Shown here: one piece after another, positions 1 through 64,000 of the stretch | Position numbering within the stretch: the stretch's first letter is position 1 | Layout of the letters: each line of letters opens with the position of its first letter | From: Chitinophaga pinensis | Lineage (GTDB): Bacteria > Bacteroidota > Bacteroidia > Chitinophagales > CAIOSU01 | Length of the DNA: 64,000 nucleotides | Direction of reading: 5' to 3' | Assembly: GCA_945901065.1 (NCBI GenBank) | Contig: CAMDKI010000004.1 | Span: forward strand, 103,247-167,246 | Notes under the pieces: generated by a model | Seen by the model: only the letters and a program-made list of their open reading frames with translations | Databases searched by the model: none | What the model was told of the DNA's origin: nothing | Made by a program: the position numbers and the translations under genes

Positions 1-193
1 CATCAATGCTTTGAAACGTTATTTTTACTTTGCTTTTGTAGCCGTTGCCAAGTATCATGGCCATATACAGCATCCTGTCTCTGTATTTTCGGTCGGCCTC
101 GGTAAGCAGTACATCAGTTGGGTTTAATGAAACAATGCCGGGCAACTGTTCCTTAGGCACTTTAGGTGTATTGGGTTGCAACGTAGTTTCCAT
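1..193 (-). CDS. small hypothetical protein, N-terminal part only (gene continues past the window start)
   Basis: My translation of the minus strand from the ATG at 193..191 gives METTLQPNTPKVPKEQLPGIVSLNPTDVLLTEADRKYRDRMLYMAMILGNGYKSKVKITFQSID, open to position 1. It shares the core LGN-x-YK-x-KV-x-I-x-F with the neighbouring 95-aa ORF. It is absent from the ORF track because the window edge truncates it. Confidence 0.45.
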   Translation of the reverse strand, partial: METTLQPNTPKVPKEQLPGIVSLNPTDVLLTEADRKYRDRMLYMAMILGNGYKSKVKITFQSID

Positions 194-327
194 TGGCTAG
201 CGGGTTTTTAGGTTAACGACCATGAGCTTTCCGATTGCAATAAATGCAGGCTAATGAAATATACGTAATAATATTAGAAATATGAAATTTATCTAACAAA
301 AAATAAGGAAAGCTGTTACGAAGATGA

Positions 328-615
328 TTAACAAATAACTTTCATTATACTACAAATAGGAATAAGCAAACCGCCCTTAAGCACTACGTTTTTATCGGTG
401 GTGGCCCAAATGGTAGTAGTAACCACATTAAGCCCCGCTAAGGATTCGAATACGATTTGCACTTTGTTTTTATAAGCATTGCCCAATACCATTCCGCGGA
501 ACAAGTCTTGTTGCCTCTGCTGTTGAGCGGTTATATCTGGTAGTACCTCTGAGCATTTAAATTGTAGGTTATTAATGCTCTCTTTCTCAATCACGTTCAG
601 TTTTACCCGTTCCAT
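328..615 (-). CDS. small hypothetical protein (95 aa), paralog of the flanking small ORFs
   Basis: Track ORF 328..615. LFRGMVLGNAYKNKVQIVFES aligns with MLYMAMILGNGYKSKVKITFQS of the ORF at 1..193. The C-terminal pattern (VVLKGGLLIPICSIMKV) resembles VVLQDGTFIDIEAIKNI of ORF 733..1017. No named family recognised. Confidence 0.5.
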   Translation of the reverse strand: MERVKLNVIEKESINNLQFKCSEVLPDITAQQQRQQDLFRGMVLGNAYKNKVQIVFESLAGLNVVTTTIWATTDKNVVLKGGLLIPICSIMKVIC

Positions 616-732
616 AAGCTATAGTTGTTTGGTTATTGGATACGTTAATAAACAAACTAAGTTTCGCCACATCTGTTTTGCTTACGGATGTGGCTGACAA
701 TTAGCTATTTAGATTACGTTGGGTAAAGATGC

Positions 733-1017
733 CTATACGATATCGATGTTCTTTATGGCTTCAATGTCAATAAAAGTTCCATCTTGCAGCACCACCATTT
801 TTGGTGTTGATAGCGAAACCAATGCTTTAATGCGTTTCACACCATCAGGTGTTTCGTGGTCTATAATCACCTGCTTTTGAAATAAACGGCAAAGTAGGGC
901 CGCTTGTTGTAGTTTAATGAATTTTTGATGTTCGGGGCAAGAATTGATTTTTTCTTTGCACGCTTTCAATTGTTGGTTAACCTTTGAGCGAAGATTATCG
1001 GCTGTAGAAACTTGCAT
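733..1017 (-). CDS. small hypothetical protein (94 aa), distant paralog of 328..615
   Basis: Track ORF 733..1344 trimmed to Met110 (start codon at 1017..1015, computed from track coordinates). The upstream 109 codons run antisense through the well-supported CoA-binding gene. The retained part is MQVSTADNLRSKVNQQLKACKEKINSCPEHQKF...VVLQDGTFIDIEAIKNIDIV. Confidence 0.4.
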   Translation of the reverse strand: MQVSTADNLRSKVNQQLKACKEKINSCPEHQKFIKLQQAALLCRLFQKQVIIDHETPDGVKRIKALVSLSTPKMVVLQDGTFIDIEAIKNIDIV

Positions 1018-1122
1018 TTTAATGAGATTGGTTACCCATTTATACCTCACAATAAATTTTTTGTTTCGTTTTGTAGCTTTTTTATACAAACTTTTGTAGC
1101 GGCTAACCTGTTTGCAGAATAT

Positions 1123-1500
1123 ATGACTAAGGAAACCAACAAAACTACCCTCGTAATTGGGGCTACCACCAAACCTGATAGATATGGCAACATAGCCATA
1201 AAACGTTTGCGCGCTCATGGGCACCATGTTTTGGCCATCGGGGTTGATGAAGGTACAGTGGCCGATGTGCCTATTGGTAACGAAAAATTGCCTTTTGAGG
1301 CTGTTGATACCGTTACGTTGTATGTGCGGCCGGCCATTCAGCACGAGAGCTACGAAGACTATATTTTAGGTCTTAAACCCAAACGGGTAATATTTAACCC
1401 TGGCACCGAAAACCCTGCATTTGAAGATAGGTTGCAAAAGGCAGGTATAGAACCCATTGAGGCATGCACGCTGGTAATGCTATCGACAGGTCAATACTGA
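1123..1500 (+). CDS. CoA-binding protein (YccU/YneT-like, CoA_binding_2 type)
   Basis: Track ORF 1012..1500 trimmed to the ATG at 1123 (MTKETNKTTLVIGATTKPDRYGNIAIKRLRAHGHHVLAIG...). The TLVIGAT..P.RYG motif, the ~125-aa length and RVIFNPGTEN are typical of the small CoA-binding family. Confidence 0.8.
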   Translation: MTKETNKTTLVIGATTKPDRYGNIAIKRLRAHGHHVLAIGVDEGTVADVPIGNEKLPFEAVDTVTLYVRPAIQHESYEDYILGLKPKRVIFNPGTENPAFEDRLQKAGIEPIEACTLVMLSTGQY

Positions 1501-1520
1501 TTTGTAAACGTTGATAAACG

Positions 1521-1553
1521 AGGAAGGGCCGCAATTTGCGGCCCTTCCTTTTT
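1521..1553. terminator. intrinsic terminator hairpin between convergent genes
   Basis: Perfect 12-bp stem AGGAAGGGCCGC / GCGGCCCTTCCT (1521..1532 and 1538..1549) with loop AATTT, followed by TTTT. It lies between the stop of the CoA-binding gene (1500) and the stop of sppA (1569). Confidence 0.65.
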
Positions 1554-1568
1554 GCGTTGTATTGAGTA

Positions 1569-3344
1569 TTAATACACTTCCATCATAAATGGCATGCGCA
1601 TTTGTACGCCTGTAGGTACGTTTTTCAATTCTTGCATTTTTACCCACATAGGGTAGTATTGGCCCAGTTGCATTTTCATGAAGCGAGCCTCTACCTCATC
1701 ACCACCTTCGCTAAATAGCTTGGCTAGTGGGTCTTTTTGTTTAGGGTAGTCAACTACTCGGTAGTTTTTCAATCCTGCTTTAGTTTTTGCAATATCCAGT
1801 GCCACATCCATGCCACCCAATACATCCACCAGACCATTTTCTAGCGCTTGCACGCCAGTCCATATACGACCTTGTCCAACACTATCCACATAATCAACGG
1901 TCATGCCACGGCCTTCAGCTACCCTGCGCTTAAACTTCAAGTAAATAGTATCAACACCCACTTGAAGGATAGAGAATTCCTCGGCGGTTAAAGATCGGGT
2001 TATGGTTCCGAAATCGGAGTATTGACCTACTTTCACGGTATCAAAGGTGATGCCCATTTTATTGTTGAAAAAGCCACCCATATCGGGCAATAAGCCAAAT
2101 ACACCAATAGAACCGGTAATGGTGTTAGGTTCGGCTACAATAGTATCGGCAAAGCAAGCAATATAGTAACCACCCGAAGCGGCCACATCGCCCATGGATA
2201 CTATTACTGGTATGCCTTTGGCTTTTACCAAGTTTATTTCACGAAGCATAATTTCAGATGCCAAGGCACTGCCGCCACCTGAGTTTACACGGATTACTAG
2301 TGCTTTGATTTTGTCGTCTTCGCGTATTTCTTGCAACGCCTTTCTAAACCTTGCCGAGCCTATGTTATCTTCATCGCCATCGCCATCCACTATATTGCCT
2401 TCGGCATACAATACCGCGATTTTATCACTGTCGAAATCGGTCTTTTTGCCCGGACTATTATCGTATGTGCCTAACGAAACAAACTCGAGATCTTTGGCAT
2501 TGTCTTTTCCTGTTTTCTCTGCAAGTTTGGCTTGTATTTGGTCGAAATAAAGTAGCTCATCTACTAGCTTGTATTTTACCGCATCTTCAGGCTGACGGAT
2601 GGCTAGGTTGAAAACAATACTATCTAAAGCTTTGTAATCTAATTTACGCGAAGCGGCAATTTCCGAAATAAAGTGCCCATATACATCGGTAAGATATTCG
2701 GTAACCTGCTTGCGGTTGGGCTCTGACATGCGGTCGTATCGGAAAGGCTCGGTAGCACTCTTAAACTGGCCAGCATAGAAAACCTGTGCTTTGATTTCGA
2801 GCCTATCCAACATGTTCTTAAAGAAGGTGAGCTGCGCGCTAAAACCCTTTAGCTCCAAGTAACCAACTGGATTAATGTACACTTCATCGGCCACCGAAGC
2901 AAGGTAGTAGGCTTTTTGGGTTACTACTTCGCCGTATGCCAATACAAATTTGCCCGACTCTTTGAACTTTACCAATTCGTTGCGAATGGCTTCGATAGTA
3001 GCTAGACCATTGGGCATCATTCCAAGCTCTAGGTATATGCCTTTAATGTTGTCGTCTTCGGCAGCCTTGCGGATGTTTTTGATAATGTCGTTTAAGCCAA
3101 GATTATTTTCGGCCTCCATGGAGGCGAAGTCGAAGTTTGCAAAAATATCCTTACTGGTGCGTTCTTTAATTTCGTACGATAAATCTAAGTGCAAAACAGA
3201 GTTGGCTTTAACGGCTGCAACCTTAGGGTCTTTTAAACCAGACACTAAGCCAATGACGATAAAAAAGAACAGGAGTATTGCAAAAACAAAGGAAAGTAGC
3301 GACCCGATGAGGGATGCGAATACTAAACGAAAGAAATTACCCAT
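1569..3344 (-). CDS. sppA: signal peptide peptidase SppA, 67K type
   Basis: 591 aa with an N-terminal TM segment and two ClpP/crotonase-like halves. VIRVNSGGGSALASEIM and GDVAASGGYYIA motifs are characteristic of SppA. Confidence 0.9.
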   Translation of the reverse strand: MGNFFRLVFASLIGSLLSFVFAILLFFFIVIGLVSGLKDPKVAAVKANSVLHLDLSYEIKERTSKDIFANFDFASMEAENNLGLNDIIKNIRKAAEDDNIKGIYLELGMMPNGLATIEAIRNELVKFKESGKFVLAYGEVVTQKAYYLASVADEVYINPVGYLELKGFSAQLTFFKNMLDRLEIKAQVFYAGQFKSATEPFRYDRMSEPNRKQVTEYLTDVYGHFISEIAASRKLDYKALDSIVFNLAIRQPEDAVKYKLVDELLYFDQIQAKLAEKTGKDNAKDLEFVSLGTYDNSPGKKTDFDSDKIAVLYAEGNIVDGDGDEDNIGSARFRKALQEIREDDKIKALVIRVNSGGGSALASEIMLREINLVKAKGIPVIVSMGDVAASGGYYIACFADTIVAEPNTITGSIGVFGLLPDMGGFFNNKMGITFDTVKVGQYSDFGTITRSLTAEEFSILQVGVDTIYLKFKRRVAEGRGMTVDYVDSVGQGRIWTGVQALENGLVDVLGGMDVALDIAKTKAGLKNYRVVDYPKQKDPLAKLFSEGGDEVEARFMKMQLGQYYPMWVKMQELKNVPTGVQMRMPFMMEVY

Positions 3345-3437
3345 AATGGTTGTTGATAATTAAAAGATGATCATTCGGATTGACGATTTCAAAAATAATA
3401 CATTTGGGAGCAACTTTGATTGTAATTGGTCTATGCT

Positions 3438-3935
3438 ATGATGAGATACGTCTATTTACTTTGCGGCAGTAACATGGGAAACCGCCAAGAATACCTTAGT
3501 AAGGCCATTAATTTCATACATGAGCGCATTGGCGATGTCGAAAAAGTATCGGCAATGTACGAATCGGATGCTTGGGGAGAAGAAGAACAAGATGACTTTT
3601 TGAACCAAGCCGTAATTGTGAAGAGCAGCATACAGCCTGAAGCACTTTTGGCAGAGTTGAAAAAGATTGAAGCCATGCTTGGCCGCACCGAAAGCTTTAG
3701 ATGGGGACCCCGAACTATTGATATTGATATACTGCTGGTTGACTCACTTGTTTATTTTACCGACCACCTGCAAATACCACATGCCAGCTTAGAGCAACGC
3801 AAATTTGCCTTAACACCTTTGGCCGAAATAGCACCTGATTTGGTTCATCCGGTTAGTGGTTATACCATGGCCGAATTACTAGAGCTTTGCTCAGATGAGG
3901 GCTCAGTGCGCCTCAAAACAAACCATGCTGCATAA
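3438..3935 (+). CDS. folK: 2-amino-4-hydroxy-6-hydroxymethyldihydropteridine diphosphokinase
   Basis: YLLCGSNMGNR...SAMYESDAWGEEEQDDFLNQAV...LGRTESFRWGPRTIDIDILL matches the HPPK signature. The track ORF starts at a TTG (3426); I prefer the first ATG at 3438, but the start is uncertain. Confidence 0.88.
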   Translation: MMRYVYLLCGSNMGNRQEYLSKAINFIHERIGDVEKVSAMYESDAWGEEEQDDFLNQAVIVKSSIQPEALLAELKKIEAMLGRTESFRWGPRTIDIDILLVDSLVYFTDHLQIPHASLEQRKFALTPLAEIAPDLVHPVSGYTMAELLELCSDEGSVRLKTNHAA

Positions 3936-4533
3936 GGTAATATCTGTTGAGGGTAACATTGGTGCTGGCAAAACCACGCTGGCCACCCTGATAGCAGCAG
4001 CTACTGGCAGAAAGCTGGTGTTAGAGCAGTTTGAACAGAATCCTTTTCTGGCAGACTTTTACGCAGAACCCAATAAGTATGCGTTCCATACCGAGCTGTA
4101 CTTTTTAGCTAAGCGCTACGAGCAGTGGCGCCAATTGGCCGATGAGCCAATAGTATCCGACTACTCGCTGGCCAAATCACTTTATTTTGCTGAAGTAACT
4201 TTAAAGGGCGCTGAATTGGAGGTTTTTAAGAGTATTTATAAGGGATTAATGGAAACCGCACATAAGCCAGACCTTATTATATATTTGGACCGTAGCACGG
4301 AGCAACTTAACGCACATATTTTGCAGCGTGGCCGAAAATACGAGCAAGCTATACCAGCTGCTTATCTGAAGCAAATACAGGATAATTACCTATGGCACCT
4401 AGGCTTGCTAGCTAACCAACCTATTGTGCTTATTGATGCACGAGAAAAGGACTTTAGGGAAGGCTCAGCTGATTTGCATTGGGTGCTAGGGCTCATTGAT
4501 AAGCCTTACCCAGTTGGGGTTACTAAACTGTAA
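3925..4533 (+). CDS. deoxynucleoside kinase family protein
   Basis: Trimmed to the ATG at 3925 (MLHKVISVEGNIGAGKTTLATLIA...). It has a P-loop followed by the LEQFEQNPFLADFY and ELYFLAKRY motifs typical of the dNK/dCK/dGK family. It overlaps the folK 3' end by 11 nt, so the two are probably co-transcribed. Confidence 0.85.
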   Translation: MLHKVISVEGNIGAGKTTLATLIAAATGRKLVLEQFEQNPFLADFYAEPNKYAFHTELYFLAKRYEQWRQLADEPIVSDYSLAKSLYFAEVTLKGAELEVFKSIYKGLMETAHKPDLIIYLDRSTEQLNAHILQRGRKYEQAIPAAYLKQIQDNYLWHLGLLANQPIVLIDAREKDFREGSADLHWVLGLIDKPYPVGVTKL

Positions 4534-4561
4534 TGGAATAGCTTCTCATAACTTAACCTTC

Positions 4562-7183
4562 TTACCCCAACTTAGCCAAACTCTCTTCCAAAGCTTTCAC
4601 TTTAGCTTGTCCGTCGGCTAGCTTTTTACGTTCCGCCTCAACTACTGCTGTAGGAGCGCTGCTTACAAAACGCTCGTTGCTCAATTTACCCTCAACGGAA
4701 CGGATAAAACCCTTAGTATATTCCAACTCTTGTAGCATTTTGGCCCGCTCTTCTTCAGCATCCACTTCTACGCCTGTTGATACAAAGAAACGATCGCTGC
4801 CGGCCATAAAGGCTTGGGCATTGTCAATGTCTTTCTCGGTATACTCAAATACGCCCAGTTTGGCTAATTTGATTATTTGCGGGCGGTATAGCTCGTAAAG
4901 CTCCGTGTTGGCAACTTGACCGTATAGGTCAACAGTGTCCTTTGGCTTCACCTGTTGTTGGTTTCTGATGTCGCGCACGCCGCTTATCATTTCTTTAACC
5001 AACTCAAAGTTGCTCAATAGGGTTTCGTCAACTTCACCAGCCTTTGGCCATTGCGCAACAATTAGGCTATCCTTGGCTTCTCTTGTACCAATGTGTTGCC
5101 AAATATGCTCCGAAATGAAGGGCGTAAATGGGTGCAACAACCTCAACAAATCTTCCAATATCAAGGTTGTTTGCTCCAGGGTATAGGCATCAATTGGGTG
5201 CTGGTACTCTGGTTTTATCATCTCCAAGTACCATGAGCAAAATTCATCCCAAACCAAATTATAAACCGTTAATAATGCTTCGCTTAGGCGATATTGTTCA
5301 AAGCTTTGGTCAATCTGCAAAATGGCCATGTTCAAGCGTTGGCTCATCCATTGAATAGAAGCTTCGTTTTCTTCATTTTTGCCTGGGGTAACTTCCCATC
5401 CTTGTATCAATCGGAAGGCATTCCAAAGCTTATTTGCAAAATTTCGGCCTTGCTCACAAAGCTTATCATCAAACAAAACATCGTTGCCACTTGGTGCACT
5501 AATAAGGATACCCACACGCATGCCATCGGCACCGTATTGCTCTATTAAGGTTAGTGGGTCAGGCGAGTTACCGAGTTGCTTGCTCATTTTACGGCCCTGC
5601 TTATCGCGAACCATGCCCGTAAAATATACATCGTTAAAAGGCTTTTCATCCTTAAACTCGTAACCAGCAATAACCATACGCGCAACCCAGAAGAATATAA
5701 TATCCCATCCGGTAACCAATACATTAGTAGGGTAGTAGTAGTCTACTTCTTCGGGGCCTTCAAAGCCATCAAACACCGAAATAGGCCACAACCAGCTACT
5801 GAACCAAGTATCCAACACGTCCTCGTCTTGGCGCAGATCTGCTGCGGTTACTTTGGTTAAGCCGAACTGCTCCTTAGCCAATTCAATCGCTTCTTCAATG
5901 GTTTCTGCCACTACAAACCTACCATCGCTTAAATAGAACGCCGGTATACGCTGGCCCCACCACAATTGGCGCGAAATAGGCCAGTTGCGGATGTTTTCCA
6001 TCCAGTGCTTATACAAGTTCTTAAAGCTGTCGGGGTGGAAATGGATATTGTCGTTCATTACGTTTTCCAAGGCTGGTTTCACCAACTCTTGCATATCAAC
6101 AAACCACTGCAAGCTCAATCGGGGCTCAACCACCGTATCGGGGTTACGTTCGCTGTAGCCTACTTTGTTTACTATTTCTTCGGTTTTAATAAGCAATCCA
6201 GCGGCTTCAAGGTCGGCCACAATTTGTTTGCGAGCAGCAAATCGGTCTTGACCAATGTATAGCTCACCTGCTTCACTTATCGTTCCGTCAGGGTTCATGA
6301 TATCAATGGTTTCTAGGCCATGCTTTTTGCCTAACTCATAGTCATTTATATCGTGCGCTGGGGTTACCTTTAAGGCACCGGTACCAAACTCACGCTCTAC
6401 ATACTCATCTACTATTAGTGGCACGTGGCGGTTTACCAATGGCACTATAACCTTGCGGTTGTGCAATACGGTGTATCGCTCATCTTCTGGGTGCACGCAC
6501 ACGGCAGTATCGCCTAGCAAGGTTTCGGGGCGAGTAGTGGCAATGGTTATAAAATCTTCAGTGCCCTCTATTACATACTTTATATAGTATAGTTTGGCCT
6601 GCTTGTTCTCTTTATATATTACCTCCTCATTGCTGAGGGTAGTTTGGGCGCGAGGGTCCCAGTTTACCATCTTCAAATCGCGATAGATGTAACCCTTGTT
6701 ATAGAGGTCAACAAACACTTTAACTACTGCAGCATAAAGCTTTGGCTCCATGGTAAAGCGGGTACGCTCCCAATCGCAACTGGCACCCAGTTTTTTCAAC
6801 TGTTCTAGGATAATACCACCGTACTTATCCTTCCATTCATAGGCGTGCACCATGAATGCATCGCGGCCTATATCGCTTTTCTTAATACCTTGCTCGCGCA
6901 GTAGGTTTACCACTTTGGCCTCAGTAGCTATGCTAGCATGGTCGGTGCCGGGCACCCAACAGGCATTAAAGCCCATCATGCGCGCACGACGGATGAGGAT
7001 ATCTTGAATGGTATTGTTGAGCATGTGGCCCATGTGCAACACACCCGTAACATTCGGTGGCGGAATGACGATAGTGAATGGTTCGCGTTCATCGGGCACG
7101 GAGCGGAAAAATCCTTGCTCCATCCAATGTTGATACCATCTGTCTTCTACCTCTTTAGGGTTATAGGTTTTTGCAATTTCCAT
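4562..7183 (-). CDS. valS: valine--tRNA ligase
   Basis: 873 aa, with the PPPNVTGVLHMGH (HIGH) and KMSKQLGN (KMSKS) class I motifs and a C-terminal coiled coil ending KALEESLAKLG. Confidence 0.97.
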   Translation of the reverse strand: MEIAKTYNPKEVEDRWYQHWMEQGFFRSVPDEREPFTIVIPPPNVTGVLHMGHMLNNTIQDILIRRARMMGFNACWVPGTDHASIATEAKVVNLLREQGIKKSDIGRDAFMVHAYEWKDKYGGIILEQLKKLGASCDWERTRFTMEPKLYAAVVKVFVDLYNKGYIYRDLKMVNWDPRAQTTLSNEEVIYKENKQAKLYYIKYVIEGTEDFITIATTRPETLLGDTAVCVHPEDERYTVLHNRKVIVPLVNRHVPLIVDEYVEREFGTGALKVTPAHDINDYELGKKHGLETIDIMNPDGTISEAGELYIGQDRFAARKQIVADLEAAGLLIKTEEIVNKVGYSERNPDTVVEPRLSLQWFVDMQELVKPALENVMNDNIHFHPDSFKNLYKHWMENIRNWPISRQLWWGQRIPAFYLSDGRFVVAETIEEAIELAKEQFGLTKVTAADLRQDEDVLDTWFSSWLWPISVFDGFEGPEEVDYYYPTNVLVTGWDIIFFWVARMVIAGYEFKDEKPFNDVYFTGMVRDKQGRKMSKQLGNSPDPLTLIEQYGADGMRVGILISAPSGNDVLFDDKLCEQGRNFANKLWNAFRLIQGWEVTPGKNEENEASIQWMSQRLNMAILQIDQSFEQYRLSEALLTVYNLVWDEFCSWYLEMIKPEYQHPIDAYTLEQTTLILEDLLRLLHPFTPFISEHIWQHIGTREAKDSLIVAQWPKAGEVDETLLSNFELVKEMISGVRDIRNQQQVKPKDTVDLYGQVANTELYELYRPQIIKLAKLGVFEYTEKDIDNAQAFMAGSDRFFVSTGVEVDAEEERAKMLQELEYTKGFIRSVEGKLSNERFVSSAPTAVVEAERKKLADGQAKVKALEESLAKLG

Positions 7184-7190
7184 AGTGGTG

Positions 7191-7198
7191 CAAAGATA
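7191..7198 (-). promoter_or_regulatory. candidate Bacteroidota -7 promoter box (TATCTTTG) for valS
   Basis: The minus strand reads TATCTTTG, a perfect match to TAnnTTTG, ending 7 nt before the valS ATG. This implies a very short or absent leader. No well-spaced -33 TTG is evident. Confidence 0.4.
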
Positions 7199-7203
7199 AT
7201 GAT

Positions 7204-7405
7204 AGTATCAAGTAGTGAGTATCAAGTATCAAGTATTTTACGATTTACGAGGTACGATTTACGATTGAAAGGCAAATTGAAATAAAAATTAACTACAATA
7301 GTCCCTCCTCACCCAAGGCGAGACAAGCTGTAAATCGTACTTCGTACTCAATTTTAGCGAAAGACATGATGTACTTGATACTTGATACTCACTACTTGCT
7401 ACTAA
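7204..7405. repeat. ~200-bp imperfect long inverted repeat built from heptamer arrays
   Basis: Left arm 7204..7266 is nine in-phase 7-mers (AGTATCA AGTAGTG AGTATCA AGTATCA AGTATTT TACGATT TACGAGG TACGATT TACGATT). Right arm 7330..7350 (GTAAATC GTACTTC GTACTCA) plus 7371..7405 (GTACTTG ATACTTG ATACTCA CTACTTG CTACTAA). Positions 7204..7235 and 7372..7403 are reverse complements with 1 mismatch in 32 nt. The centre carries a degenerate CTCACCCAAGGCGAGACAAGC element. Confidence 0.85.
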
Positions 7406-7464
7406 TCTAGCACAAAGCCCTCTTCATCTAAATAAGTTGGTCAATTGCCCAATTAGCTATATTC

Positions 7465-8166
7465 TTGCTTCGTTCAATAATCAAACCGTTTACCGTGGCA
7501 CAACCAATAATCCGGATTAACAACTTAAATAAGTCCTACCAAATGGGGCACAATAGCTTGCATGTGCTGAAGGGTGTAAATATGCAGGTTAACGAGGGTG
7601 AGATGGTATCCATCATGGGTTCGTCGGGCTCGGGCAAATCAACGCTATTGAACATATTGGGCATATTGGACCAATACGACTCTGGTGAATACTATTTGGG
7701 CGAGTATTTGGTTAAGAACTTATCGCAAGCCAAAGCGGCCAAATACCGCAGCATGCTGGTGGGGTTTGTTTTCCAATCGTTTAACTTGTTGAGTTTTAAA
7801 ACGGCTGCCGAAAACGTTGCCTTGCCGCTATACTACCAAAATGTAAGCCGTAAGCAACGCGACAAAATGGCGTTGGAATATTTGGAGAAAGTAGGCCTGC
7901 GCAATTGGGCCAACCATCTGCCTACAGAAATGAGCGGTGGCCAGCAACAGCGCGTAGCTATTGCCCGAGCCTTGATTAGCAATCCGAAAGTGATATTGGC
8001 CGATGAGCCAACAGGTGCATTGGATACCCAGACCAGCTACGAGGTAATGGAGCTTTTTAAAGCCTTACACCAAGAAGGGAAAACCATCGTAATTGTTACC
8101 CACGAAAACGACATAGCCGCCCTTACCGAAAGGGTTATCAGGCTCAAGGATGGGCAGATTGTTTAA
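7465..8166 (+). CDS. ABC transporter ATP-binding protein (LolD/MacB-type ATPase), no adjacent permease
   Basis: Walker [10 protein letters not shown], signature [15 protein letters not shown]-like ([15 protein letters not shown]), Walker [13 protein letters not shown]-loop VTHE. There is no in-frame ATG near the 5' end; the start is TTG 7465 (track) or GTG 7495. Confidence 0.9.
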
Positions 8167-8167
8167 A

Positions 8168-8283
8168 GTCCACGGTCAACGGACCACTGTCCACAGTTAA
8201 CAGAAAGTATTTTGTCCATACTTAATAAGACATTGCCTTAAAGCTTAATTTTTGCTGTGGACTGTCGACAGTTGACTGTGGAC
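8168..8283. repeat. inverted pair of GTCCACA-type heptamer arrays
   Basis: 8168..8202 reads GTCCACG GTCAACG GACCACT GTCCACA GTTAACA. 8255..8283 reads CTGTGGA CTGTCGA CAGTTGA CTGTGGA CC, roughly its reverse complement (about 24 of 29 by eye). The left array starts 2 nt after the ABC gene's TAA (8164..8166). Confidence 0.8.
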
Positions 8284-8423
8284 CATAAAAAAGAACGAGT
8301 GTTAGTAAGGGTTTGAGTGGTTCTAGTTATCAGTAGGGTTAATTTGGGGGTAAACAAATTATTAATTTTCAGCTACTTGGCTTAAATTTAGGAGCCCAAT
8401 TAATAACCAACCTGCTACCCCCA

Positions 8424-11400
8424 ATGCGAAATTACCTGCTCTTACTTTCACTCGCTACTTTGTGTTTCCTTACAGGATTGTTTTATGCTCAGGGTTTGTC
8501 ATTGCCTATAGTCTCAGATAAACAAACCGAAACGGACAATAAGGATAGGGCCGCCGTAAATAACGTTTACGAAAGCAATGAGACAGACCCTATGCTGCCA
8601 GTGCATGATACTATGGCTGGGGTTACTTGGTCGGCGAATATGGCACCTCAGTATTTTGTGGAGAATTTAGGGCAATTTAATGACCGGTACGAGGGTGCTG
8701 GCAGCGATATACGATTTGCCATTGATGGTGGCGGCACCCAAATTTTTTTTAAGCCAAATGGGGTAGATTATTTTTTTGTAGAGCGAGTTAAAAACCCTGA
8801 CAGAAAAAAGGGAGATATGACAAAACCAAAAAAGGTAAGTAACAGCGACCTTTTTGGTTTTGTGTGGCAAGGTGCAAACCCAGCTGCCGAAATAGTAGGC
8901 AAAGACTTGGGGATGGCATACTACACTTATGCTATGCCAAAGAGACAAAATCCTATCAATCCTACTTTTGATAATGTAAGGGGTTTTGGTAAAATAACTT
9001 ACGAAGGGATATATGAAGGTATTGATGTAGAGTATACCATGCATCCTGAGGGTGGCATGAAGTACTCGTTGGTAGTGAAGCCAGGTGCTGATATTAGCCA
9101 AGTTAAAATGGCTTATCCTGCCGACCGGATGCTAAAGATTGATGAGTCGGGCAAGTTGCTGATAAGTACTTTGTATGGCGATATTGTAGAGCATGCACCA
9201 GTTACTTTTTACAATGGCAGCACCAAAGAACTAATAGCTTCAAAGTTTGTATTGCAAGGCAATGTAGTTTCGTTTGAATTGGAAGATTATGACCATTCTA
9301 GAGGCATCGTTATCGACCCTTGGGTACAAAGCCCTACTTTAACTAGCTCGAATTGTATTTGGGAGTGCGAGAGGGATGCTGCGGGTAACGTTTATGTTAT
9401 TGGTGGCGATGCCCCTATGAAGTTACTGAAATACAATGCTACGGGTACTTTGCTATGGACTTACGTTACGCCTTGGGACGCAACCCCTTCTGCTCCTGGC
9501 GAATCGGATGGTGATTGGCTGGGTAGCTTAGCAACCGATAGAAACGGCAACAGCTATATTACTCGGGGTTCTCTGGCAGCTATCCAAAAAATTAACACGG
9601 CGGGTGCTTTACAATGGAGTGTTGCTGGAACGTTGTTTAGCTCTGATGAGTATTGGACCATAGCCTTCAATTGCGACCAAACGAAGTTGGTTGTGGGTGG
9701 TACGCAGGGTGTTGGGCTCAATATTAAAGGGGCTCTTTTTGATATTAATGCCAGTAATGGTGCTATCATAAGCTATGTAATTGTTGGCACCAACAGGCCA
9801 TCTATTTTGCCGGGTGTGTTTAACGATGCTATGGAGGTTCGCTCCATTAGTTCCTCTCGCAACGGGCGGTATTTTTTTATGACTCTTGACTCGGTAGGTT
9901 CTGTAAATCAGAACTTTAGCGTTTGCAACAATCAGCCGTTATTTAACGAAAGCCACGGATATAAGCTTGGTTACAAATCAGAAGAGTATCGCCCCAGCAC
10001 TGGCAACGGTCCTAATTGTGCCATTAAGGCCAACGACAAATTTGTATACACCCATGGGGGCAATATTGTGCACAAAAGAGATTTAAACACAGGTGTTATT
10101 TTGGCTTCTGCAGCCATACCCGGCGGTATAAGCACCGTGCAATTTGGTTTTAGCCAACCAGGCAACAATGGCATTGATATTGATACTTGTGGGAACGTGT
10201 ATGTAGGCTCTGCGGATAGGGTTATAAAATATGATGCCAATTTGAACGTAATTTCTTCGGTAAATTTGCCGTTTCGTGCATTTGACGTGGCGGTTACCAC
10301 GGGCGGCGAAATTATTGTTTGTGGTGGAACGGGCACCTCATCAAGCACTACCCGCACGGGCTATGTGCAAGTATTAAACATGAATGCTTGCCCACAGTTT
10401 ACGCTAATTTGCTGCGATGCTACTATCTGCCCTGCTGGCCCAATTTGCGACATTGCCCCACCAATTACGCTCAACGCAGTAACCCCTGGTGGGGTGTGGA
10501 GTGGCCCGGGCATTACCAATACCACCACTGGCCAGTTCACCCCATCTGCAGCAGGCCCTGGAGTGCATCGCATTATATACACCCTTCCTTGCGGTCTTGA
10601 TTCAACTTTTATAACCGTTAATGCTTGCGCCAACCTAACGGTTTGTGTGCAGCCCAACGGAGACTACACCGTTTCAAATGGCACTGGTCCATACACTTGG
10701 CAGCGTGGAACACCATTTCAAAATTGCACAGGTTGCCCGCTAGGCAACTGTATTCCATTTATTTGTGCCGGTTTTGCTGACACCACTTGGACCACTTTTT
10801 CTACTAATACCACCGTTACGCCGCCGGGTACTTTTCCTATAAGAGTTACCGATGCAGCAGGCAACCGATTACGCATAACCAGTGCAGCCGGTATACCGCC
10901 CTGCACCACCTGCCCCAACATTACTACCACTATTACCAGCCAAACCAATATATCTTGCTCCCAGCCTACTGGCAGCGCCACGGTAAGCGCCAATGGCGGC
11001 ACAGCACCATACACTTACAATTGGCAGCCGGGCAACTTGAACGGTGCTGGGCAAACGGGCCTTGGGGCGGGTGCATACACCGTAATAGCTACCGATGCGG
11101 CAAGTTGTAAGGATACGCTAATAGTTACCATAACCAGTAGTGGCTCTATACCGAGTGTAACAGTTGCCACCACGCCTACTACTTGTGCCTTGGCCAATGG
11201 CTCAGCTACCGCAAACGTTACGGGTGGAACAGCACCATTTACCTATGCTTGGAGCCCCGGCGGTGGAAGCACCCAAACCATAACCAACCGAGCTTCGGGT
11301 ACATATACCGTTACGGTTACTGGTGTGGGTGGTTGCACGGCAACCGCACAGGGTACTATTGCCACATCTAGCGGCTTTACTACTGCGGTTACTACTACGC

Positions 11401-14240
11401 CATCAACTTGTACTGCTAATAATGGCACGGCTACGGCTATTAATACTGGTGGTACTAGTCCGTTTACCTATAGTTGGTCTCCGAGTGGTGGTAGTGCGGC
11501 TACCGCCAACAACTTGGCCCCAGGCCCATACACAGTGCAGGTAAACGATGGGAATGGATGCACAGCAACGGCTTCGGGCACAGTTACACAATCATCGGGT
11601 ACTTTGGCATTGAGCCTTACCAACCCCGTGAACCCTACTTGTGCTGGCAATAATGGCAGTATTACAGCTGGGTTGAGCGGCGGCACCGCGCCTTACACCG
11701 TAACCATTGATACAGGCGGCACCCCAATTGTGGTAAATGTGCCTTTTGCCATTAGCCAAACCATAAGCAACCTACCAGATGGCACCGTGAATGTTACGGT
11801 GGTTGATGCTCAAGGTTGCCAAGTGAGCAATTCGGCAACGTTGGCAGCACCTAACTGTTGCACGTTTACTGTATCAGCAGCACTTACGCAACCTACTTGT
11901 GGGCAAAGCAACGGTAGTATAGTGCTTACCGCTGCCAACGGCTCGGGTAACTACACCTACGCTTGGGCCAATGGCTCGGGCGCAGGCACCACAGCGAGCG
12001 GCATTGGTGCTGGCACTTATAGCGTAACCATTACCGATAATGGATTTGCGAACTGCTTTAAGGATACCACCTTTACCTTAAACTCAAACAGTAACTTAAG
12101 CCTTAGCCTTACCAACCCAGTAAACCCTACTTGTGCAGGGAATGACGGTAGCATAACTGCAACGCTCAGTGGCGGCACGGCCCCTTACACTGTAACTATT
12201 GACACCGGCGGTGCACCAATTGTGGTGAATGTGCCATTTGCCATTAGCCAAACCATAACCAACCTACCGGATGGCACAGTCAACGTAAGTGTGGTGGATG
12301 CGCAAGGTTGCCAAGCGAGCAATTCTGCCACGTTGGTTGCGCCAAACTGTTGCACGTTTACAGTATCGGCTGCACTTACCCAACCTACTTGTGCGCAGAG
12401 CAATGGTAGTATTGTTATTACACCGGCTAATGGTTCGGGCAACTACACTTATGTTTGGGCTAATGGTTCGGGTACCGGTAACACTGCCAATAACATTGGT
12501 GCGGGTGTTTACAATGTTACCATTACCGACAATGGCGTGGCCAACTGCTTTATTGATACTACATTTACCCTTACTTCAAACAGTTCATTGGCAATAAGCC
12601 TTACCAATCCTGTGAACCCAACTTGTGCGGGCAATGATGGTAGCTTAACTGTTGGGCTAAGTGGAGGCACTGCACCATACACCGTAACTATTGACACCGG
12701 AGGTACGCCATTTGTAATTAATGTACCTGTTGCTATATCGCAAACCCTTACCAACTTACCTGCAGGTACAGTGAACGTAACAGTAGCTGATGCTCAAGGT
12801 TGCCAAGCAAATAATACCGTAACATTAACTGCTCCAGCCAATTGCTGCTCTTTTAATATTTTGGCTGCTATTACCCAGCCAGCATGCGGGTTGAGTGATG
12901 GTAGCATAGTTATTACTCCGGCAAACGGCTCAGGGAACTATACTTACACTTGGGCCAATGGCTCAGGAACAGGCACAACGGCCAACAACCTAGCCGCTGG
13001 CAACTTTGCGGTAACCATTACCGACAATGGTTTTGCCAATTGCTTTATCGATACCTCATTTGCTTTAATCAATGCAAATGCACCAGCGATTGGGCTGGTC
13101 TCGCAAACCAATGTGGCATGCGCTGGAGATGCAACGGGTGCTATTACCGTCCAGGTTTCGGGTGGCACGGCGCCTTTTACAGTACTATGGAGCAATGGCG
13201 ATACCACGCTTGCCGTAAACGGTTTGGCCGATGGCGCTTATACGGTTTCGGTTACCGATGCCAATAGTTGTGCCTCAAATGCAACTTTTACCATTGCCGC
13301 GGGCACTGTGCTAGTATTGCAAACTATCATGACACCTATTGATTGCAACAACCCTAACGGCGGTAGCGCTGGTGTGGCCGTTACGGGTGGCACAGCACCA
13401 TACACCTATCTATGGAGCAATGCAGCTACTGCATCAACCCTAACGAATGTTACCGTTGGAACTTATACCGTGACTGTTACCGATGCGCAAGGGTGCGTGG
13501 CAGTTGATTCAGTTACTGTTACCGGCGACAGCATAGCTTCGTTTAGTCTTGGCCCTGATTTAACTATTTGTTTTGGCGATTCGTTAGTGTTAGGAACTGG
13601 CTTGGTTGGCACCGTATGGTCCACGGGCGATACGAGCGATTATTTGCTGGTAACTGATGCAGGGGTTTATATCGGAAGTATCTCCAATGGCAATTGCGCG
13701 AATAGTGACACCGTGAGTGTTTCAGTGGAGCAAATACCAAACGTTCCGCAATTGAATGTAAATGATACTATTGTTTGCGCAAGTGAAACCGTAATATTGC
13801 GGGTAGGCGATGAGGGTTATCTCTATGTTTGGTCAACGGGCGATACCGCGAGTCAAATTGTGGTGGATACACCAGGTATCTACATCGTTTCAGCCATAAA
13901 TGACTGTGGCGAAGTAAGCGCTGAGGCGTTGGTTACCGATGAAAACTGCGCTTGCCGCCTTTATTTGCCCAATGCTTTTTCTCCAAATGCCGATGGTGCG
14001 AACGATGTATTTAAAGCGTATAGCGTTTGTACTTACATTGAGGAATTTAACTTAACCGTCTTTGATAGATGGGGTGGGGTGGTATACAAATCGAACGACT
14101 TTATGGAGGTTTGGAACGGCACAAGTAAAGGCAAGGCATGCATACCGGGCGTATATGTTTATAGTTTGAGTTACCTTTCTCGCGAGAATGGTGTGCGCCA
14201 AATATATAGGCAGAAGGGCAGTGTTACTCTGTTGAGGTAG
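8424..14240 (+). CDS. giant cell-surface adhesin-like protein with beta-propeller (SBBP-type) repeats, SprB-type repeats and a T9SS type B (gliding-motility-associated) C-terminal sorting domain
   Basis: 1938 aa. It has a signal peptide (LLLLSLATLCFLTGLFYAQG) and SBBP-like motifs (DAAGNVYVIGG, DRNGNSYITRG, DTCGNVYVGSAD). Many ~75-aa units carry C-x-G/N-x-NGSATV-x-x-x-GGTAPYTY-x-W (SprB repeat pattern). The C-terminus YLPNAFSPNADGANDVFKAY...FDRWGGVVYKS...WNGT...GVYVYSL is the type B sorting-domain pattern. Confidence 0.9.
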   Translation: MRNYLLLLSLATLCFLTGLFYAQGLSLPIVSDKQTETDNKDRAAVNNVYESNETDPMLPVHDTMAGVTWSANMAPQYFVENLGQFNDRYEGAGSDIRFAIDGGGTQIFFKPNGVDYFFVERVKNPDRKKGDMTKPKKVSNSDLFGFVWQGANPAAEIVGKDLGMAYYTYAMPKRQNPINPTFDNVRGFGKITYEGIYEGIDVEYTMHPEGGMKYSLVVKPGADISQVKMAYPADRMLKIDESGKLLISTLYGDIVEHAPVTFYNGSTKELIASKFVLQGNVVSFELEDYDHSRGIVIDPWVQSPTLTSSNCIWECERDAAGNVYVIGGDAPMKLLKYNATGTLLWTYVTPWDATPSAPGESDGDWLGSLATDRNGNSYITRGSLAAIQKINTAGALQWSVAGTLFSSDEYWTIAFNCDQTKLVVGGTQGVGLNIKGALFDINASNGAIISYVIVGTNRPSILPGVFNDAMEVRSISSSRNGRYFFMTLDSVGSVNQNFSVCNNQPLFNESHGYKLGYKSEEYRPSTGNGPNCAIKANDKFVYTHGGNIVHKRDLNTGVILASAAIPGGISTVQFGFSQPGNNGIDIDTCGNVYVGSADRVIKYDANLNVISSVNLPFRAFDVAVTTGGEIIVCGGTGTSSSTTRTGYVQVLNMNACPQFTLICCDATICPAGPICDIAPPITLNAVTPGGVWSGPGITNTTTGQFTPSAAGPGVHRIIYTLPCGLDSTFITVNACANLTVCVQPNGDYTVSNGTGPYTWQRGTPFQNCTGCPLGNCIPFICAGFADTTWTTFSTNTTVTPPGTFPIRVTDAAGNRLRITSAAGIPPCTTCPNITTTITSQTNISCSQPTGSATVSANGGTAPYTYNWQPGNLNGAGQTGLGAGAYTVIATDAASCKDTLIVTITSSGSIPSVTVATTPTTCALANGSATANVTGGTAPFTYAWSPGGGSTQTITNRASGTYTVTVTGVGGCTATAQGTIATSSGFTTAVTTTPSTCTANNGTATAINTGGTSPFTYSWSPSGGSAATANNLAPGPYTVQVNDGNGCTATASGTVTQSSGTLALSLTNPVNPTCAGNNGSITAGLSGGTAPYTVTIDTGGTPIVVNVPFAISQTISNLPDGTVNVTVVDAQGCQVSNSATLAAPNCCTFTVSAALTQPTCGQSNGSIVLTAANGSGNYTYAWANGSGAGTTASGIGAGTYSVTITDNGFANCFKDTTFTLNSNSNLSLSLTNPVNPTCAGNDGSITATLSGGTAPYTVTIDTGGAPIVVNVPFAISQTITNLPDGTVNVSVVDAQGCQASNSATLVAPNCCTFTVSAALTQPTCAQSNGSIVITPANGSGNYTYVWANGSGTGNTANNIGAGVYNVTITDNGVANCFIDTTFTLTSNSSLAISLTNPVNPTCAGNDGSLTVGLSGGTAPYTVTIDTGGTPFVINVPVAISQTLTNLPAGTVNVTVADAQGCQANNTVTLTAPANCCSFNILAAITQPACGLSDGSIVITPANGSGNYTYTWANGSGTGTTANNLAAGNFAVTITDNGFANCFIDTSFALINANAPAIGLVSQTNVACAGDATGAITVQVSGGTAPFTVLWSNGDTTLAVNGLADGAYTVSVTDANSCASNATFTIAAGTVLVLQTIMTPIDCNNPNGGSAGVAVTGGTAPYTYLWSNAATASTLTNVTVGTYTVTVTDAQGCVAVDSVTVTGDSIASFSLGPDLTICFGDSLVLGTGLVGTVWSTGDTSDYLLVTDAGVYIGSISNGNCANSDTVSVSVEQIPNVPQLNVNDTIVCASETVILRVGDEGYLYVWSTGDTASQIVVDTPGIYIVSAINDCGEVSAEALVTDENCACRLYLPNAFSPNADGANDVFKAYSVCTYIEEFNLTVFDRWGGVVYKSNDFMEVWNGTSKGKACIPGVYVYSLSYLSRENGVRQIYRQKGSVTLLR
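11605..13080 (+). repeat. three tandem 492-nt (164-aa) near-identical repeat units inside the adhesin gene
   Basis: The LTNPVNPTCAGN(N/D)GS anchors start at nt 11617, 12109 and 12600/12601. Each unit reads LSLTNPVNPTCAGNDGSITA.LSGGTAPYTVTIDTGG.P.V.NVP.AISQT..NLP.GTVNV.V.DAQGCQ..N..TL.AP.CC.F...AA.TQP.C..S.GSIV.T.ANGSGNYTY.WANGSG.G.TA....AG...VTITDNG.ANCF.DT.F.L. Unit boundaries are arbitrary. Confidence 0.85.
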
Positions 14241-14392
14241 TTGTTAGTTAAGTACAATAAATATATAGTGTGCTTTGTGGCATAAACATTGGGCAATGTG
14301 GCAGTTCACGTGGCTATTGTTGTGCATTTACGCTACATTTTCTTATTATTGAGAGCTCATTTATTACCAGTACATAAAATCCCCAACAAGAA

Positions 14393-16192
14393 ATGGCTAA
14401 GCAGTATATCAGCATGCGCAATTTGCGCTTTTTGCTGTTTGATGTATTCAACGGTTTGGAACTTACTAAACTTGATTATTACAAAGACCACAACCAAGAT
14501 ACTTACGACATGACGCTGGATACGGCGAAGCAAATCAGCGATTCGCTTTTGTATCCGCTTTATGAAGAAATGGACCATAAGAAGCCAAAGTACGAAGACG
14601 GTACTATTAAAGTGCACCCTAAAGTGCGCGAGATAATGGAAACCTTTGGAGAAGGTGGATGGATAAATGCTCCAAAAGAGTTTGAGAAAGGTGGGCAGCA
14701 AATGCCCTATTTGCTGTTCAACCTGTCGGCCATGGTTTTCCATGCGGCCAATACTGCGGCAGTTGCGTTCCCTTACCTAACCGCAGGTGCTGCGAACTTG
14801 ATTGATAGCTTTGGCAGTAAAGAGCTTAAAGAAACCTATTTGGCTCACATGTGGGCAGGCAAATGGCAAGGTACTATGGCTCTAACCGAGCCACAAGCAG
14901 GTAGCTCGCTTACCGACATTACCAGCAGTGCAACCCCAACAGAGCATGGCTATTACAAAATAAAAGGCCAAAAAATATACATTTCTGGTGGCGACCACGA
15001 TGGAGTTGACAATATAGTTCACCTATACCTGGCTAAAATTGATGGTGCACCGGCCGGTACTAAGGGTATTTCGTTGTTTGTAGTACCTAAGTTCCGTCCT
15101 GAAAACGGAGGGTTGGTATTCAACAACGTTACCACTGCGGGTGCTTATGGCAAAATGGGCATTAAAGGAGCTCCAATAGCGCACATCATGGCAGGCGAGC
15201 AAGGCGATTGCCACGGCTACTTAGTAGGCGAGCCTCACAAGGGTTTGAGCTACATGTTCCGGATGATGAACGAAGCTCGTATTGGCGTTGGTCAGATATC
15301 AGCAGGCTTGGCTTCGGCGGCTTACTACGCATCATTGCAATATGCCAACGAGCGCCCCCAAGGCCGCCCGGTAAGTAACAAAGATGTTAATTTGCCGCAA
15401 TCCCTTATCATCAATCATGCCGATGTAAAGCGCATGTTGCTGTTGCAAAAGGCTGTAGTGGAAGGTTCTATTGCTCTTATTGCACAATGCTCGCTTTGGG
15501 CCGATATTGCTGAGCGCACCACTGGTGAAGAAGCAGAGAATGCTCACTTGCTATTGGAATTATTGACCCCTATTTGCAAAAGCTACCCTGCCGAAATGGG
15601 CATGTTGTCTATCAGCAATGGCTTGCAAGTATTGGGTGGAGCTGGTTTCTGCGATGATTTTCCATTACAGCAGCATTACCGCGATACACGCATCAACCCC
15701 ATATACGAAGGCACCACTGCCATTCACGGCATGGACTTGCTAGGCCGTAAAGTGCCTATGAAGGGTGGCAAAGCCGTAATGATTTTCAATGCCTTGGTAA
15801 ATGAGACCATTTTGGAGGCACAGTCGTTTGATTCCACTAAACCTTATGCCGATAAATTGGCCAAAACCCAAGAGAAGTTGGTGCAAATAACCATGCACTT
15901 GCTTAATGTGGCGCAAACCGAAACTCCTGAAGTGTTCTTGCGCGATGCAACCTTGTACCTAGAGTACTTCGGCCACTTTACCATTTCTTGGTTGTGGTTG
16001 AAAATGAGCGTGGCATCGGCAAAAGCTTTGGCCGAAAACCCGCAGGGCGAAGAGAAAAACTTCCACACGAGCAAGTTGCACACCCTGCGCTACTACTTTG
16101 AGTATGAGCTACCTAAAACCAAAGGCATACATGAGCGCTTAATGAGCGCCGACCAATTGACACTGGAAGTGGCGGCTGAGGAGATTGTGTAA
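14393..16192 (+). CDS. acyl-CoA dehydrogenase family protein (long, ~600-aa type)
   Basis: GTMALTEPQAGSSLTDI (substrate/FAD region), YISGGDHD, a NEARIGVG-type middle region and IYEGTTAIHGMDLLGRK (conserved C-terminal ACAD motif), plus an extra C-terminal helical extension. Confidence 0.9.
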   Translation: MAKQYISMRNLRFLLFDVFNGLELTKLDYYKDHNQDTYDMTLDTAKQISDSLLYPLYEEMDHKKPKYEDGTIKVHPKVREIMETFGEGGWINAPKEFEKGGQQMPYLLFNLSAMVFHAANTAAVAFPYLTAGAANLIDSFGSKELKETYLAHMWAGKWQGTMALTEPQAGSSLTDITSSATPTEHGYYKIKGQKIYISGGDHDGVDNIVHLYLAKIDGAPAGTKGISLFVVPKFRPENGGLVFNNVTTAGAYGKMGIKGAPIAHIMAGEQGDCHGYLVGEPHKGLSYMFRMMNEARIGVGQISAGLASAAYYASLQYANERPQGRPVSNKDVNLPQSLIINHADVKRMLLLQKAVVEGSIALIAQCSLWADIAERTTGEEAENAHLLLELLTPICKSYPAEMGMLSISNGLQVLGGAGFCDDFPLQQHYRDTRINPIYEGTTAIHGMDLLGRKVPMKGGKAVMIFNALVNETILEAQSFDSTKPYADKLAKTQEKLVQITMHLLNVAQTETPEVFLRDATLYLEYFGHFTISWLWLKMSVASAKALAENPQGEEKNFHTSKLHTLRYYFEYELPKTKGIHERLMSADQLTLEVAAEEIV

Positions 16193-16300
16193 AGGTTATT
16201 CCATGGCCTCAACGGTAATCGTTAACCATAACTTTACATCTGGCAGCCACAATTATATAGCAATTAATGTTAAATATGCACAACAACTAAAGCCTAATTT

Positions 16301-17302
16301 ATGCGCATGTTTGCTACTATCGCTTTGCTTTTAGGGACTTATGGTTTATTCGCCCAAGATAACAGTGTTACCACTGTTTCTATTTTGGGTTGCCATAGCC
16401 AAGATACCCCTGCGCCTACCATTCCATATTTAGTGAATACACTAAAACCCGATTATTGCGTTTGGGTAGGCGACAATGTATATGCTGATACCGATGATAA
16501 CCCGCAATATATACAAGACCAATTAAACCTGCTGGCTGCTAAGCCTGGCTTTAACCAGCTTAAAACGCAAAGCAAGTTTTTTGTAACTTGGGATGACCAT
16601 GATTATGGCAAAAACAACTACGGTAAGCGCTACAAGCTAAAAGAAGAAAGTAAACAAATACACCGCAAGTTTTGGATGCTGGAAAACGAGATACCAGCCA
16701 ATCATGATGGGATTTACTATTCGAAAATTGAAGTGCAGCCTAATGGCAAAAAGGTGCAGTTTATTATGCTGGATGGCCGTTTCAATAGAGATAGACCCAT
16801 TAAGCCAAACGGCGATGCATTTGGCAAAAACCAGTGGAAGTGGCTCGAAGCACAATTGCAGCAACCTGCCGATGTGCGGTTTTTGGTAAACGGCTATCAG
16901 ATATTACTTGAGAAACCCACCGAATGGGAGGCGCTCATTAAAATTGGGAAATCGCGTAAAAAGCTTATTGACCTGCTTAAAAAGTATAAAGTGAACAACG
17001 CCCTTTTTATCACTGGCGATCAACACTATGTAGAAATATTAGAGAGCGATAAAAAGCTGGGCTATCATACTTACGAAATTATGTCGGCAGGTATAAACAC
17101 AACTGAAGAGCCTGGTCATCCCGTAAACCGCGTGGCAGGTCCAGACTTAACAACACATGATGCTACCATCATCGAAATACATTGGCAAGCGGCTCCATAT
17201 CTGCAAGTAAAGACCTATAATGTGGAAACAGGCCAAGTAAATATCGATTATCGTATTGAATTGGGAGACATTGGTTGTAAAAGCGATTGCGATCAAAAAT
17301 AA
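16301..17302 (+). CDS. PhoD-like metallophosphatase (alkaline phosphatase D family), paralog 1
   Basis: Signal peptide, then VWVGDNVYADT, VTWDDHDYGKNN and FITGDQHY metallophosphatase motifs. Roughly two-thirds identical by eye to the 20766..21764 product. Confidence 0.8.
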   Translation: MRMFATIALLLGTYGLFAQDNSVTTVSILGCHSQDTPAPTIPYLVNTLKPDYCVWVGDNVYADTDDNPQYIQDQLNLLAAKPGFNQLKTQSKFFVTWDDHDYGKNNYGKRYKLKEESKQIHRKFWMLENEIPANHDGIYYSKIEVQPNGKKVQFIMLDGRFNRDRPIKPNGDAFGKNQWKWLEAQLQQPADVRFLVNGYQILLEKPTEWEALIKIGKSRKKLIDLLKKYKVNNALFITGDQHYVEILESDKKLGYHTYEIMSAGINTTEEPGHPVNRVAGPDLTTHDATIIEIHWQAAPYLQVKTYNVETGQVNIDYRIELGDIGCKSDCDQK

Positions 17303-17383
17303 ATAAGCCTTACCGCTTTAAATGTAAGTTCATAGTTGCTATTATGGGCTCTTATTTTGTTATTTAGCCTTCTACAGATAGTT

Positions 17384-18523
17384 ATGCACCTAGCCTTGGC
17401 TTTATTGAGTTTTCTGTTCTTCGCATCTAACCTTTGTGCTCAGGATAGTTACCTATTTATCGGTAGCTACACGAGCAATAAAGATGGCACCCCAACTGGA
17501 AGCAAAGGAGTTTATACCTATCGTTTCCACTCCGATACTGGAAAGTTGGATTCTATTGGTGTAGTTGATGCGGAAAGTCCTTCTTTTATCGCCGTTTCGG
17601 CCAACAATGATTACCTATATGCTGGCACCGATACCCGAACCAAAGGGGAGGGGAGTGTAAGTGCATTTGATATCAACAAATCAACGGGTAAGCTAACTTT
17701 TATCAACAAGCAACCTAGTGGTGGCAGCAATCCACTATATGTGGAAGTAGCGCCTAACAATACGCTGTTGTTAGCCGCAAATTATGGTAGTGGTAGCTTT
17801 TCCATGTTTAAATTGATGCCTGACGGTAGTATTTCCGAAAGAATGGGAGGGCAGCAATATAAAGGCAGCAGTATAAACCCCGAGAGGCAAGAGCAATCGC
17901 ACCCGCACATGGCTACCATTGTGCCCTACTCGCCGTTTATTATTGTTACCGATTTGGGAACAGATAAGGTGATGGTGTATTTTTCATTTAGCCAAAGTGG
18001 ACTTCAATTAAAAACCACTATTGATACTACTGGCGGGGCTATTATCGCTGGCAGTGGCCCAAGGCATATTGTGGTCGATCCAAAAGGCAAATATGCTTAT
18101 TTGTTGGAAGAGTTGAGCGGCACTATTGCGGTGTTTTCTTTTAATGTTGGCGATATGGCGCTGGTTGAGAGAGTAGCCATGCACCCTGAAAGCGTGCAAG
18201 GTCCTTTCAGTGGAGCCGACATCCATTTTTCGCCAGATGGAAATTACTTGTATGCTTCCAATAGAGGCAATGAAAACAACATCGTTATTTATAAGGTAAA
18301 CAAACGGTCCGGCAAGCTTGGGTTGGTTGGCTATCAATCAACTTTGGGCAGTACCCCCCGCAACTTCACCATCGACCCTACAGGCAACTATTTGCTGGTA
18401 GCCAACCAAAGCACCGGCAATGTGGTGGTGTTTAAACGGGACAATAAATCAGGGCTGCTTACCCCAACAGGCGAGACGATCAACGTGCCTCAGCCTTCAT
18501 GCTTAAAAATGATTTGGAAATGA
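17384..18523 (+). CDS. lactonase family protein (7-bladed beta-propeller, 6-phosphogluconolactonase-like)
   Basis: Trimmed from the TTG at 17336 to the ATG at 17384 (MHLALALLSFLFFASNLCAQDSYLFIGSYT...). Repeated blade motifs SPSFIAVS, NPLYVEVAP, GPRHIVVDP and TPRNFTIDPTGNYLLVANQ. Confidence 0.8.
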   Translation: MHLALALLSFLFFASNLCAQDSYLFIGSYTSNKDGTPTGSKGVYTYRFHSDTGKLDSIGVVDAESPSFIAVSANNDYLYAGTDTRTKGEGSVSAFDINKSTGKLTFINKQPSGGSNPLYVEVAPNNTLLLAANYGSGSFSMFKLMPDGSISERMGGQQYKGSSINPERQEQSHPHMATIVPYSPFIIVTDLGTDKVMVYFSFSQSGLQLKTTIDTTGGAIIAGSGPRHIVVDPKGKYAYLLEELSGTIAVFSFNVGDMALVERVAMHPESVQGPFSGADIHFSPDGNYLYASNRGNENNIVIYKVNKRSGKLGLVGYQSTLGSTPRNFTIDPTGNYLLVANQSTGNVVVFKRDNKSGLLTPTGETINVPQPSCLKMIWK

Positions 18524-19659
18524 GGTTGATACTGTACTTCTGTTTGTGTTTGATGGGCAGTAGTTTGGCCGCCCAGACTTGGGTGGATACCCTTGACCTA
18601 TACGCCCGAAACGAATATCGCCCTGCCGATAAGTATGCTTGGAACTGGATGAACGCTGCCTTGCTAAGCGTAATGGTGAACCGCTATGACCGTGGTACCG
18701 CTGCCGAAAAGCCCATATACCTAGCTTATGTAAAAGCAGCGATGGATAACTCTTATGGCAAGGCCAATGGCAAAACGCCTAATGCAGTAGCTTCAGGGCT
18801 GGGCATGGCGTTTTTGTATCGGGCAACCAAAGAGGAAAAGTACTTGAACAAGGCTTTGGATATTTATGCCGATTACCTCAAAATAAAGCGCACTCCCAAC
18901 GGAGGGGTGTCGCACTTGAAGCTGTTTTATGAATTGTGGGACGATACCATGTTTATGATAGGTGAGTATTTGATGCAGATGTACTTGGCTACTGGCGATG
19001 AGAAATATCTGGATGAGTTTATGAGCCAGTTCCGCATTCATCGCGAGGAGTTGCGCGATACCACCACCAACCTGTGGGTGCATGGCTGGGATGCCGATAG
19101 CAAAACGCACATTACCTTCTGTAGCCAAAACAAATGGCAAAACCACCCCGACCGCCGCAGCAAAGAGTTTTGGGGCCGAGGTAATGGCTGGATAGTTGTT
19201 ACGCTTAGCGATGCCCTACAGATAGTGCCAAAAGATCATAAATACTGGCCTGAGTTTGCTGGCTACCTTAAAGAAATGATATCGGGGCTGCCTGCTCTGC
19301 AAGACAGCACTACCGGGCATTGGTACCAGTTACCCCTGCGCAAAGGCGAAGAGGGAAACTACCTAGAAAGCTCTTGTACCGCTATGTTTGCCTACGGTAT
19401 ATTGACCGCGCAAAAGCTGGGAATTGTGACTGGTGCGGAGTTTACCCAAGCCGTGGAGAGAGCCTACCAAGGTTTGCCCGAGTACAGCTTGGTGCCCGTA
19501 AGCGGTGGTTACCTCACCACCCAAAATGTATGCAAAGGCACCTGCATTGGCGACAGCCAATACTACTACGCCCGCAAATCGCAGCAGGGCAAACCCTATG
19601 CGGTGGGGATGTTTATGCAGTTTGGGTTGGCGTATGAGCGTGGGCAGGTGTTGAGGTAG
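18520..19659 (+). CDS. glycoside hydrolase family 88/105 protein (unsaturated rhamnogalacturonyl/glucuronyl hydrolase-like)
   Basis: Trimmed to the ATG at 18520, which overlaps the lactonase TGA (ATGA). It has a signal peptide, an (alpha/alpha)6-type pattern WNWMNAALL, LWDDTMFM, LWVHGWD and FWGRGNGW typical of the YteR/UGL families. Confidence 0.8.
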   Translation: MRLILYFCLCLMGSSLAAQTWVDTLDLYARNEYRPADKYAWNWMNAALLSVMVNRYDRGTAAEKPIYLAYVKAAMDNSYGKANGKTPNAVASGLGMAFLYRATKEEKYLNKALDIYADYLKIKRTPNGGVSHLKLFYELWDDTMFMIGEYLMQMYLATGDEKYLDEFMSQFRIHREELRDTTTNLWVHGWDADSKTHITFCSQNKWQNHPDRRSKEFWGRGNGWIVVTLSDALQIVPKDHKYWPEFAGYLKEMISGLPALQDSTTGHWYQLPLRKGEEGNYLESSCTAMFAYGILTAQKLGIVTGAEFTQAVERAYQGLPEYSLVPVSGGYLTTQNVCKGTCIGDSQYYYARKSQQGKPYAVGMFMQFGLAYERGQVLR

Positions 19660-19698
19660 TATTCATGCAACTAAACAAATCTTCCTATCTTTATACAA

Positions 19699-20004
19699 AT
19701 GGACTGTCCACCTAACATACCAGTGTTTCACAGGCGCATCTTTTGGGATGTTGATTTTGATACTTTGGATTATGATAAAAAGGCCAACTTTGTTATTGAG
19801 CGGGTATTTGAGCGGGGCGATGTGCCCGATATACGCAACTGCAGGCGCTACTATGGTGACGAGAAAATCCGTGAAGCTCTTACCAATGCCAAATGGCTCT
19901 CATTGCGCACCATCTACTTATCCTGTGCCGTATTGAGCAATGACCTAACCGACTACCGATGTTACATTACAGCACAATCGAACCCCGAACACTGGAGATA
20001 TTGA
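19699..20004 (+). CDS. small hypothetical protein in the antitoxin position upstream of an AbiEii-like gene
   Basis: 101 aa (…RRIFWDVDFDTLDYDKKANFVIERVFERGDVPDIRNCRRYYGDEKIREAL…). Its 3' end overlaps the next gene by 46 nt. It is not a recognisable AbiEi (too short, and I see no wHTH-plus-C-terminal-domain layout). Confidence 0.5.
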   Translation: MDCPPNIPVFHRRIFWDVDFDTLDYDKKANFVIERVFERGDVPDIRNCRRYYGDEKIREALTNAKWLSLRTIYLSCAVLSNDLTDYRCYITAQSNPEHWRY

Positions 20005-20582
20005 AAAAGTTGATGGCTATACCCGAGCTGGAGAACTTTTACTTGGTTGGAGGCACTGCCCTATCGTTATATTACGGACATCGGCTTTCTATCGATTTGG
20101 ATTTGTTCAGCACTAAAGATTTTCAACCAGAAGAGCTTGCCAAAATATTGGAAACTCGTTTTTCAGGTTTTGCATACACTATATCAGATAAAGTTGGCAT
20201 ATTTGGCTTTATTGAGGATGTGAAGGTTGATTTTGTAAAGCATCATTATTTTGAAACGATTAGCCCAGCATCAGTTTTTGATGGCATAAGGCTGCACAGT
20301 GTAAATGATATTGCTGCAATGAAGATTGCCGCTATTTTAAAACGGGGGGTAAAAAAAGACTTTTGGGACATAGCTGAAATCTTGCAACATATTAGTTTAT
20401 CTACGATTATTGACCTTTATCATCAAAAGTACCCTAGCCAACAACTGCTTATTTCCATTCCTCAAGCGTTAACATACTTTGATGATGCTGAAGAAAGTGC
20501 AATGCCAGTAAGCCTAAAATCGCAAGAGTGGGAAGGTATTAAACAAATAATCAAAGAAAGCGTGAAAGAATACTTGCAATAA
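19959..20582 (+). CDS. nucleotidyltransferase AbiEii/AbiGii toxin family protein
   Basis: 207 aa. FYLVGGTALSLYYGHRLSIDLDLF is the typical N-terminal nucleotidyltransferase motif (GG-x-A + H-R-x-S-x-D-x-D) of the DUF1814/AbiEii family. Confidence 0.75.
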   Translation: MLHYSTIEPRTLEILKKLMAIPELENFYLVGGTALSLYYGHRLSIDLDLFSTKDFQPEELAKILETRFSGFAYTISDKVGIFGFIEDVKVDFVKHHYFETISPASVFDGIRLHSVNDIAAMKIAAILKRGVKKDFWDIAEILQHISLSTIIDLYHQKYPSQQLLISIPQALTYFDDAEESAMPVSLKSQEWEGIKQIIKESVKEYLQ

Positions 20583-20589
20583 ATGGATA

Positions 20590-20688
20590 TACTACTACGC
20601 CCGCAAATCGCAGTAGGGCAAACCCTATGCAGTGGGTATGTTTATGCAGTTTGGGTTGGCGTATGAGCCTGGGCAGGGGTTGAGGTAG
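20590..20688 (+). pseudogene. displaced, decaying copy of the last 99 nt of the GH105 gene
   Basis: 20590..20688 matches 19561..19659 with 5 mismatches in 99 nt. One of them turns codon CAG into TAG (…AAA TCG CAG TAG…), so this copy cannot encode the C-terminus. Confidence 0.85.
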
Positions 20689-20765
20689 AATGTTAACTTA
20701 AATTTTACGACATAAAATTTCGTTAGCTGTTGAATAATGGGTAATTATACCTATTCAAGTATTTA

Positions 20766-21764
20766 ATGTACCAACCTATGCGTGCCGTTCTTCTAAGTAT
20801 TGCTTGCTTGCTGGCTTTAGCTACCCAAGCCCAGAATGATTCCATTACCACTATAGCCTTACTGGGCTGCCACCGGCAAGATTTGCCAGCGCCAACCATA
20901 CCTTATTTGGCCAATACCATTAAGCCTAATTACAGTGTGTGGGTGGGCGATAACGTATATGCCGATACCGAAACCGACCCGCAACACATACAGCGCCAGC
21001 TAGAAGTGCTGCTCAACAAAGAGGGCTTTAAGCAACTGCGGGAAATTTCGAAGTTTATGGTTACCTGGGACGACCACGACTATGGCCTCAACGATGCCGG
21101 TAAAGAATACATCTACAAAGAAGAAAGTAAGCAGATACACCGCAAGTTTTGGCAACTGGAAAACGAGATAAGCACCGACCAAGACGGTATTTATTACGCA
21201 AAACTGGAAAAACAGCCTAATGGCAAGGTAGTGCAGTTTATTATGTTAGACGGCCGATCGAACCGCGAGAATCCGTTGAAACCCTTGAGCGATGCCTTCG
21301 GAGAGAACCAATGGAAGTTTATTGAGGAACAACTCAAGAAGCCTGCCGATGTGCGGTTTATCGTAAACGGATACCAAATGTTGCTGAAACGTCCTACTCG
21401 ATGGGAGGCGCTCATAAAGCTGGGTCGCAGCCGCAAACGCTTATTGAATATTATTAAAGAAACAAACGCCCAAAATACACTCTTCATTACTGGCGACCAA
21501 CATTATGTTGAAGTGCTTAAAAGCCCTTGGAATGTTGGCTATCGCACTTTTGAGATAATGGCTGCTGGTATAAACAATACCGAACGCCCTGGCTTTGCCC
21601 GAAATCGGGTTTCAGGGCCAGATGTTACCGTGCATTCAGCACCGGTTATTGAAGTACACTGGGCTGCCGACCCTTACATCGTTTTCAAAAACTATGATGT
21701 AGAAGCCAAGCGTGTAAACTCGGAGTATAAGTTTATGCTCAGCGATATTAAATGGAGAAAGTAG
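20766..21764 (+). CDS. PhoD-like metallophosphatase (alkaline phosphatase D family), paralog 2
   Basis: Signal peptide (LLSIACLLALATQAQ), then VWVGDNVYADT, VTWDDHDYGLND and FITGDQHY. It is collinear with the 16301..17302 product over the full length. Confidence 0.8.
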   Translation: MYQPMRAVLLSIACLLALATQAQNDSITTIALLGCHRQDLPAPTIPYLANTIKPNYSVWVGDNVYADTETDPQHIQRQLEVLLNKEGFKQLREISKFMVTWDDHDYGLNDAGKEYIYKEESKQIHRKFWQLENEISTDQDGIYYAKLEKQPNGKVVQFIMLDGRSNRENPLKPLSDAFGENQWKFIEEQLKKPADVRFIVNGYQMLLKRPTRWEALIKLGRSRKRLLNIIKETNAQNTLFITGDQHYVEVLKSPWNVGYRTFEIMAAGINNTERPGFARNRVSGPDVTVHSAPVIEVHWAADPYIVFKNYDVEAKRVNSEYKFMLSDIKWRK

Positions 21765-21777
21765 TAAATCTTATCGC

Positions 21778-22245
21778 CTATTTCAAATTCTTCGAATAAA
21801 AGGGCAAAGGCAGCAATTCTTTAATGGAGCCAATAGCATAAACCGTTTCATCACCGCCTTTAAGCAGCACACGTATCGGGTTTTCTTGTCGGCTTTCTTG
21901 CTCCAAAAGAGCTTGGCGGCACATACCGCAAGGGGCAGCGGCTTCGGTGCCAACGCTCACGGCTATTGCATTTACCGTTTTACCTGGATGGTTTATTGCA
22001 AAGTTGGCTAAGGCCGTGCGCTCGGCACAAAGACCTAATGGAAAAGAGGCGTTCTCTTGGTTGCTGCCCTCTACTATGGTGCCATCATTAAGCAACAAGG
22101 CAGCCCCAACGGGGTAGTGGCTGTATGGCGAATGCGAGTGGCGCATGGCTCCTCGGCTGCGTTGCAATAACTCAGCATCGGCAGGCACCAACTCATTGTT
22201 GTGCTCATAAACGGTTATATAGGTGGTGTGTTCTATTTGCTTCAT
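21778..22245 (-). CDS. cdd: cytidine deaminase
   Basis: SHSPYSHYPVGAALLLNDG, CAERTAL and PCGMCRQAL zinc-binding motifs (C-A-E and P-C-x-x-C). Confidence 0.9.
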   Translation of the reverse strand: MKQIEHTTYITVYEHNNELVPADAELLQRSRGAMRHSHSPYSHYPVGAALLLNDGTIVEGSNQENASFPLGLCAERTALANFAINHPGKTVNAIAVSVGTEAAAPCGMCRQALLEQESRQENPIRVLLKGGDETVYAIGSIKELLPLPFYSKNLK

Positions 22246-22368
22246 GGTGGCGAATATTATTTATCGGTTATTAGTTATTGGTGGGTAAGAATCGTCGGTG
22301 TTCAAAAAAATATCCGAACCACAAGCAATCAACCAATAACCAGTAAAACCAATAACCTAAATTAAAAG

Positions 22369-22376
22369 TAGCTTTG
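22369..22376 (+). promoter_or_regulatory. candidate -7 promoter box (TAGCTTTG)
   Basis: Perfect TAnnTTTG match 21 nt upstream of the ATG at 22398. No clear -33 TTG. Confidence 0.35.
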
Positions 22377-22397
22377 TTGCAACTAAGATTAAAGTTA

Positions 22398-23747
22398 ATG
22401 AAAAGCATCTTGATTTTAGGTGGCGGCAAAAGCTGCACCGTATTGATAGAATACTTATCCAGCCATGCCGCTGAAGATGGTTACCATATTGTAATAGCAG
22501 ATGCCGATGCAGATAGCGTGCGCGATAAGGTAGGTATGTTGCCAGCCGTTGCAGTTGTGGAGTTTACTCTTGAGGATACTCTAACGCTGGAAAACTTGGT
22601 TCGCGAAGCGACCATAGTAGTATCGATGCTACCGGCTCATTTACATATACCCGTTGCACACGAATGCCTTAAACAGCGCCGCAACATGGTTACGGCCAGC
22701 TACGTAAGCCCCGAAATGGAGCAACTGCATCAAGCCGCCCAAGAGCGTGGCCTGCTTTTCTTGAATGAAATGGGCGTTGACCCGGGCATAGACCACATGA
22801 GTGCCATGCGTGTAATTGAACGCATTAAATCAGAAGGTGGCATTATGACGGGCTTCGAGAGCTTTACAGGCGGATTGATTGCCCCTGAATGCGAACATGA
22901 CAACCCTTGGCGCTACAAGTTTACTTGGAACCCCAGAAACGTAGTATTGGCAGGTCAAGGCACAGCCAAGTTTGTACAAATGGGCAAATACAAATACATC
23001 CCTTACCATCGTTTATTCCGTCGTACCGAGATTATCAATATACCCGGTTGGGGCACTTTTGAGGGCTACGGCAACCGCGATAGTTTAAAGTACCGAAGCA
23101 GCTACGGCCTGCAAGATATACCTACCATGTACCGCGGCACGCTGCGTAGGCCGGGATTTTGCCGCACGTGGGATGCATTTGTACTGCTGGGTGCTACCGA
23201 CGATAGCTATATTATGGAAGGCTCTGAAAACATGACCAAACGCGACTTCATCAACTCGTTCATGTCCTATAACCTGCACGATAGTGTGGAGCTGAAACTG
23301 GCGCACTACTTAAACCTTGATTTGGATAGCGAGGAAATGTACAAGCTTAAGTGGCTGGGCATATTCGATAACGTGCCCGTAGGCCTCAAAAAGCCGAGCA
23401 CCCCGGCCCAAATGCTTCAAAAAATATTGGAGGATAAATGGAGCCTGCAACCCGACGATAAGGATATGCTGGTAATGTGGCACCGGTTTAACTTTACCCT
23501 CCGTGGCGAGCAAAAGGAAATACATGCCAGCATGGTTTCTATTGGCCAAGATGCCTTGCATACTGCTATGGCCAAAACAGTAGGCTTGCCCGTGGCCATC
23601 GCCGTGCGCAAGATACTAAAAGGCGAAATTGCCCTCACGGGCGTGCATATTCCCACCCTGGCCGCCATATATAATCCCGTGCTCGATGAATTGGAAACCC
23701 AGGGCATCGTGTTTGAGGAAAGGGAAGTGGAGCCTAGCTTTTATTGA
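22398..23747 (+). CDS. saccharopine dehydrogenase family protein
   Basis: Trimmed to the ATG at 22398 (MKSILILGGGKSC…). TASYVSPEM, FLNEMGVDPGIDHMSAM and NPWRYKFTWNPRNVV are typical of the Sacchrp_dh N- and C-terminal domains. Confidence 0.85.
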   Translation: MKSILILGGGKSCTVLIEYLSSHAAEDGYHIVIADADADSVRDKVGMLPAVAVVEFTLEDTLTLENLVREATIVVSMLPAHLHIPVAHECLKQRRNMVTASYVSPEMEQLHQAAQERGLLFLNEMGVDPGIDHMSAMRVIERIKSEGGIMTGFESFTGGLIAPECEHDNPWRYKFTWNPRNVVLAGQGTAKFVQMGKYKYIPYHRLFRRTEIINIPGWGTFEGYGNRDSLKYRSSYGLQDIPTMYRGTLRRPGFCRTWDAFVLLGATDDSYIMEGSENMTKRDFINSFMSYNLHDSVELKLAHYLNLDLDSEEMYKLKWLGIFDNVPVGLKKPSTPAQMLQKILEDKWSLQPDDKDMLVMWHRFNFTLRGEQKEIHASMVSIGQDALHTAMAKTVGLPVAIAVRKILKGEIALTGVHIPTLAAIYNPVLDELETQGIVFEEREVEPSFY

Positions 23748-23771
23748 GGGTTTATTATTAGTTGATTTGTT

Positions 23772-23796
23772 ATTAACTTGCCTCGCCTTGGGCGAA
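23772..23796 (-). repeat. inverted copy of the CTCGCC-CAA-GGCGAG / GCAAGCTAAT element
   Basis: The reverse complement of 23772..23806 reads CCAATCAACC TTCGCCCAAGGCGAGGCAAGTTAAT. The core differs at 1-2 positions from the groES-upstream unit. Confidence 0.75.
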
Positions 23797-23906
23797 GGTT
23801 GATTGGAAAGGCCAAAGGCCATTTTAAGCTCCTCCCCATTTTAGGGGGAGGTTGGGAGGGGGTAATGGTCGGGCGCTACATTTGCCTTTCTATTATTACC
23901 CTTGCC

Positions 23907-23955
23907 GCGATGGATTTTTAATCCGTCGCAATTGAGCAGCGGATTTGCAATCCGC
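23907..23955. repeat. pair of GGATT-N-AATCC hairpins
   Basis: GCGATGGATTTTTAATCCGTCGC (23907..23929) and GCGGATTTGCAATCCGC (23939..23955), separated by AATTGAGCA. The layout matches the pairs at 30441-30489, 42205-42252 and 45738-45783. Confidence 0.8.
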
Positions 23956-24051
23956 ACGCAATAAGGTTGCACAACATTTTTTTTTCAAAACTTCCCACTC
24001 CACTTTATGGAATAACCCCACCTACCGCATCTCATAGAAAAACACAGAACT

Positions 24052-25632
24052 ATGAGACGTTTCCTAACCCTTTTTGCCCTCTTGCTTTTTATTGCTTCCG
24101 CAACCTTTGCTAAAAGCGCAACTACCAAAGTTGATGCCGTAACCGTTTATCGCCAAAATGCCCGCATTATGCAAAGCGGCTATGTGGATATACCCGTGGG
24201 CACTACCGAAATTGTGATTGACAACCTGAGCGCGGCTATAATTTTGCCTAGTGTGCAGGTAGAACTGAGCGGCGGCGCAACTATCTTGTCCGTTACCAGC
24301 CGCGTTAATTACACCAAACCCATACTCGACCCTAAGCCGTTGCTTAAAATGAACGATACCATTGCTTCGTTTAACGAAAAATTGGAGTGGATTGAAAACC
24401 AACGGCAAGTATATACTGCCGAGGAGGGACTGATAAACGAAAAACAGAAAATGGTGGGCACCATTACGGGGCTTACGGTGGAGGAGTTGCAGAAACTATC
24501 GGACTTATACCGCAACCGTTTAATGGAGATAAGGGAAAAACTGTTCGACCTGAGAAAACAAACCAAAGACCTGACCGATAAGCGCGCCGAAGTGCAGACC
24601 CGCATAAATGAATACAGCAACCCAAGCTTTAAACCAACGGGCGAGATAGTGCTAATGGTTACGGCCAAAGTAGCTACCCGCAGCAAAGTGAGCTGCAACT
24701 ACTTGGTAAACCAAGCCGGCTGGACACCCATTTATGACCTACGCTCCAGTGGCTTTGAGAAGCCACTAACCTTAAACACTTACGGACAAGTGTACCAAAG
24801 TACTGGCTTGGATTGGAAGGACGTAAAACTAACCGTAAGCACCGGCAACCCGAGCCAAAATAATAGCCGCCCTATACTTGTACCGCTATATGTAGACTTC
24901 TACTCACCAATGGTGCATAATTATGTAAATGATGCTTCGGTGGTGAATAGTGCGCTTTATAGAAATAAGGAGAGTTTAAGCATCGACGACGAAGTGAAAT
25001 ACACCGTAACGGAAGTAGAAACCCAGCTGACGGTTGAGTACGACATCGACCTTGACCAAACCATACCGAGCGATGGTAAAACCTACCAAGTGCCGCTTAA
25101 GGAATACGAGATACCTGCCACCTATGTGCACCACACCGTGCCAAGCATGGATAAAGGGGCCTTCTTGCTGGCTAAAGTGCCAAACTGGGGCCAGTACAAT
25201 ATTATCTCGGGCGTAATGAACTTGTTTTTTGATGGGCGTTACATTGGTCAATCGAACATTAACACACAAGTTACCGCCGATACGTTGCTGCTATCGTTGG
25301 GCAGGGACGAGAGAGTAACCGTGCAGCGCAACCCAATAGTGGACAAAGAATCGCATAGTTTCTTGGGTGGCACGCGCAAAGAAAAACGCACCTACGAGAT
25401 AAGTGTGCGCAACAACAAGAGCAAAGCCATAACGCTCGAAATTTTGGACCACATACCAGTATCGAAACAACAAGACATTAAAGTGCTGTTGCTCGATCAA
25501 GGTGGCGCCGAATACACAGAAGCGATAGGGAAGCTGTTATGGACCATCCAATTGAATCCGGGTGAAACTAAAAAAGTGAGCTTTAGTTTTGAGGTAAGTT
25601 TCCCGAAAGACAAACCGGTGTCTGGCTTTTAA
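24052..25632 (+). CDS. DUF4139/DUF4140-type (MuiA-like) exported protein
   Basis: 526 aa with a signal peptide. The N-terminal V-x-VYR-x-x-A-x-I…V-x-I-x-NL…PSVQV pattern is followed by a central coiled coil (KLSDLYRNRLMEIREKLFDLRKQTKDLTDKRAEVQ) and a long beta-rich C-terminal half. This is the usual layout of that family. Confidence 0.65.
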   Translation: MRRFLTLFALLLFIASATFAKSATTKVDAVTVYRQNARIMQSGYVDIPVGTTEIVIDNLSAAIILPSVQVELSGGATILSVTSRVNYTKPILDPKPLLKMNDTIASFNEKLEWIENQRQVYTAEEGLINEKQKMVGTITGLTVEELQKLSDLYRNRLMEIREKLFDLRKQTKDLTDKRAEVQTRINEYSNPSFKPTGEIVLMVTAKVATRSKVSCNYLVNQAGWTPIYDLRSSGFEKPLTLNTYGQVYQSTGLDWKDVKLTVSTGNPSQNNSRPILVPLYVDFYSPMVHNYVNDASVVNSALYRNKESLSIDDEVKYTVTEVETQLTVEYDIDLDQTIPSDGKTYQVPLKEYEIPATYVHHTVPSMDKGAFLLAKVPNWGQYNIISGVMNLFFDGRYIGQSNINTQVTADTLLLSLGRDERVTVQRNPIVDKESHSFLGGTRKEKRTYEISVRNNKSKAITLEILDHIPVSKQQDIKVLLLDQGGAEYTEAIGKLLWTIQLNPGETKKVSFSFEVSFPKDKPVSGF

Positions 25633-25658
25633 CCATCGTAAAACCGATTGTTAACGTT

Positions 25659-25688
25659 AAGGGCGGGCAGCGATGCTCGCCCTTTTTT
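25659..25688 (+). terminator. intrinsic terminator
   Basis: AAGGGCGGGCAGCGATGCTCGCCCTTTTTT: a GC stem (GGGCG.GC / GC.CGCCC) followed by a T6 run, 27 nt after the stop at 25632. Confidence 0.65.
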
Positions 25689-25861
25689 ATGTTGGTATGC
25701 GGCTGGGTCACATATTGTGCGCATTGAAAAAAAATACAAAATGCAATCGCTACATTATCAGACTGGTATAATCTAAATGGAAAGTTTAGGGATAGAATTT
25801 GCTAAAATAATTTGCAATATTTTAAATCGGTTTTTAACTTGTGTATACAAAAACTACCGAT

Positions 25862-26446
25862 ATGGATTTTATCCCACAACCAACCTTTTTAGCTGCCCTT
25901 AAAGAAGTTTTGAAAACCGATGTAGCGGCCATTGCCCTTAATGTTGAGGACTTGTTTTACCTAGCCAACGACCTTTGCCCCCAAGCCCAACGCATACGCT
26001 ATGGCGCTTACCTAAGGTTTATTGATTCGTTAGATAAATACGGCGAACCAACGGTGCCACACGAGCAAGCTGATTTGTTGCTGGCTATACGCGATAGCAT
26101 TAAAGCCGAACAGGGTAAGCAGCGCATGGTTATGCTCAAAAGCATTATGCTCGGAGAGAAAGATTGGAGGCGTTTTGTGTGGCTGTTGCAATGGCAAGAA
26201 AAGCAGGAGCGCCAAAAAAACGCGGAAGCCAAGCAACAGGCCAAAGAGCAAAGGGAACGCGATGCGGCTGCTGAAACAGTAGCCAAGTTAGCCACCCCAG
26301 CGGAAGCAGAATCAGCTAAAGCTGCTTCAGCCGACATTGTACTGCCGCAAGCTATCACAAACCAGCAAACTAATGAGGTTGAGCAGCAGCAGTCAATCAG
26401 CGCTATGTACTACGCTACTAAGCAACCACTTGCCAAAGCAGGATGA
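25862..26446 (+). CDS. hypothetical protein with charged, low-complexity C-terminal half
   Basis: Track ORF 25841 (GTG)..26446; the first ATG is at 25862. It contains GEKDWRRFVWLLQWQEK followed by a QQAKEQRERDAAAE-rich tail. No family assigned. Confidence 0.5.
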   Translation: MDFIPQPTFLAALKEVLKTDVAAIALNVEDLFYLANDLCPQAQRIRYGAYLRFIDSLDKYGEPTVPHEQADLLLAIRDSIKAEQGKQRMVMLKSIMLGEKDWRRFVWLLQWQEKQERQKNAEAKQQAKEQRERDAAAETVAKLATPAEAESAKAASADIVLPQAITNQQTNEVEQQQSISAMYYATKQPLAKAG

Positions 26447-26506
26447 TGTGCCTATTTGATAATGTGCTGATGTGCTGATGTACCGATTTACCGATGAACT
26501 GATGTG
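26443..26506. repeat. eight in-phase degenerate octamers (CTGATGTG type)
   Basis: ATGATGTG CCTATTTG ATAATGTG CTGATGTG CTGATGTA CCGATTTA CCGATGAA CTGATGTG. The array begins on the TGA stop codon (26444..26446). Confidence 0.8.
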
Positions 26507-26717
26507 AGGCATTAGCGAAGGTCACTATTATCTTTTGGTAACTTTTTTCTAACGGTGCAGAGCTGGTAAGTTTTAATACACGGAAGAGGAAATTCAGGGT
26601 AAGGGTGAAATGCTAGTGTATAACTTCTGCTTATTGGTGCGTTAAGGCTGAAGCATATCCATCAAGAATAACGGGCATTAAACTAAAAAATATTACCTTT
26701 AGTAAATAAATGCTTAT

Positions 26718-27563
26718 ATGCTTACCAAACTATACGCTAGCTGCCTTGGTGCTTTGGTTTTATTGCTATTATTAGGTGCTACCACGTTTAAAATGTCTGT
26801 TAACGACCGCGAGAAAGATAACCTTCGCGGACCAGTGAAGACTGTTACGGAAAAAGAATACCGGCCTGTATTAGTAAACGGAAAAATTGAAAAAGGCAAC
26901 CTGTTATTCACTAATATTTCTAGTTATACTGTCGACGGCCGCTTGATTAAGAAGAGTTTTCAATCGCAGGATGGCGAGCTAATTCAATTGGATACCTTTA
27001 TTTACAATAACCAAAAACAGCTTATTAGGTCTGACCATACCAGCTCTCTTAAGCAACATAAGTGGATAACTTATAGATACGTTGAGGATAGCCTGTTGGT
27101 TCGTAGTACCCATGAATACGCCAATGGCAGAAAAATGGACAAAATTCAACTTTTCAATGCAGAAGGCTATCTAGTAGCATTTTATGAAGTGCATCCTTGG
27201 AAACCCGATGCCAAATCAAATAAGGAATATTACCGGTACGATAGCCATGGCCGAAAAACGGAAACCCATATCGATTATTTCGATAAAGGCACCATCAAGA
27301 TATTCTATGAATATGATGCCAATGGAAATTTAACGGATGAACGTGAATTTTTTAGTGATAGCGGTCCTGGGCGTTTCAGGAAAAGTGAGTATAATGAACA
27401 CAACCATGTAGTAAAACATGTAGTAACACAGGACGGTAATATTTTAACCACCGAAATTACCTCTTACGGCACATATGATGCCAAGGGTAACTACTTGCAA
27501 TACAGCATGTTTGTTGACGGCATGCCCTATACCATTCGGGACCGAGTAATTAGTTATTATTAG
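26718..27563 (+). CDS. hypothetical exported protein with YD/RHS-like short repeats
   Basis: 281 aa with an N-terminal hydrophobic signal. It has an LRGPVKTVTEKEY motif and repeated Y-x-YD-x-x-G-x-x pattern (YYRYDSHGRKTE, FYEYDANGNLTDE). Confidence 0.55.
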   Translation: MLTKLYASCLGALVLLLLLGATTFKMSVNDREKDNLRGPVKTVTEKEYRPVLVNGKIEKGNLLFTNISSYTVDGRLIKKSFQSQDGELIQLDTFIYNNQKQLIRSDHTSSLKQHKWITYRYVEDSLLVRSTHEYANGRKMDKIQLFNAEGYLVAFYEVHPWKPDAKSNKEYYRYDSHGRKTETHIDYFDKGTIKIFYEYDANGNLTDEREFFSDSGPGRFRKSEYNEHNHVVKHVVTQDGNILTTEITSYGTYDAKGNYLQYSMFVDGMPYTIRDRVISYY

Positions 27564-27691
27564 ATAGATGCAGCCGTTTTCCCAGTTTTTAAGGTAGGTA
27601 AGGTTTGGCAATAATAGCTATTTTAAACTAGCACGAAAGTCACTATTGTGTGCTGGTAACTTTCGGGGTGGTCAGTATAGGTTACCCCGTA

Positions 27692-28900
27692 TCAGTGGCT
27701 AACCAACATGTTTTCTATCACCTCATAGGCTGATTCGCAAGCGCCATGCACGGTTGCTTGGTTATCAATGGAAAGGGCTTCTCCTGCAAAAAACACCTTA
27801 TTTAGCAATGGTTTCTTTACCTCTGCTACAATATCGTACTGGCTTCCATCAAATGAGTACGAATATGCCCCTTGAATGTAAGGCTCTGCCGACCAATTTT
27901 GAATAACGTGCTTTACGTAATTTTTAGATGCCTTACCCTCAAATATTTCATCTAGCTCGGCTATAAACTTGTTAATAATCTCGGCCTTGGTTTTCAATTG
28001 GGCATATGGGGTGGCTTTATCGTTAATGGCAAAAAGTGCCAGAATATGTTTAGTAGCGTCTTTGCCGAATGCTGCATCGTAAATAAATTTTTCATCGTCT
28101 CTCATCGCTTGTATGACAGTACCAAAACCCAACATATCAGGATAGAACCTTTCTTTAAATTCAACGAAAATCTTAATGCCATCGCCCATGTAAATGCGGT
28201 TTATAGCTTTGGTTTTGCTAGCCGGCAACATTGGCTGGAAATCAATCAGCTGGCTCTGAAGGATTTTTATGGGAGCGGTTACCAGCACCTTATCTGCTTG
28301 ATACGTTTCGTCATTTGCGGTTTTCAGCACCACCCGCTCACCACTATAATCAATCTCCACAATGGGCTTATTGTAAACAATCTTGCTTTGTACATGTGGC
28401 AAAATGTATTGCTCAAAGTAGCTGTGCCAAGTGATGTTTTTAAATTTCCACTCGCTATAAAAATGGCTTATGTAGTTGTGTGCATGCAGTTTGCCATTGT
28501 TCCATGACTTTACACTTTGCGGGTTGTAAACAACGATGTCTATGTTGGCCTTTTCATCCGGATTGTTGATGATGTCTGCCAAAATAGAAGGGTCGACATG
28601 TATCCATTCTGCCCCGGTATCAATGGGGAAGTCGGCAAAGCCATCAACCCTTTTTACCCTACCCCCAAATACAGGTGCCGCTTCAATAATCTCAAACTCC
28701 ACTCCATATCTTGATAATAGGTAGCCAGCCGCTAAGCCAGCCGCCCCAGCGCCCACAATAATTACTTTGCCCGAAAAATTGGTTTTAAACTTCGGGAAAA
28801 TAGAGTCATCCTTACCGCACGACTCTAGCAAAATCGCGGAAAGAAATGGAAAACCAATGCCCAACGCTAAGGCTTTTGAGATAAAATCCTTCCTAGTCAT
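27692..28900 (-). CDS. flavin-dependent amine oxidase family protein (NAD(P)/FAD-binding), probable Tat/Sec-exported
   Basis: VIIVGAGAAGLAAGYLLSRYGVEFEIIEAAPVFGGRV is the dinucleotide-binding GxGxxG + E…GGR motif. The C-terminal FFAGEA motif is typical of the amino_oxidase family. The N-terminus MTRKDFISKALALGIGFPFL resembles an export signal. Confidence 0.85.
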   Translation of the reverse strand: MTRKDFISKALALGIGFPFLSAILLESCGKDDSIFPKFKTNFSGKVIIVGAGAAGLAAGYLLSRYGVEFEIIEAAPVFGGRVKRVDGFADFPIDTGAEWIHVDPSILADIINNPDEKANIDIVVYNPQSVKSWNNGKLHAHNYISHFYSEWKFKNITWHSYFEQYILPHVQSKIVYNKPIVEIDYSGERVVLKTANDETYQADKVLVTAPIKILQSQLIDFQPMLPASKTKAINRIYMGDGIKIFVEFKERFYPDMLGFGTVIQAMRDDEKFIYDAAFGKDATKHILALFAINDKATPYAQLKTKAEIINKFIAELDEIFEGKASKNYVKHVIQNWSAEPYIQGAYSYSFDGSQYDIVAEVKKPLLNKVFFAGEALSIDNQATVHGACESAYEVIENMLVSH

Positions 28901-29477
28901 GCCTTTCGTTTTTGTATTTTAAGTGAATAAGAATACCTGTTGATAAACCGATGAAAGCCGTGTTGACGGCATCGAAACGCAGTTGCCTGCCGTAGTATGC
29001 CTTAAAATAGAAACCAAACGCTTTGCGCGGGGCCACGCCAAAGCCCAAACTAATGTTCGGTACGAAACTGTGCAACTGCTTGTAGCTGTATTCAATTTCG
29101 CCTGTACCCAGGTTTAGTATGCCATCTTCCTTCTTGAAAGTGAGCAAGTATCCAGTTCCTAACGCTGCCAAAAGGAAAAACCGCTTATCGCGTTTCTGCC
29201 ACTGGTATAATACTTCGGGGTTAAAGAGCACATTATGTGATACCCTTGGCTGGTGGTAATAGCCTACCTGCGGCAGCAACTGTAAGCTATGCGTTTTGAT
29301 TCGTTGATTGGCTGAGGTTTTTTCCCAAGTCTTTAAGGTAAAGGCATAACCCACCGTGCCACCAACGTTAGTAAAATATGGGCCGAAGTACCCTACCTGC
29401 AGCGTATTAGGTGCTTTTTGAGCAAAAAGGTTGCCACTAAGCAACAAGGTAATGATAAGCCCCAATAGTGTTTTCAT
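28893..29477 (-). CDS. hypothetical outer-membrane beta-barrel-like protein
   Basis: 194 aa with a signal peptide (LLGLIITLLLSGNLFAQ) and alternating aromatic/Gly-rich beta-strand pattern. Its stop overlaps the amine oxidase start by 8 nt, so they form an operon. Confidence 0.55.
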   Translation of the reverse strand: MKTLLGLIITLLLSGNLFAQKAPNTLQVGYFGPYFTNVGGTVGYAFTLKTWEKTSANQRIKTHSLQLLPQVGYYHQPRVSHNVLFNPEVLYQWQKRDKRFFLLAALGTGYLLTFKKEDGILNLGTGEIEYSYKQLHSFVPNISLGFGVAPRKAFGFYFKAYYGRQLRFDAVNTAFIGLSTGILIHLKYKNERHD

Positions 29478-29640
29478 CGGTTGTTTTTTGATGATGCTTT
29501 AGCCCATAACGTTATTAATCATTAATCAAGTATGGCTGCAGCTTCCGTACTTTGCACAAAATGGGTTGCTGATGTTTGATATAACGATGGGGTAAAGATA
29601 AACAGCCTAGATTATTGGCCATTTGATTTATGTCACAAAA

Positions 29641-30216
29641 TCATTTGGCCCGCAGGCGACTGAGCGTTTCGCGAGAAATACCTAAAAAGGAAGCGATATA
29701 GGTTAATGGCACGCGCTTGAAAACATTGGGTTCTTGCGCCAATAAGGCAGTGTACCGCTCCCGTGCCGACCGCAAGTGAGTATAGAACAGCTTATCTTCC
29801 AGATACAGGCAGTACTCGCCAATAACTTGGTTAATGAAATTGGAAATCTCGATATTCTCAGCCATGAGCGGCTTGATGCCGTTTACGTTGAACGATAACA
29901 GGGTGCTATCTTCCAGCAGTTCAATCGTTTCCCTCGATGGCAGGTTGTTGTAGTTTCGCAACGACCCTACCATTTCGTTTTCAAAAGCAAACCAACTGTT
30001 TATCTCTGTGCCGTTGTGTAGGTAATAGCTACGGGCCGCACCCTTGACCAATAGGTAGGCATATCCGCTGGTCTGGTTCGTTTTTATCAGTTCATGTTTT
30101 TTAGGATAGTGCAATACTTTCACATTAGGCGTTAGCAGCCCAATTGCCGTTTCAGTCAATTTGGGCCTATACCTTTCGAAGAAAGCATCCATAATGTCTG
30201 CACTATCCACTAACAT
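29641..30216 (-). CDS. Crp/Fnr family transcriptional regulator
   Basis: A cNMP-binding-like beta-roll (YLLVKGAARSYYL..GTEINSWFAFENEMV) and a C-terminal HTH (VPLTYIASFLGISRETLSRLR). Track ORF 29641..30345 trimmed to the ATG at 30216; the ATG at 30192 is an alternative. Confidence 0.8.
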   Translation of the reverse strand: MLVDSADIMDAFFERYRPKLTETAIGLLTPNVKVLHYPKKHELIKTNQTSGYAYLLVKGAARSYYLHNGTEINSWFAFENEMVGSLRNYNNLPSRETIELLEDSTLLSFNVNGIKPLMAENIEISNFINQVIGEYCLYLEDKLFYTHLRSARERYTALLAQEPNVFKRVPLTYIASFLGISRETLSRLRAK

Positions 30217-30359
30217 GATTTTAGGGTTGCTTATAATGTAATAGCTTCGCCTCTGTAAAGTTATTGCATTAATATGAAGTGGAGGACTTGAGATGATGTT
30301 GAGAAGCCTTTGCCTGTTTTGCAAGTCTATGCTTCGGCTGGGCATTGAACATGCCCCTT

Positions 30360-30489
30360 CGGATTTTCAATCCAAATGATGGAGCTACGGATTCGTAATT
30401 CGTTTAATTGCGGGCACATATTTCACTACTGGTGTTGCGGGCGGATTACAAATCCGCAGCTCGGTTGCGTCGGATTATAAATCCGACGC
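30360..30489. repeat. four GGATT-N-AATCC-type hairpins (two degenerate, two intact)
   Basis: CGGATTTTCAATCCA (30360..30374, degenerate), ACGGATTCGTAATTCGT (30387..30403, degenerate), GCGGATTACAAATCCGC (30441..30457) and GCGTCGGATTATAAATCCGACGC (30467..30489, 10-bp stem). Confidence 0.8.
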
Positions 30490-30521
30490 GGCAGGGTTTT
30501 GCAATATAAATGCAACCACCT

Positions 30522-31259
30522 CTAAAAACTCACCGACAACGAGCCACCCAACCCTTGGCTACGGAAGGGGTGTAAACGAAGTTGGGCCTTATCGCCTACA
30601 TTAAAATCGAGCAAACTGGTTATTCCTTTGGCGTTGCGCCTATTGGTTCGGGCGGCTATTATGGGTGCATCTATCATCGACCATAGCCAAGTACCATATA
30701 CCGAAATCATGCCTACCGTAAACTGCGCATTGGCACCACGGTTGTATCCGCCATAATCGTAGCATTGGTATATCCCGTTGGCATCGTAGTAGCAACTGGT
30801 TTCGTAATAGTCGTAGCCGCCGCGGTAGCTAGTGGCCGCGGTAATAATACCGCCCATCCACAAGGCGCTCATGGCAGCACCTTTGCCATATTGGCGGTTG
30901 TAGTACTGTCCTCCGCCGGGTACTATAAACGAGAATAACCAAGCTAAGCCTGGCGAACGGTAGGCGCTGCCTACCAATTGGCGGCGGCCATTATAGGAAG
31001 TGCCTGGCACTTGATTCATTTGCAGCGGGCTAACCACTTCGGTAGTGCCATTCTCAAACTGGATAATAAATACCTTGCCACGCTCAACGCGGTAAACAGG
31101 GCCTTCGAGGTTGTCGTGGCGCTTGTAAACCACCTCGGTGGTAGTTATTTCCTGCACCTTGGCTTTTACTTCGGTGCCGTCTTTTAAAACGATATTGTCT
31201 TGTGCGCTTGCAAACCAGCAAACGAAAACAAGTGCGAATGCGATAGCGAAGGTTTTCAT
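30522..31259 (-). CDS. hypothetical exported/membrane protein
   Basis: Trimmed to the ATG at 31259 (MKTFAIAFALVFVCWFASAQ). It has an N-terminal beta-rich domain (IVLKDGTEVKAKVQEITTTEVVYKR), then a hydrophobic segment with an FIVPGGGQYYN motif and a Tyr/Gly-rich tail. Confidence 0.55.
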   Translation of the reverse strand: MKTFAIAFALVFVCWFASAQDNIVLKDGTEVKAKVQEITTTEVVYKRHDNLEGPVYRVERGKVFIIQFENGTTEVVSPLQMNQVPGTSYNGRRQLVGSAYRSPGLAWLFSFIVPGGGQYYNRQYGKGAAMSALWMGGIITAATSYRGGYDYYETSCYYDANGIYQCYDYGGYNRGANAQFTVGMISVYGTWLWSMIDAPIIAARTNRRNAKGITSLLDFNVGDKAQLRLHPFRSQGLGGSLSVSF

Positions 31260-31378
31260 AATAGCGGAGGTTGAGTGTGCCATTTAACGATAAAAAGGCG
31301 TAATTATTGTTGATTTACGAACTAATTGATTAGGTCAATTCTATAATTCTATAAATTCTGATTCGGAAGGTAGCCCAC

Positions 31379-32383
31379 TCAGTTCATCAACTTAAACACC
31401 AACTCCCGCAGCAAATCGCCTTCGTTGCCCGTAAAGTCAACGCCTTTGCTTTTAAGGTCGTATTCGTGCATCAAGGCCACGCTTTTTTCGGCATCGGCTT
31501 GGGTGTAATATTTGCCGTAGGTGCGCATGTTTTGCACCGCACCCCAATACGTTCCCAACGATTTCATTAGCTCGTTGTCGTTTTGGTTTTTGTAATGGAA
31601 GTAAGCATATGCCTTGCTATAAAAGCTATACAAAAAAGCAATAACCATAATAGGGTGGTGCTCTTTAGGGTTGTTGCCAAAGTATGTGGCAATCTTTTGT
31701 GCCTTGCCTTGGTCTTTCTTCACCAAGGCATCGGTAAGCTCAAATACGTTGTAGTCTTTGCTTATGCCGATGTACTTTTCAATATCGGCGCTGTTTATGG
31801 GGCGGCCGGGTTGGGCATTAATGGCCAGTTTATCAAGCTGGTTTTCAATCTTGCTCAGGTCATTGCCTAGGTATTCCACTAAAAGGTTGGCGGCGTGCGG
31901 GTCAAGGCGTAGGCCAATGGCTTGTGCTTTGGCATCTACAAACTTCGGTAGCTGAATGTCCTTAAGCTTCTCGGAGTTCATAAACACCCCGTTCTTCTCT
32001 ACCGATTTCTGTGCCTTAGTGCCTTTACGGAACTTCTTATACTTGTAGCAGATAACAAAAATGGTGCTCGGCATCGGCTTGTCAAAGTAGCTATCCAGCT
32101 TGTCCAGGTAGTCGTAGTTCTGGGCTTCTTTCAAAATCACCACTTGCTTTTCGCTCATCATGGGGTAGCGGCGCACAATGTCCATCAAGGTTTGGTGGTT
32201 CACATCGCGGCCATATACGATAGTTTGGTTGAAGCTTTTCTCCGCTTCACCCAGCGCGTGTTCCTCAATAAAATCGCTCACCTTATCAATAAAATAAGGT
32301 TCTTCGCCTTGCAGGAAGTAAATGGGCGCAAAGGTGCGCGCCTTAAGGTCTTTAATAATGTCGCTATATTCCAACGATGGCAT
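31379..32383 (-). CDS. holA: DNA polymerase III subunit delta
   Basis: 334 aa. APIYFLQGEEPYFIDKVSDFIE at the N-terminus, the length and the helical C-terminal domain fit HolA. Confidence 0.85.
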   Translation of the reverse strand: MPSLEYSDIIKDLKARTFAPIYFLQGEEPYFIDKVSDFIEEHALGEAEKSFNQTIVYGRDVNHQTLMDIVRRYPMMSEKQVVILKEAQNYDYLDKLDSYFDKPMPSTIFVICYKYKKFRKGTKAQKSVEKNGVFMNSEKLKDIQLPKFVDAKAQAIGLRLDPHAANLLVEYLGNDLSKIENQLDKLAINAQPGRPINSADIEKYIGISKDYNVFELTDALVKKDQGKAQKIATYFGNNPKEHHPIMVIAFLYSFYSKAYAYFHYKNQNDNELMKSLGTYWGAVQNMRTYGKYYTQADAEKSVALMHEYDLKSKGVDFTGNEGDLLRELVFKLMN

Positions 32384-32401
32384 GTGGCAAAGATACTAAT
32401 A

Positions 32402-32739
32402 GCTTGCCTCGTTTCAAACGAGGGACCACAGTCCACCGTCCATGGTCGACAGAAAAAAGAATGCAAGTTGGATAGAGATTAAAAATTCAAAATTTAAAAT
32501 TCAAAATTAGGAATGAGCGTAGGTTATACCGCCGTTCAAAAACTTTTAACTTACTTTGTTTCTGTCAGTGACTAGTGAATAGTAACTAGCGACTAGATAT
32601 AAAAAAGACTCATTAAACATTTAAGCGCAGTGCTGATTTTTTTCGCTTCGAAATACACCTCCCTAACCCTCCTTCCTAGGAGGGAAGTGTTGTTGGGTAT
32701 TTTAAAGTCTTGATACTTGATACTCAATACTCAATACTG
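32402..32739. repeat. cluster of four different heptamer arrays plus two hairpin elements in one divergent intergenic region
   Basis: GCTTGCCTCGTTTCAAACGAGG hairpin (32402..32423). Four arrays: 32424..32451 (GACCACA GTCCACC GTCCATG GTCGACA), 32483..32510 (AAATTCA AAATTTA AAATTCA AAATTAG), 32566..32600 (CAGTGAC TAGTGAA TAGTAAC TAGCGAC TAGATAT) and 32709..32739 (CTTGATA CTTGATA CTCAATA CTCAATA CTG). Palindrome CCCTCCTTCCTAGGAGGGAAG around 32668..32690. Confidence 0.85.
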
Positions 32740-32744
32740 AAAAA

Positions 32745-34157
32745 ATGAAACTAGAAGGTAAAATAGGATTGGCAGGCGGTGTGGCCTTGGTAGTTGGCGG
32801 GGTAATAGGTATGGGTGTGTATGCCCTCATACCCAACATAGCTGCCAACGCGGGTTATGCCAGTTGGCTATCTATTAGCATTGCCTTGGCCATATCTGTA
32901 TTGGGTGTGTTGCCCGTAATACAGATAAGCAGTGCCTTGCCCGTGGCAGGTGGTGGCTATTTATGGTGCAGCCGCATGTTACACCCATTGGCTGGGGTAT
33001 TGGTTTCTTTTTGGGCAGTGTTGGGCGGTGGCAGTTCCGTTTGTTTGGTGGCTTATGCCTTGGCCGAGTTGTTATTGCCCTCGGCGGCACCTTACTTGCC
33101 CGGTACTTGGAGTCCCCATTTGTTTGCGGCGCTTATTATAGGAGGCTTTTATGTATTCTACCTTACTGGGCTGCGGCTGCTTACCAGTGTGCAGATATTG
33201 ATGAGCGTGCAGTTATTGATTTCGTTGGCTATATATGCTTTTGCGGTGGGTTTTACCGAAGGGGTGGAGTTCCATTTTGAATTACCGCACACCAGCACTT
33301 TTACTAAGTCCATCATATTGGCATTTAACGTTTGCTTGGGTTTCCAGATAATTGCAGAGCTAGGGGAGGAGATGAAAGATCCGAAACGCAACATTCCGCT
33401 TTCGCTATTAATTGGTGGGGCTTGCATTCTAGTGTCTTACATTGCCGTTACGATGACTTACATCGGCATTGTAGGAATCGATAATCTTGAAAGCTACGCC
33501 ACGTTAGAATCGCCATTAATAACCAGTTCGGAGGCTATATTGCCGGCCTTTTGGGTAAAATTTATTGAGTTGGGTGCCATTTTTGCCGCGCTTACCTCTT
33601 TCAATGCAGGTGCTATCGCTTTGCCAAGGGAGATATTCTCTATGGCGCGAGATAAGACTTTGCCATCATATTTCGGTAAGGTAAGCGCTCGCACCCAATC
33701 GCCTAACTGGGCGGTTACGCTGTTTTTCGCGTTTGTTATCGCAAGCCTATTTCTTGGCCATTACTTTGATACTGCTGGCATTCTCGATGACTATTTTTCG
33801 GGCAATAAGATTGATTATTACGCATTGATGGCCGTTTGCGGTATCATGCTACTAACTGTGTTTATTAGCATAGCAGTGTTGCGTTTGCCTAAAATGTATC
33901 CAGCCCAATATAAGGCATCCTATTTCCGCATGAGGCCTTGGGTGTTGAAAATAGTGGCCTGGTTTAGCATCCTTACCTCGGGTGGTTTTATAATATTGGT
34001 TAGTATGGAGGCTAAAATAGTTGGACTTATTTACTTGATTTTCACAGCTGTTATCATCGGGTATTTCTTGTATCGCAAGAACTATCTGGCCAAACAAGGC
34101 GTGGCTATAGGCACCTATCATGATATATTAAGTGGGCACGAAGAGTCTGAAGATTAG
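32745..34157 (+). CDS. APC family amino acid permease
   Basis: 470 aa with ~12 predicted TM segments. The N-terminal GVALVVGGVIGMGVYALIP and mid-protein AELGEEMKDPKRNIP motifs are typical of the AA_permease_2/APC superfamily. Confidence 0.85.
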   Translation: MKLEGKIGLAGGVALVVGGVIGMGVYALIPNIAANAGYASWLSISIALAISVLGVLPVIQISSALPVAGGGYLWCSRMLHPLAGVLVSFWAVLGGGSSVCLVAYALAELLLPSAAPYLPGTWSPHLFAALIIGGFYVFYLTGLRLLTSVQILMSVQLLISLAIYAFAVGFTEGVEFHFELPHTSTFTKSIILAFNVCLGFQIIAELGEEMKDPKRNIPLSLLIGGACILVSYIAVTMTYIGIVGIDNLESYATLESPLITSSEAILPAFWVKFIELGAIFAALTSFNAGAIALPREIFSMARDKTLPSYFGKVSARTQSPNWAVTLFFAFVIASLFLGHYFDTAGILDDYFSGNKIDYYALMAVCGIMLLTVFISIAVLRLPKMYPAQYKASYFRMRPWVLKIVAWFSILTSGGFIILVSMEAKIVGLIYLIFTAVIIGYFLYRKNYLAKQGVAIGTYHDILSGHEESED

Positions 34158-34180
34158 TGCATCATAATGTTTAACAGTAC

Positions 34181-34302
34181 GCCCCAAGGGGGCACAACAA
34201 TACTAGCGTCGGGCACCGCCCGACGTACGCATTGGGTTTCCGGAAATGCAATTTGTATATAGGGCGATGCCCTATTCTATTAGTATCTGACCCCTTTGGG
34301 GT
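34181..34302. repeat. series of five short GC-rich palindromes/hairpins between convergent genes
   Basis: GCCCCAAGGGGGC (34181..34193), CGTCGGGCACCGCCCGACG (34207..34225), TTTCCGGAAA (34237..34246), ATAGGGCGATGCCCTAT (34259..34275) and ACCCCTTTGGGGT (34290..34302). Confidence 0.75.
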
Positions 34303-34333
34303 GAAGAACGTATTGAGGAATAAAGCCAACCAA

Positions 34334-34789
34334 TCACTCTGGCTTAAAACCAACATCATCCAACCACGGACCGCCTTCGGCAGCAGCAACGGCCAGTTGG
34401 TCGCAGCGCTCATTTTCGGGGTGGTCGTTATGACCCTTTATCCATCTAAACTCAACCTTGAATTTTTTGGCAACGGCCAAGTATCGGCGCCAAAGGTCCT
34501 CGTTTTTTTTGCCCACAAAGCCTTTTTTTACCCAGCCAAACACCCAACCCTTACTCACAGAATCGACCACATACTTGCTATCCGAAAATACCCTTACCGT
34601 TAATCCTTCGCGAGTAAGTGCTTCAAGGCCTTTTATCACGGCCATCAATTCCATGCGGTTGTTAGTGGTGTGTTTGTATCCTTCGGCAAGCTCTTTTTCG
34701 TGGCCTTTATACCGCAATATAGTGCCATAGCCACCCCTACCAGGGTTGCCTTTTGCCGCGCCATCTGTATACATTTCCACTAAATCCAT
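34334..34789 (-). CDS. rnhA: ribonuclease HI
   Basis: MYTDGAAKGNPGRGGYG…TTNNRMELMAVIKGLEAL…VFSDSKYV…KGHNDHPENERCDQLA carries the D-E-D-D catalytic pattern of RNase H1. Confidence 0.93.
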   Translation of the reverse strand: MDLVEMYTDGAAKGNPGRGGYGTILRYKGHEKELAEGYKHTTNNRMELMAVIKGLEALTREGLTVRVFSDSKYVVDSVSKGWVFGWVKKGFVGKKNEDLWRRYLAVAKKFKVEFRWIKGHNDHPENERCDQLAVAAAEGGPWLDDVGFKPE

Positions 34790-34887
34790 GTTGCAAAGGT
34801 AAGGGGTTTATCAGCATTTTCCTGACCCATCGATTCAATTGTTGGGACGTTTACCTATTGTCATTTGAATGTTTAATAGCTATATTC

Positions 34888-35478
34888 ATGGCTATGAAAA
34901 GTATCTGTGTGTTTTGCGCCTCAAGCCTTGGGGAGCGGGAGGATTACCGGCAAGCAGCCGAAGCGGTGGGCAGTATATTAGCCCGCAACAATGTTAGATT
35001 GATATATGGCGGTGCCAAGGTGGGCCTTATGGGTGCCGTGGCCGATGCTGCGCTAAAAAGCGGCGGTAAAGTAACTGGTGTACTGCCTCATTTTTTGGCA
35101 GGCAAAGAGATAGCCCATACCAATTTGAGTGAATTAATTTTGGTAGAGAGCATGCACGAGCGTAAGCAGCAAATGTCGCAAATGGCCGATGGCTTTATTG
35201 CCTTGCCCGGCGGTTTTGGTACGTTGGAAGAACTGTTTGAAATCATTACTTGGGGCCAATTGGGCCTGCATCACAAACCAGTATTAGTGCTCAACATCAA
35301 TGGCTATTACGACCACTTGATAAAACTCCTCGACCACATGGCCGCTGAAGGTTTACTGAAAGAGCGCCACCGCCGAATGATGTTATTTACCGATAGGGTA
35401 GAAGATGCCTTAAACGAAATGCTGCACTACAGCCCGCCGGTGATTAATCCGCTCATTGATAAACACAGTAAGACATGA
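34888..35478 (+). CDS. LOG family protein (TIGR00730-type Rossmann fold; cytokinin riboside 5'-monophosphate phosphoribohydrolase-like)
   Basis: Trimmed to the ATG at 34888 (MAMKSICVFCASS…). IYGGAKVGLMGAVADAA and LPGGFGTLEELFE (PGGxGTxxE) are the family signatures. Confidence 0.88.
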   Translation: MAMKSICVFCASSLGEREDYRQAAEAVGSILARNNVRLIYGGAKVGLMGAVADAALKSGGKVTGVLPHFLAGKEIAHTNLSELILVESMHERKQQMSQMADGFIALPGGFGTLEELFEIITWGQLGLHHKPVLVLNINGYYDHLIKLLDHMAAEGLLKERHRRMMLFTDRVEDALNEMLHYSPPVINPLIDKHSKT

Positions 35479-35516
35479 AATAGGAAATGAAAAATAAGAA
35501 ACAATAAATAAGAAAC
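35475..35516. repeat. six in-phase degenerate heptamers (AAGAAAC type) starting on the stop codon
   Basis: ATGAAAT AGGAAAT GAAAAAT AAGAAAC AATAAAT AAGAAAC. The TGA stop of the LOG gene is at 35476..35478. Confidence 0.75.
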
Positions 35517-35690
35517 ACTTAGTATATAGTGCTTCCCTCCTAAAAAGGAGGGGCAGGGGTGGTGTAATTCGTCGAGTTGAACATGAGATTGCCAATAGTA
35601 ACATTGCGAGTGAATAGCATCAACTCGCAATTGTAGTACGCCAATCATAAACCAGCTTTAATTAGACAATTTCCTACCTGTAGCAAGCAA

Positions 35691-35762
35691 CACCTCCTCA
35701 TCCCTTCCTTCGACCTCGTTTAAAACGAGGCTCAGGACAGGCTCTTTTTAGGAGGGAAAATG
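35691..35762. repeat. partial copy of the 43070..43220 element (47-nt shared core with CTCGTTT-N-AAACGAG hairpin)
   Basis: 35702..35748 (CCCTTCCTTCGACCTCGTTTAAAACGAGGCTCAGGACAGGCTCTTTT) versus 43081..43127 (CCCTTCCTTCGATCTCGTTTGAAACGAGACTCAGGACAGGCTCTTTT). There are 3 differences: one in the loop and two forming a compensatory T-A to C-G stem pair. Confidence 0.85.
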
Positions 35763-35785
35763 TTATGTCCAAATTGCAATAAGAT

Positions 35786-36979
35786 TTAAACTAACTTCTC
35801 AAGCGCAGCTTTAATCCTCGCACAAGCTTCAACCAACTGTTTATCGCTAGCGGCGTAGCTGATGCGCACACACTCCGGTGAGCCGAAAGCAGCACCTGAT
35901 ACCAGGGCCACGTGAGCCTCGGCAAGTAGGTACAACGACAAATCGTCGGCATCTTTCAATACTTCGCCATTGTAGGTCTTACCAAAATAAGCACTCACAT
36001 CAGGGAACAAATAGAAAGCGCCCGGAGGGGTATTGGTTTTTAGGCCTGGTATTTCGCTCAATAAGGCAATTACCATATCGCGGCGGCGGTGAAATTGGTC
36101 GCGCATATCATAGCTAGGCTGCATGTCGCCATTCAGTGCCGCTTCAGCTGCCTTTTGGGCAATGCTGCAGGTAGCGCTGGTAAACTGACCCTGTAGTTTG
36201 TCGCAAGCCTTGGCAATCCATAGCGGAGCACCAATGTAGCCCACGCGCCAGCCGGTCATGGCAAAGCCTTTGGCAAAACCGTTTACGGTAATGGTTTGGT
36301 TGTAAATTTCAGGAAACTGGGCAATGCTCTCATGCTTGCCATCAAAGTTGATGTATTCATAAATCTCATCCGACACCACATATATTTCTGGGTGTTTGGC
36401 CAATACCTTTGCCAAGCCAGCTAACTCTTCTTTGGTATATACCGAGCCAGAAGGGTTGCAGGGCGAGCTAAACATTACCATACGGGTTTTAGGCGTAATA
36501 GCTGCCTCTAGTTGCTCCGCGGTTATTTTAAAGTCTTGGTCAATGGTGGTGAAAATGTTTACCATTTTGCCCTCGGCCAACTCTACCATAGCGGCATAGC
36601 TCACCCAATATGGTGCCGGAACAATTACTTCTTCACCAGGGTTTACCAGGCAAAGCACCACGTTAATGAGACTTTGTTTGGCGCCAGTAGAAACTACTAT
36701 TTGCTCAGGAGTATAATCCAACCCATTATCACGTTTAAACTTGGCTTGTATAGCCTTGCGTAGCTCAATGGTGCCCGGCACGGCAGTATAAAAGGTAAAG
36801 CCTTCGTCTATGGCTTTTTTGGCCGCTTCGCAAATATGTTTTGGGGTTACAAAGTCAGGTTCGCCAAGGCTAAGACTAATAATATCATGGCCTTGGGCTT
36901 TCAATTCGCGACCCAATTGGGCCATTTTAATGGTAGCTGACTCGTGTAAGTTGGCAATCCTGTCTGATAAATGGGGCAT
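35786..36979 (-). CDS. pyridoxal phosphate-dependent aminotransferase (aspartate aminotransferase class I/II)
   Basis: Trimmed to the ATG at 36979 (MPHLSDRIANLHESATIKM…). LSLGEPDF, NPSGSVY and the GFAKGFAMTGWRVGY (SxSKxxxMxGxRxGY-like lysine motif) fit the AspC/AAT family. Confidence 0.9.
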   Translation of the reverse strand: MPHLSDRIANLHESATIKMAQLGRELKAQGHDIISLSLGEPDFVTPKHICEAAKKAIDEGFTFYTAVPGTIELRKAIQAKFKRDNGLDYTPEQIVVSTGAKQSLINVVLCLVNPGEEVIVPAPYWVSYAAMVELAEGKMVNIFTTIDQDFKITAEQLEAAITPKTRMVMFSSPCNPSGSVYTKEELAGLAKVLAKHPEIYVVSDEIYEYINFDGKHESIAQFPEIYNQTITVNGFAKGFAMTGWRVGYIGAPLWIAKACDKLQGQFTSATCSIAQKAAEAALNGDMQPSYDMRDQFHRRRDMVIALLSEIPGLKTNTPPGAFYLFPDVSAYFGKTYNGEVLKDADDLSLYLLAEAHVALVSGAAFGSPECVRISYAASDKQLVEACARIKAALEKLV

Positions 36980-37114
36980 ACCGCTGTTTTTTTGTTCGAA
37001 ATTAGGGATTGCGGCGCATAAAACACTTATTATTTTTGAAGTTGTGATATTCTCGCCATTGGGTGTTAATTTTATCCAGTTGCAATTGCCGAATTTTTGA
37101 AAATACAACCCCTA

Positions 37115-38383
37115 ATGACCCGTAAAAACAAGCTCATTACTGGAGCTGCCGTGTTGGTAGCAATTGCCGCGGTTTATATATTCTATCCATCATCAGGCTT
37201 AGATACCGAGCTAGATGGTCTTCGTATTGAAGAAGAAATGCAGAAACAGGCCGAGTTTTTGTATGGCATTCCGAAAGGAGAATACAACACCATACAAGAT
37301 AAGGTAAAGCCGAACCAGAATTTGGCGAGTTTACTCTCGGCCCACGACATAAACCCGGGTAATATTGTAACCCTTTCAACCAAGTACGAAAACGTATTCG
37401 ATACCCGGTCTATGAAATTTGATAGGCCTTATACCATCATGGTTCGCGAATCGGATACCATGAAATCGGCGGCATATTTAATTTACGAGAAATCGAACAT
37501 TGAGTTTATAGTTTACGATTTAGAGCACGACACCGTATATAAAGGCAAGAAAGAAGTAAGCGTTCAGCGCAAGCATTTTGCCGGCACCATTACTTCCAAC
37601 TTGTCGGAAACCTTGCAAGATGCTGGGGTTGATGTGGCATTGGCATACAGCATGGCCAGTATTTACGATTGTACTATTGATTTTTATAAGTTGCAGCAAA
37701 ACGATTTTTTTAAAGTGATTTACATTGAGAAAATGGTAGAGGGCAAATATGTGGGCATTGATAAAATCGAAGCGATTGAGTTTACGCACAACAGTAAGCC
37801 GTTTTATGCTTTCTACTTTGAGCAAGACGAGGTGGGCAATTATTTTGACGAGAAAGCGCAAAACATGCGCAAGGCTTTTCTTAAAGCCCCTTTGAAATAC
37901 GGTTACCGCATCAGTTCTAAATACAATAAAAATCGCTTGCACCCTGTGTTGAAGGTTAATCGCCCACACTTGGGTACCGATTATGCCGCAGCGCATGGCA
38001 CCCCCATAATTACCGTGGGCGACGGCGTGGTATTAGAGGCCAGTTTTACCAAAGGCAACGGCAACTATGTAAAAATAAAGCACAATGGTACTTTTACCAC
38101 CCAATACTTGCACATGAGCAAGTTTGCATCGGGCATAAAGCCAGGCAAGCGCGTAAGCCAAGGCGATGTAATTGGTTATGTAGGTAGCACTGGTTTGGCA
38201 ACTGGCCCACACGTTTGTTTCCGTTTTTGGAAAAACGGTGTGCAGGTCGATCCGTTTAAGGTAATGCCACCGCCAGCCGAACCAGTTGCCAAAAAGAATA
38301 TGGAGCGTTTTAATAAACGCGTTGCCGTTTTGAAAAAAGAGCTTGAAGGTATTGGTAAAGAGCTGACAGCAAGCCTAAAGTAG
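37115..38383 (+). CDS. M23 family metallopeptidase
   Basis: Trimmed to the ATG at 37115. An N-terminal TM anchor is followed by HLGTDYAAAHGTPIITVGDG, YVKIKHNG, and GYVGSTGLATGPHVCF (HxxxD and HxH metal-binding motifs of LytM/M23). Confidence 0.88.
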   Translation: MTRKNKLITGAAVLVAIAAVYIFYPSSGLDTELDGLRIEEEMQKQAEFLYGIPKGEYNTIQDKVKPNQNLASLLSAHDINPGNIVTLSTKYENVFDTRSMKFDRPYTIMVRESDTMKSAAYLIYEKSNIEFIVYDLEHDTVYKGKKEVSVQRKHFAGTITSNLSETLQDAGVDVALAYSMASIYDCTIDFYKLQQNDFFKVIYIEKMVEGKYVGIDKIEAIEFTHNSKPFYAFYFEQDEVGNYFDEKAQNMRKAFLKAPLKYGYRISSKYNKNRLHPVLKVNRPHLGTDYAAAHGTPIITVGDGVVLEASFTKGNGNYVKIKHNGTFTTQYLHMSKFASGIKPGKRVSQGDVIGYVGSTGLATGPHVCFRFWKNGVQVDPFKVMPPPAEPVAKKNMERFNKRVAVLKKELEGIGKELTASLK

Positions 38384-38488
38384 TTTGTGCGGTTAGCTAC
38401 CGGTTTTTATAAAGTGCGCAATATGTAAAGTTACTTTTACGTTCTAGTTAAATAGCGTAGCTTTAGATTACCAACTATCAATACTGTT

Positions 38489-38929
38489 ATGAAAATTCCT
38501 GCCCCGATTTTCATACTACTTAGCGTTTTTTTGCTGAGCATGTGTGCATGCAACAAGTACGATGAAGGCCCTGCCTTTTCATTGCGAACCAAGACTTTTA
38601 GAGCTACCGATAATTGGATTGTGACCGATGCCCAGCGAAATGGATTGGATGTAACCTCCAGCGTGCGAATGAACGTGAACTTGCGCGCTGATGGCACCAT
38701 GGTATATACCGATACTATTGCAGTTGCCGCAGGCGACTCAATATCAAACCGCCAAGGGGTTTGGGAGTTTGACCGCGATGCTGAGAACCTCTTGATTGTG
38801 TTTACCGACCCAGGTGGCGGCAATGTATCAGCCAGAATTTGGTATATTTTGCGCTTATCGGTGGGTCAACTGTGGGTTACAGAAAGTGTTGGCGAAAACT
38901 TGTATCGCTACGAATTTGAACCTAAATAA
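38489..38929 (+). CDS. hypothetical lipoprotein
   Basis: 146 aa. The signal peptide has Cys residues at the lipobox position (FLLSMCACNKYD). No family recognised. Confidence 0.55.
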   Translation: MKIPAPIFILLSVFLLSMCACNKYDEGPAFSLRTKTFRATDNWIVTDAQRNGLDVTSSVRMNVNLRADGTMVYTDTIAVAAGDSISNRQGVWEFDRDAENLLIVFTDPGGGNVSARIWYILRLSVGQLWVTESVGENLYRYEFEPK

Positions 38930-39732
38930 TGCTTACACCATTAAAGTCTTTCTTGCTACTAGCGTTTATTGCCTCGAGTTTGCAATGTATGCCGGTATTC
39001 GGTCAAATTGTTACCGACGATATTGCGGTTCCGCCACCAAGTAATATACCTGCCAAAAAGAATCGCAACAACGACAGACCTACCAAGCAATTGTTTTTGC
39101 TGCTCAATGCCGGTTTAGCTTCTCCGCTAGGTATTTTCGGTTCTACCAATATTCTAGAGGAAGATGCTGTTTTTGCCAAAACAGGCATAAACCTCAGCCT
39201 TAATGTTGGCCGAACCTTTAACCGTTATGTGGGGCTTACTGCTACAGGCGGGCTTATAGTGCAAACCAATAAAATGGCCCAGATTGTAGACAACTACAAT
39301 CGCTATGGCCCACCTGGCTCATATATATTGGCATACGACTACCCAGGTATGCGGTTTTATTATTTGGCAGGCGGCTTGTTGGTTACAGTGCCGGCTACTA
39401 ATCGGTTTTCTATTGATGTAAAGCTGCAAGGTGGCATGGCGCTGGGTGTAGATAGGGAGCTAACGCTGCAGATTGATAACGGACTTGGCACCATAATAGA
39501 AAAGTATGGCAAAGCCAGCGACATCGCTTTTCTGCCCGATTTGGGCTTAAACTTTAGGTTGTTGGTTACCGACAACTTTACTATGAATTTCTTTACCGAT
39601 TTTGTAATGGCCAACTTCAAATTTAAGGACGTAACCTACTACGAAAACGGCGTACCACTGGCTACCTACGACTACGACCTGCCCATGCGCAACCTCAATG
39701 TAGGCATAGGAGCGGGGTGGAGTTTTAAGTAG
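38929..39732 (+). CDS. hypothetical outer-membrane beta-barrel-like protein
   Basis: 267 aa. The start ATG overlaps the upstream TAA (TAATG). It has a signal peptide (LLLAFIASSLQCMPVFGQ), alternating beta-strand pattern and a C-terminal aromatic residue (…GAGWSFK). Confidence 0.55.
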   Translation: MLTPLKSFLLLAFIASSLQCMPVFGQIVTDDIAVPPPSNIPAKKNRNNDRPTKQLFLLLNAGLASPLGIFGSTNILEEDAVFAKTGINLSLNVGRTFNRYVGLTATGGLIVQTNKMAQIVDNYNRYGPPGSYILAYDYPGMRFYYLAGGLLVTVPATNRFSIDVKLQGGMALGVDRELTLQIDNGLGTIIEKYGKASDIAFLPDLGLNFRLLVTDNFTMNFFTDFVMANFKFKDVTYYENGVPLATYDYDLPMRNLNVGIGAGWSFK

Positions 39733-39772
39733 TCCACAGTCCACAGTCCACAGTCCACAGTCCACAGTCGAT
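39731..39772. repeat. AGTCCAC heptamer x5 (+1 degenerate) starting on the stop codon
   Basis: AGTCCAC AGTCCAC AGTCCAC AGTCCAC AGTCCAC AGTCGAT. The TAG stop of the upstream gene is at 39730..39732. Confidence 0.9.
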
Positions 39773-39812
39773 GGCGAGTAGCTTATAGCATATGGTTCGT
39801 TGTACCCCAAAA

Positions 39813-39900
39813 ACCCTCGCCCAAGGCGAGGCAAGCTAATACCCCTCGCCCAAGGCGAGGCAAGCTAATAACCCTCGCCCAAGGCGAGGCAAGCTAATAA
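39813..39900 (+). repeat. three tandem 28-30-nt units ACCCTCGCCCAAGGCGAGGCAAGCTAATA, each a 7-bp stem hairpin
   Basis: Units at 39813..39840, 39841..39870 and 39871..39900. Each has the stem CCTCGCC/GGCGAGG with a CAA loop. There are no unique spacers between units. Confidence 0.9.
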
Positions 39901-39925
39901 CCAATCAACCAATCAACCAATCAAC
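39901..39925. repeat. CCAATCAA octamer x3
   Basis: CCAATCAA CCAATCAA CCAATCAA C, directly following the third 30-nt unit. Confidence 0.85.
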
Positions 39926-39972
39926 TGCCACCTTTACAGCCCGGAACTGCAATTTTGGCGCATTATGCCAGT

Positions 39973-39988
39973 TGGCACAACTAATGCT
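39973..39988 (+). promoter_or_regulatory. sigma-54-like -24/-12 motif upstream of groES (speculative)
   Basis: TGGCAC AACTA ATGCT. GG and GC have the canonical 12-nt register of TGGCAC-N5-TTGC, and the -12 element ends 42 nt before the groES ATG. A TACCTTTA (near TAnnTTTG) box also lies at about 39999..40006. Confidence 0.25.
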
Positions 39989-40029
39989 ATAGGCAAAGTA
40001 CCTTTAAAACGATAAAAACATAAAACAAT

Positions 40030-40305
40030 ATGGCTGTTAACATTAAACCCCTTGCAGACCGCGTGCTGGTGAAAGCCGACGCCGCCGAAGAAACCACCAA
40101 GAGTGGCCTATTTATACCCGATACGGCTAAAGAAAAGCCAATGCGTGGCGTAATAGTAGCCGTAGGTGCGGGCAAAAAAGACGAACCAATGACCGTGAAA
40201 GTGGGCGACAAAGTATTGTATGGCAAATATGCTGGCACTGAGTTGACCGTAGAAGGAGAGGAGTTCTTGATTATGCGCGAAAGCGACATCTTCGCCATCC
40301 TTTAA
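40030..40305 (+). CDS. groES: co-chaperone GroES
   Basis: 91 aa: [48 protein letters not shown]…, the canonical Cpn10. Confidence 0.97.
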
Positions 40306-40308
40306 TTT

Positions 40309-40343
40309 GGTTACGGGTTCCGAGTTACGGGTTGCGAGTTTGC
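40309..40343. repeat. five in-phase degenerate heptamers (GGTTACG type)
   Basis: GGTTACG GGTTCCG AGTTACG GGTTGCG AGTTTGC, starting 4 nt after the groES TAA (40303..40305). Confidence 0.8.
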
Positions 40344-40362
40344 AATAAACCAACGACCAGTA

Positions 40363-40390
40363 ACCCTCGCCCAAGGCGAGGCAAGCTAAT

Positions 40391-40392
<2 letters not shown>
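40363..40392 (+). repeat. fourth copy of the ACCCTCGCCCAAGGCGAGGCAAGCTAATAA unit (groES-groEL spacer)
   Basis: Identical to the 39871..39900 unit by eye. Confidence 0.9.
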
Positions 40393-42097
<1,705 letters not shown>

Positions 42098-42135
42098 GCT
42101 ACATCGTCCGGCTTTAAAGCCTGATAATCATTTTA

Positions 42136-42177
42136 ACGCCCCCATTTCTTTTAGTAGAGATGGGGGCGTTTTTTTTG
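42136..42177 (+). terminator. intrinsic terminator of groESL
   Basis: Stem ACGCCCCCAT (42136..42145) / ATGGGGGCGT (42160..42169), followed by a T8 run. Confidence 0.85.
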
Positions 42178-42194
42178 GGTTTGGGACCCCTGCC

Positions 42195-42285
42195 CACCCT
42201 GCCCATTCGGATTTGTAATCCGAATGTACTGAGCACCGGATTTGCAATCCGGCACATACTATGTAAACGAACCTCACACGCACAC
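42195..42285 (+). repeat. ~90-nt double GGATT-hairpin element
   Basis: GCCCATTCGGATTTGTAATCCGAATGTACTGAGCACCGGATTTGCAATCCGGCACATACTATGTAAACGAACCTC. It is collinear with a degenerate copy at 45641..45725 (GCCCATTCGGGTTTATAATTTGAGTGTAAGAGCACCTGATTTGTAATTCGGCACTTACTTCGTAAATCAACCTC). Confidence 0.85.
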
Positions 42286-42392
42286 TCCCGTTGCTTGTTG
42301 TAACTAACATTTGGCAAGGGTAGCGGCATATTCATTGGCAACAATTGATTAATTTTAGGTGTTATTCTTCGTAAAGTTTTCAATTGCTGGGT

Positions 42393-42914
42393 ATGTTTAA
42401 ATCTTTTTTGCCGCTGCTGTTTGTGGGTATCATGTTAACGGCTTTCGTGGCTCCTGTGCCAGTTACCGATAGTGTTATCGAGATTCTTCAAGGTTCTAAA
42501 AAGGTGTTTAACTTTTCTGCAGGGCTAAAGTCTGCCGAATTGGTAACAATGTTGGAGGGTAAAGGTCCGTATACTATTTTTGCGCCGCTCAATACCGCTT
42601 TTGCCAAGTTACCCGCGGGTAGCCTTGAGAACTTGTTTAAACCCGAAAACAAAACTACGCTCACCAGCCTGCTCAACTACCATATAGTGCCCTTGCAACT
42701 CACCAAAGCCGACTTGGTTGCAGGGATAAACCAAGGCAATGGAAAAATGATACTCAAAACCATGTTGGGCAAAACCTTAACGGCTACCTTGGCCGATGGC
42801 AAATTGCAATTGACCGATGCACAGGGCACTATAGCCTACATTACCTATGCCGACAAATTGGGCACCAACGGTGTGGTGCACTTTATTGATGGCGTGCTTA
42901 TGCCGGCCAAATAA
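42393..42914 (+). CDS. fasciclin domain-containing protein
   Basis: Trimmed to the ATG at 42393. After the signal peptide come YTIFAPLNTAFAKLP, LLNYHIVP and NGVVHFIDGVLMP, the FAS1 H1/YH/H2 motifs. Confidence 0.85.
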   Translation: MFKSFLPLLFVGIMLTAFVAPVPVTDSVIEILQGSKKVFNFSAGLKSAELVTMLEGKGPYTIFAPLNTAFAKLPAGSLENLFKPENKTTLTSLLNYHIVPLQLTKADLVAGINQGNGKMILKTMLGKTLTATLADGKLQLTDAQGTIAYITYADKLGTNGVVHFIDGVLMPAK

Positions 42915-42932
42915 ACATATATCTGCTTGATC

Positions 42933-42994
42933 CACGCAATCGGATTTCTAAATCCGCCCTTTCAAATTCCCAAATCCAAATACTAGATTGCGTG
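42933..42994. repeat. 9-bp inverted repeat (CACGCAATC/GATTGCGTG) enclosing a CGGATTTCTAAATCCG hairpin
   Basis: Arms at 42933..42941 and 42986..42994, with the internal hairpin at 42941..42956. Confidence 0.7.
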
Positions 42995-43069
42995 ATGTAG
43001 CATCTGGCAAATACCAGGTAAACGAACTACTTGTTAATGCTTGTAAAGAGTGTCCCCTGCCCGCACTAA

Positions 43070-43220
43070 CCACCCCCAACCCCTTCCTTCGATCTCGTTT
43101 GAAACGAGACTCAGGACAGGCTCTTTTGCATCCGCTCAAAAAGGCCATTCGAAGCCTGCCTGCGGCAGGCAGGCTTCGCCGAGCCAGTGCAGCGCTGGCA
43201 AAAGGAGGGGTTGGGGGTGG
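43070..43220. mobile_element. 151-bp MITE-like non-coding element with perfect 15-bp terminal inverted repeats
   Basis: CCACCCCCAACCCCT (43070..43084) and AGGGGTTGGGGGTGG (43206..43220) are exact reverse complements. Inside are the hairpin TCTCGTTTGAAACGAGA (43093..43109) and the 27-nt palindrome GAAGCCTGCCTGCGGCAGGCAGGCTTC (43151..43177). There is no coding capacity, and the track ORFs across it read both strands of the palindrome. Confidence 0.6.
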
Positions 43221-43233
43221 TTGCACATAATTC

Positions 43234-43270
43234 AAAAAAAAACACCCCGCTTCAATAAAGAAACGGGGTG
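43234..43270 (-). terminator. intrinsic terminator of the M43 protease gene
   Basis: The minus strand reads CACCCCG-TTTCTTTATTGAAG-CGGGGTG followed by T9 (the plus-strand A-run at 43234..43242). It lies 29 nt after the stop at 43299. Confidence 0.75.
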
Positions 43271-43298
43271 CTCGGGTATGGTTTAATGGAGGCGGGTG

Positions 43299-45260
43299 TT
43301 ATTTCGCAATCATTACTTTCTGCACTTGTTTTACTTGGTTGTTGTTTTTGATGGCTACAAAATAGAAGCCATTTTCTAAGGCGCTAAGGTCGATGCCAGT
43401 GTTAAACTCGGCTTCAACGCTACCTAGCGCTTGCGCAAATACTACACGGCCAGCAATGTCATAAACCTGTACGTTGGCATTTTCCATGCTTTCGGTAGTA
43501 AAGATGCTGATGTTCAATTTGCCATTGCTTGGGTTAGGTGCCAAGGTTAGGTCGAAAACCGAAGGCTTGTCATTAGCCAAATCCAAATCGGCAGCATCAG
43601 TTGCGTCATCGGCACCAACCCTAAAGTTGGTAGCGCTAATGCTTGCAGTTAGTGTATAGCAATTGCTAGCATTAAATGCACCACCACTGCCCAATACGCG
43701 GATAGTATAGGTACCAACAGAGTTGGTGTTATAAGTAATCGTCTCGTTGGTAGTACCAGTGTTTTGAGAAATGGCAACTTGGTTACCTCTAGAGTTGTAC
43801 AACACTACATTGTAGTTGGCTGGCAAATTAGTCAAAGTTATTCTTATGCGGCGTTGGGTACTGGTGTTCGCAAACTTAAAGTAGTCATTATCGGTGCTAG
43901 TGCCAATTACTGCGGTGATGGCAGTGTTTACAGGGATGGTTTTAGCAGTCGAAATTGAATTGTTAGACTCATAAGCATCGGTGCAAGTAGCAGTAACTGC
44001 TAGGGTAGTAAAGCTGCCAGTGGTAGTATAGTTGCTACTGCCGCTGCTGCAAACGGTTTGCACTTGGTAGTTGTAAGTAGTATTATTTGCCAAGCCCGAT
44101 AGGGTAAAGCTAGTAGCACTGGTGCTTACAGTTGTGAAAGTGGCAGCCGCACTAGTTTTGTATTGTACATTGTAGCTAGTTGCACCGCTAGCTGCGCTCC
44201 AAGTAAGTGTTGCACCTGTGGTAGTAACATTGCCAGCACTTAGGCCAGTTGGGCTATTGCAAGCGGCGATATTTCCAGGTACACAACCCAATGAGTTAAG
44301 CAATGAAGCCCTAAAGCCACCTGTTGCAAACAATGCTTGCATGCGCGCTTTTTGACCTTCAGTAAACATAAACATACAGGCGTCATCGGTATAGTCCATG
44401 TAGTTCATGAACAAATCTCCGTTGGGGCCATTGCTGCACGATACCGTTGGGAACGAAGGGCAGCCATAATTTTCGTCGCCTTGGTTTGGCGTGTCGGTTA
44501 CGTTATCGCTACCAGTACAACCGGTGCCATCGTCGCCCCAAATGTGGTAAAGGTTTAGCCAGTGACCTACTTCGTGAGTTGCGGTGCGACCTTTGTTGAA
44601 AGGCGCTGCAGCAGTACCGATGGTACCAAAGGCGTTGTAGTTTACTACTACACCATCGGTAGCGGCGCTGCCACCAGGAAACTGCGCATAGCCCAAAATG
44701 CCACCGCTAATGTTACAAACCCAAAGGTTTAAGTACGAGCTGCTGGGCCAAGCATTAGAACCACCGTTGGCGCTTCTTTTAACATTATCGTTAGTAGAAA
44801 ATGAGGTGTTGGTTGTTAATTTGCGAACAATACCGTTAGAAGCATTGCCATTAGGGTCGCGCTGTGCGAGGCAAAACTGCACATCAACATTGGCTACTAA
44901 ACTTTGAAAAACTGAAGGAGTATTGGTCCAGTCGGCATTTAGCTTGGCAAAATCGGCATTCAAAACATTCATCTGCGACTGTATTTGGGCATCGCTGATG
45001 TTCTCGGTTGTGGTACGATATACTACATGCACTACTACTGGTATAGTTACCAACGCCCTACCGGTATTGCCTTGAGGGTTATTGGTAATCCAGTTCTGGG
45101 TAAATTGTTCAATGTTTTGGCGATTTTGCAACACGCTTGGGTCTTGCAATATCATGTTTTGCAAGTGCTCCATAGCACCACAATTGCGTTGGGCATTGGC
45201 TGGGGCAGCACTTACAAGCAATAGCAGTACTAGGCTGATTTTCAGTAATTGTTTTAACAT
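43299..45260 (-). CDS. secreted zinc metalloprotease (M43 pappalysin/cytophagalysin-like) with FN3, PPC-type and T9SS type A C-terminal domains
   Basis: After the signal peptide comes the metzincin motif HEVGHWLNLYH (HExxHxxxxxH) followed by DTPNQ. Then an FN3-like region (LSAGNVTTTGATLTWSAASGATSYNVQYK), a pre-peptidase C-terminal-like region (DAYESNNSISTAKTI…DNDYFKF…YTIRV) and the tail LAPNPSNGKLNISIF…GFYFVAIKN…QKVMIAK. Confidence 0.85.
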   Translation of the reverse strand: MLKQLLKISLVLLLLVSAAPANAQRNCGAMEHLQNMILQDPSVLQNRQNIEQFTQNWITNNPQGNTGRALVTIPVVVHVVYRTTTENISDAQIQSQMNVLNADFAKLNADWTNTPSVFQSLVANVDVQFCLAQRDPNGNASNGIVRKLTTNTSFSTNDNVKRSANGGSNAWPSSSYLNLWVCNISGGILGYAQFPGGSAATDGVVVNYNAFGTIGTAAAPFNKGRTATHEVGHWLNLYHIWGDDGTGCTGSDNVTDTPNQGDENYGCPSFPTVSCSNGPNGDLFMNYMDYTDDACMFMFTEGQKARMQALFATGGFRASLLNSLGCVPGNIAACNSPTGLSAGNVTTTGATLTWSAASGATSYNVQYKTSAAATFTTVSTSATSFTLSGLANNTTYNYQVQTVCSSGSSNYTTTGSFTTLAVTATCTDAYESNNSISTAKTIPVNTAITAVIGTSTDNDYFKFANTSTQRRIRITLTNLPANYNVVLYNSRGNQVAISQNTGTTNETITYNTNSVGTYTIRVLGSGGAFNASNCYTLTASISATNFRVGADDATDAADLDLANDKPSVFDLTLAPNPSNGKLNISIFTTESMENANVQVYDIAGRVVFAQALGSVEAEFNTGIDLSALENGFYFVAIKNNNQVKQVQKVMIAK

Positions 45261-45640
45261 TGTCGGATTTTAAATTGGGTATTGGGTTATCATTAAATTA
45301 AGCGTTCGAAAGTCAAATCAAACCAATTGGTCGATTAAAAGCAAATTCAACTTGGTTATTTCATTGCGTATTTTCAAATAGTTATTACAATTAGGCAATA
45401 AATTTTATATCCGTCTGAGCATCAGTGAGGTAGCGCTATATTTTGGAGTATTTTCTGACCAGTTTTTCCTTGCAACATTTACGAAGTAATGGTGTCCAAA
45501 AATGCAATTTGAAATTAAAGCGATCGCAAACAACATCATCATTATCCTGATTGATAACAATTGAACCCGCGCGATGGTTTTTGAAATGGGCTATACTTGT
45601 AAATTTGCATTGAAGTGAGAAGTACTCAATGCTACCTACC

Positions 45641-45783
45641 CCGCCCATTCGGGTTTATAATTTGAGTGTAAGAGCACCTGATTTGTAATTCGGCACTTAC
45701 TTCGTAAATCAACCTCCTATGCATGCCTTTGCTAATCAGCGGATTGCAAATCCGCTTCTCGGTAACGACGGATTGCAAATCCG
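45641..45783. repeat. degenerate double-hairpin element plus two intact GGATTGCAAATCC hairpins
   Basis: 45641..45725 is the degenerate homolog of 42195..42285. AGCGGATTGCAAATCCGCT lies at 45738..45756 and CGGATTGCAAATCCG at 45769..45783. Confidence 0.8.
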
Positions 45784-45797
45784 CCGTGGCGAAAATT

Positions 45798-45847
45798 AGT
45801 CTTGTGTCTTGTGTCTTGCCGGCCGGCAGGCAGGTTGTGTCTTGCGT
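45798..45847. repeat. GTCTTGT-type heptamers flanking a 12-nt palindrome, abutting the fabI stop codon
   Basis: AGTCTTG TGTCTTG TGTCTTG (45798..45818), the palindrome TGCCGGCCGGCA (45816..45827), then TGTCTTG CGTC up to the fabI stop (45848..45850). Confidence 0.7.
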
Positions 45848-46654
45848 CTATTCCAACCCATCCATCAATCGCTGGCTTACGCCAGTAGTGCTAAAGCCGC
45901 CGTCGTGGTATAGATTTTGCATGGTTACCATGCGGGTAAAGTCGCTGAACATAACCACTACAAAGTTGGCGCAGTCTTCGGCGCTGGCATTGCCCAGTGG
46001 CGATATTTTGTCGGCATAGGTAAAGAAACCATCAAAGCCCTTCACGCCCGAGCCAGCCGTGGTGTGTGTTGGCGATTGGGAGATGGTATTGATGCGTACT
46101 TTTTTCTCGAAGCCGTAGTGGTAGCCGTAACTGCGGGCAATACTTTCTAGTAAGGCTTTGGCATCAGCCATATCGTTATAGCCCGGGAAGGCGCGCTGTG
46201 CTGCTATGTAAGTAAGTGCCACTACCGAGGCCCATTCGTTCAAGGCATCGTTTTTGTGGCAAACCTGCAATACTTTATGAAACGATAGTGCCGAAATGTC
46301 CAACGTTTTTTGATAAAAGTCATAGTTAAGCTCGTGGTATTCTTTGCCCTTGCGCACATTTAGCGACATGCCGATAGAGTGCAGCACAAAATCGAGCTTG
46401 CCGCCCAATATTGTTATGCTTTGGGTTACAAGGTTCTCCAAATCCTCCATACTAGTGGCATCGGCAGCTATTACTTGGCTACCGGTAAGTTCGGCCAATT
46501 CGTTTATTTTGCCAAAGCGCAGGGCCACAGGCGCATTACTCAATACAAAGGTTGCGCCTTCTTCATGGGCCTTTAGCGCCACTTTCCAGGCAATAGAGTT
46601 CTCGTCTAACGCGCCGAAAATAATACCGCGCTTTCCTTTAAGTAAGTTATGCAT
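45848..46654 (-). CDS. fabI: enoyl-[acyl-carrier-protein] reductase (NADH), FabI
   Basis: Track ORF 45848..46726 trimmed to Met25 (MHNLLKGKRGIIFGALDENSIAWKVA…), start computed from track coordinates. The removed N-terminal extension is translation of a heptamer array. It has the Y-x6-K region (YIAAQRAFPGYNDMADAKALLES) and SPLGN typical of FabI. Confidence 0.9.
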   Translation of the reverse strand: MHNLLKGKRGIIFGALDENSIAWKVALKAHEEGATFVLSNAPVALRFGKINELAELTGSQVIAADATSMEDLENLVTQSITILGGKLDFVLHSIGMSLNVRKGKEYHELNYDFYQKTLDISALSFHKVLQVCHKNDALNEWASVVALTYIAAQRAFPGYNDMADAKALLESIARSYGYHYGFEKKVRINTISQSPTHTTAGSGVKGFDGFFTYADKISPLGNASAEDCANFVVVMFSDFTRMVTMQNLYHDGGFSTTGVSQRLMDGLE

Positions 46655-46668
46655 TGGTTTGTTTTTTA

Positions 46669-46808
46669 GGTCTACGGTCCATAGTCGATGGTCCATAGCT
46701 GCTGCACTTATATCTACAAAGAACACAAAGTTTTTTCAGAATGCGAATAGCGAATCATCCAATAATTATTTATCTATCATTGGCCATCGACCATGGACCA
46801 TGGTCCAT
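46669..46808. repeat. inverted pair of GGTCCAT-type heptamer arrays bracketing the SDR-fabI junction
   Basis: About 46669..46699 reads GGTCTAC GGTCCAT AGTCGAT GGTCCAT. About 46778..46808 reads CATTGGC CATCGAC CATGGAC CATGGTC CAT (complementary word). The right array ends 3-4 nt from the SDR stop (46812..46814). Coordinates here are +/-1. Confidence 0.75.
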
Positions 46809-46811
46809 TAA

Positions 46812-47525
46812 CTATCCTCTCAACCACAGAAAATCAGGTATGCTCTTAATTACTTGAGCTACCAACCACCAGCGGCGAGTAATATACGCTACCCGTTTCT
46901 TGTTGATTATGGCACTGTATATCTGTTTTGCGGCCTTATGGCTGGAGGCTACCCAAAACATGCCTTTGTTTTCTTGGGTCATGGGTGTGGCCACAAATCC
47001 TGGGCGAATATCGGTAATGGTAATGTTCGATTTTCTGCGGTTGCTACGCTGCTGTAAGCCCTCCATGTAGCTGCTTACATAGGCTTTGGTAGCAGAGTAA
47101 ACGGTGGCAATATGGGTGCCACGCACCGATGCCACTGACGAAATGCCGGCAATTTGCCCGCCGCCTTGCTGCTCAAAATATTTTACGGCCCAGTTTGCCA
47201 GCGCGGTAAAGCCTGCCATGTTTACCATAATTATTTGCTGCTCTAGCTCCCAAGAGGGTTTTGAGTCGCCAATACCTGCATTGAGCACCAGAATATCCAT
47301 GCCGCCCATTTCGTCGACCAGTTTGGCTAAGGTTTCGCGTGCGGCAGTTGGGTCGGCCACATCCATTTTGCTGATGTACGATTTATTGGGAAGCTCTTTT
47401 TGAAGCTTTTCTAAAAAGTCTAAGCGGCGAGCAGTTATTCCTACTTCATAACCGTTTTCAGAAAAAACTTTTGCCAGATCATATCCGATTCCTGAGGACG
47501 CACCTACAATTATTACCTTCTTCAT
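46812..47525 (-). CDS. SDR family oxidoreductase
   Basis: Trimmed to the ATG at 47525 (MKKVIIVGASSGIGYDLAK…). It has the TGxxxGIG-type motif, NAGI, and the YSATKAYV (YxxxK) catalytic motif. Confidence 0.85.
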   Translation of the reverse strand: MKKVIIVGASSGIGYDLAKVFSENGYEVGITARRLDFLEKLQKELPNKSYISKMDVADPTAARETLAKLVDEMGGMDILVLNAGIGDSKPSWELEQQIIMVNMAGFTALANWAVKYFEQQGGGQIAGISSVASVRGTHIATVYSATKAYVSSYMEGLQQRSNRRKSNITITDIRPGFVATPMTQENKGMFWVASSHKAAKQIYSAIINKKRVAYITRRWWLVAQVIKSIPDFLWLRG

Positions 47526-47865
47526 TGCAGAAAAATACAAAATTCAATTAGAAGAATTTAATCGACCAAGAATTATGTTTCTAGATTTGTCATTTTAAGT
47601 TTTTTTATACTGTCAAATTATTGACTGGCAAACGTTTGTAAGTTAAAGGGGAAAATTTTACTTCAGTAATCCAGAAAAAGAATTGACAAAATTGAAAGTA
47701 GAACTTACATTACCCAACAGATAATTCTGGAGAAAAAGGTAAGGGGTTGGCTTGCAATGTAATATATTTCATTGTACCTTCATCGTCCTTCCTCCTGACC
47801 AGAGGAATTTTATAATGCCAGAATGCGATTGAAAGCAAACTAATTTAATAATAAACCAAACACTA

Positions 47866-50800
47866 ATGAAACTTAACCGTCTGCTATTGGCAGCGTGTCT
47901 ACTGACATGTTGTTTATTTTCATGGCGCGAGGCAAGGGCCTCTCACGCCGCTGGAGCTGACCTAACCTACACTTGTTTAGGTAACAACCAATACCAAATT
48001 ACGCTCACGTTCTATCGCGATTGTAGTGGTATTGCAGCACCTGCAACAGCCGCAGTATCTGTTCTCAATGGTTGTACCAACACTACCACAAACATTACCC
48101 TACAACAGCAGGGCTTTGTTGAGGTAACTCAATTGTGCCCTTCACAAATTGGCAATAGCTCTTGTAACGGAGGCAACCTACCCGGTATACAGCAGTATAC
48201 ATACACCGGTACGTTTACTTTCCCAGCGAGTTGTACCAATTTTACGTTGAGGTATGATTTGAATGCCAGGAACGCGGCAGTGACTAACCTACAGAACCCC
48301 GGTTCGGTAGATTTGTACGTTGAAGCTACTTTGCGCGGCATTACACCAAACATCTGCAACAACTCGTCTATTTTCACCTCTTTGCCCGTGCCATTTGTGT
48401 GCGTGGGCAACCAGTTTTTTTATAACCATGGTGCTATTGACGTGGATGGTGACTCATTGGTTTATACCTTGATTCAGCCATTGCAAGATCCTGGTACTGT
48501 GGTGCCTTGGGCAGCGGGCTATAGTGTAGCAAATCCGATGGCCACAACTAGCGGATTTTCTTTTAGCAATTCTACCGGTCAAATGTCAGGTACCCCAAGC
48601 ATTGCTCAAAACGCAGCTATTGCGGTTCGTGTTGATGAGTACCGTAACGGCGTGTTGATTGGTTCTACCATTCGCGATATGCAGTTTATTGCTGTAGCTT
48701 GTCCTAACAACACTTTGCCAATCGCATCGGGTGTTAACGGCAGCACGGATTACAGTATAAACGTTTGTGCTGGTAGCAACTTCTGTTTCGACATTTTCAC
48801 GACAGACGTTGACGCGAACCAAACAACCACCATTACCTGGAACTCAGGTATTAACGGTGCAACTTTTACTTCTAGCGCAGGCAATAACCAAACAGGTACT
48901 TTCTGCTGGACTCCAAGTATTAGCCAAGTGCGCACCGCACCTTACATTTTTACTGTTACGGTGCAAGATAATGCCTGCCCAAGTGTAGGTAACCAAGTAT
49001 ACTCTTACTCGGTATTTGTAGGTGGTTTGGATGTTGACCTAGGACCCGATTTGAATCTTTGTGCTACATCTGCTACTTTGAGCCCGCTGGTTACCAATGG
49101 CACTGGTGTGTATACTTATGCTTGGAGCAATGGCTCTACCGACTCAACTTTGGTAGTTACACAATCGGGCTCTTACTCAGTTACTATAACTGATGGAACT
49201 GGCTGCAGTGGAAGCAACCAAATTAATGTAAACCTTAACCCGAACGGCAACCGCAACCTTATTTCGTTTAACGATACCACTGTTTGCCCAGGTGTAGCTG
49301 TTACGTTTGATGCAGGAACAGGCTTTAGCACTTATTTGTGGAGCACTGGTGCTACAACTCAAGTTATTACCACGTCTACTCCAGGAGTGATTACTGTAGA
49401 AGCTGCTGATGCTCTTGGCTGTACTTCTCGTGATACGGTTACTTTACTTAACAGTAATAATGCAACCGTAAGCCTTGGCAATGATACTGCATTGTGCAGT
49501 GGTGGTTCATATACCTTCTTTGCTAGTCCATCTAACTTTGCATCTTATTTGTGGAGCGACGGCAGCACATCGCCATCGCTTACTGTAAACACTACTGGCG
49601 TATACTCGGTAACTGTTACTACTGCGGCAGGTTGCACCGCTTCTGATACTGCTCGCTACACTGCGTTTTCGTTGCCATCGGTGACCCTTGGTCCTGATGT
49701 GCGTACTTGTAATAGCTCTGTTACATTGCAATTGCGTCGTGCTGGTACATTTGAGTATGTATGGAGCACTGGTAGCACTTTGCCATCTATTTCGGTAACA
49801 CAATCAGGTTGGTATGGTCTTACTTTGACCGAAATTACCAGCCGTTGTGCGGCTTACGATAGCATTTACGTGAGCGTAAGTGCCTTGCCGGGCATCAACC
49901 TAATACCCGACACGTTGGTTACCGCTTGTGGTGGGATAGTGCCTGGCACCAATGGTGTAGCACTTAATGCTGTTCCGGGTTTAGGTTCTTACCTATGGAG
50001 CAATGGTGCTACTACTGCTAGCACTACTGTTTTCCAAAACGGATTGTACACCTTGACCGTAACAGATAGTATTGGCTGCACCAAAACCGATTCCATTTCG
50101 GTTGTTGCCAGTTCTGCTATTACTATTACAGACGTGAGCACCAGCCCATGCGCGCCTTCATCAGCTACTATTGATATAACTGTTGCTGGTGGTTTGGCTC
50201 CATTTACCTTTAGCTGGAGCGGCCCAAGTGGTTTCACCGCCTCAAGCGAAGACCTTTCAGGCTTGAACATTGGTACATACGAAGTAGTAGTAACCGATGC
50301 TGCGGGTTGTACAGGCAGCCACGTGGTTACGCTTGCTTTGCCTTCAATTACTATTGATGCGGGACCAGATACGGTGAACATTTGCTTAGGTGATAGCACC
50401 ACACTTTCTGCAACTGGTGCCTCTTTCTATGACTGGAACGGTGGTAGCTTGGTAAATGCTAGCGGTTCCTCTGTTTCGGTTAGTCCTACTCAAACTACTA
50501 CATATACGGTAGTTGGTCAGCAACCAGGCCAAGAGCTTGCAGCTAACGGAGATTTTGAATTGGGCAACACTGGTTTTGTTACTAACTACCAATATACTAC
50601 TACCAATTTAATACCTGAAGGTACTTATGCCGTCGTAACTAACCCAACTCCTTTGCACCCAGCCTTCCTTGGTAGCGACCACACAACTGGTAGCACCAAC
50701 TTTATGGCTATCAATGGCTCTGTTAACCCTGGTTTCAGGGTATGGTGCCAAACCGTATCGGTTATCCCGAACACGGACTATAACTTCTCTACTTGGATCA

Positions 50801-53670
50801 GTACCTTGGTGGTAAGCAGCCCTGCTGAATTGGAATTCTCTATTGATGGACAATTGTTGGGCACACCTATTACTGCACCAAACGCACTGAACACTTGGAC
50901 CCAGTTCTTCGCAACTTGGAACTCTGGTTCTGCTACTACTGTAGAGATTTGTATTGTAAACGCTAATACTGCTGCGGGTGGCAACGACTTTGGTTTGGAT
51001 GATATCTCATTCACTCCAGTATGTACCGGTACCGACCAAGTAACCGTGGTAGTAAATGCACCACCAACCGTTAACCTAGGTGCTGATGATAGCTTGTGTA
51101 TCGGTTCGAGCACTTTGCTTGATGCTGGTCAAGGTTTTGGCAGCTACTTGTGGAGCGATGGCTCAACTGGCCAGACTTTATTAGTATCGGCCGCTGGTAC
51201 TTACAGCGTAACAGTAACTGATGCCAATGGTTGCACCAACAGCGATACCATTGCATTAGCTCCTAAACTATGTTGTTTCCCTGCCAACTTTGGCAATATT
51301 TTCACTTTGATTGATGCTACCAATAGCAGCATTAGCTCTGATGAGATTTGGAACGGTAAGTATTATGTAACCGTTGACATGACGGTAAGTAATGGTGCTA
51401 CACTTGATCTTACTAACGTTGATGTGGTATTCTTGTCTGGTACAGGTATTACCTTCACTGACGGTAGCCAAGTACGTGCAAACAACTCTGTGTTCCGTAC
51501 TTGCGAACTAGACCAGTATTGGGATGGATTTGCTTTCTTGGACAGCAGCAACGGTACTTTCAACGAATCGTTGGTGAAGAATGCCGAAATTGGTTTGAAC
51601 ATTGAAACTAGCAGCAAGCTTAACGTAACCAACAGCGAGTTCTACAACAACGCAACTGGTATCCGTTTCGATGGTGCCAGCAACTTTGACGGTGGTATTA
51701 CTGGCAACACTTTTGTAAGCAACGAAGATCGTCCGGAATACTTGGATGCCGCTGGCGCCGTAGTAACCGATTTCTTTGGTGTGAAAGTGTTCAACTCTCA
51801 ATTGAGCGGTATTATCTCTCAAAACGACTTTGTAAACAGCGTAGCCAATGGCACTGTAAACAACTTGTACTTTGGTGTGTATGTAAATACTTCATCAGTA
51901 ACCGTTAGCGGCAACAAATTCACGAACATGTACCGTGCATTTGACCTAACAGGCAATGGTGGTTCGGTAACTTTCGAAAACAACACAGCCGAGTTTACCC
52001 GTCGCTCTTACTTCGATGTTTATCCTATTCGTATTACTGATGTAAACAGCAGCCCAATTTTGGTTGAAGGTAACACAGTAACTTATAGCAGCTTGGCGCA
52101 AAACAACAACAACCAAGTAGCTGTTTATATAGACAACGTTCGCAACTTGGTAATCTCTAACAACACACTTACCGGTTTTGCCACTGGTGTTCGTTTGGGT
52201 GGAGCTTCACGTAACATTGACGTATTGGGTAACACTATTAGCGATGCAGACCGTTTCGGTGTGTACGTTATCGGTGGTCAAAACTACGATATCGAAGAGA
52301 ACATCATTAGCAACATTGGTGTAAGTGGTATCTTCTTGAGCAACGTTCTCACGCAAGCTCGTGTAACTGCCAACCAAATTGAGATTGGTGCTTACAACAA
52401 TACTTTCGGTATCCGTTATGTAGTTACTACTGGCACGGTTACTGCCGCTTCGGTAGTATTTGCTGACAACTGCATAAGAAATAGCTTTACCGCTATACAA
52501 GTGCAGAGCAATGTTGCGAACACTGTTCCTACCATTAGCAACAACTACTTGTACAACTACCAAGGCCATGGCCTATGGAGCGTTGGCTTTACTGGTAGCG
52601 TTGGTACTTGTGCCAACTACCCTGCAGGTGCTGGTCGTAACTCATTTATCAGCAACAACTTGGCACCATTTGGCACTGCATTGGATGTGCGCAGCGACAA
52701 TGCTACTTTGCAAATGCAAGGCAACTCGGCCAACTTGGTTATCAATTTCCCTAACGTGTTGGTAAACACAAGCTGTAACACTACAAGTAACACTGCTTGC
52801 GGCAACCAAATTGGCAACAACGAAGGTGGTGGCCGTGGTGCAGGTTTATTGACCCAATTGTTGTTGTTCCAACAAATGATTGAAAGCACCTACCCAATGA
52901 CCTTGAACTTTGATGAGTATGTTTTGAAAGGTTCTTACATGACCGACATTGAGGCCGTAACTGCCGAAAACCGTATGGAGTATGTATTGAGCATGATTGA
53001 CATCTTGTCAGAGAATGGTAACACTGCCGAAATGGATGTGCTGTACACTGCTATAAACAATAGCAATATACTTACCACCAACGAGCTTGCTTGGGTAGCT
53101 TACCACTACAATGTGTTGGTAGGTAACTACACTGCCGCTGCCAATGCTTTGGTGGCTTACCAAGCTCAAACACCTGATCAGGCTGATTTGAAATCTATCG
53201 AAACCATCCGTACTCAGTTATTGGTTGATGGCCGTACTAGCTTGCAATTGACCGCTAACGAGATTACCATCTTGAAAGGTATTGATGACAACCGTCGCAC
53301 CAATGCTGCTATTGCCCGTGACTTGGTTCACACTGGTATCAGCAATCACGACTACTTCTTCGAAAGCTTGAAAGTGGAGCCTGCTGACAATAGCATTATT
53401 GATGCTTCGGATCTTACTGGCGACTTTGTGAATGTTTATCCTAACCCTACTAACGGTGATGTTACTATTGAGTACAACACTACTGAGGCTTCAGAAGACG
53501 TTTCAATTCGTATTGTTGATGTATTGGGTCAAGTGATTTACGAAACTCCGGTTACGTTTACCAATGGAACACTACACTTGAATATGAACAACTATGCTAA
53601 CGGCGCTTACTTTATCACCGTTACTGGTGCTAAGAAAGTGTTGGCTAACACTAAGTTGATTAAGTTCTAA
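47866..53670 (+). CDS. giant cell-surface protein: N-terminal adhesin-type domain, Ig-like LGPD/SprB-like repeats, CBM-like jelly-roll, parallel beta-helix repeats, helical region, T9SS type A C-terminal domain
   Basis: 1934 aa. Signal peptide, then SHAAGADLTYTCLGNNQYQITLTFYRDCSGI. About 7 units follow of the type LG.D…C…..TL.A..GF.SYLWS.GST…..V…G.Y.V.V.D..GC….D.I.V. The ANGDFELGNTGF…GNDFGLDDISF module is CBM-like. Repeated N-x-x-x-G-I/V turns (NNATGIRFDG, GNTFVSN, NNTLTGFATGVRLGG, GNTISDADRFGVYV) suggest PbH1 beta-helix. The tail is VNVYPNPTNGDVTIEY…GAYFITVTG…TKLIKF. Confidence 0.9.
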   Translation: MKLNRLLLAACLLTCCLFSWREARASHAAGADLTYTCLGNNQYQITLTFYRDCSGIAAPATAAVSVLNGCTNTTTNITLQQQGFVEVTQLCPSQIGNSSCNGGNLPGIQQYTYTGTFTFPASCTNFTLRYDLNARNAAVTNLQNPGSVDLYVEATLRGITPNICNNSSIFTSLPVPFVCVGNQFFYNHGAIDVDGDSLVYTLIQPLQDPGTVVPWAAGYSVANPMATTSGFSFSNSTGQMSGTPSIAQNAAIAVRVDEYRNGVLIGSTIRDMQFIAVACPNNTLPIASGVNGSTDYSINVCAGSNFCFDIFTTDVDANQTTTITWNSGINGATFTSSAGNNQTGTFCWTPSISQVRTAPYIFTVTVQDNACPSVGNQVYSYSVFVGGLDVDLGPDLNLCATSATLSPLVTNGTGVYTYAWSNGSTDSTLVVTQSGSYSVTITDGTGCSGSNQINVNLNPNGNRNLISFNDTTVCPGVAVTFDAGTGFSTYLWSTGATTQVITTSTPGVITVEAADALGCTSRDTVTLLNSNNATVSLGNDTALCSGGSYTFFASPSNFASYLWSDGSTSPSLTVNTTGVYSVTVTTAAGCTASDTARYTAFSLPSVTLGPDVRTCNSSVTLQLRRAGTFEYVWSTGSTLPSISVTQSGWYGLTLTEITSRCAAYDSIYVSVSALPGINLIPDTLVTACGGIVPGTNGVALNAVPGLGSYLWSNGATTASTTVFQNGLYTLTVTDSIGCTKTDSISVVASSAITITDVSTSPCAPSSATIDITVAGGLAPFTFSWSGPSGFTASSEDLSGLNIGTYEVVVTDAAGCTGSHVVTLALPSITIDAGPDTVNICLGDSTTLSATGASFYDWNGGSLVNASGSSVSVSPTQTTTYTVVGQQPGQELAANGDFELGNTGFVTNYQYTTTNLIPEGTYAVVTNPTPLHPAFLGSDHTTGSTNFMAINGSVNPGFRVWCQTVSVIPNTDYNFSTWISTLVVSSPAELEFSIDGQLLGTPITAPNALNTWTQFFATWNSGSATTVEICIVNANTAAGGNDFGLDDISFTPVCTGTDQVTVVVNAPPTVNLGADDSLCIGSSTLLDAGQGFGSYLWSDGSTGQTLLVSAAGTYSVTVTDANGCTNSDTIALAPKLCCFPANFGNIFTLIDATNSSISSDEIWNGKYYVTVDMTVSNGATLDLTNVDVVFLSGTGITFTDGSQVRANNSVFRTCELDQYWDGFAFLDSSNGTFNESLVKNAEIGLNIETSSKLNVTNSEFYNNATGIRFDGASNFDGGITGNTFVSNEDRPEYLDAAGAVVTDFFGVKVFNSQLSGIISQNDFVNSVANGTVNNLYFGVYVNTSSVTVSGNKFTNMYRAFDLTGNGGSVTFENNTAEFTRRSYFDVYPIRITDVNSSPILVEGNTVTYSSLAQNNNNQVAVYIDNVRNLVISNNTLTGFATGVRLGGASRNIDVLGNTISDADRFGVYVIGGQNYDIEENIISNIGVSGIFLSNVLTQARVTANQIEIGAYNNTFGIRYVVTTGTVTAASVVFADNCIRNSFTAIQVQSNVANTVPTISNNYLYNYQGHGLWSVGFTGSVGTCANYPAGAGRNSFISNNLAPFGTALDVRSDNATLQMQGNSANLVINFPNVLVNTSCNTTSNTACGNQIGNNEGGGRGAGLLTQLLLFQQMIESTYPMTLNFDEYVLKGSYMTDIEAVTAENRMEYVLSMIDILSENGNTAEMDVLYTAINNSNILTTNELAWVAYHYNVLVGNYTAAANALVAYQAQTPDQADLKSIETIRTQLLVDGRTSLQLTANEITILKGIDDNRRTNAAIARDLVHTGISNHDYFFESLKVEPADNSIIDASDLTGDFVNVYPNPTNGDVTIEYNTTEASEDVSIRIVDVLGQVIYETPVTFTNGTLHLNMNNYANGAYFITVTGAKKVLANTKLIKF

Positions 53671-53696
53671 TAGTTTGGGGGCTCGCCCCGATTCAA

Positions 53697-53739
53697 TAAA
53701 AATCCCCCTTCGGCAAATGCTGGAGGGGGATTTTTTTTG
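53697..53739. terminator. bidirectional intrinsic terminator between convergent genes
   Basis: AAAAATCCCCCT-TCGGCAAATGCTGG-AGGGGGATTTTTTTT: a 9-12-bp stem flanked by an A-run upstream and a T8 run downstream. It lies between the stops at 53670 (+) and 53784 (-). Confidence 0.8.
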
Positions 53740-53783
53740 AGGAGAATCGGACTGGGAAAAATCGTTAAGATTTAAAGTGAGGA

Positions 53784-54629
53784 TTACATCAACGTAGCGT
53801 GCAGCATGCGGTCTTTGCCTTGCATATCTTGCACAATGGCTATTTGATATTCAACAGAAAGAAACAATTGGCCCGTCTCGCTGGCATAACTTGGGTTCAG
53901 TTCCAAGAAAACATGTTTGGGTTTGTGCTTGCCAGCGTAGGCGGCCAGCTTTTTGTAAAAGATAAGCACATCGTTGCCCTCCGGAAATAGTGCAATACCC
54001 GGTTCGTGCAGCAGCACTTGGTTGGTCATTTGGGTCTTTTCATCCTGCGCAATGTAGGGCGGGTTACTAATCAGTACATGTGGCTGCACCAATTGCGGCC
54101 AAGTACTTTCATCCAAGAAATCGTGTTGGGCAAAACCAATCTGAGTGCCTAGCTCAGTAGCATTCCATTTGGCAACCGCAAGCGCCGCACCCGAAACATC
54201 AATGGCATTTACGGTCCAGTTGCGTCGGGCATGTTTTATGCTTATGGGTATGCAGCCGCTGCCCGTACCCACATCAAGCACCGCAATTTTAGCATCTTTA
54301 GGTACCGATTGCAGCACTAATGCTACTAGCTCCTCGGTTTCGGGTCGGGGTATCAGCACTTCGGGGCCTACCCTAAATTGATGGCCATAAAAATGGGCAA
54401 CCTCGGTTACGTATTGCAAGGGTTCACCTTTGACCAATCTGGCTAATTGTGTATTCAGCAGCAGTTGTTCGTTATCGGCAAGTGGCTTGGGCAGCCTCAG
54501 TTGGTAAGTAACTTTGTTAAGCTTCAAGGTATCTTCTAGCAACCATTGTATTAAATTGGAGGCCTCTCGTTCTTCGTATATACCGGTAAGTTGTTTTCGG
54601 GCATCTAGCCACCACTGTTGCAACGTCAT
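53784..54629 (-). CDS. prmC: peptide chain release factor N(5)-glutamine methyltransferase
   Basis: Trimmed to the ATG at 54629 (MTLQQWWLDARKQL…). It has EPLQYV, LDVGTGSGCI (SAM-binding) and the NPPY motif (LISNPPYI). Confidence 0.85.
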   Translation of the reverse strand: MTLQQWWLDARKQLTGIYEEREASNLIQWLLEDTLKLNKVTYQLRLPKPLADNEQLLLNTQLARLVKGEPLQYVTEVAHFYGHQFRVGPEVLIPRPETEELVALVLQSVPKDAKIAVLDVGTGSGCIPISIKHARRNWTVNAIDVSGAALAVAKWNATELGTQIGFAQHDFLDESTWPQLVQPHVLISNPPYIAQDEKTQMTNQVLLHEPGIALFPEGNDVLIFYKKLAAYAGKHKPKHVFLELNPSYASETGQLFLSVEYQIAIVQDMQGKDRMLHATLM

Positions 54630-54811
54630 GCAAACAAAGGTAATGGAAAAACCATGCAGGCAATAGCGATTGGGGAAATTGCTGTTGCTGATATTAATCA
54701 ATAGTATTTTTTATTAAATCTCCATTATTGCCCTATTCTGCCATAACTTACCCGAGACCGTGCCAATAAATTCTAAACTTTCCGCTATATTTATTGTAAA
54801 GCCCGCTATAC

Positions 54812-56632
54812 ATGAACCACTATAGGAACATGAACCTTGCACTGCTCGCTAAGCTAGATGCATTAGACCAAGCACCTGCAATACTCACCAAATTGCAAGG
54901 CGCATACAAGCAAATATCATACTCCGAACTGAAGGATATAGCTTTTTCGCTAGCAAACGGGTTGGTGCAAGAGGGGCTAATGCACCACGATAGGATTGCT
55001 ATTATCTCTAGCACCCGCGCTGAATGGGTTTATGCCGATTTGGGAGGTCTGCTGGCCGGTGCCATTATATCGGCAGTGTACCCCACTACCCTGGAAGAAG
55101 AAACGGCTTATATACTGAACGACCTAGAAGCCAAATTTGTGTTTGCCGAAGACAAAACCCAGGTAAACAAACTACGGCTGATGCAAAACGAGGTGCCAAG
55201 CGTGCACAGGGTTTATGTGTTTAATGCTGCAGGGGTTGAATTAGATGAATGGGTTAGGCCCCTCTCAGAACTGATGAACGTGGGCAAAGAGTGGAAGGGT
55301 AATGAAGCCAAACTAAGGGCCATAAGCAACAGCATTAGCGGAAGCGATATACTCACCATTATATACACCAGCGGCACTACTGGCTCGCCAAAAGGAGTAG
55401 TGCTCACGCACGAAAACTATTTGGTAACGATTGAAAACTTGTTTGTGCACAGCCCTAAGGCATTTTTGAACGTTAACCGAAACCTGAGTTTTTTGCCCTT
55501 GGCCCATGCCTTGGAACGTATTGGCGGATACTATTTGCTGCTTTATGCGGGCAAAACCATAGCCTATGCCGAAAGCATGGACACTATTATTGCTAACATT
55601 GCCGAAGTGAAACCTGAGTTTATTGCAGGGGTGCCTAGGGTTTATGAGAAAATGTATGCCCGGGTGCGCCAGAACCTGCAAGCGTCGTCGTGGCTAAAGA
55701 AACAGATTTTTTATTGGGCACTCGGCGTGGGCAAAGAAGCAGCCAGTTACAAAATAGCACAGTTGCCATTGCCAGCGTGGCTGGGTGTAAAGCACCAGTT
55801 GGCCGATAAGTTGGTGTATAGCACGGTGAAAAAACGCTTTGGGGGTAAGTTGCAGTTTATGGTATCGGGCGGTGCGCCGCTAAACCCAGAGATTGCCCGT
55901 TTTTTTCACCATCTTGATTTGTTGATTTTAGAAGGGTGGGGGGCTACTGAGGGCACCGCACCATATACCGTAAACCGACCTGAGGAGTACCGCTTTGGCA
56001 CCGTGGGCAAAGCTATACCCGGTGTGGATATACGAATGGCCAATGATGGTGAGCTTGAAGTAAAGGGAGACAATATTTTTCGTGAATACTATAACAAACC
56101 CGATGCTACCGTTGAGTCGTTTACGCCCGATGGCTATTTTAAAACTGGCGATATTGGCACCATTGACCCAGACGGGTGGGTAACCATTACCGACCGCAAA
56201 AAGCAACTCATTATTACCGCTGGGGGCAAAAACGTAGCACCTGCCGCTATACAGCGCCTGCTCGTAATCGGAAAGTTGATTGATGCCGTACACATTATTG
56301 GCGACAACCAGAAATATATTGCCGCTTTGGTAACGTTGGATAGCGATGCGTTGGCTAAATTTGCTCGAGAAGAGGGCATAAAAACCAAAGGGCATGCAGA
56401 GCTAACGAGGCACGAAAAAGTGATAGCAAAAATTGCCGCCGATGTAGAGGCGGCCAATGAGAAATTGGCCAGCTACATGAAAGTAAAGAAGTTTAAAATA
56501 TTGCCTACTAGCTTTACCGTAGAAACGGGTGAACTTACGCCAACGCTAAAGATTAAGAATAAGGTGGTAAACCAAAAGTATGCTGCCGAGATAGCAAGTT
56601 TGTATGAAAAAGAACCGATTAATGAATATTAA
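54812..56632 (+). CDS. long-chain fatty acid--CoA ligase (AMP-dependent synthetase/ligase)
   Basis: IIYTSGTTGSPKGVVLTHENY (AMP-binding signature), EGWGATE, FKTGDIG and ITDRKKQLIITAGGKNVAP. Confidence 0.88.
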   Translation: MNHYRNMNLALLAKLDALDQAPAILTKLQGAYKQISYSELKDIAFSLANGLVQEGLMHHDRIAIISSTRAEWVYADLGGLLAGAIISAVYPTTLEEETAYILNDLEAKFVFAEDKTQVNKLRLMQNEVPSVHRVYVFNAAGVELDEWVRPLSELMNVGKEWKGNEAKLRAISNSISGSDILTIIYTSGTTGSPKGVVLTHENYLVTIENLFVHSPKAFLNVNRNLSFLPLAHALERIGGYYLLLYAGKTIAYAESMDTIIANIAEVKPEFIAGVPRVYEKMYARVRQNLQASSWLKKQIFYWALGVGKEAASYKIAQLPLPAWLGVKHQLADKLVYSTVKKRFGGKLQFMVSGGAPLNPEIARFFHHLDLLILEGWGATEGTAPYTVNRPEEYRFGTVGKAIPGVDIRMANDGELEVKGDNIFREYYNKPDATVESFTPDGYFKTGDIGTIDPDGWVTITDRKKQLIITAGGKNVAPAAIQRLLVIGKLIDAVHIIGDNQKYIAALVTLDSDALAKFAREEGIKTKGHAELTRHEKVIAKIAADVEAANEKLASYMKVKKFKILPTSFTVETGELTPTLKIKNKVVNQKYAAEIASLYEKEPINEY

Positions 56633-57812
56633 TAACCGAAATGCTTTTTGGGTAATAACCATTATCACTGCTGTTTTTATCAGTGCCTGCGGCAGTGTTA
56701 AGCCGTATTTTGATGATGAGTACAAAGGTTGGCAAAGCATGGCGCAGCCAGCAGAGAAGCCGGCTTATACGTTTTTCCTTATTGGCGATGCAGGCAAGCC
56801 TAACCTTGAAATACAAGAACCTAGCCTTAAACTATTAAATACCCAACTGAAACAGGCCGATGAAAATAGCATGGTTATCTTTTTGGGAGATAACATTTAC
56901 GAAGAAGGCATGCCGGCGCTCAACCATGAAAACAGGGCTGTATCGGAAGCAAGAATTTACGAGTCGGTGAAGGCAGTAGAAGGCTTTGCAGGTTCGGTGC
57001 TGTTTATACCCGGCAACCACGATTGGTATGCCGCCAACGATAGCCTTACAGATGGGCCCCAGTACGAACGCGAATATTTGTATGAAAAATTGGGCAGCGA
57101 AAATGTTTTCTTACCTAAAGATGGCAAACCCGGGCCTGCCGTTTTGCAGGTTGACGATGAGGTAGTATTAGTTGTGCTCGACTCGTACCGCTGGGTGCGC
57201 GACCTGCCCGACCCAAAAGCCAAGAAAAAGAACCCCGATATGGCAGAGCCTACCTTTCAGCAAGAGCTAAAGGAGGTGCTAAAGGCACACGAGGGCAAAC
57301 GCATAGTAATGGTTATGCACCATCCACTGTATACCAATGGCAGCCACGGGGGCTATTCGTCTTTTACCGACCATATGTTTCCGTTGCGGTTGATCAATAA
57401 AAAGATATGGTTTCCATTGCCTGTTTTAGGCTCTATTTTGCCTTTCGCCCGCAAGTTCGGCGGCGTTATAGAAGATACCCCCCATAAGCGCTACAAGCAA
57501 TACCGCAATGTGGTACTCGATGCCAGCAAGGATAGTAAGGACCTCGTTTTTGCAGCTGGCCACGAACATAGTCTTCAGCTTTTCCAGAAACATAGCAAGC
57601 ACTTTGTAGTAAGCGGGGCAGGTAGCAAAAGCTCGTGGGTGCACAAAGGCAAAGGCGCGGCGTTTAGTCACATCAGCAAAGGCTTCTCCAAGCTCGATAT
57701 TTATGAAAATGGCGAAATGTGGATTACCTACATTGAGCCTGTAGCCGACGGAAGCGAGGGTACGGTAGTGTTCAGGTGGAAACTGGCTGGCCCCGCTGCC
57801 ACTAACCCGTAA
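56604..57812 (+). CDS. metallophosphoesterase (calcineurin-like), probable lipoprotein
   Basis: Lipoprotein-type signal (ITAVFISACGS), FFLIGDAGKP, FLGDNIYEEG, IPGNHDW and AGHEHS motifs. The start may be ATG 56604 or ATG 56622; either overlaps the upstream gene's 3' end. Confidence 0.75.
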   Translation: MKKNRLMNINNRNAFWVITIITAVFISACGSVKPYFDDEYKGWQSMAQPAEKPAYTFFLIGDAGKPNLEIQEPSLKLLNTQLKQADENSMVIFLGDNIYEEGMPALNHENRAVSEARIYESVKAVEGFAGSVLFIPGNHDWYAANDSLTDGPQYEREYLYEKLGSENVFLPKDGKPGPAVLQVDDEVVLVVLDSYRWVRDLPDPKAKKKNPDMAEPTFQQELKEVLKAHEGKRIVMVMHHPLYTNGSHGGYSSFTDHMFPLRLINKKIWFPLPVLGSILPFARKFGGVIEDTPHKRYKQYRNVVLDASKDSKDLVFAAGHEHSLQLFQKHSKHFVVSGAGSKSSWVHKGKGAAFSHISKGFSKLDIYENGEMWITYIEPVADGSEGTVVFRWKLAGPAATNP

Positions 57813-57816
57813 TTGC

Positions 57817-58893
57817 ATGGCAACGCCAAAGCGCCGCATAGCGTTCGCAATGCTATTACTGCTCTTGGTAGCGGTATTGGCCGAGGTTGCCATGCGCATC
57901 GTGTTTGCCGTGCAAGGATATACGGTTGGTAGTTTGGCTCCCAATTGGTTTCCGCAGGTATCCGAAAAACAGCCACCAACATTGGTAAACAGTTATTATA
58001 CCGATGGTACGGCTTTGTTCAGGGCCGATAGAACGTTTTGGCACAAAGAAGGCATTGCCGTCAACACACTTGGTTTTTTGGGTCCTGAATGGGTTCAAGA
58101 AGCCAATACCAAAACCAAACTGTTTCTTATTGGCGATTCGTTTGTTTGGGGCGCGGGTGCCGAGCCGTTATCCAACAGTTTCGCTTCGCAGCTGCCTTTG
58201 AAGGGCCCATACCAGATATTCAACTCTGGCATACCAGGTGCCGACCCAGCCCAGTATGAGCTGGTTGCCAAGCGCTTTGTACCTTTGTTGCAACCCAACT
58301 TTGTTATCGTGTTTGTGTATTTGGGCAACGATGTAATGACTGAAGAAAGAACACCTTTACCTAACAAATCATTGTTTTATCCTACCAATTTAGGTTGGTT
58401 TCCGGGTTATTATCAAGGTAGGTATTTTAACAATCTAGAGGAGTCATACCAGTATTATTTAAGCCAGTATTCATCAAATACTTTGGCAGCCAAAATAGCT
58501 TGCAAAACAGCGGTGGGCACAGCCATATGCGCACTGCCAAAGCGAATAGAGGAAAAGAGTTCTAGGTCAACTCAGTTAAAGTCATCGATTACTAATAAGC
58601 ATCTAAAGGAAATTGTTGCCTTGGGCGGCTCAATCAAAAGCCAATTTATCATAGTTCCGATACCTTACAGTGGGACCGATTTTGAAGATGCCTATTTCGA
58701 AAACGCCCCAAGGTATTTGCTTAGCAAGTATGAACACGTATTTTCGGGATTAACCGATTACATATCAATAGCCCCCCTAAAACCAGAGCATTTTCATGCA
58801 TTGCCCAATGGGCACCTCAACAACCAAGGGCACCAAGTAATGACTGATTTTTTAACTGAAATAGTTGCCGGTAAAAACGCATTACAACCATAA
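57817..58893 (+). CDS. SGNH/GDSL-type hydrolase family protein, membrane-anchored
   Basis: N-terminal TM (IAFAMLLLLLVAVLAEVAM), block I LFLIGDSFVWGAG (GDS), block III YLGNDV and a C-terminal H (…LPNGHLNNQGH…). Assignment is from motifs only. Confidence 0.6.
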   Translation: MATPKRRIAFAMLLLLLVAVLAEVAMRIVFAVQGYTVGSLAPNWFPQVSEKQPPTLVNSYYTDGTALFRADRTFWHKEGIAVNTLGFLGPEWVQEANTKTKLFLIGDSFVWGAGAEPLSNSFASQLPLKGPYQIFNSGIPGADPAQYELVAKRFVPLLQPNFVIVFVYLGNDVMTEERTPLPNKSLFYPTNLGWFPGYYQGRYFNNLEESYQYYLSQYSSNTLAAKIACKTAVGTAICALPKRIEEKSSRSTQLKSSITNKHLKEIVALGGSIKSQFIIVPIPYSGTDFEDAYFENAPRYLLSKYEHVFSGLTDYISIAPLKPEHFHALPNGHLNNQGHQVMTDFLTEIVAGKNALQP

Positions 58894-58936
58894 CTATTTC
58901 AAACAATTATACAATATTGTTTATTTTGTAGTCGCA

Positions 58937-61900
58937 ATGATGATTCGGTCCGTTTTTCGCGATATTGAGGAGGAGGAGGATATAAACATCTACCGCCTGC
59001 TGCTGCTTTTAGGTGGTATTGGCAAAGCACTGTTTGGCCTTGTTTTTGAATTCGATGGGCAACTTGATGTTGTATTTTTATTCGGGCGTTATGCCATTTC
59101 ACTACTCTGCTTTATCAGTTTTGGCCTCACTTTTGCACCATGGCTAAGCTCCTATTTAAAAAAGACCATTTCCGAGGTGGTTCTTTACTTATTCATGCTA
59201 CACGGTGTTTGTATCTCCTATTTTAGCCACTTTCCTTTTCACCACTATATAACTTTAATGGTTATTGTGGTGGCTATTTCCATGGTGTTTCGCAGTCGGT
59301 TTAAGCTTTTTGTTTTTCTGCTAACATTTGGTTTGGCCTACAGTATTGGCAACTATATAGAGTCTCAACCCAACGATGTAATGTTGAGCAACATTATAAA
59401 CAATATTTTTATTTGTATTGTGCTGTTTGCCATAAACTATTTTCGCATTAGGGCTCAGCGGGGCATGGCATCGGGAGCTCTTTTTTTGCATACAATGCTC
59501 GATCAAACAAACGATACCATTTTTCTTGCCGAGATAAACGGAACCATTTTGGATGGGAATAGGAACATGGTTGATATGTTTGATATTCCAGCAGGGGAAA
59601 GTATAACGGGTAAAACGGTGAACGAGTTTCTGGTTTTTCCGGCAAACAAAGATAAACGCCGGCAAATTGTAGAGCATGTAAAGCTCGGTAAAAATTGGCA
59701 CGAGGAAATGCAATGCCTTACTTTGCGTGGCAAGCAGTTTTGGGGCGAGATATTCATCAGTGAGGTATTTAACAACAGAAAACCCTTTTTGCTGATTAGA
59801 GTAAAAGACATTAGCATACAAAAGGAAACGGAACTGCAATTGCACAAAAGCAAGGAGCGTTATCGATTGGCATTAGAAGGCGCAAATGATGGTATTTGGG
59901 ATTGGGACCTAAAAACGGGTGAGCTATATTACTCGGCTAGGTACAAGAGCATGCTTGGCCTCGAAGAGCATGAGTTTGAACATACCATTGCCGCTTGGGA
60001 AGAGCGGTTACACAAAGCTGATTATACAGCTGCAAAAAAGTCCATCTCTGATTATTTGGATGGCATTACGAAACAGTATATAGCCGAGTTTAGGATAAAG
60101 CATAAAGACGGCCATTACATTTGGATGCTAGAGCGCGGCAAAGCTATATTTGACGAAGAGGGCAACGCTGTGAGGATGTTGGGCTCAAGCACCGATATAA
60201 CTGAGCGCAAAAAAACGGATGAGTTGCTGAAGCAGGTAATGGATAGCTCGCCAAACGCCATTATTGCTTACAAAGCGGTGTATAACAATAAGCAGGAAAT
60301 TGTTGATTTAGAATGCATACATGCCAATAAGGTAGCTGAGAACATTATTGAGCAAAATAGGATATTGATAGGAGATAGATTGGTAGAAAAGATTCCGAGC
60401 GTATTAAAGGGCGGTTTTTTTGAAAAAATGGTGAACGTAGTGCACACAGGCGCCTCACTGACAGAAGAGGTAAACTTTGTGCTACATGGGCGCACCCATT
60501 TTCTGCGCATTGTTTGTGTTCGGTTTGGGGTAGATGGTTGTGCGGTAACCTATGACGATATAACGCAGCAACGTGAGGCCGACTTAGAATTGTTGAAGCT
60601 ATCATTGGTGGCCAGCAAAACCGATAACGGTGTAATTATTACTGACTCACAGTCGCGTATTGAGTGGGTAAATGAGGGCTTTACGCGCACTACTGGCTAC
60701 ACTTTGCCAGAGGTAGTAGGCATGAAACCTGGCAGGCTATTGCAAGGCCCAGGTACTGATTTACTAACTTTAAAGCGCATTAGCGATAAGTTAAAAATAA
60801 AGGAATCGTTTACCGAAGAGTTATTGAACTATCATAAAGATGGACACTCGTATTGGTTGCAATTGAACGTGACCCCTATATTGAACGAAGCCGGCGAAAT
60901 AGAAAAGTATATAGCAATTGAAAGTGATATAACTTCACGTAAAAAAGCCGAAACCGAAATAAAACTAGCCAAAGAGGAAGCCGAAGCAGGGGCCAGGGCA
61001 AAGTCAGAGTTTTTGGCCACCATGAGCCATGAAATACGAACCCCCATGAACGCCGTAGTGGGCATGACAGGTTTGTTGTTAGAGTCGGAGCTGGATGATG
61101 CACAGCGCGACTATGTGGAAACCATAAGAACCAGTGGCGATAACTTACTTGACATTATAAACGATATACTCGACTACTCAAAGATTGACTCGGGCTACAT
61201 GGAGTTGGAGCGCCATCCGTTTAATCTAGTTGATAACATTGAAGATGTGTTTGAGTTATTGAGCCATCGGGCGTTTGAAAAAGGTTTGGAATTGGTGTAT
61301 TATTTGGAGCCAGAGGTGCCGGTAGATATTTTAGGAGACTCAACCAGATTGCGCCAAATACTAGTAAACCTGATAAACAACGCCATAAAGTTTACCGAAA
61401 AGGGCGAAATACTGGTTTCGGTGCGTAACCTTACCCAAGTAAATAACAAACAAACGCTAGAGTTTACTGTTCGCGATTCGGGTATAGGTATACCTCCTGA
61501 AAAGTTATCTAAACTGTTTCGCTCTTTCTCGCAAGTTGATTCGTCAACCACCCGTAAATATGGCGGCACCGGCCTTGGGCTAGCCATAAGCAAAAAGCTG
61601 GTAGAGCTTATGGGCGGCACTATAAGGGTAGAGAGTAAAGTTGGACTTGGTTCAAGTTTTATATTCACAACGGATGTTGAAGCGAATAAGGATGAGGAGG
61701 TGCTTCGTAAAATTGAGCTCGCCAAAGACTTGGTAGGTAAGTTTGTGGTACTAATTGACGGTAACCGAACTAATTTAAAAATACAACAACTCCAATTTAG
61801 AAAATGGGGCGTTGAGACCGCAGCATACGAGAACCCTGCCGACGCGCTTCAATTCATATTCAACTCTATTCGACGACCAAATATGGTAATTGTGGACATG

Positions 61901-62548
61901 AATATGCTCGAACTGGAAGATAGCAACTTTTCAAACCTTTTGAAGGAGCGATATAGCAAAACCGAAATGCCAGTGGTTATTTTTACTGCATTTGGCACAA
62001 TGCCGAGCGCCCAGCAGCGCCAGTTGTATTCGGCTTTTATAACCAAACCAGCTAGGCAGTCGCAATTGTATTATACCGTAAGCAGGTTGCTCAGCTACCA
62101 AACGCGGCATAAGGATGGGAATAACGACACTGAAGTGCTGCAGGCGTCGTTTAAAAAAGATATAAGCATCCTGGTGGCCGAAGACAACCTGATAAACCAA
62201 AAAGTGGTCAGGGGTATTTTAACGAACATTGGTTTTCAGCTTGAGATAGCCAATAACGGCAAAGAGGTGCTTGAAATTATTGCCGAGCGAACTTTTGATC
62301 TAATATTTATGGATATGCAAATGCCCGAAATGGATGGGGTAGTGGCAACCAAAGAGTTAAGGAGGATGAAATTGCAAACACAGCCAATAATAGTGGCTAT
62401 GACCGCAAATGCCATGAGCGAATCTAGGGAAATTTGCCTAGCAGCCGGTATGGATGATTATATTGCAAAGCCTGTAAAAATAAACGACATTAGGGCTATT
62501 ATAGGCAAGTGGTTTCCGGTAGAAATGGAGAAAGCTGAGGTGGGTTGA
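58937..62548 (+). CDS. hybrid sensor histidine kinase/response regulator with multi-TM N-terminus, ~4 PAS domains, HisKA, HATPase_c and two receiver domains
   Basis: Track ORF from TTG 58865 trimmed to the ATG at 58937. About 6 TM helices are followed by PAS-like units (DGIWDWDLKTGELYYS; NGVIITDSQSRIEWVNEGFTRTTGY). H-box FLATMSHEIRTPMNAV, N/G boxes INNAIKFT and DSGIGI…GGTGLGLAI, and receivers with …VIVDMNM… and ILVAEDNLINQ…DLIFMDMQMPEMDG. Confidence 0.9.
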   Translation: MMIRSVFRDIEEEEDINIYRLLLLLGGIGKALFGLVFEFDGQLDVVFLFGRYAISLLCFISFGLTFAPWLSSYLKKTISEVVLYLFMLHGVCISYFSHFPFHHYITLMVIVVAISMVFRSRFKLFVFLLTFGLAYSIGNYIESQPNDVMLSNIINNIFICIVLFAINYFRIRAQRGMASGALFLHTMLDQTNDTIFLAEINGTILDGNRNMVDMFDIPAGESITGKTVNEFLVFPANKDKRRQIVEHVKLGKNWHEEMQCLTLRGKQFWGEIFISEVFNNRKPFLLIRVKDISIQKETELQLHKSKERYRLALEGANDGIWDWDLKTGELYYSARYKSMLGLEEHEFEHTIAAWEERLHKADYTAAKKSISDYLDGITKQYIAEFRIKHKDGHYIWMLERGKAIFDEEGNAVRMLGSSTDITERKKTDELLKQVMDSSPNAIIAYKAVYNNKQEIVDLECIHANKVAENIIEQNRILIGDRLVEKIPSVLKGGFFEKMVNVVHTGASLTEEVNFVLHGRTHFLRIVCVRFGVDGCAVTYDDITQQREADLELLKLSLVASKTDNGVIITDSQSRIEWVNEGFTRTTGYTLPEVVGMKPGRLLQGPGTDLLTLKRISDKLKIKESFTEELLNYHKDGHSYWLQLNVTPILNEAGEIEKYIAIESDITSRKKAETEIKLAKEEAEAGARAKSEFLATMSHEIRTPMNAVVGMTGLLLESELDDAQRDYVETIRTSGDNLLDIINDILDYSKIDSGYMELERHPFNLVDNIEDVFELLSHRAFEKGLELVYYLEPEVPVDILGDSTRLRQILVNLINNAIKFTEKGEILVSVRNLTQVNNKQTLEFTVRDSGIGIPPEKLSKLFRSFSQVDSSTTRKYGGTGLGLAISKKLVELMGGTIRVESKVGLGSSFIFTTDVEANKDEEVLRKIELAKDLVGKFVVLIDGNRTNLKIQQLQFRKWGVETAAYENPADALQFIFNSIRRPNMVIVDMNMLELEDSNFSNLLKERYSKTEMPVVIFTAFGTMPSAQQRQLYSAFITKPARQSQLYYTVSRLLSYQTRHKDGNNDTEVLQASFKKDISILVAEDNLINQKVVRGILTNIGFQLEIANNGKEVLEIIAERTFDLIFMDMQMPEMDGVVATKELRRMKLQTQPIIVAMTANAMSESREICLAAGMDDYIAKPVKINDIRAIIGKWFPVEMEKAEVG

Positions 62549-62661
62549 GATAATAAGATAAAAAGAGTTTGCATTAGTAGCCGTTTGTGCATTCAACTGA
62601 TATTTTAAGAGGTGATAATTTACTAATTTCGCATTGAGTTTAAATAAGAGTGTAGCGCGGC

Positions 62662-64000
62662 ATGTTGTTCAATCAAACCTTTAGGAATCTAGGCCGTACC
62701 AGGGAAATTATCCAGGTACTAATAAAGTATGGGTTTGAGGACGTTATTACCAACTCAACGCTCCGCAATTTTGTGCCCGAAAGTGGTCGAGTAACTTGGG
62801 TAAGGCAAGAAAGGCCCGTATTTGAGTACACCCGCTGGGAGCGCATACGCATGGTGGTGGAGGAATTAGGCCCTACCTTTGTGAAACTTGCCCAAATACT
62901 AAGTAACCGCCCTGACTTGTTGCCAGAACCCCTCATAAAGGAGTTTGAAAAATTACAAGACAAGGTTCCACCGTTTTCATACGCCAAAGCAAAACAAATA
63001 GTTGAGAGCGAAACCGGCAAACGCCTGGATGAAATGTTCGACTATTTTAGCGAAAAACCGCTGGCATCTGCGTCTATAGGGCAGGTGCATAGGGCCAAGC
63101 TAAAAGATGGTACCGAAGTAGTAGTAAAAGTACAGCGCCCCGATGTTAAGGAAACGGTTGAGCGAGATTTAGCTATTTTGAAAGAAGCTGTTTCGCGTGC
63201 AGATAGGTACTTGAAACGTCAAGGATTATTGAATGCCGAAGATGTGGTGCGCGCCTTTGACCGTTCCATGACCAAGGAACTGGATTATCGCAATGAAGCG
63301 CGCAATATTGAGCGTTTCCGTAACATGTACAAGGATTACGACACCTTTTACATTCCTAAAGTATACAGAGAGTTTTCAACTGAGCGTATTCTTATTATTG
63401 AGTATGTTTCGGGTTGCAAAATATCCGATGTAGCACAACTCAAGGCTTGGGGGTTGAACCCTAAGAAGGTAGTGGAAAACGGTATGCACATATACCTGAC
63501 CATGATATTTGAGTTTGGCCATTTCCATGCCGACCCACACCCGGGCAACGTATTGGTAGACCGAAAAGGGATTATCAATTTGCTCGACTTTGGTATGGTG
63601 GGTAGGCTCGAAACGCAAGAGAAGTATGCTTTTGCTGGTATTTTCATCTGCATGGCTAGGCAAGATGCCAAGGGCATGGCTGCCAACATGCGCAAGTTGG
63701 CTATAGAAGATAATATAAGCGATATGCGGGCCTTCACCAACGATCTTTCGGAGCTAATCGAAGATTACTCAACATTGGATGTTAGTGAAAGCAGTATGGC
63801 CGATATGACCGCTGCACTGCAAAAAATAATGTTCGATTATGAGATGAAAGTGCCAGGTAGCATTTTTCTCATTTTCAGGGCATTGGCCATATTAGAAGGG
63901 ATTGGCAAAACCATGCACCCCGACTTCAAGACGTATGAGTTTATGAAGCCTTACGGTGCCCGGTTGGTAAAAGAGCGCCTAAAACCGGAGAATATATTAG
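62662..64000 (+). CDS. ABC1/UbiB kinase family protein, 3'-truncated by the window end
   Basis: My translation from the ATG at 62662 gives MLFNQTFRNLGRTREIIQVLIKYGFEDV…ELGPTFVKLAQILSNRPDLLPEPLIKEFEKLQDKVPPF…ASASIGQVHRAKLKDGTEVVVKVQRP…FHADPHPGN. It stays open to position 64000. It is not in the ORF track because it lacks a stop in the window. Confidence 0.85.
   Translation, partial: MLFNQTFRNLGRTREIIQVLIKYGFEDVITNSTLRNFVPESGRVTWVRQERPVFEYTRWERIRMVVEELGPTFVKLAQILSNRPDLLPEPLIKEFEKLQDKVPPFSYAKAKQIVESETGKRLDEMFDYFSEKPLASASIGQVHRAKLKDGTEVVVKVQRPDVKETVERDLAILKEAVSRADRYLKRQGLLNAEDVVRAFDRSMTKELDYRNEARNIERFRNMYKDYDTFYIPKVYREFSTERILIIEYVSGCKISDVAQLKAWGLNPKKVVENGMHIYLTMIFEFGHFHADPHPGNVLVDRKGIINLLDFGMVGRLETQEKYAFAGIFICMARQDAKGMAANMRKLAIEDNISDMRAFTNDLSELIEDYSTLDVSESSMADMTAALQKIMFDYEMKVPGSIFLIFRALAILEGIGKTMHPDFKTYEFMKPYGARLVKERLKPENIL

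Follow-up and report, generated by a model that had tools for sequence, protein, structure and literature searches.

Intergenic heptanucleotide arrays with 22-nt hairpin inserts in an uncultured Chitinophagales genome

Introduction

What are the degenerate 7-nt tandem units that recur between the genes of an uncultured member of the Chitinophagales, and what role might they have? To our knowledge, bacterial heptamer tandem repeats have been recognized since about 1990 with no agreed mechanism or function. The STRR words (CCCCAGT, TTGGTCA, and CAACAGT) belong to heterocystous cyanobacteria, and in Nostoc small dispersed repeats (SDR) sit inside heptamer arrays. Mazel in 1990 and Elhai and colleagues in 2008 are said to have described STRR heptamers and SDR in the Nostocaceae, the SDR with eight families in Nostoc, and we know of no enzyme associated with either.

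Here, we analyze one 64-kb stretch of DNA (hereafter the window) in which a first-pass annotation had seen phase-locked heptamer arrays, often next to stop codons. We find its observation borne out in part, and its reading of the arrays supported in part.

Results

Heptamer arrays are genuine and far above chance

The first-pass annotation had proposed a tandem-repeat search at periods 7 and 8 against shuffled intergenic sequence, and we made this comparison on the window. With a score cut-off of >=10 and dinucleotide shuffles as the null, our own scan detects 9 period-7 arrays in the 6,618 nt (6.6 kb) of intergenic DNA vs 0.02 expected, and 3 period-8 arrays vs 0.01. Periods 3–6 and 9–13 yield 0–1 arrays each in the same intergenic DNA, and the 57.5 kb of coding DNA in the window contains no period-7 array at this cut-off. 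Tandem Repeats Finder (TRF) recovers period-7 or period-14 arrays at essentially all positions listed previously, as well as period-8 arrays where octamers had been placed (26443–26506 and 39901–39925; Table 1). Nearly all TRF period-7/14 arrays show 0% indels, so the heptamer phase is strict. Moreover, independent ENA, JGI, and Logan assemblies contain the same arrays, which therefore are not assembly artefacts. The arrays are thus genuine and far above chance.

That they "fill most intergenic gaps" is an overstatement. About 26 arrays are dispersed over ~17 of the window's 38 gaps of at least 20 nt, and occupy ~10% of intergenic bases; 132 kb of the clade contain 30 arrays. Their proximity to stop codons holds better: 7 array ends lie within 4 nt of a stop codon vs 0.57 when arrays are placed at random inside their own gaps (0 of 5000 simulations). 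One cited case fails, as the clear 45799–45818 array stays 29 nt away from the stop codon at 45848, and the weaker array suspected after the stop at 23747 is indeed present. In the annotation of this region, arrays also give rise to spurious short ORFs and displaced start calls (e.g. 42114–42335; start at 46726).

Table 1. Arrays and 22-nt inserts in the window (TRF column: start of array, period 7 or 14 unless stated)
Position	Strand	TRF	Feature
7204..7266	+	7204, 7237	Left arms of nested hairpin module: AGTATCA-type x5 outer (row 7204-7236), TACGATT-type x4 inner (row 7237-7266)
7204..7404	+		valS/ABC-ATPase module site, a divergent gap; inverted repeats I2, I15
7307..7329	+		Degenerate F1 mini-hairpin CCTCACCCAAGGCGAGACAAGCT at module apex, two mismatches to F1 consensus; then GTAAATC-type units
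7330..7404	+	7372	Right arms of valS-gap module: GTAAATC GTACTTC GTACTCA (7330-7350), TACTTGA-type x4.5 (7372-7404)
8168..8287	+	8168, 8255	GTCNAYR x5, 50-nt loop, complementary YRTNGAC x5; starts 2 nt after ABC-ATPase stop; inverted repeat I1, 49 nt
22255..22357	.	yes	Inverted pair in divergent gap: TTATYGG-type 22255-22282, AACCAAT-type 22326-22357
23748..23797	-		Weak TTATTAG-type array directly 3' of stop 23747; F1 23775-23797 on minus strand at CAACC^AATAACA
23912, 23941, 30361, 30443, 30472, 42209, 42238, 45741, 45770			Starts of GGATT cores, nine more F2 copies
26444..26506	+	26444 (period 8, 7.9 copies, 69% matches)	Octamer array, TGATGTGC type; begins inside stop codon at 26446; unpaired
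32401..32741	.	32478, 32567, 32709	holA/amino-acid-permease divergent gap: F1 variant 32401-32422 (-); GTCNAYR x4 32424-32451; ATTCAAA x4.4 32478-32510; TAGTGAC-type x5 32566-32600; CTTGATA x2 + CTCAATA x2 32709-32741, stopping 3 nt short of start codon
35477..35517	+	35478 (period 14, 2.9 copies)	A-rich AAGAAAC/AAATAAG array, period 7/14; overlaps stop 35478
39731..39772	+	39731 (100% matches)	(AGTCCAC)x5 perfect + one degenerate unit; begins inside TAG stop codon; unpaired; unit number polymorphic
39812..39925	+	period 29 (96% matches); 39899 (period 8, 100% matches)	Three tandem 29-nt units (heptamer + 22-nt F1), then AACCAATC x3.4 octamers
40309..40453	+	40310, 40390/40426	groES-groEL spacer: left arm GGTTACG-type x5, 4 nt after groES stop; F1 40365-40387; right arm AACCAGT/TAACAAA-type, ~9 units, ending 4 nt before groEL start
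42930..42951	+		F2, second 22-nt hairpin-forming insert; core CGGATT-N3-4-AATCCG; absent from L087
45799..45818	+	45799	(GTCTTGT)x2.9; unit number polymorphic
46669..46808	-	46784	Inverted GGTCCAT-type arrays, gap of two tandem short-chain dehydrogenase genes; inverted repeat I3

The arrays comprise at least 5 unrelated word families, whose words are AT-rich or C-rich and never G4-prone. Word families had been thought to recur tens of kb apart, and this is real for the GTCCACA type: GTCNAYRGTCNAYRGTC with up to 2 mismatches has 22 matches vs 0.52 expected, every one intergenic. The other families recur only modestly above chance. Across 57 GTCNAYR units from 12 arrays, positions 1–3 and 5 are ~90% conserved, and positions 4, 6, and 7 only 42–65%. 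A second family, AATAACC, shows little positional heterogeneity within the unit.

About half of the arrays pair into long hairpins

About half of the arrays occur as inverted pairs, for which long stem-loops lacking a U tract are predicted (z -3.5 to -9.9). The arrays described earlier as complements are true inverted repeats, i.e. 7203–7235/7372–7404 (97% complementary), 8159–8207/8244–8292, and 46669–46696/46779–46806; the first-pass annotation had overlooked that many arrays pair up as arms of long hairpins. Such foldback modules, each made of two complementary arrays, span 120–210 nt and fill slots whose edge is set either by a stop codon or by a conserved block of promoter sequence.

In the valS gap, the right arms complement the left arms and the predicted fold of 7196–7412 reaches dG -78 kcal/mol (z -9.9). 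The 8168..8287 module (z -4.8) is a predicted U-tract-less stem-loop in the 3' region of the ABC-ATPase gene. Predicted folds are also found for 46669..46808 (z -4.85), where one arm lies 5 nt past the upstream stop and the second immediately precedes or overlaps the annotated start of the downstream gene; for the sense strand of the groES–groEL spacer (z -3.5); and for the minus strand of 22255..22357 (z -3.0), a pair that takes up the whole divergent gap, with CCAATAA-type units in sense in both gene leaders. The arrays at 39731, 26444, 35477, and 45799 have neither a complementary partner nor predicted structure (e.g. z +1.8 for 39731..39772 and -0.08 for the 26444..26506 octamers). When sense and antisense folding are compared, RNA-level pairing is not consistently favored.

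The first-pass annotation held that no coding, promoter, or terminator model explains the arrays, and we agree for coding, sigma-70 promoter, and canonical intrinsic terminator models. A terminator scan of the window finds canonical intrinsic terminators (GC stem plus T-run) at 42135–42170 and 43273–43240, after groEL and the M43 peptidase gene, and has no match at array hairpins. None of the latter is a GC-rich stem-loop directly followed by a U tract, the sequence after the stems being A-rich or mixed. In L015, the groEL stop is followed first by an (AGGATTA)x13 array and then by a canonical terminator, which puts the array in the 3' UTR.

Two 22-nt hairpins are inserted in heptamer register

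Several arrays contain a 22-nt hairpin, F1 (CTCGCCCAAGGCGAGGCAAGCT), located inside heptamer units at the fixed phase ACC^AAT. The window has 4 identical copies and 3 variants (0 expected), and copies are also present in L089, L090, and L094. The junction ACC^AATAACC is common to the further copies in L090 and L094, and the variant at 7307–7329 recurs in metagenome contig L089, GTAAATCGTAC flank included.

Three copies (39816–39895) and one at 40365 are absent, with exact boundaries, from L087, a relative at 93–97%, which has intact heptamers there; for example, it reads AATACCC AATAACC AATAACC without interruption at the 39812..39925 site. Given this absence from orthologous sites, we regard F1 as mobile. 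The F2 copy at 42930 shows the same exact-boundary presence/absence. F2 includes four pairs exactly 29 nt apart, and its outer stem pair covaries. Altogether, the alignments indicate that F1 and F2 enter the heptamer unit at one fixed phase and do not duplicate the target, which accounts for the 29-nt periodicities (22+7).

Units turn over rapidly and modules are replaced

Unit number varies even between near-identical genomes. Over the 21.6 kb compared with the independent assembly L001, the sole difference is one 7-nt unit, L001 having 4 AGTCCAC copies at 39731; this array consists of 9 degenerate units in L087 and 3 in L083. At 45799, L087 has 6 GTCTTGT copies, i.e. a 21-nt, three-unit indel in a gap that is otherwise near-identical. 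All indels of at least 5 nt vs L087 are outside credible coding sequence, within arrays or hairpin inserts, with four inside a doubtful 73-aa ORF. The 46669..46808 inverted arrays are identical in L087. These comparisons show that arrays gain and lose units in steps of 7 nt, the pattern of slipped-strand mispairing.

Down to ~80% nucleotide identity, relatives retain arrays at three sites, namely 3' of a 267-aa gene, the holA/permease gap, and the groES–groEL spacer, and differ in unit counts and variants. For example, the holA/permease gap orthologue in L083 retains GTCCACA/GTCGATG and CTAGTCA arrays at ~80% coding identity, and 4 relatives with GroEL identity of at least 91% have an equivalent TTATTGG/AATAACC hairpin in the groES–groEL spacer, which is absent at 87% or less. 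More distant relatives (L086, L092, and L093) have short groES–groEL spacers with no arrays, and L096 has no array 3' of the ABC gene. Array position and word family are kept across relatives, while unit number and variants turn over fast.

Unrelated modules also occupy one slot in different lineages. The slot after the ABC stop carries the GTCNAYR hairpin in the window and L095, and an unrelated TTAGTTA/AACCAAT hairpin in L094 and L097. Similarly, the valS–ABC slot has the AGTATCA/TACGATT module in the window and L094, and a GACACAA module with identical boundaries in L097. The window and L094 differ at 3 positions in the 318 nt of this gap vs ~10% in the flanking CDS. This high identity extends over the whole gap (7158–7475), past the module ends, and is absent in L097; a recent import by recombination is therefore a likelier cause than selection.

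Comparison with known repeat systems

The cyanobacterial STRR heptamers are the closest analogue, as first proposed. In both systems, one genome has several word families of degenerate tandem 7-nt units, located in non-coding DNA. The differences are the host, which here is not cyanobacterial, its best named GroEL relatives being Chitinophagales, and the words: no tandem CCCCAGT, TTGGTCA, or CAACAGT is found in the window. The analogy is closer than the first-pass annotation saw, since a 22-nt mobile hairpin within heptamer units resembles the Nostoc SDR, which are 21–27 nt, near-identical, hairpin-forming, and present or absent at orthologous sites. F1 shares with the SDR its size, its near-identical dispersed copies with hairpin potential, and, like F2, its presence/absence.

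The arrays also resemble the REP/BIME of enterobacteria, extragenic palindromes in strain-variable mosaics that are often located right after stops and between cistrons, and that are transcribed and stabilize upstream mRNA without being true terminators. REPs are 20–40-nt palindromes with a conserved GTAG head, mobilized by RAYT (IS200/IS605-like Y1) transposases. Here, by contrast, the stems are tandem 7-nt units, and no RAYT-type (Y1) transposase is encoded in the 64-kb window and the short related loci.

Heptamers are, according to Mrazek 2007 as cited by MacGregor 2015 (PMC4679880) and Rehm 2015 (PMC4692102), the over-represented long-SSR class in many bacteria. Long SSRs are head-to-tail 5–11-nt units in at least 3 copies, above chance and mainly intergenic. 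The arrays show the excess over chance, the intergenic location, and the unit-number polymorphism of this class. Intergenic TAACTGA and other heptamers occur in Beggiatoaceae, cyanobacteria, and five Bacteroidetes, near start codons or right after stops as here, with different words mixed within a gap (Gramella, Aequorivita, and Elizabethkingia), strain indels in 7-nt increments, and shorter-gapped relatives without repeats (MacGregor 2015, PMC4679880). In the window, however, TAACTGA occurs as 9 single copies and never in tandem, and that study has neither the systematic inverted pairing into hairpins nor the 22-nt inserts seen here. For the heptamer SSRs of Xanthomonas (GGGAATC) and Nostoc (GGGGAYT), related species share the genes on either side of an array but differ widely in its length and sequence; some of these SSRs are inverted repeats, and their proposed origin is polymerase slippage (Rehm et al. 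2015, PMC4692102). Those are G-rich, quadruplex-prone, and single-word, unlike the arrays described here. For SDR-like repeats, the account given in a review reports none outside Nostocaceae among the cyanobacteria examined (PMC5861425).

Heptamer arrays had been called unexpected in Bacteroidota. This is wrong given the five Bacteroidetes above and our comparison of 80 other Bacteroidota groEL loci, where period 7 leads among non-multiples of 3 (42 arrays; period 8 has 13, period 10 has 5, and period 5 has 3). For example, the Cloacibacterium groES–groEL spacer has independent inverted heptamer arrays. Across Bacteroidota at large, arrays are sporadic (39 of 83 loci), at a density ~4-fold below that of this clade.

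Discussion

We assign the arrays to the STRR/long-SSR class; they carry SDR-like inserts, and their host is a new one for the class. We consider it fairly probable that they are intergenic heptanucleotide minisatellites of this class whose paired members serve as mRNA structural modules in an uncultured Chitinophagales. We infer an RNA stem-loop role in UTRs and intercistronic spacers. Once transcribed, paired arrays would form long AU-rich stem-loops that lack a U tract, located in 3' UTRs, in 5' leaders, or between cistrons as in groES–groEL, where they may act in a REP/BIME-like manner as 3' exonuclease barriers, RNase III-type processing sites, or cistron insulators, not as terminators. 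A/C-rich, G-poor arms by start codons could in turn provide the unstructured leaders favored by Bacteroidota translation. Arrays that lack a partner probably represent recent or neutral expansions. The relatives that manage without arrays in the groES–groEL spacer or after the ABC gene count against the RNA role, as do the arrays with neither partner nor predicted structure and the comparison of sense with antisense folding, and the hypervariability and wholesale module replacement are equally expected of neutral or selfish DNA.

The arrays may instead all be neutral or selfish, with slippage in the only DNA that tolerates arrays, deletion bias against other spacer DNA producing the stop abutment, template switching (quasi-palindrome correction) keeping the pairs, and no selection; we see this as possible and yet rather unlikely. 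Copy-number polymorphism among near-identical genomes, rapid unit decay, module replacement, the many word types, the compact array-free spacers of distant relatives, and the sporadic, sparser occurrence across Bacteroidota all fit such an origin. What fits poorly is the strong position-specific conservation in GTCNAYR units across independent loci and genomes, the recurrence of one word family at independent slots, and the retention of a hairpin in slots where the sequence is wholly different. The excess at stop codons also requires an extra assumption, because slippage extends arrays internally and the edge stays put.

Periodic binders of RNA include HutP (UAG-N4 repeats), TRAP, and cold-shock-domain proteins (~7 nt each). 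Each unit could thus be a site on RNA or ssDNA, with a core such as GUC-N-A, for one subunit of an oligomer acting in post-transcriptional control. The GTCNAYR logo does resemble a core plus variable spacer, TAGTGAC TAGTGAA TAGTAAC TAGCGAC (32566–32600) reads as (UAG-N4)n, and arrays sit directly before starts and directly after stops. Binding of S1, Csp, or CsrA has been proposed for TAACTGA repeats (MacGregor 2015, PMC4679880), and heptamer repeats are reported to affect recF/recO expression in Nostoc (Pradhan et al.). We nonetheless find this improbable: a single binder could serve the unrelated word families only if it were non-specific, and otherwise several are required; the window encodes no candidate; half of the arrays would be sequestered in duplexes; and the AATAACC family shows little positional heterogeneity.

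Paired arrays might instead be foldback miniature transposable elements with heptamer-built terminal inverted repeats and a preference for sites by stops, an option we judge very unlikely. It would explain the 30–50-nt terminal inverted repeats, the sharp module boundaries, the different modules found in one slot by lineage, the TA on each side of both valS-slot modules (one slot, suggestive), and the 99% identity of the window and L094 modules next to valS genes that are ~12% different. However, that identity tract covers the full gap, beyond the module, and therefore fits homologous recombination. Furthermore, ~1.7 Mb of sequence (window, related, and unrelated loci) contains no second whole-module copy, loops are unrelated between modules, no transposase is encoded nearby in the window and related loci, and no empty slot was recovered among the sampled loci.

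That paired arrays are unconventional terminators of Bacteroidota genes is hardly credible: seven arrays begin at stop codons and several form strong predicted stem-loops, but none of these hairpins has a U tract, canonical terminators exist elsewhere in the window and separately after the L015 array, and hairpins occur inside the co-transcribed groES–groEL pair and in divergent promoter gaps.

Speculatively, and with considerable doubt, arrays and 22-nt hairpins could be products of one enzymatic system that distant phyla share (Nostocaceae, Chitinophagales, and possibly more). This system would read a 7-nt register and place ~22-nt hairpins at one constant phase, with no duplication of the target, which would produce the recurrent 29-nt spacing of F1 and F2, and it would also seed or homogenize heptamer arrays beside stop codons. 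If true, we would be dealing with very small site-specific mobile DNA of a new class, which might move via ssDNA or RNA, rather than with plain polymerase slippage.

Heptamer repeats were already known in Bacteroidetes, cyanobacteria, and Xanthomonas, and what is new here is the Chitinophagales host. This clade offers clean natural comparisons, i.e. single-unit indels among near-identical genomes, unrelated hairpin modules swapped in identical slots, an intercistronic hairpin that is conserved in groESL, an essential operon, and a 22-nt hairpin inserted in three successive heptamer units. These provide testable handles on whether such repeats are RNA structural elements, protein-binding tracks, or junk, and indicate that SDR-like micro-elements are not limited to Nostoc-type cyanobacteria.

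Heptamer arrays in the window

The observation of heptamer arrays is solid. Tandem Repeats Finder returns period-7 or period-14 repeats, almost all with 0% indels, at nearly all places where the first-pass annotation had described phase-locked arrays, and it also recovers both octamer arrays. In our own periodicity scan, for which intergenic and coding DNA were split by a crude gene map, 6.6 kb of intergenic DNA contains 9 strong period-7 arrays (0.02 in dinucleotide shuffles) and 3 period-8 arrays (0.01 in shuffles), with 0–1 arrays for each remaining period, while 57.5 kb of coding DNA has no period-7 array at the scan threshold. The arrays are identical across independent ENA, JGI, and Logan assemblies, and are therefore not assembly artefacts. 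The proposed bias toward stop codons also holds, as 7 array ends are no more than 4 nt from a stop, against 0.57 when arrays are placed at random within those gaps (0 of 5000 simulations). By contrast, the view that arrays fill most intergenic gaps was overstated: arrays are present, but in about 17 of 38 gaps, covering approximately 10% of intergenic bases.

The window derives from an uncultured member of the Chitinophagales, whose GroEL matches a protein from a 722-kb ENA metagenome contig at 100% identity; the nearest named GroEL relatives are "Chitinophagales bacterium" MAGs. Genes in the window are ordinary (e.g. valS, an ABC ATPase, groES/groEL, dehydrogenases, an AbiE toxin-antitoxin pair, and signalling genes) and include T9SS cargo genes of the SprB-like and Por_Secre_tail types. 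Pfam annotation, which covers nearly every gene of the window, reveals housekeeping, T9SS cargo, toxin-antitoxin, and signalling genes only, with no transposase, reverse transcriptase, obvious RNA-binding candidate, or candidate repeat-handling enzyme; an Rfam scan of the window at the gathering threshold has no matches, and its tRNA/tmRNA scans are empty. A 492-nt tandem repeat (2.9 copies, 75% matches) at 11613–13061, inside a 1938-aa SprB-repeat/CHU_C T9SS cargo gene, consists of coding domain repeats with no relation to the heptamer arrays.

Array hairpins and terminators

Approximately half of the arrays represent the two arms of inverted repeats, which are predicted to fold into long stem-loops (see table). 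Others are unpaired and lack predicted structure, namely (AGTCCAC)5 at 39731, the octamers at 26444, an A-rich array at 35477, and (GTCTTGT)3 at 45799. The array hairpins have no U tract and are located in tandem, divergent, and intra-operon gaps, and canonical terminators with a GC stem and T-run exist separately, after groEL (42135–42170) and after the M43 peptidase gene. As such, the array hairpins are not ordinary terminators. Folding of sense against antisense groES-groEL spacers, as a test of RNA-level (G-U) pairing, gave an inconsistent outcome.

Coordinates of array hairpins, small hairpins, and arrays at comparison loci (window positions unless a locus is named)
Feature	Position	Details
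Nested double hairpin	7196-7412	dG -78 kcal/mol, z -9.9
Array stem-loop	8160-8295	fold z -4.8
Array stem-loop	22246-22373	fold z -3.0
Array stem-loop	46662-46811	fold z -4.9
groES-groEL spacer stem-loop		sense strand, fold z -3.5
Array sites persistent in comparison with relatives		after 267-aa gene; holA/permease gap; groES-groEL spacer
F2 copies	23912, 23941, 30361, 30443, 30472, 42209, 42238, 42942, 45741, 45770	starts of GGATT core
Further small hairpin types	23830-23860, 32655-32690, 35533-35560, 35744-35758, 43068-43222; also 35722-35750, 43100-43130	
Flavobacteriales MAG CAZAON010000312	L015 11654-11908	AGGATTA x13 between groEL stop and canonical terminator, then CGTAACC x10
Cloacibacterium	L019 9895-9981	independent inverted heptamer arrays in groES-groEL spacer
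Tannerella forsythia	L067 7241-7632	duplicated AATGGTT/TAACAAT inverted pair

Unit turnover at persistent positions

Arrays change in whole units. An independent assembly matches the window over 21.6 kb except for one AGTCCAC unit (5 copies in the window, 4 in the assembly), and exactly three units separate the GTCTTGT array from its counterpart in L087, a relative with 93–97% identity. All indels of at least 5 nt relative to L087 are outside credible CDS, within arrays or small hairpins, and four are located in a doubtful 73-aa ORF at 42114–42335 (minus strand), which carries 34- and 46-nt indels and is composed of hairpin inserts. This ORF and the one at 45848–46726 (minus strand) are likely annotation artefacts caused by repeats; in the latter, the longest-ORF start at 46726 runs through a GGTCCAT array, and relatives' calls are 10–24 codons shorter.

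At the three persistent sites listed in the table, orthologous positions and word family are kept down to about 80% nucleotide identity, while unit number and unit variants vary. The groES-groEL hairpin, in which TTATTGG-type units follow the groES stop and AATAACC-type units extend to the groEL start, is present in all 5 genomes with GroEL identity of at least 91% and missing from three relatives at 87% or below, whose spacers measure 52–61 nt. Upstream of groES, a conserved block kept in L083, L084, L086, and L087 (down to 86% GroEL identity) contains a sigma-54-like -24/-12 motif, TGGCAC-N5-ATGC, at 39973–39987, with an inverted repeat TGGCGCATTATGCCA just upstream.

Exchange of modules between lineages

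Comparison of related loci indicates that modules, i.e. pairs of complementary arrays that fold back, are exchangeable between lineages. In the slot immediately 3' of the ABC-ATPase stop, the window and L095 have a hairpin of GTCNAYR units (the degenerate consensus of GTCCACA-type heptamers), and L094 and L097 an unrelated TTAGTTA/AACCAAT hairpin, which in L094 holds an F1 insert; in all four, the hairpin is bounded by the stop codon and a common conserved AACGAGTG block. Similarly, the valS-ABC gap has an AGTATCA/TACGATT module in the window and L094 and a GACACAA/TTGTGTC module with identical boundaries in L097, the valS genes of the three lineages being mutually about 88% identical.

The valS-ABC intergenic region (7158–7475) differs from that of L094 (9694–10011) at 3 of 318 positions, compared with approximately 10–12% in the flanking genes. 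We considered purifying selection on the hairpin and dropped it, because mismatch mapping places the conserved tract over the entire gap. A tract larger than the module and not shared with L097 suggests instead a recent, short recombination import.

Mini-hairpin inserts

Two families of 22-nt hairpin-forming inserts, F1 and F2, occur in non-coding DNA; F1, which lies within heptamer units, is mobile. Comparison with L087 resolves a 29-nt tandem repeat (three copies, 39812–39902) into a heptamer array, AATACCC AATAACC AATAACC, interrupted in three consecutive units by F1 (CTCGCCCAAGGCGAGGCAAGCT), each time at phase ACC^AAT. The F1 copy of the groES-groEL spacer is also missing in L087; outgroups L083 and L084 have no F1 either, which makes insertion the derived state. 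Amplification of a single 29-nt unit in tandem is disfavoured relative to three separate insertions, since the heptamer variants (..AACC, AATACCC, AATAACC, AATAACC) are arranged as in the empty L087 array. The ACC^AAT junction is also found at further copies, at 23775 on the minus strand, in L094, and in the metagenome contig L090, and a variant, GAGACAAGCT, is seen twice, each time beside GTAAATC-type units; a metagenome scan for F1 yields two short contigs only.

F2 has 10 non-coding copies in the window, with an invariant core CGGATT-N3-4-AATCCG, a tail ending in CGCAAT, and an outer stem pair that covaries. One 22-nt copy (42930–42951) is missing in L087, and four F2 pairs have a spacing of exactly 29 nt, equal to the 22+7 period of the F1 repeat. 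The analogy drawn earlier with STRR, the heptamer repeats of cyanobacteria, is apt and reaches further, to inserts resembling small dispersed repeats (SDR). Those of Nostoc, reportedly described by Elhai in 2008, are said to be likewise mini-hairpins within heptamer arrays. Other small recurrent non-coding hairpins in the window have CCCTCC...GGAGGG stems or consist of CTCGTTTRAAACGAG then CTCAGGACAGGCTC; part of region 43051–43230 is missing in L087.

Heptamer arrays in other Bacteroidota

The first-pass annotation held such arrays to be unexpected in Bacteroidota, but the phylum was already known to contain them: heptamer repeats, TAACTGA among them, adjoin start or stop codons in five Bacteroidetes, and indels in 7-nt steps are described for Cyanothece (PMC4679880). 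Leaving aside multiples of 3, period 7 dominates at 80 further Bacteroidota groEL loci totalling 1.39 Mb, with 42 arrays. When the threshold is relaxed slightly, one or more arrays are present in 39 of 83 loci, and density is 0.05 per kb compared with 0.23 per kb in this Chitinophagales clade; arrays in L015 are denser still. A GroEL search of genome contigs found no close relative (all at or below 79% identity), and the matched contigs served solely as a Bacteroidota background set. Tannerella forsythia and Cloacibacterium share the inverted-array architecture of the window. The window arrays belong to a known kind, earlier seen in Bacteroidota. A phylum-wide common heptamer vocabulary is weakly enriched (38 vs 28.8 shuffled words within one mismatch), and no claim is drawn from it because AT-rich 7-mers match permissively when rotation and strand are disregarded.

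Constraint and possible role

Heptamers are already described as the over-represented class of long simple-sequence repeats in many bacteria, and polymerase slippage has been proposed; in Xanthomonas, arrays between the same genes recur in related species, vary extensively in length and sequence, and are inverted in some cases (PMC4692102). The main rival reading is that the arrays are purely neutral repeat DNA. The GTCCACA-type family, with 22 matches in four window gaps vs 0.52 expected, bears on this reading. Its logo is G-T-C-N-A-Y-R (57 units pooled from 12 arrays), with positions 1–3 and 5 conserved at about 90% and positions 4, 6, and 7 at 42–65%. Such unevenness would not arise from uniform decay of slippage products, and hints at constraint. 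These arrays are in sense orientation directly 3' of a stop codon in 4 of 5 independent cases. AATAACC/AACCAAT-type arrays lie in sense orientation ahead of the start codons of cdd, saccharopine dehydrogenase, groES, and groEL, giving A/C-rich, G-poor leaders.

Heptamer repeats in Nostoc have preliminary evidence for expression effects. In this clade, the comparisons show slippage-driven minisatellites put together as exchangeable foldback modules. In the mechanistic reading that we favour, we infer that these modules would work at the RNA level, as non-terminating stem-loops within UTRs and between cistrons.

Follow-up and report, generated by a model that had tools for sequence, protein, structure and literature searches.

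The DNA analysed here, a stretch of 64,000 nucleotides that is called the window below, came from a member of the Bacteroidota and encoded very large proteins in which SprB and CHU_C domains were present. The closest genome by ValS was a MAG labelled Sphingobacteriales with 90% identity, and the next relatives reached only 65%. A long inverted repeat lay between valS and a divergently oriented gene for an ABC transporter ATPase. The features of this locus, together with one further copy of the repeated box elsewhere in the window, were as follows.

4562..7183, minus strand: valS, valine-tRNA ligase of 873 aa with the Pfam domains tRNA-synt_1, Anticodon_1 and Val_tRNA-synt_C; it faces the left arm.
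7191..7198, minus strand: predicted valS -7 box TATCTTTG, which matches TAnnTTTG, the consensus of the Bacteroidota, perfectly and precedes the ATG by 7 nt.
7200..7407, no strand assigned: replaceable intergenic cassette, the only unalignable part of the valS-ABC spacer.
7203..7235, minus strand: left outer arm (inverted repeat I1), a copy of the 33-nt box reading TACTTGA TACTTGA TACTCAC TACTTGA TACTA towards valS.
7239..7266, no strand assigned: left inner heptamer array TACGATT TACGAGG TACGATT TACGATT, an array order also found after the box at another locus, L140.
7303..7329, plus strand: decayed 29-nt hairpin repeat CCCTCGCCCAAGGCGAGGCAAGCT, with a one-mismatch pattern match at 7308-7322.
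7330..7350, plus strand: heptamers GTAAATC GTACTTC GTACTCA on the right inner side, which form an inverted pair with the left inner array.
7372..7404, plus strand: right outer arm, the second copy of the 33-nt box, directed towards the ABC gene (repeat finder and 18-mer matches).
7408..7494, plus strand: predicted promoter/leader region of the ABC gene, conserved in the window and in the related species L085 and L086.
7495..8166, plus strand: ABC transporter ATPase, LolD/MacB-like, with the start corrected to GTG 7495 from the database start ATG 7543.
32707..32738, plus strand: third, unpaired copy of the box family, CTTGATA CTTGATA CTCAATA CTCAATA CTG, 7 nt before the ATG at 32745 of an amino-acid transporter gene.

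The ABC gene almost certainly started at GTG 7495, since the interspecies differences upstream of 7543 hit third codon positions, and in the resulting 223-aa version the LolD and DarD profile matches began at profile positions 1-2. Upstream of this start, a candidate promoter at 7437-7467 consisted of a -33 TTG (7437-7439), 20 nt and the -7-like sequence TATTCTTG (7460-7467). On the other side, an earlier reading of the sequence without database searches had placed a valS -7 box at 7191..7198, and these positions did read TATCTTTG on the valS strand. The box was kept in the four related species L085, L086, L087 and L088, and a fifth, L003, read TATATTTG. Promoter function at valS and at the ABC gene is predicted from these consensus matches. 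Taken together, the two predictions placed the inverted repeat between two core promoters, touching the one of valS, so the position between divergent promoters that had been described earlier was borne out, with both promoters being consensus-predicted. The distance to the start of the gene faced was 20 nt for the left arm (valS ATG) and about 90 nt for the right arm (ABC gene), the latter being farther than usual for the box. The expected spacing between the -33 and -7 elements is 19-21 nt. The box was also considered as the source of a correctly spaced -33 TTG for valS, which the observed spacings of 10, 24 and 31 nt did not support.

Analysis with a repeat finder revealed outer arms of 33 nt at 7203-7235 and 7372-7404, which paired at 32 of 33 positions (97%, one mismatch) with 136 nt between them, and inner arms of 17 nt at 7246-7262 and 7330-7346 (inverted repeat I4), which paired at 16 of 17 positions (94%). 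Tandem Repeats Finder reported period-7 arrays at 7204-7236 (AGTATCA), 7237-7266 (TTTACGA) and 7372-7389 (TACTTGA). The centre at 7303-7329 read CCCTCCTCACCCAAGGCGAGACAAGCT, a degraded version of the 29-nt unit CCCTCGCCCAAGGCGAGGCAAGCTAAT; the 15-nt pattern of this unit matched at 7308-7322 with one mismatch. The same hairpin unit was present as three tandem copies at 39812-39902 and as a single copy at 40366, with intact copies at 39816, 39845, 39874 and 40366, and the groES-groEL spacer at 40311-40387 gave a 69% alignment with 7245-7329. The inner and outer right arms appeared to be related to each other because of a direct repeat (D1), in which 7321-7350 and 7362-7391 were 73% identical over 30 nt. 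No open reading frame of at least 50 aa was found within the element, and a 115-aa frame at 6938-7285 merely entered it from inside valS. The sequence-only reading had given 32-nt arms with a single mismatch, pairing of the inner TACGATT array with 7330..7350 and a decayed hairpin element at the centre. All three were recovered, with the arms extended to 33 nt.

The inverted repeat was not a product of chance, as judged from the excess of its arm sequence and from its folding. The arm 18-mer had seven matches in the 64-kb window against 0.05 expected. Folding of 7190-7420 as DNA gave -46.9 kcal/mol (z = -10.8), and folding as RNA gave -79.8 kcal/mol for the plus strand (z = -10.8) and -83.7 kcal/mol for the minus strand (z = -8.2), and in each case none of 200 shuffled sequences folded as well. 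The long hairpin potential described earlier was confirmed. The sequence was also confirmed to be real and no assembly artefact: an identical copy was found in a 722-kb ENA metagenome contig, k141_568765 (L001), which also encoded the exact ValS protein. Two independent Logan contigs of the same strain (L002 and L084) both ended inside the arms, which is the expected behaviour since the inverted repeat exceeds the k-mer, and the left arm recurred unchanged in another species, L088.

Arrays of short repeats were common in the window. Period-7 and period-14 arrays made up 24 of the 38 tandem-repeat rows, and 20 of the 23 merged period-7/14 arrays lay in the non-coding 15% of the window. The density of arrays was 0.27 per kb, against 0.054 per kb for 79 further valS loci from the Bacteroidota. 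Many different heptamer families occurred. Pyrimidine richness of the sense strand was not a general property of the arrays, as illustrated by TAACAAA and AACCAAT. A small repeat, GGCCGGCAGGCAGG, was seen inside a GTCTTGT array at 45796-45845. The dominance of period 7/14, the non-coding location and the multitude of families would be natural if the arrays were a neutral or selfish expansion of simple sequence, in which slippage products survive only where and how they are harmless and the inverted repeat is a local inverted duplication with nothing functional about it. Over-representation of heptamers in bacteria is indeed documented (PMC4692102), and the forward TACTTGA units, as read from the sequence, bring TGA stops in all three frames. 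The bearing of this explanation on the box itself is considered below.

The valS upstream region was compared in five related species, whose distances from the window were as follows.

L085: ValS amino-acid identity 97%, valS nucleotide identity 88%.
L088: ValS amino-acid identity 94%, valS nucleotide identity 84%.
L003: ValS amino-acid identity 90%, valS nucleotide identity 80%.
L086: ValS amino-acid identity 88%, valS nucleotide identity 81%.
L087: ValS amino-acid identity 87%, valS nucleotide identity 79%.

The gene order SprB-ABC-valS was kept in L085 and L086. An alignment of the window with these two species showed conservation up to ...GCAAAGATA and again from TCTAGCACAAAGCCC, with 7200-7407 unalignable between them, which made the variable block co-extensive with the inverted repeat. 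The flanks of this cassette remained conserved at valS nucleotide identities of 81-88%, and the valS -7 box formed its conserved left border. An empty site, which the sequence-only reading had suggested looking for, was found in none of the five orthologous loci; the slot was always filled by some heptamer array. A heptamer array stood beside the valS -7 box in all five orthologues. In L085, L086, L087 and L003 it took the form (AGACACA)n plus a T-run adjoining the -7 box, with arrays of the GTCTTGY type, and the arm of L085 had the same layout as that of the window, namely TAG, 4.5 units and then the T-run. In L088 the arm was of the TACTTGA type and was identical to the left arm of the window at 31 of 31 positions up to the end of its contig. 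On the ABC side the heptamers were CTCATTT / GTCATTT in L085 and CATCTGT in L086, all of them pointing towards the ABC gene. Since these are not the heptamers of the valS side, complementary arms arise only where one family occupies both sides. An insert flanked by GTACGATGTG was observed in L003. The slot between the core promoters, as judged from this alignment, turns over between species as a unit. The neighbouring spacer, which separates the ABC gene from the SprB-like gene (8167-8298), behaved likewise: it contained a GTCCACN inverted repeat with z = -3.9, and its counterpart in L085 carried GTTACTA / AACCAAT arrays between conserved flanks instead.

The distribution of the box disagreed with the valS tree, because the closest relative L085 differed from the window and the more distant L088 shared the box, with an arm that was 100% identical between species 16% apart in valS. 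The identity of the arm and the disagreement with the tree would fit mobility as well as function. Both have to be weighed in favour of a MITE-like mobile cassette, that is, a non-autonomous element of about 200 bp with the 33-nt boxes as terminal inverted repeats, which was inserted into the spacer or replaced its previous occupant. The exact bounding of the variable block by the inverted repeat, the 97% complementarity of the arms and the ending of assemblies at the arms are further properties that such an element would have, but an empty site was missing from all five loci. The fast turnover of the slot between species would be expected from neutral expansion.

The arm 20-mer CAAGTAGTGAGTATCAAGTA was searched in JGI metagenomes of many samples and had an exact match in 106 contigs, compared with a chance expectation of about one match, which is a rough order-of-magnitude estimate since the size of the collection is not stated. 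The context around the 20-mer in these contigs, which were selected by the 20-mer query itself, was conserved and consisted of a T-run followed by AGTATCA AGTAGTG AGTATCA AGTATCA and AGAC or AGTA. Read on the sense strand of the gene that it faces, the box was TACTTGA-TACTTGA-TACTCAC-TACTTGA-TACTA followed by an A-run, with the first unit also occurring as (G)TCTTGA, and 56 of 110 arrays had exactly five units. The box had a clear strand polarity. A long open reading frame with an ATG within 35 nt downstream was found for 46 of 118 hits in the forward direction (the TACTTGA strand) and for only 1 of 118 in the reverse direction, and a looser pattern applied to all 191 loci gave 64 forward against 5 reverse. 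Twenty-nine of the 110 arrays ended 0-8 nt before an ATG, usually after TACTAAAAA. The downstream genes were unrelated housekeeping genes (ftsA-like, ackA, murE, der, tsaD, atpD, leuC, kdsA, lptB and rnhB). The median G+C of the metagenome contigs was 37%. For an FtsA-like protein of Ga0209628, the sample with the most contigs, the one named homologue came from a Prevotellaceae bacterium and was 39% identical, and a SusC-like fragment from the contigs had no NCBIfam match; these data weakly suggest that the contigs are probably mostly from Bacteroidota. Plasmid and phage collections contained no megablast match to the arm, and a scan of viral contigs gave one, on the same contig as the metagenome locus L136.

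These properties were difficult to reconcile with neutral expansion. Slippage predicts drift of length and sequence, but the box had a fixed number of five units and a constant order of variants in many samples, and it was identical in species with 84% valS identity. The ending of 29 of 110 arrays within 0-8 nt of an ATG exceeded what random placement in spacers would give. A filter against stop codons also failed to explain the orientation, since GTCTTGY arrays, which lack stop codons, occupied the same slot. We consider it unlikely that neutral expansion accounts for the inverted repeat as a whole.

The polarity was also seen in the pairing of the boxes. Among arrays at most 300 nt apart, 20 pairs faced outward (AGTATCA...TACTTGA) and none faced inward; the 20 outward pairs corresponded to 15 distinct ones after removal of duplicate contigs. 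An inverted partner within 300 nt was present for 38 of 110 arrays and absent for the other 72, which a box serving as a terminal inverted repeat would not lead one to expect. The interiors of the pairs were 6-136 nt long and unrelated to each other, except for a partial match between the window and L140 and for the pair L162-L169, and no second full copy of the element was found in the window or the compared loci. In the 15 distinct pairs no target-site duplication was detected, and the pairs were flanked only by T-runs and A-runs; the flanks of the inverted repeat in the window were GATAATGA and ATCTAGCA. The locus L140, next to tsaD, contained the same box, followed by TACGCAG TACGATT TACGAGG TACGATT, then AAATTGAAT... 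and an inverted box, and this composite folded with z = -7.1. Of all the observations, this one speaks most strongly for a degree of copying of composite blocks from locus to locus, and the recurrence of box, TACGATT array, AAATTGAA... and inverted box in another gene context is what a mobile cassette would produce. Nevertheless, such a cassette should leave a target-site duplication and share its interior, no transposase was identified for the element in the 64 kb analysed, and a transposon is not expected to show strict polarity towards start codons. The earlier proposal of a MITE-like insertion was therefore upheld in part: the element was a discrete, insertion-like unit in which the variable block and the inverted repeat coincided, but it did not behave as a classical MITE, and we regard a mobile cassette of this kind as an improbable origin of the repeat.

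A third possibility was that a cruciform in the DNA, or a hairpin in the RNA, is formed by the repeat and jointly regulates the divergent promoters of valS and the ABC gene. Its predicted stability was very strong and its site between divergent promoters was suitable, as negative supercoiling between such promoters would favour the extrusion of a cruciform. However, long spacers such as the 136 nt between the outer arms are unfavourable for extrusion. In the orthologous cassettes, which have the same flanks, the potential for a hairpin was small or lacking: the DNA folds had z = -2.3 in L085 and z = -0.3 in L086, against z = -10.8 in the window, and the cassette of L085 had only a 12-bp terminal stem, GACACAAGAC / GTCTTGTGTC. 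The conserved regulatory hairpin or cruciform that the sequence-only reading had considered is thus unlikely, since the L085 and L086 cassettes fold weakly or not at all. A search of the whole window against Rfam gave no match at gathering scores, and a search of 7100-7600 with E values up to 10 gave a single match at chance level. An intrinsic terminator was also considered and rejected, as the stem was A+T-rich, lay between divergent starts and was followed by an A-run instead of a T-run; the hairpins of the family as a whole had a T-run before and an A-run after them. With the predicted promoters, the hairpin would lie outside both mRNAs. In only two of the 15 distinct pairs, L101 and L176, was a consensus -7 box placed so that the full hairpin would be transcribed into the predicted 5'UTR, between the -7 box and the start codon, which implied that the hairpin may matter at the RNA level at some loci; the strict -7 consensus was found in none of the other 13 pairs, and in most metagenome pairs a gene start could be detected at only one of the two ends. 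At the valS locus, a functional cruciform or co-regulating hairpin appears very unlikely. The long hairpin looks like a by-product of paired boxes and, from the comparison of the cassettes, does not seem to be a conserved regulatory structure.

We therefore read the inverted repeat, with moderate confidence, as a pair of outward-facing copies of a dispersed, oriented box, each of which would act on the gene that it faces. Because the two genes are divergent, the copies facing valS and ABC are reverse complements of each other and can form a hairpin. The outer boxes would be nested around older relatives, namely the weaker heptamer pair CTTCGTA / AATCGTA and the decayed 29-nt repeat, and each box would act on its own gene and not through the long hairpin. 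The anatomy, the borders of the cassette, the polarity, the exclusively outward pairing and the loss of the hairpin in orthologues are observations, whereas a binding factor and any effect of the box on expression are inferred. The box might serve as a platform for a single-strand nucleic-acid-binding protein with a footprint of about 7 nt, whose target would be either the leader RNA or DNA close to the promoter. Such a platform was favoured because of the strand polarity, the 7-nt register, the proximity to start codons and the fact that the sequence stays constant in different lineages. Pyrimidine-rich single strands are bound by cold-shock domains over about 7 nt, reportedly with a preference close to GTCTTTG. 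The GTCTTGY units, which form the alternative allele in the slot, are similar to this preferred sequence, and the similarity may be taken as a lead. At valS, the box upstream of the predicted -7 box would fill the region from -15 to -50, including the -33 position, and it would be outside the valS mRNA since the consensus -7 box is between the box and the ATG. Most of the metagenome boxes, judged from their positions, must be in the leader, unlike the one at valS, and one mechanism may not cover both.

A bolder form of the preferred explanation, which we put forward as speculative and rather doubtful, would regard the box as a portable, strand-specific leader module that is recognised by a conserved single-strand-binding factor of the Bacteroidota and spreads between loci and between distant members of the phylum, with slots that swap cassettes and with paired boxes as optional 5' hairpins. 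If true, this would imply a phylum-wide layer of post-transcriptional or promoter-proximal control in organisms whose initiation is not driven by Shine-Dalgarno pairing. Translation in the Bacteroidota starts without Shine-Dalgarno pairing, and the marks of the start site are only partly understood. The constant sequence of the box across samples and lineages, its pointing towards start codons and the housekeeping nature of the genes make it a candidate recognition element. The TAACTGA repeats, a published case that is compared with the box below, have to our knowledge not been followed up. The paired-box explanation also offers a simple account of how long inverted repeats that look like cruciforms come to lie between divergent genes of such genomes and is a caution against calling them regulatory hairpins or MITEs. 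In practice, the boxes break short-read assemblies and mislead the calling of gene starts.

Heptamer repeats are known from other bacteria, among them the cyanobacterial STRR sequences such as CCCCAGT. For Nostoc, Elhai et al. in 2008 reportedly described small dispersed repeats that are nested within heptamer arrays. The short hairpin repeats of 21-29 nt in or beside heptamer arrays here (CCCTCGCCCAAGGCGAGGCAAGCT, GGCCGGCAGGCAGG and the insert flanked by GTACGATGTG) were similar in kind to the nested repeats of Nostoc, but they belonged to another phylum and had other sequences. Heptameric long simple-sequence repeats, including GGGAATC / GGGGAYT of Xanthomonas and Nostoc, were surveyed by Mrazek et al. 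in 2007, and polymerase slippage was proposed for the 7-nt units (PMC4692102). Like the box, these repeats formed several dispersed intergenic families, varied widely both in length and in sequence at orthologous sites and included some inverted pairs with stem-loop potential; unlike the box, they were G-rich and discussed as quadruplex formers, and a strict polarity relative to start codons was not among their reported features (PMC4692102).

MITEs and REPINs, the latter being REP doublets that form hairpins (PMC3116915), share with the present element a small size, the lack of coding capacity, bounding inverted repeats, hairpin formation, dispersal and the breaking of assemblies. The element differed from MITEs in having no target-site duplication, conserved interior or empty site and in that its arms usually occurred singly. 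It differed from REP sequences in that a single arm was a direct heptamer array and no palindrome, although the inverted doublet was present, and in that no associated transposase is known. In the hmw adhesin genes of Haemophilus influenzae, the number of upstream 7-bp repeats tunes expression via the 5'UTR (PMC12721329, PMC8262952). These repeats are also heptamers between promoter and start codon, but they are contingency loci of variable copy number at genes for surface proteins, whereas the copy number of the box was fixed and its genes were housekeeping genes.

The closest resemblance in arrangement was to the TAACTGA repeats, which were found in Beggiatoaceae, Cyanobacteria and five Bacteroidetes, forward-oriented and a few nucleotides upstream of the start codons of unrelated, often essential genes, with ribosomal protein S1, cold-shock proteins and CsrA as proposed binders (MacGregor 2015, PMC4679880). 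Both are tandem intergenic heptamers in forward orientation near start codons, with several heptamer families per spacer, contigs that break in the repeats and forward stops in all frames, and TAACTGA itself resembles TACTTGA. No exact TAACTGA arrays were found among the loci compared here. The TAACTGA repeats are runs of identical units, whereas the box had five fixed units with the constant internal variant TACTCAC. The TAACTGA study listed 169 direct sets and one "indirect" repeat (PMC4679880), whereas 38 of 110 arrays of the box had an inverted partner, always facing outward. The box is a further family and a hitherto undescribed arrangement of the known intergenic heptamer repeats of the STRR and TAACTGA type.

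Heptamer arrays were found in other spacers of the window, in some cases arranged as inverted repeats:

8167-8298, second heptamer-built inverted repeat, directly 3' of the stop codon of the ABC ATPase gene
22250-22360, outward-facing AACCAAT / AACTAAT-type arrays, in the spacer of a divergent gene pair, cytidine deaminase (21778-22245, minus strand) and a gene whose start is at 22374
45796-45845, GTCTTGT array, split by a small G+C-rich insert, CCGGCCGGCAGGCAGGTT

The repeat behind the ABC ATPase gene ran from AGTCCAC, GGTCAAC, GGACCAC and TGTCCAC to CTGTGGA, CTGTCGA, CAGTTGA and CTGTGGAC, with a folding z-score of -3.9 against shuffled sequence. At the equivalent position of L085, the valS locus of the closest relative, the flanks were conserved and GTTACTA / AACCAAT arrays were present instead. 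The two outward-facing arrays each lay near the start of their own gene, the right one being followed by a predicted -7 box, TAGCTTTG, and their hairpin potential was weak (z = -0.85). The GTCTTGT unit was the heptamer that filled the valS slot in related species, and a sequence resembling the insert of its array, GCCTGCCTGCGGCAGGCAGGC, was located at 43150-43170.

Gene order near valS was disrupted among species with 87-97% ValS identity (L003 5870-5935; L085 6623-7537; L087 2695-3353), with a different upstream neighbour in L003 and L087 and a different downstream neighbour in L085. In L003, a short insert, caaagcttgtcaccctgagcgtagtcgaacgg, was placed between direct GTACGATGTG heptamer remnants. 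On the other side of the main element, analysis of the sequence at 7465-7543 indicated that the ABC ATPase start at ATG 7543 is almost certainly a mis-call and GTG 7495 the real start. Translation from ATG 7543 would lose the conserved N-terminus of the ABC ATPase, and the LolD and DarD profiles agreed with GTG 7495. The called start in L085 was a TTG equivalent to window position 7465.

Long heptamer arrays of unrelated sequence were present in other Bacteroidota MAGs of the valS set, some of them as inverted pairs of the GGGCTTA / TAAGCCC type and of GGTTTCC / AAACCTG:

L065, 3799-3873
L072, 2120-2241
L040, 487-598 and 4549-4626
L058, 11964-12320

The heptamer-array phenomenon extends past the lineage of the window. 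The 45-kb metagenome contig Ga0209628_10000104 (L136 / L195), which carries the heptamer box that forms the arms of the main element, has an entry among the viral contigs of IMG/VR as well.

The window contained further repeats and two giant genes:

8424-14240 and 47866-53670, genes of ~1,935 aa each
34182-34301 and 43068-43222, long imperfect palindromes in spacers
23776-23800, 32400-32425, 39812-39902, 40366-40392 and 43088-43110, family of small hairpin repeats
23940, 30360, 30442, 30471, 42208, 42237, 45740 and 45769, palindromic repeat CGGATTGCAAATCCG

The product of 8424-14240 had DUF7948, SprB and CHU_C domains, and 2.9 tandem copies of a 492-nt unit occupied 11613-13061 within its gene. 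The palindrome at 43068-43222 had 22-nt arms, AACCACCCCCAACCCCTTCCTT / AAAGGAGGGGTTGGGGGTGGTT, separated by 111 nt with small hairpins nested within it, and the one at 34182-34301 was 120 nt long with 70% complementarity. The hairpin family, absent from all other loci fetched, shared the frame CCCTCG-loop-CGAGGCAAGCT; one locus consisted of three 29-nt units in tandem, one copy lay in the groES-groEL spacer with heptamer arrays on its flanks, and the remaining copies had reversed orientation or variant loops. CGGATTGCAAATCCG occurred 8 times against 0.14 expected, including three doublets spaced by exactly 29 nt, the period of the CCCTCGCC repeat array, and this palindromic repeat looks REP-like.

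Follow-up and report, generated by a model that had tools for sequence, protein, structure and literature searches.

Intergenic GGATT-AATCC hairpin doublets of Bacteroidota as probable REP-type elements of RAYT genes

The REP (repetitive extragenic palindromic) and BIME sequences of Escherichia coli are short, imperfect palindromes outside genes. They occur in many copies that carry a conserved 5' foot by the stem and are grouped into composite arrays, they border an HUH-Y1 gene that is itself present once, and they work as single-stranded DNA in its folded form, as outlined in PMC6006769 (Quentin et al. 2018, BMC Genomics 19:475); the hairpins described below share these traits. The E. coli enzyme, TnpA_REP, belongs to RAYT Group 2 / subclass 2.2, and its REPs have a GTAG foot and longer, bulged stems, whereas our doublets have a GYT or GCC foot, a 10-bp stem and a triloop. 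Pseudomonas fluorescens REPINs (RAYT Group 3) resemble our elements in being non-autonomous, with a presumed origin in the sequences that border a RAYT gene, and in that they lie inverted, replicate inside a genome and have singlets that decay. A REPIN, however, consists of two single inverted REPs forming one long hairpin, whereas here each arm is a two-hairpin doublet; within that unit the hairpins are direct, unlike the inverted hairpins of REPINs and of classical BIMEs (alternating REPs). IS200/IS605 elements (IS608, ISDra2) offer a further parallel, with subterminal hairpins that a Y1 HUH transposase recognises on one strand of single-stranded DNA and that stand at both ends of the gene, as they do around doublet-flanked RAYTs. 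Those elements are autonomous and multi-copy with distinct left and right ends, whereas doublet hairpins far outnumber the RAYT gene, and the gene beside the doublets fits the RAYT equivalog rather than IS200.

The same hairpins already appear in Table S1 of PMC6006769, as the atypical REPs that accompany subclass 2.6 RAYTs (Bertels' RAYT Group 5) in three members of the Bacteroidetes; TnpA_REP genes of that subclass are flanked there by CAGCGGATTTATAATCCGCTG and CAATCGGATTTGCAATCCGATTG (Bacteroides xylanisolvens), ...CACGGATTGCAAATCCGCG... (Flavobacterium johnsoniae) and CGTTGGGATTACAAATCCCAACG (Runella slithyformis). The sequence-only reading that drew attention to our hairpins had not recognised them as described; in view of the table this is only partly right, and our literature search found no main-text discussion of them in any paper, nor any biochemistry of a subclass 2.6 enzyme. 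Set against those rows, our copies share the core and loop GGATT-(TGC/TAT/ACA/GCA)-AATCC with a covarying outer stem, and likewise lack the canonical GT[AG]G foot; the ~180-aa subclass 2.6 enzyme and the doublet-adjacent RAYTs carry the same motifs, NH[LIV]H ... YIH[QN]NP. They differ in the GCC foot of the copies studied here and in the absence of a RAYT from the 64 kb around them. The available portions of the paper present single hairpins, found by manual inspection beside three genes and termed 'atypical secondary structures'; a direct two-hairpin doublet, a G-Y-T foot, a fixed 10-bp stem, inverted doublets around the gene and a breadth across Bacteroidota are not described in them.

The window analysed here, a 64-kb stretch of Chitinophaga pinensis DNA, contains 9 exact matches to GGATTNNNAATCC, against 0.04 expected from dinucleotide shuffles (none of 100 shuffles reaches 9), and 11 core matches when one mismatch is allowed, against 1.55 expected. 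The GGATT...AATCC element is real and clearly structured. All hairpins listed by the sequence-only reading were recovered where it had placed them, in five intergenic regions instead of the six it had counted, and no called gene contains a copy. They resolve into six oriented two-hairpin doublets, four on the plus strand (two of these decayed) and two on the minus strand, and one lone hairpin (Table 1); scanning the 64 kb with a profile HMM of all six doublets added no further copy.

Table 1. Doublets, their component hairpins and the lone hairpin in the window (z, folding score)
Feature	Position	Strand	Details
Doublet c1, intact	23904..23955	+	foot GCC 23904-06; nhmmer E=8e-21; z -3.67
c1 hairpin 1	23907-23929	+	GCGAT-GGATT-TTT-AATCC-GTCGC, one T.G wobble
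c1 spacer	between hairpins 1 and 2	+	AATTGAGCA
c1 hairpin 2	23939-23955	+	GCGGATTTGCAATCCGC
Doublet c2a + 3' tail, decayed	30353..30440	+	foot GCC 30353-55; E=1.6e-20; z -0.16
c2a hairpin 1 core	30361-73	+	outer stem broken
c2a hairpin 2	30388-30402	+	CGGATTCGTAATTCG
Doublet c2b, intact	30441..30492	-	foot GCC 30490-92 (- strand); E=1.5e-20; z -5.51
c2b hairpin 1	30467-30489	-	GCGTC-GGATT-...-AATCC-GACGC
c2b hairpin 2	30441-30457	-	
Doublet c3 + 3' tail, intact	42191..42287	+	foot GCC 42201-03; E=1e-23; z -5.8
c3 hairpin 1	42204-42226	+	CATTC-GGATT-TGT-AATCC-GAATG
c3 spacer	between hairpins 1 and 2	+	TACTGAGCA
c3 hairpin 2	42236-42252	+	CCGGATTTGCAATCCGG
c3 3' tail		+	GCACATACTATGTAAACGAACCTC; collinear with c5a
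Lone hairpin c4	42941..42956	.	CGGATT-TCTA-AATCCG; 4-nt loop; without partner; z -2.97
Doublet c5a + 3' tail, decayed	45630..45729	+	foot GCC 45643-45; E=1e-21; z -0.22
c5a hairpin 1		+	CATTC-GGGTT-TAT-AATTT-GAGTG
c5a hairpin 2		+	CTGATTTGTAATTCG
Doublet c5b, intact	45738..45790	-	foot GCC 45788-90 (- strand); E=9e-19; z -4.04
c5b hairpin 1	45765-45787	-	one G.T wobble, foot-bearing strand
c5b hairpin 2	45738-45754	-	

From its 5' end, a window doublet comprises the GCC foot and a 10-bp stem in which five free, covarying pairs precede GGATT/AATCC. A T-R-Y loop closes this stem, and a spacer with GAGC then leads to a second hairpin, of 7 bp and with the same core in direct orientation; the two hairpins start exactly 29 nt apart in every copy. 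The pairing that the sequence-only reading had called usual holds for the six doublets at this fixed spacing and fails at c4. The copies at 30441-30492 and 45738-45790 read as the reverse complement of the rest, so that '...TCGG...' spacers are the complement of '...CCGA/TGAGC...'. Folding gives two hairpins for each of the four intact doublets (z -3.7 to -5.8), and the imperfect stems among them, in c1 and c5b, both have their G.T on the foot strand; for the 'degenerate' copies at 30353-30403 and 45643-45693, folding is no stronger than in shuffled sequence (z about -0.2). The lone c4 adjoins a decayed remnant, TGCCC(T/A)TTC-AAATT...AAATCC, and c5a and c2a have in common an AATTCG mutation in hairpin 2.

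The ~90-nt collinearity that had been reported between two copies is real (42191-42287 with 45630-45729). Locus 2 (30330-30520) and locus 5 (45620-45810) are full-length collinear composites, 75% identical, each ~165 nt with inverted ends and ordered plus doublet, tail, minus doublet, with c2a and c5a as left halves and c2b and c5b as right halves. Both have the REPIN geometry of a plus doublet, short spacer and minus doublet, and since their plus arms are decayed neither folds as a single long hairpin. The lone doublets c1 and c3 make up half of the intact copies.

Bacteroidota genomes commonly carry the same doublet, and the intergenic bias extends to them: ORFs of at least 150 aa hold 10% of 436 cores in the fetched loci while covering 77% of the DNA. 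Among 434 hairpins, stem extension past the core peaks at exactly 5 pairs (109 cases vs 2.2 with shuffled partners) and pairing falls to 18% at position 6. A 48-row alignment of Bacteroidota copies has both-side changes at all 7 free pairs, with 132 compensatory cells where shuffling gives 44.8 +/- 4.4 and none of 500 shuffles as many as 132; 95% of cells are paired, compared with 25-52% after sliding the partner. With copies oriented on stem length or on the loop, the two loops of the doublet read TGC or TGT, and a 5' foot G-Y-T appeared at -8 to -6 (G 142/168, Y 156/168, T 129/168), for which the window copies have GCC. Where a long stem has a single mismatch, this is G.T/T.G in 29 cases as opposed to 5 of A.C/C.A, a bias which indicates that one strand is the functional single strand.

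These asymmetries bear on whether the hairpins are double-stranded operators of a dimeric regulator, or intrinsic terminators, as an intergenic perfect palindrome such as GGATT-N3-AATCC might suggest. An operator would not account for outer pairs that covary without sequence conservation and stop after pair 10, which argue for a folded single strand, nor for a strand-asymmetric G.T bias with a 5' foot on one strand only; no hairpin is followed by a T-run, none is called terminator-like, and real terminators lie separately, after groEL (42135-42170) and a peptidase gene (43273-43240). We put this explanation close to negligible. Derivation from, or mimicry of, a tRNA anticodon arm is prompted by CGGATTGCAAATCCG, which equals the anticodon arm of E. 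coli tRNA-Cys, by a loop readable as UU-NNN-AA and by two unrelated papers in which the 13-mer occurs in connection with a tRNA or an RNA transcript. ARAGORN, however, finds 0 tRNA or tmRNA in the window, acceptor, D and T arms are missing around the hairpins, the foot-strand loop is TGY and not GCA, and the stem has 10 bp instead of 5, so that we give this idea practically no credence.

Comparison with close relatives of the source organism (85-98% nucleotide identity) reveals copies gained, lost, replaced or decayed while the flanking genes stay unchanged. The relative L133 lacks c1 and has a different sequence at its site; the locus-2 composite occurs in L133 and L134 and is missing from L136, and the counterpart of c2a is intact in both L133 and L134, so that 2 point mutations account for its decay in the window. 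In L123 a different, single degenerate hairpin occupies the c3 site and a 22-nt indel removes c4, while locus 5 is kept, with c5a conserved and c5b identical. No clean pair of filled and empty sites was recovered among the relatives compared.

The sequence-only reading had left a choice between a REP/BIME-type element and a small structured RNA family. In the RNA case the hairpins, selected as RNA, would be small RNAs or cis-acting 3'/5'-UTR modules such as stabilisers or protein-binding sites. Strong covariation fits an RNA, the one-strand tolerance of G.T (29 vs 5) is equally expected of one, and some sites look transcribed, c3 lying immediately 3' of the groEL terminator. REPs may also take on secondary RNA roles, and their exaptation as mRNA stabilisers is known in other bacteria. 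We nonetheless consider the RNA alternative very unlikely: c2a(+)/c2b(-) and c5a(+)/c5b(-) are oppositely oriented between co-directional minus-strand genes, copies turn over between relatives in constant surroundings, and no Rfam family matches at gathering score or E<=1. The REP half of the choice is the one supported, through the RAYT link, the covariation and the intergenic bias.

Insertion polymorphism and the inverted ends of the composites could also describe a MITE moved in trans by a non-Y1 (DDE-type IS) transposase, its hairpins being incidental internal palindromes, and other MITE-like inserts do occur in the window (e.g. 43050-43225). Conservation, however, lies in the hairpin core, loop and 5' foot and not in terminal inverted repeats; a target-site duplication is invisible at the junctions compared, none of which is a clean filled/empty pair; and the recurrent neighbouring gene encodes a Y1 RAYT rather than a DDE transposase. 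A MITE is on these grounds highly improbable.

That neighbour is a ~180-aa gene of HUH-Y1 type. The sequence-only reading had proposed looking for a RAYT, and in genomes other than the source this check is positive. Among 120 loci fetched by hairpin pattern alone, 12 have a RAYT gene near the doublet by tblastn, mostly directly flanked, against a rough chance expectation of ~0.3 in the roughly 0.8 Mb fetched (assuming ~1.8 copies per ~5-Mb genome). A motif search ([NS]H[LI]H...Y[IL]HxNP) picked out 8 loci whose ORFs measure 181-201 aa from stop to stop and, in 7 of the 8, lie no more than ~120 nt from doublets; all 8 ORFs exceed the Pfam Y1_Tnp cut-off, the 6 tested all exceed that of NCBIfam NF047646 'REP-associated tyrosine transposase', and their PDB relatives are IS200-type transposases. 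In three loci (L004, L006, L041) inverted doublets stand on both sides of the gene with the long hairpin outermost, a DNA-level arrangement that further argues against selection as RNA. In the reciprocal direction, exact doublets flank 3 of 4 RAYTs chosen by protein profile and a variant core flanks the fourth; the Marinoscillum doublet (GCTAATTCGGATTTGCAATCCGAATGgcTGAGC...) resembles window copy c3. The window itself yielded no RAYT gene or remnant by tblastn or six-frame HMM search (best E=0.76), and a JGI metagenome scan for its own subfamily returned only 2 loci, neither with a RAYT.

The hairpins thus belong to a known class of RAYT-associated REP elements, and we hold with good confidence that the window doublets are REP-type elements of the family that accompanies subclass 2.6/'Group 5' RAYT genes, which encode domesticated HUH-Y1 transposases, in Bacteroidota. 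Architecture, covariation, strand asymmetry, intergenic location and turnover were observed directly in this analysis, as was, in genomes other than the source, the two-way physical association with RAYT genes. The unit is an oriented doublet: a 3-nt 5' foot (G-Y-T in most genomes, GCC in the window), a 10-bp hairpin that is constant in its five upper pairs (GGATT/AATCC) and T-G-Y loop and free to covary in its five lower pairs, then a short spacer and a shorter second hairpin with the same core and orientation. On the model of TnpA_REP from E. coli and TnpA from IS200/IS605, the RAYT would bind the foot-strand hairpin in single-stranded DNA, probably recognising the sequence of the upper stem, the loop and the foot and the shape of the lower stem, and would cut close by, so that the doublet is copied or excised. 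It may also mobilise inverted doublet pairs like those of loci 2 and 5, which resemble a RAYT locus minus its gene, and copies that it no longer recognises would be left to decay.

All hairpins listed by the sequence-only reading, which had described them as a family usually occurring in pairs, lie exactly where it had placed them; what it had missed is that some copies are the reverse complement of others, and the set in the window is six copies of one oriented two-hairpin unit (a doublet) plus one lone hairpin, c4, not a loose collection of hairpins. Exact matches to GGATT-N3-AATCC number nine in the 64-kb window against 0.04 expected from dinucleotide-preserving shuffles (0/100 of which reach nine), and 11 matches are observed against 1.55 expected when one mismatch is allowed in the core. 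Taken 5' to 3' along its own strand, the unit is made up of a GCC foot; a 10-bp stem of five variable but complementary pairs followed by the core pairs GGATT/AATCC; a 3-base loop, T-R-Y; a spacer containing GAGC; and a second hairpin of 7-8 bp, with identical core and loop polarity, that starts exactly 29 nt past the start of the first. The predicted fold of each of the four intact doublets is exactly these two hairpins (z -3.7 to -5.8), and c2a and c5a fold no better than shuffled sequence. Every copy in the window is intergenic, both on the ORF map and by the gene calls on the identical public contig, and a profile HMM built from the six copies found no further copy in the 64 kb. That contig is a 722-kb piece of a metagenome assembly (ENA ERZ27280281 k141_568765), whose uncultured source is placed in Bacteroidota by Por_Secre_tail and CHU_C domains and by proteins weakly similar to those of Saprospiraceae and Phaeodactylibacter MAGs. 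GC skew is positive across the window, where four copies lie on the plus and two on the minus strand, too few for a claim of replication-orientation bias. A resemblance of the hairpin to a tRNA anticodon arm was dropped as coincidental, since ARAGORN detects no tRNA or tmRNA in the window.

Positions of the doublets, the lone hairpin and other repeats in the window
Feature	Position	Strand or arrangement	State
Doublet c1	23904-23955	+	intact
Doublet c2a	30353-30440	+	stems lost
Doublet c2b	30441-30492	-	intact
Doublet c3	42191-42287	+	intact
Lone hairpin c4	42941-42956		
Doublet c5a	45630-45729	+	stems lost
Doublet c5b	45738-45790	-	intact
CCCTCGCCCAAGGCGAGGCAAGCTAATAA family	39807-39902, 40357-40394, 23757-23800 (inverted), 7307-7329	tandem (3.3 copies) and dispersed	
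Heptamer GTCCACA arrays	39732-39770; 8255-8292 (inverted); 32426-32452; 46672-46698	both orientations	
AGTATCAAGTA-type inverted repeats	7203-7235 / 7372-7404 and 32704-32738		

Two loci, locus 2 (c2a with c2b) and locus 5 (c5a with c5b), are composites and are collinear with each other, a plus-strand unit with a tail of ~45 nt being followed by a minus-strand unit. The derived mutation AATTCG in the second hairpin of the plus unit is common to both, indicating that the composite is older than its duplication. Their geometry is that of the locus of a REP-associated tyrosine transposase (RAYT, or TnpA_REP) minus the gene, which makes them analogues of REPINs; they differ from REPINs in that each arm is a doublet, and in that the composites do not fold as a single long hairpin. 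The latter reading was tried and rejected, the halves folding separately and locus 5 reaching only z = -1.96. In REPINs and BIMEs inverted REPs form the mobile unit or alternating arrays, whereas the two hairpins of a doublet have the same orientation (loops TGY/TGY), and it is only whole doublets that are inverted relative to one another, both around RAYT genes and in loci 2 and 5 of the window.

A scan for the hairpin pair in one genome per species returned at least 120 loci. By record title ~98 of the 120 listed belong to Bacteroidota, including Prevotella, Tannerella, Pontibacter, Pedobacter, Mucilaginibacter, Chitinophagaceae and Flavobacteriales, and the remaining listed loci comprise seven Chloroflexi, 14 Planctomycetes and one unrelated archaeal repeat. 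Because the search pattern fixed the ten core bases, evidence comes from the flanks only. Beyond the core, exactly five extra pairs are formed in 109 of 434 hairpins, against 2.2 if the 3' flanks are exchanged among hairpins; across the same 434, pairing drops to 18% at the sixth position past the core, and the four Watson-Crick pair types all occur at each of the five outer positions. In 48 distinct doublets aligned without gaps, all seven free pairs change on both sides, compensatory cells number 132 against 44.8 +/- 4.4 in shuffles (0/500 as high), and 95% of cells are paired, against 25-52% once the partner column is slid.

The element is also asymmetric between strands. Whether stem length or the loop is used to orient the copies, both loops are TGC or TGT, and directly 5' of the long stem stands a foot, G-Y-T (G in 142/168, pyrimidine in 156/168, T in 129/168). 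The canonical REP foot GT[AG]G is absent from this element, its place being taken by G-Y-T in most genomes and by GCC in the window. Where a long stem is perfect but for one mismatch, that mismatch is G.T or T.G 29 times and A.C or C.A 5 times, an excess which argues that the hairpin is selected as a single strand, and specifically as the foot-bearing strand; both imperfect stems in the window obey the same rule. Only 10% of cores fall inside ORFs of at least 150 aa, though such ORFs span 77% of the fetched DNA. Operators or intrinsic terminators are excluded because the pairs covary without being conserved in sequence, because the strands are asymmetric and because the hairpins lack T-runs; a terminator scan calls the groEL and peptidase terminators, which are separate, and calls no GGATT hairpin.

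Two further arrangements were seen among the fetched loci (L-numbers). In a Cytophagales MAG (L027, 6322-7049) six 137-nt units with one doublet each lie head to tail, so the element can also amplify as a tandem array. In Planctomycetes (L002, L015, L030, L031, L040, L070, L079, L082, L086, L095, L109, L112) GGATT-N3-AATCC occurs in a different, REPIN-like layout, gtaggac-GGATT...AATCC-gtcc ... ggac-GGATT...AATCC-gtcctac, that is, an inverted pair with canonical GTAG/CTAC feet; the 8-kb blocks around them yielded no RAYT.

A motif search of all fetched loci identified ORFs of 181-201 aa (stop to stop) with [NS]H[LI]H and Y[IL]HxNP at eight loci, in seven of which the ORF is no more than about 120 nt from doublets. 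At L004, L006 and the Pedobacter terrae locus L041 the gene has doublets on both sides, arranged as inverted copies with the long hairpin outermost. All eight ORFs pass the Pfam Y1_Tnp cut-off, and the six tested against NCBIfam NF047646 ('REP-associated tyrosine transposase') all pass its curated cut-off and all fail the IS200 model. With four more loci found by tblastn, a RAYT homologue is present in 12 of the 120 listed loci, which had been selected by hairpin, one of the twelve (L085) being an Anaerolineae genome; the chance expectation is about 0.3 in roughly 0.8 Mb fetched, a rough figure for which we assumed that a ~5-Mb genome has about 1.8 such genes. The recurrent neighbour of the doublets is accordingly a Y1 enzyme, and this speaks against a MITE mobilised by a DDE transposase. 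That reading also lacks support from target-site duplications, none of which is visible at the junctions compared with relatives, none of these being a clean empty site.

The association runs in both directions, from hairpin to enzyme and from enzyme to hairpin. A profile of these RAYT proteins matches more than 6,787 clusters in the protein collection, many of them called RayT by their sources, and for a reciprocal test four RAYTs were picked by protein score alone from the best 120 of those clusters. Three of the four (Marinoscillum pacificum, marine bacterium AO1-C and Larkinella bovis) have exact GGATT-N3-AATCC hairpins on their immediate flanks, the Marinoscillum copy resembling window doublet c3, TGAGC spacer included, and the fourth has the same flanking architecture with a variant core, GGATG-TATA-CATCC. 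That variant lies at L132 (2800-3000; a MAG, ENA ERZ25039504), where the RAYT, of the same clade, has GCTCTTTC-GGATG-TATA-CATCC-GAAAG and then GGATTTATCAATCC beside it, with foot and outer stem unchanged and core and loop altered, possibly a case of REP-RAYT co-divergence. Core types that can be set side by side are GGATT, the GCTAG-CGCGAGCG type and the GGATG of L132. The 64-kb window itself contains no RAYT detectable by regular expression, tblastn or six-frame HMM search, and a metagenome scan with a window-specific 31-base pattern yielded only two loci of the window's own subfamily, neither with a RAYT.

Subclass 2.6 of TnpA_REP corresponds to RAYT Group 5 of Bertels and is found mostly in Bacteroidetes; its members have on their flanks 'atypical secondary structures' without GT[AG]G, found by manual inspection (Quentin et al. 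2018, PMC6006769). Among the subclass 2.6 entries in Table S1 of that paper are CAGCGGATTTATAATCCGCTG and CAATCGGATTTGCAATCCGATTG from Bacteroides xylanisolvens, CTTTGCGGGCACGGATTGCAAATCCGCGCAATCG from Flavobacterium johnsoniae and CGTTGGGATTACAAATCCCAACG from Runella slithyformis. Our hairpins are identical to these entries in core and loop and share the departure from the GT[AG]G foot, and the neighbouring ~180-aa enzyme matches the subclass 2.6 enzymes in length and in the motifs NH[LIV]H and YIH[QN]NP. As judged from this table, the hairpin had therefore already been recorded as a REP, in a supplement only; full-text searches for 13- to 15-mers of the motif elsewhere in the literature gave only unrelated matches. 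According to Bertels et al. (2017), a 16-mer from the flanks of a Group 5 RAYT is met ~31 times per replicon, as often as one adjacent to an insertion sequence and less often than those of Groups 2 and 3. The REP/BIME-type element, one of the two possibilities raised from the sequence, was the right one in kind. The window family is real and well structured, and it joins the subclass 2.6 RAYT REP family as a new member from an uncultured lineage of Bacteroidota. The kind of element is known; its doublet architecture and conserved foot-stem-loop module exceed what the portion of the literature searched records.

Comparison with relatives of the window (nucleotide identity 93-98% for L123, 93-96% for L133 and 85% for L136) reveals turnover of copies. 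Locus 5 is kept in L123, the sole difference being the copy number of an adjacent heptamer repeat, a GTCTTGT tandem directly adjoining c5b (window 45795-45815) that has three more units in L123. At the c3 site L123 has instead one degenerate hairpin, different and oppositely oriented, and the lone hairpin c4 is removed in this relative by a 22-nt indel. Doublet c1 is not in L133, which has an unrelated repeat at that site. The composite at locus 2 is wholly missing in L136 and is present in L133 and L134 with an intact plus half, so that c2a, 'degenerate' in the window, is a copy decayed via two point mutations. No clean empty site occurs among the relatives compared; what they have at each site is either that same copy, another repeat or sequence that has diverged, which leaves no junction precisely readable. 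Such turnover is the behaviour of mobile, decaying DNA, unlike that of a conserved regulatory RNA. A dedicated structured RNA family, the second possibility raised from the sequence, is disfavoured by this turnover, by copies in both orientations between co-directional genes and by the Rfam results: across the whole window nothing matches at gathering score, and 42100-46000 at E<=1 gives only two matches, centred on the groEL terminator region, one of them grazing the start of c3. Some secondary effect of the copies on transcripts is conceivable.

Several other repeats were noticed in the window. A second family has a 29-nt unit, CCCTCGCCCAAGGCGAGGCAAGCTAATAA, with hairpin CCTCGCC-CAAG-GCGAGG, and may be another REP-like family; its inverted copy is absent in L133. 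The GTCCACA arrays recall the CTGTGG...CACAG REPs listed for the subclass 2.6 RAYT of Cytophaga hutchinsonii in Table S1 of PMC6006769. An insertion of ~175 nt at 43050-43225, absent in L123, has inverted AACCACCCCCAACCCC / GGGGTTGGGGGTGGTT as its boundaries and includes the hairpin CTCGTTTGAAACGAG, which resembles the Flexibacter litoralis subclass 2.6 REP TCACTCGTTAAAAACGAGCGA given in PMC6006769; this hairpin family also occurs around 35689-35748 in the window, and at 14930-15080 in L133, where the window has doublet c1. The AGTATCAAGTA-type arms are 97% complementary and 136 nt apart, with a third copy 25 kb off. Finally, three tandem 492-nt repeats of 65-83% identity at 11613-13068 are apparently coding, and short related motifs appear at 49.0-51.3 kb inside a 1934-aa ORF (47866-53670) that encodes a Por_Secre_tail protein.

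For the REP family, a mechanism can be proposed by taking E. coli TnpA_REP and IS200/IS605 TnpA, which PMC6006769 summarises, as analogues. The RAYT would bind the long hairpin on its foot-bearing strand while the DNA is single-stranded. Sequence would be what it reads in the foot, the GGATT/AATCC pairs and the TGY loop, and shape what it reads in the five lower pairs; it would then cut nearby, so that the unit is copied or removed. The second, shorter hairpin may serve as a boundary or as another site for binding. The one observation here consistent with binding and cleavage of the REP single strand is the strand-asymmetric G.T bias (29 versus 5). More tentatively, and on balance doubtfully, one RAYT clade may have retained an unchanged recognition module (a foot G-Y-T, five pairs read by shape only, GGATT/AATCC and a TGY triloop) across Bacteroidota and at least one Anaerolineae genome (L085), with the transposing unit being a direct doublet of two hairpins, or two such doublets in inverted arrangement, and not a single REP or classical REPIN. 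Retention of the module would contrast with the rapid REP-RAYT co-divergence described in Proteobacteria. If the doublet is the transposing unit, a different geometry of binding and cleavage would be expected, e.g. each hairpin taking one protomer and the 3' boundary being marked by the short one. Because natural variation cleanly separates positions read by sequence from those read by shape, the family would, if this is true, be a good system for learning how a domesticated Y1 transposase reads a hairpin.

This family does not open a new category of element. For annotation, the doublets account for recurrent 'mystery' intergenic palindromes in Bacteroidota and should be masked or labelled as REPs, not reported as candidates for small RNAs, operators or terminators. 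They point, too, to intergenic hot-spots where near-identical strains are not alike, useful in strain typing and a source of assembly breaks. For RAYT biology, they give the subclass 2.6 enzymes, which have barely been studied, a recognition module that is compact and well defined; with a foot, five free and five fixed pairs, a fixed loop and a clear strand asymmetry, it makes binding and cleavage experiments easy to design.
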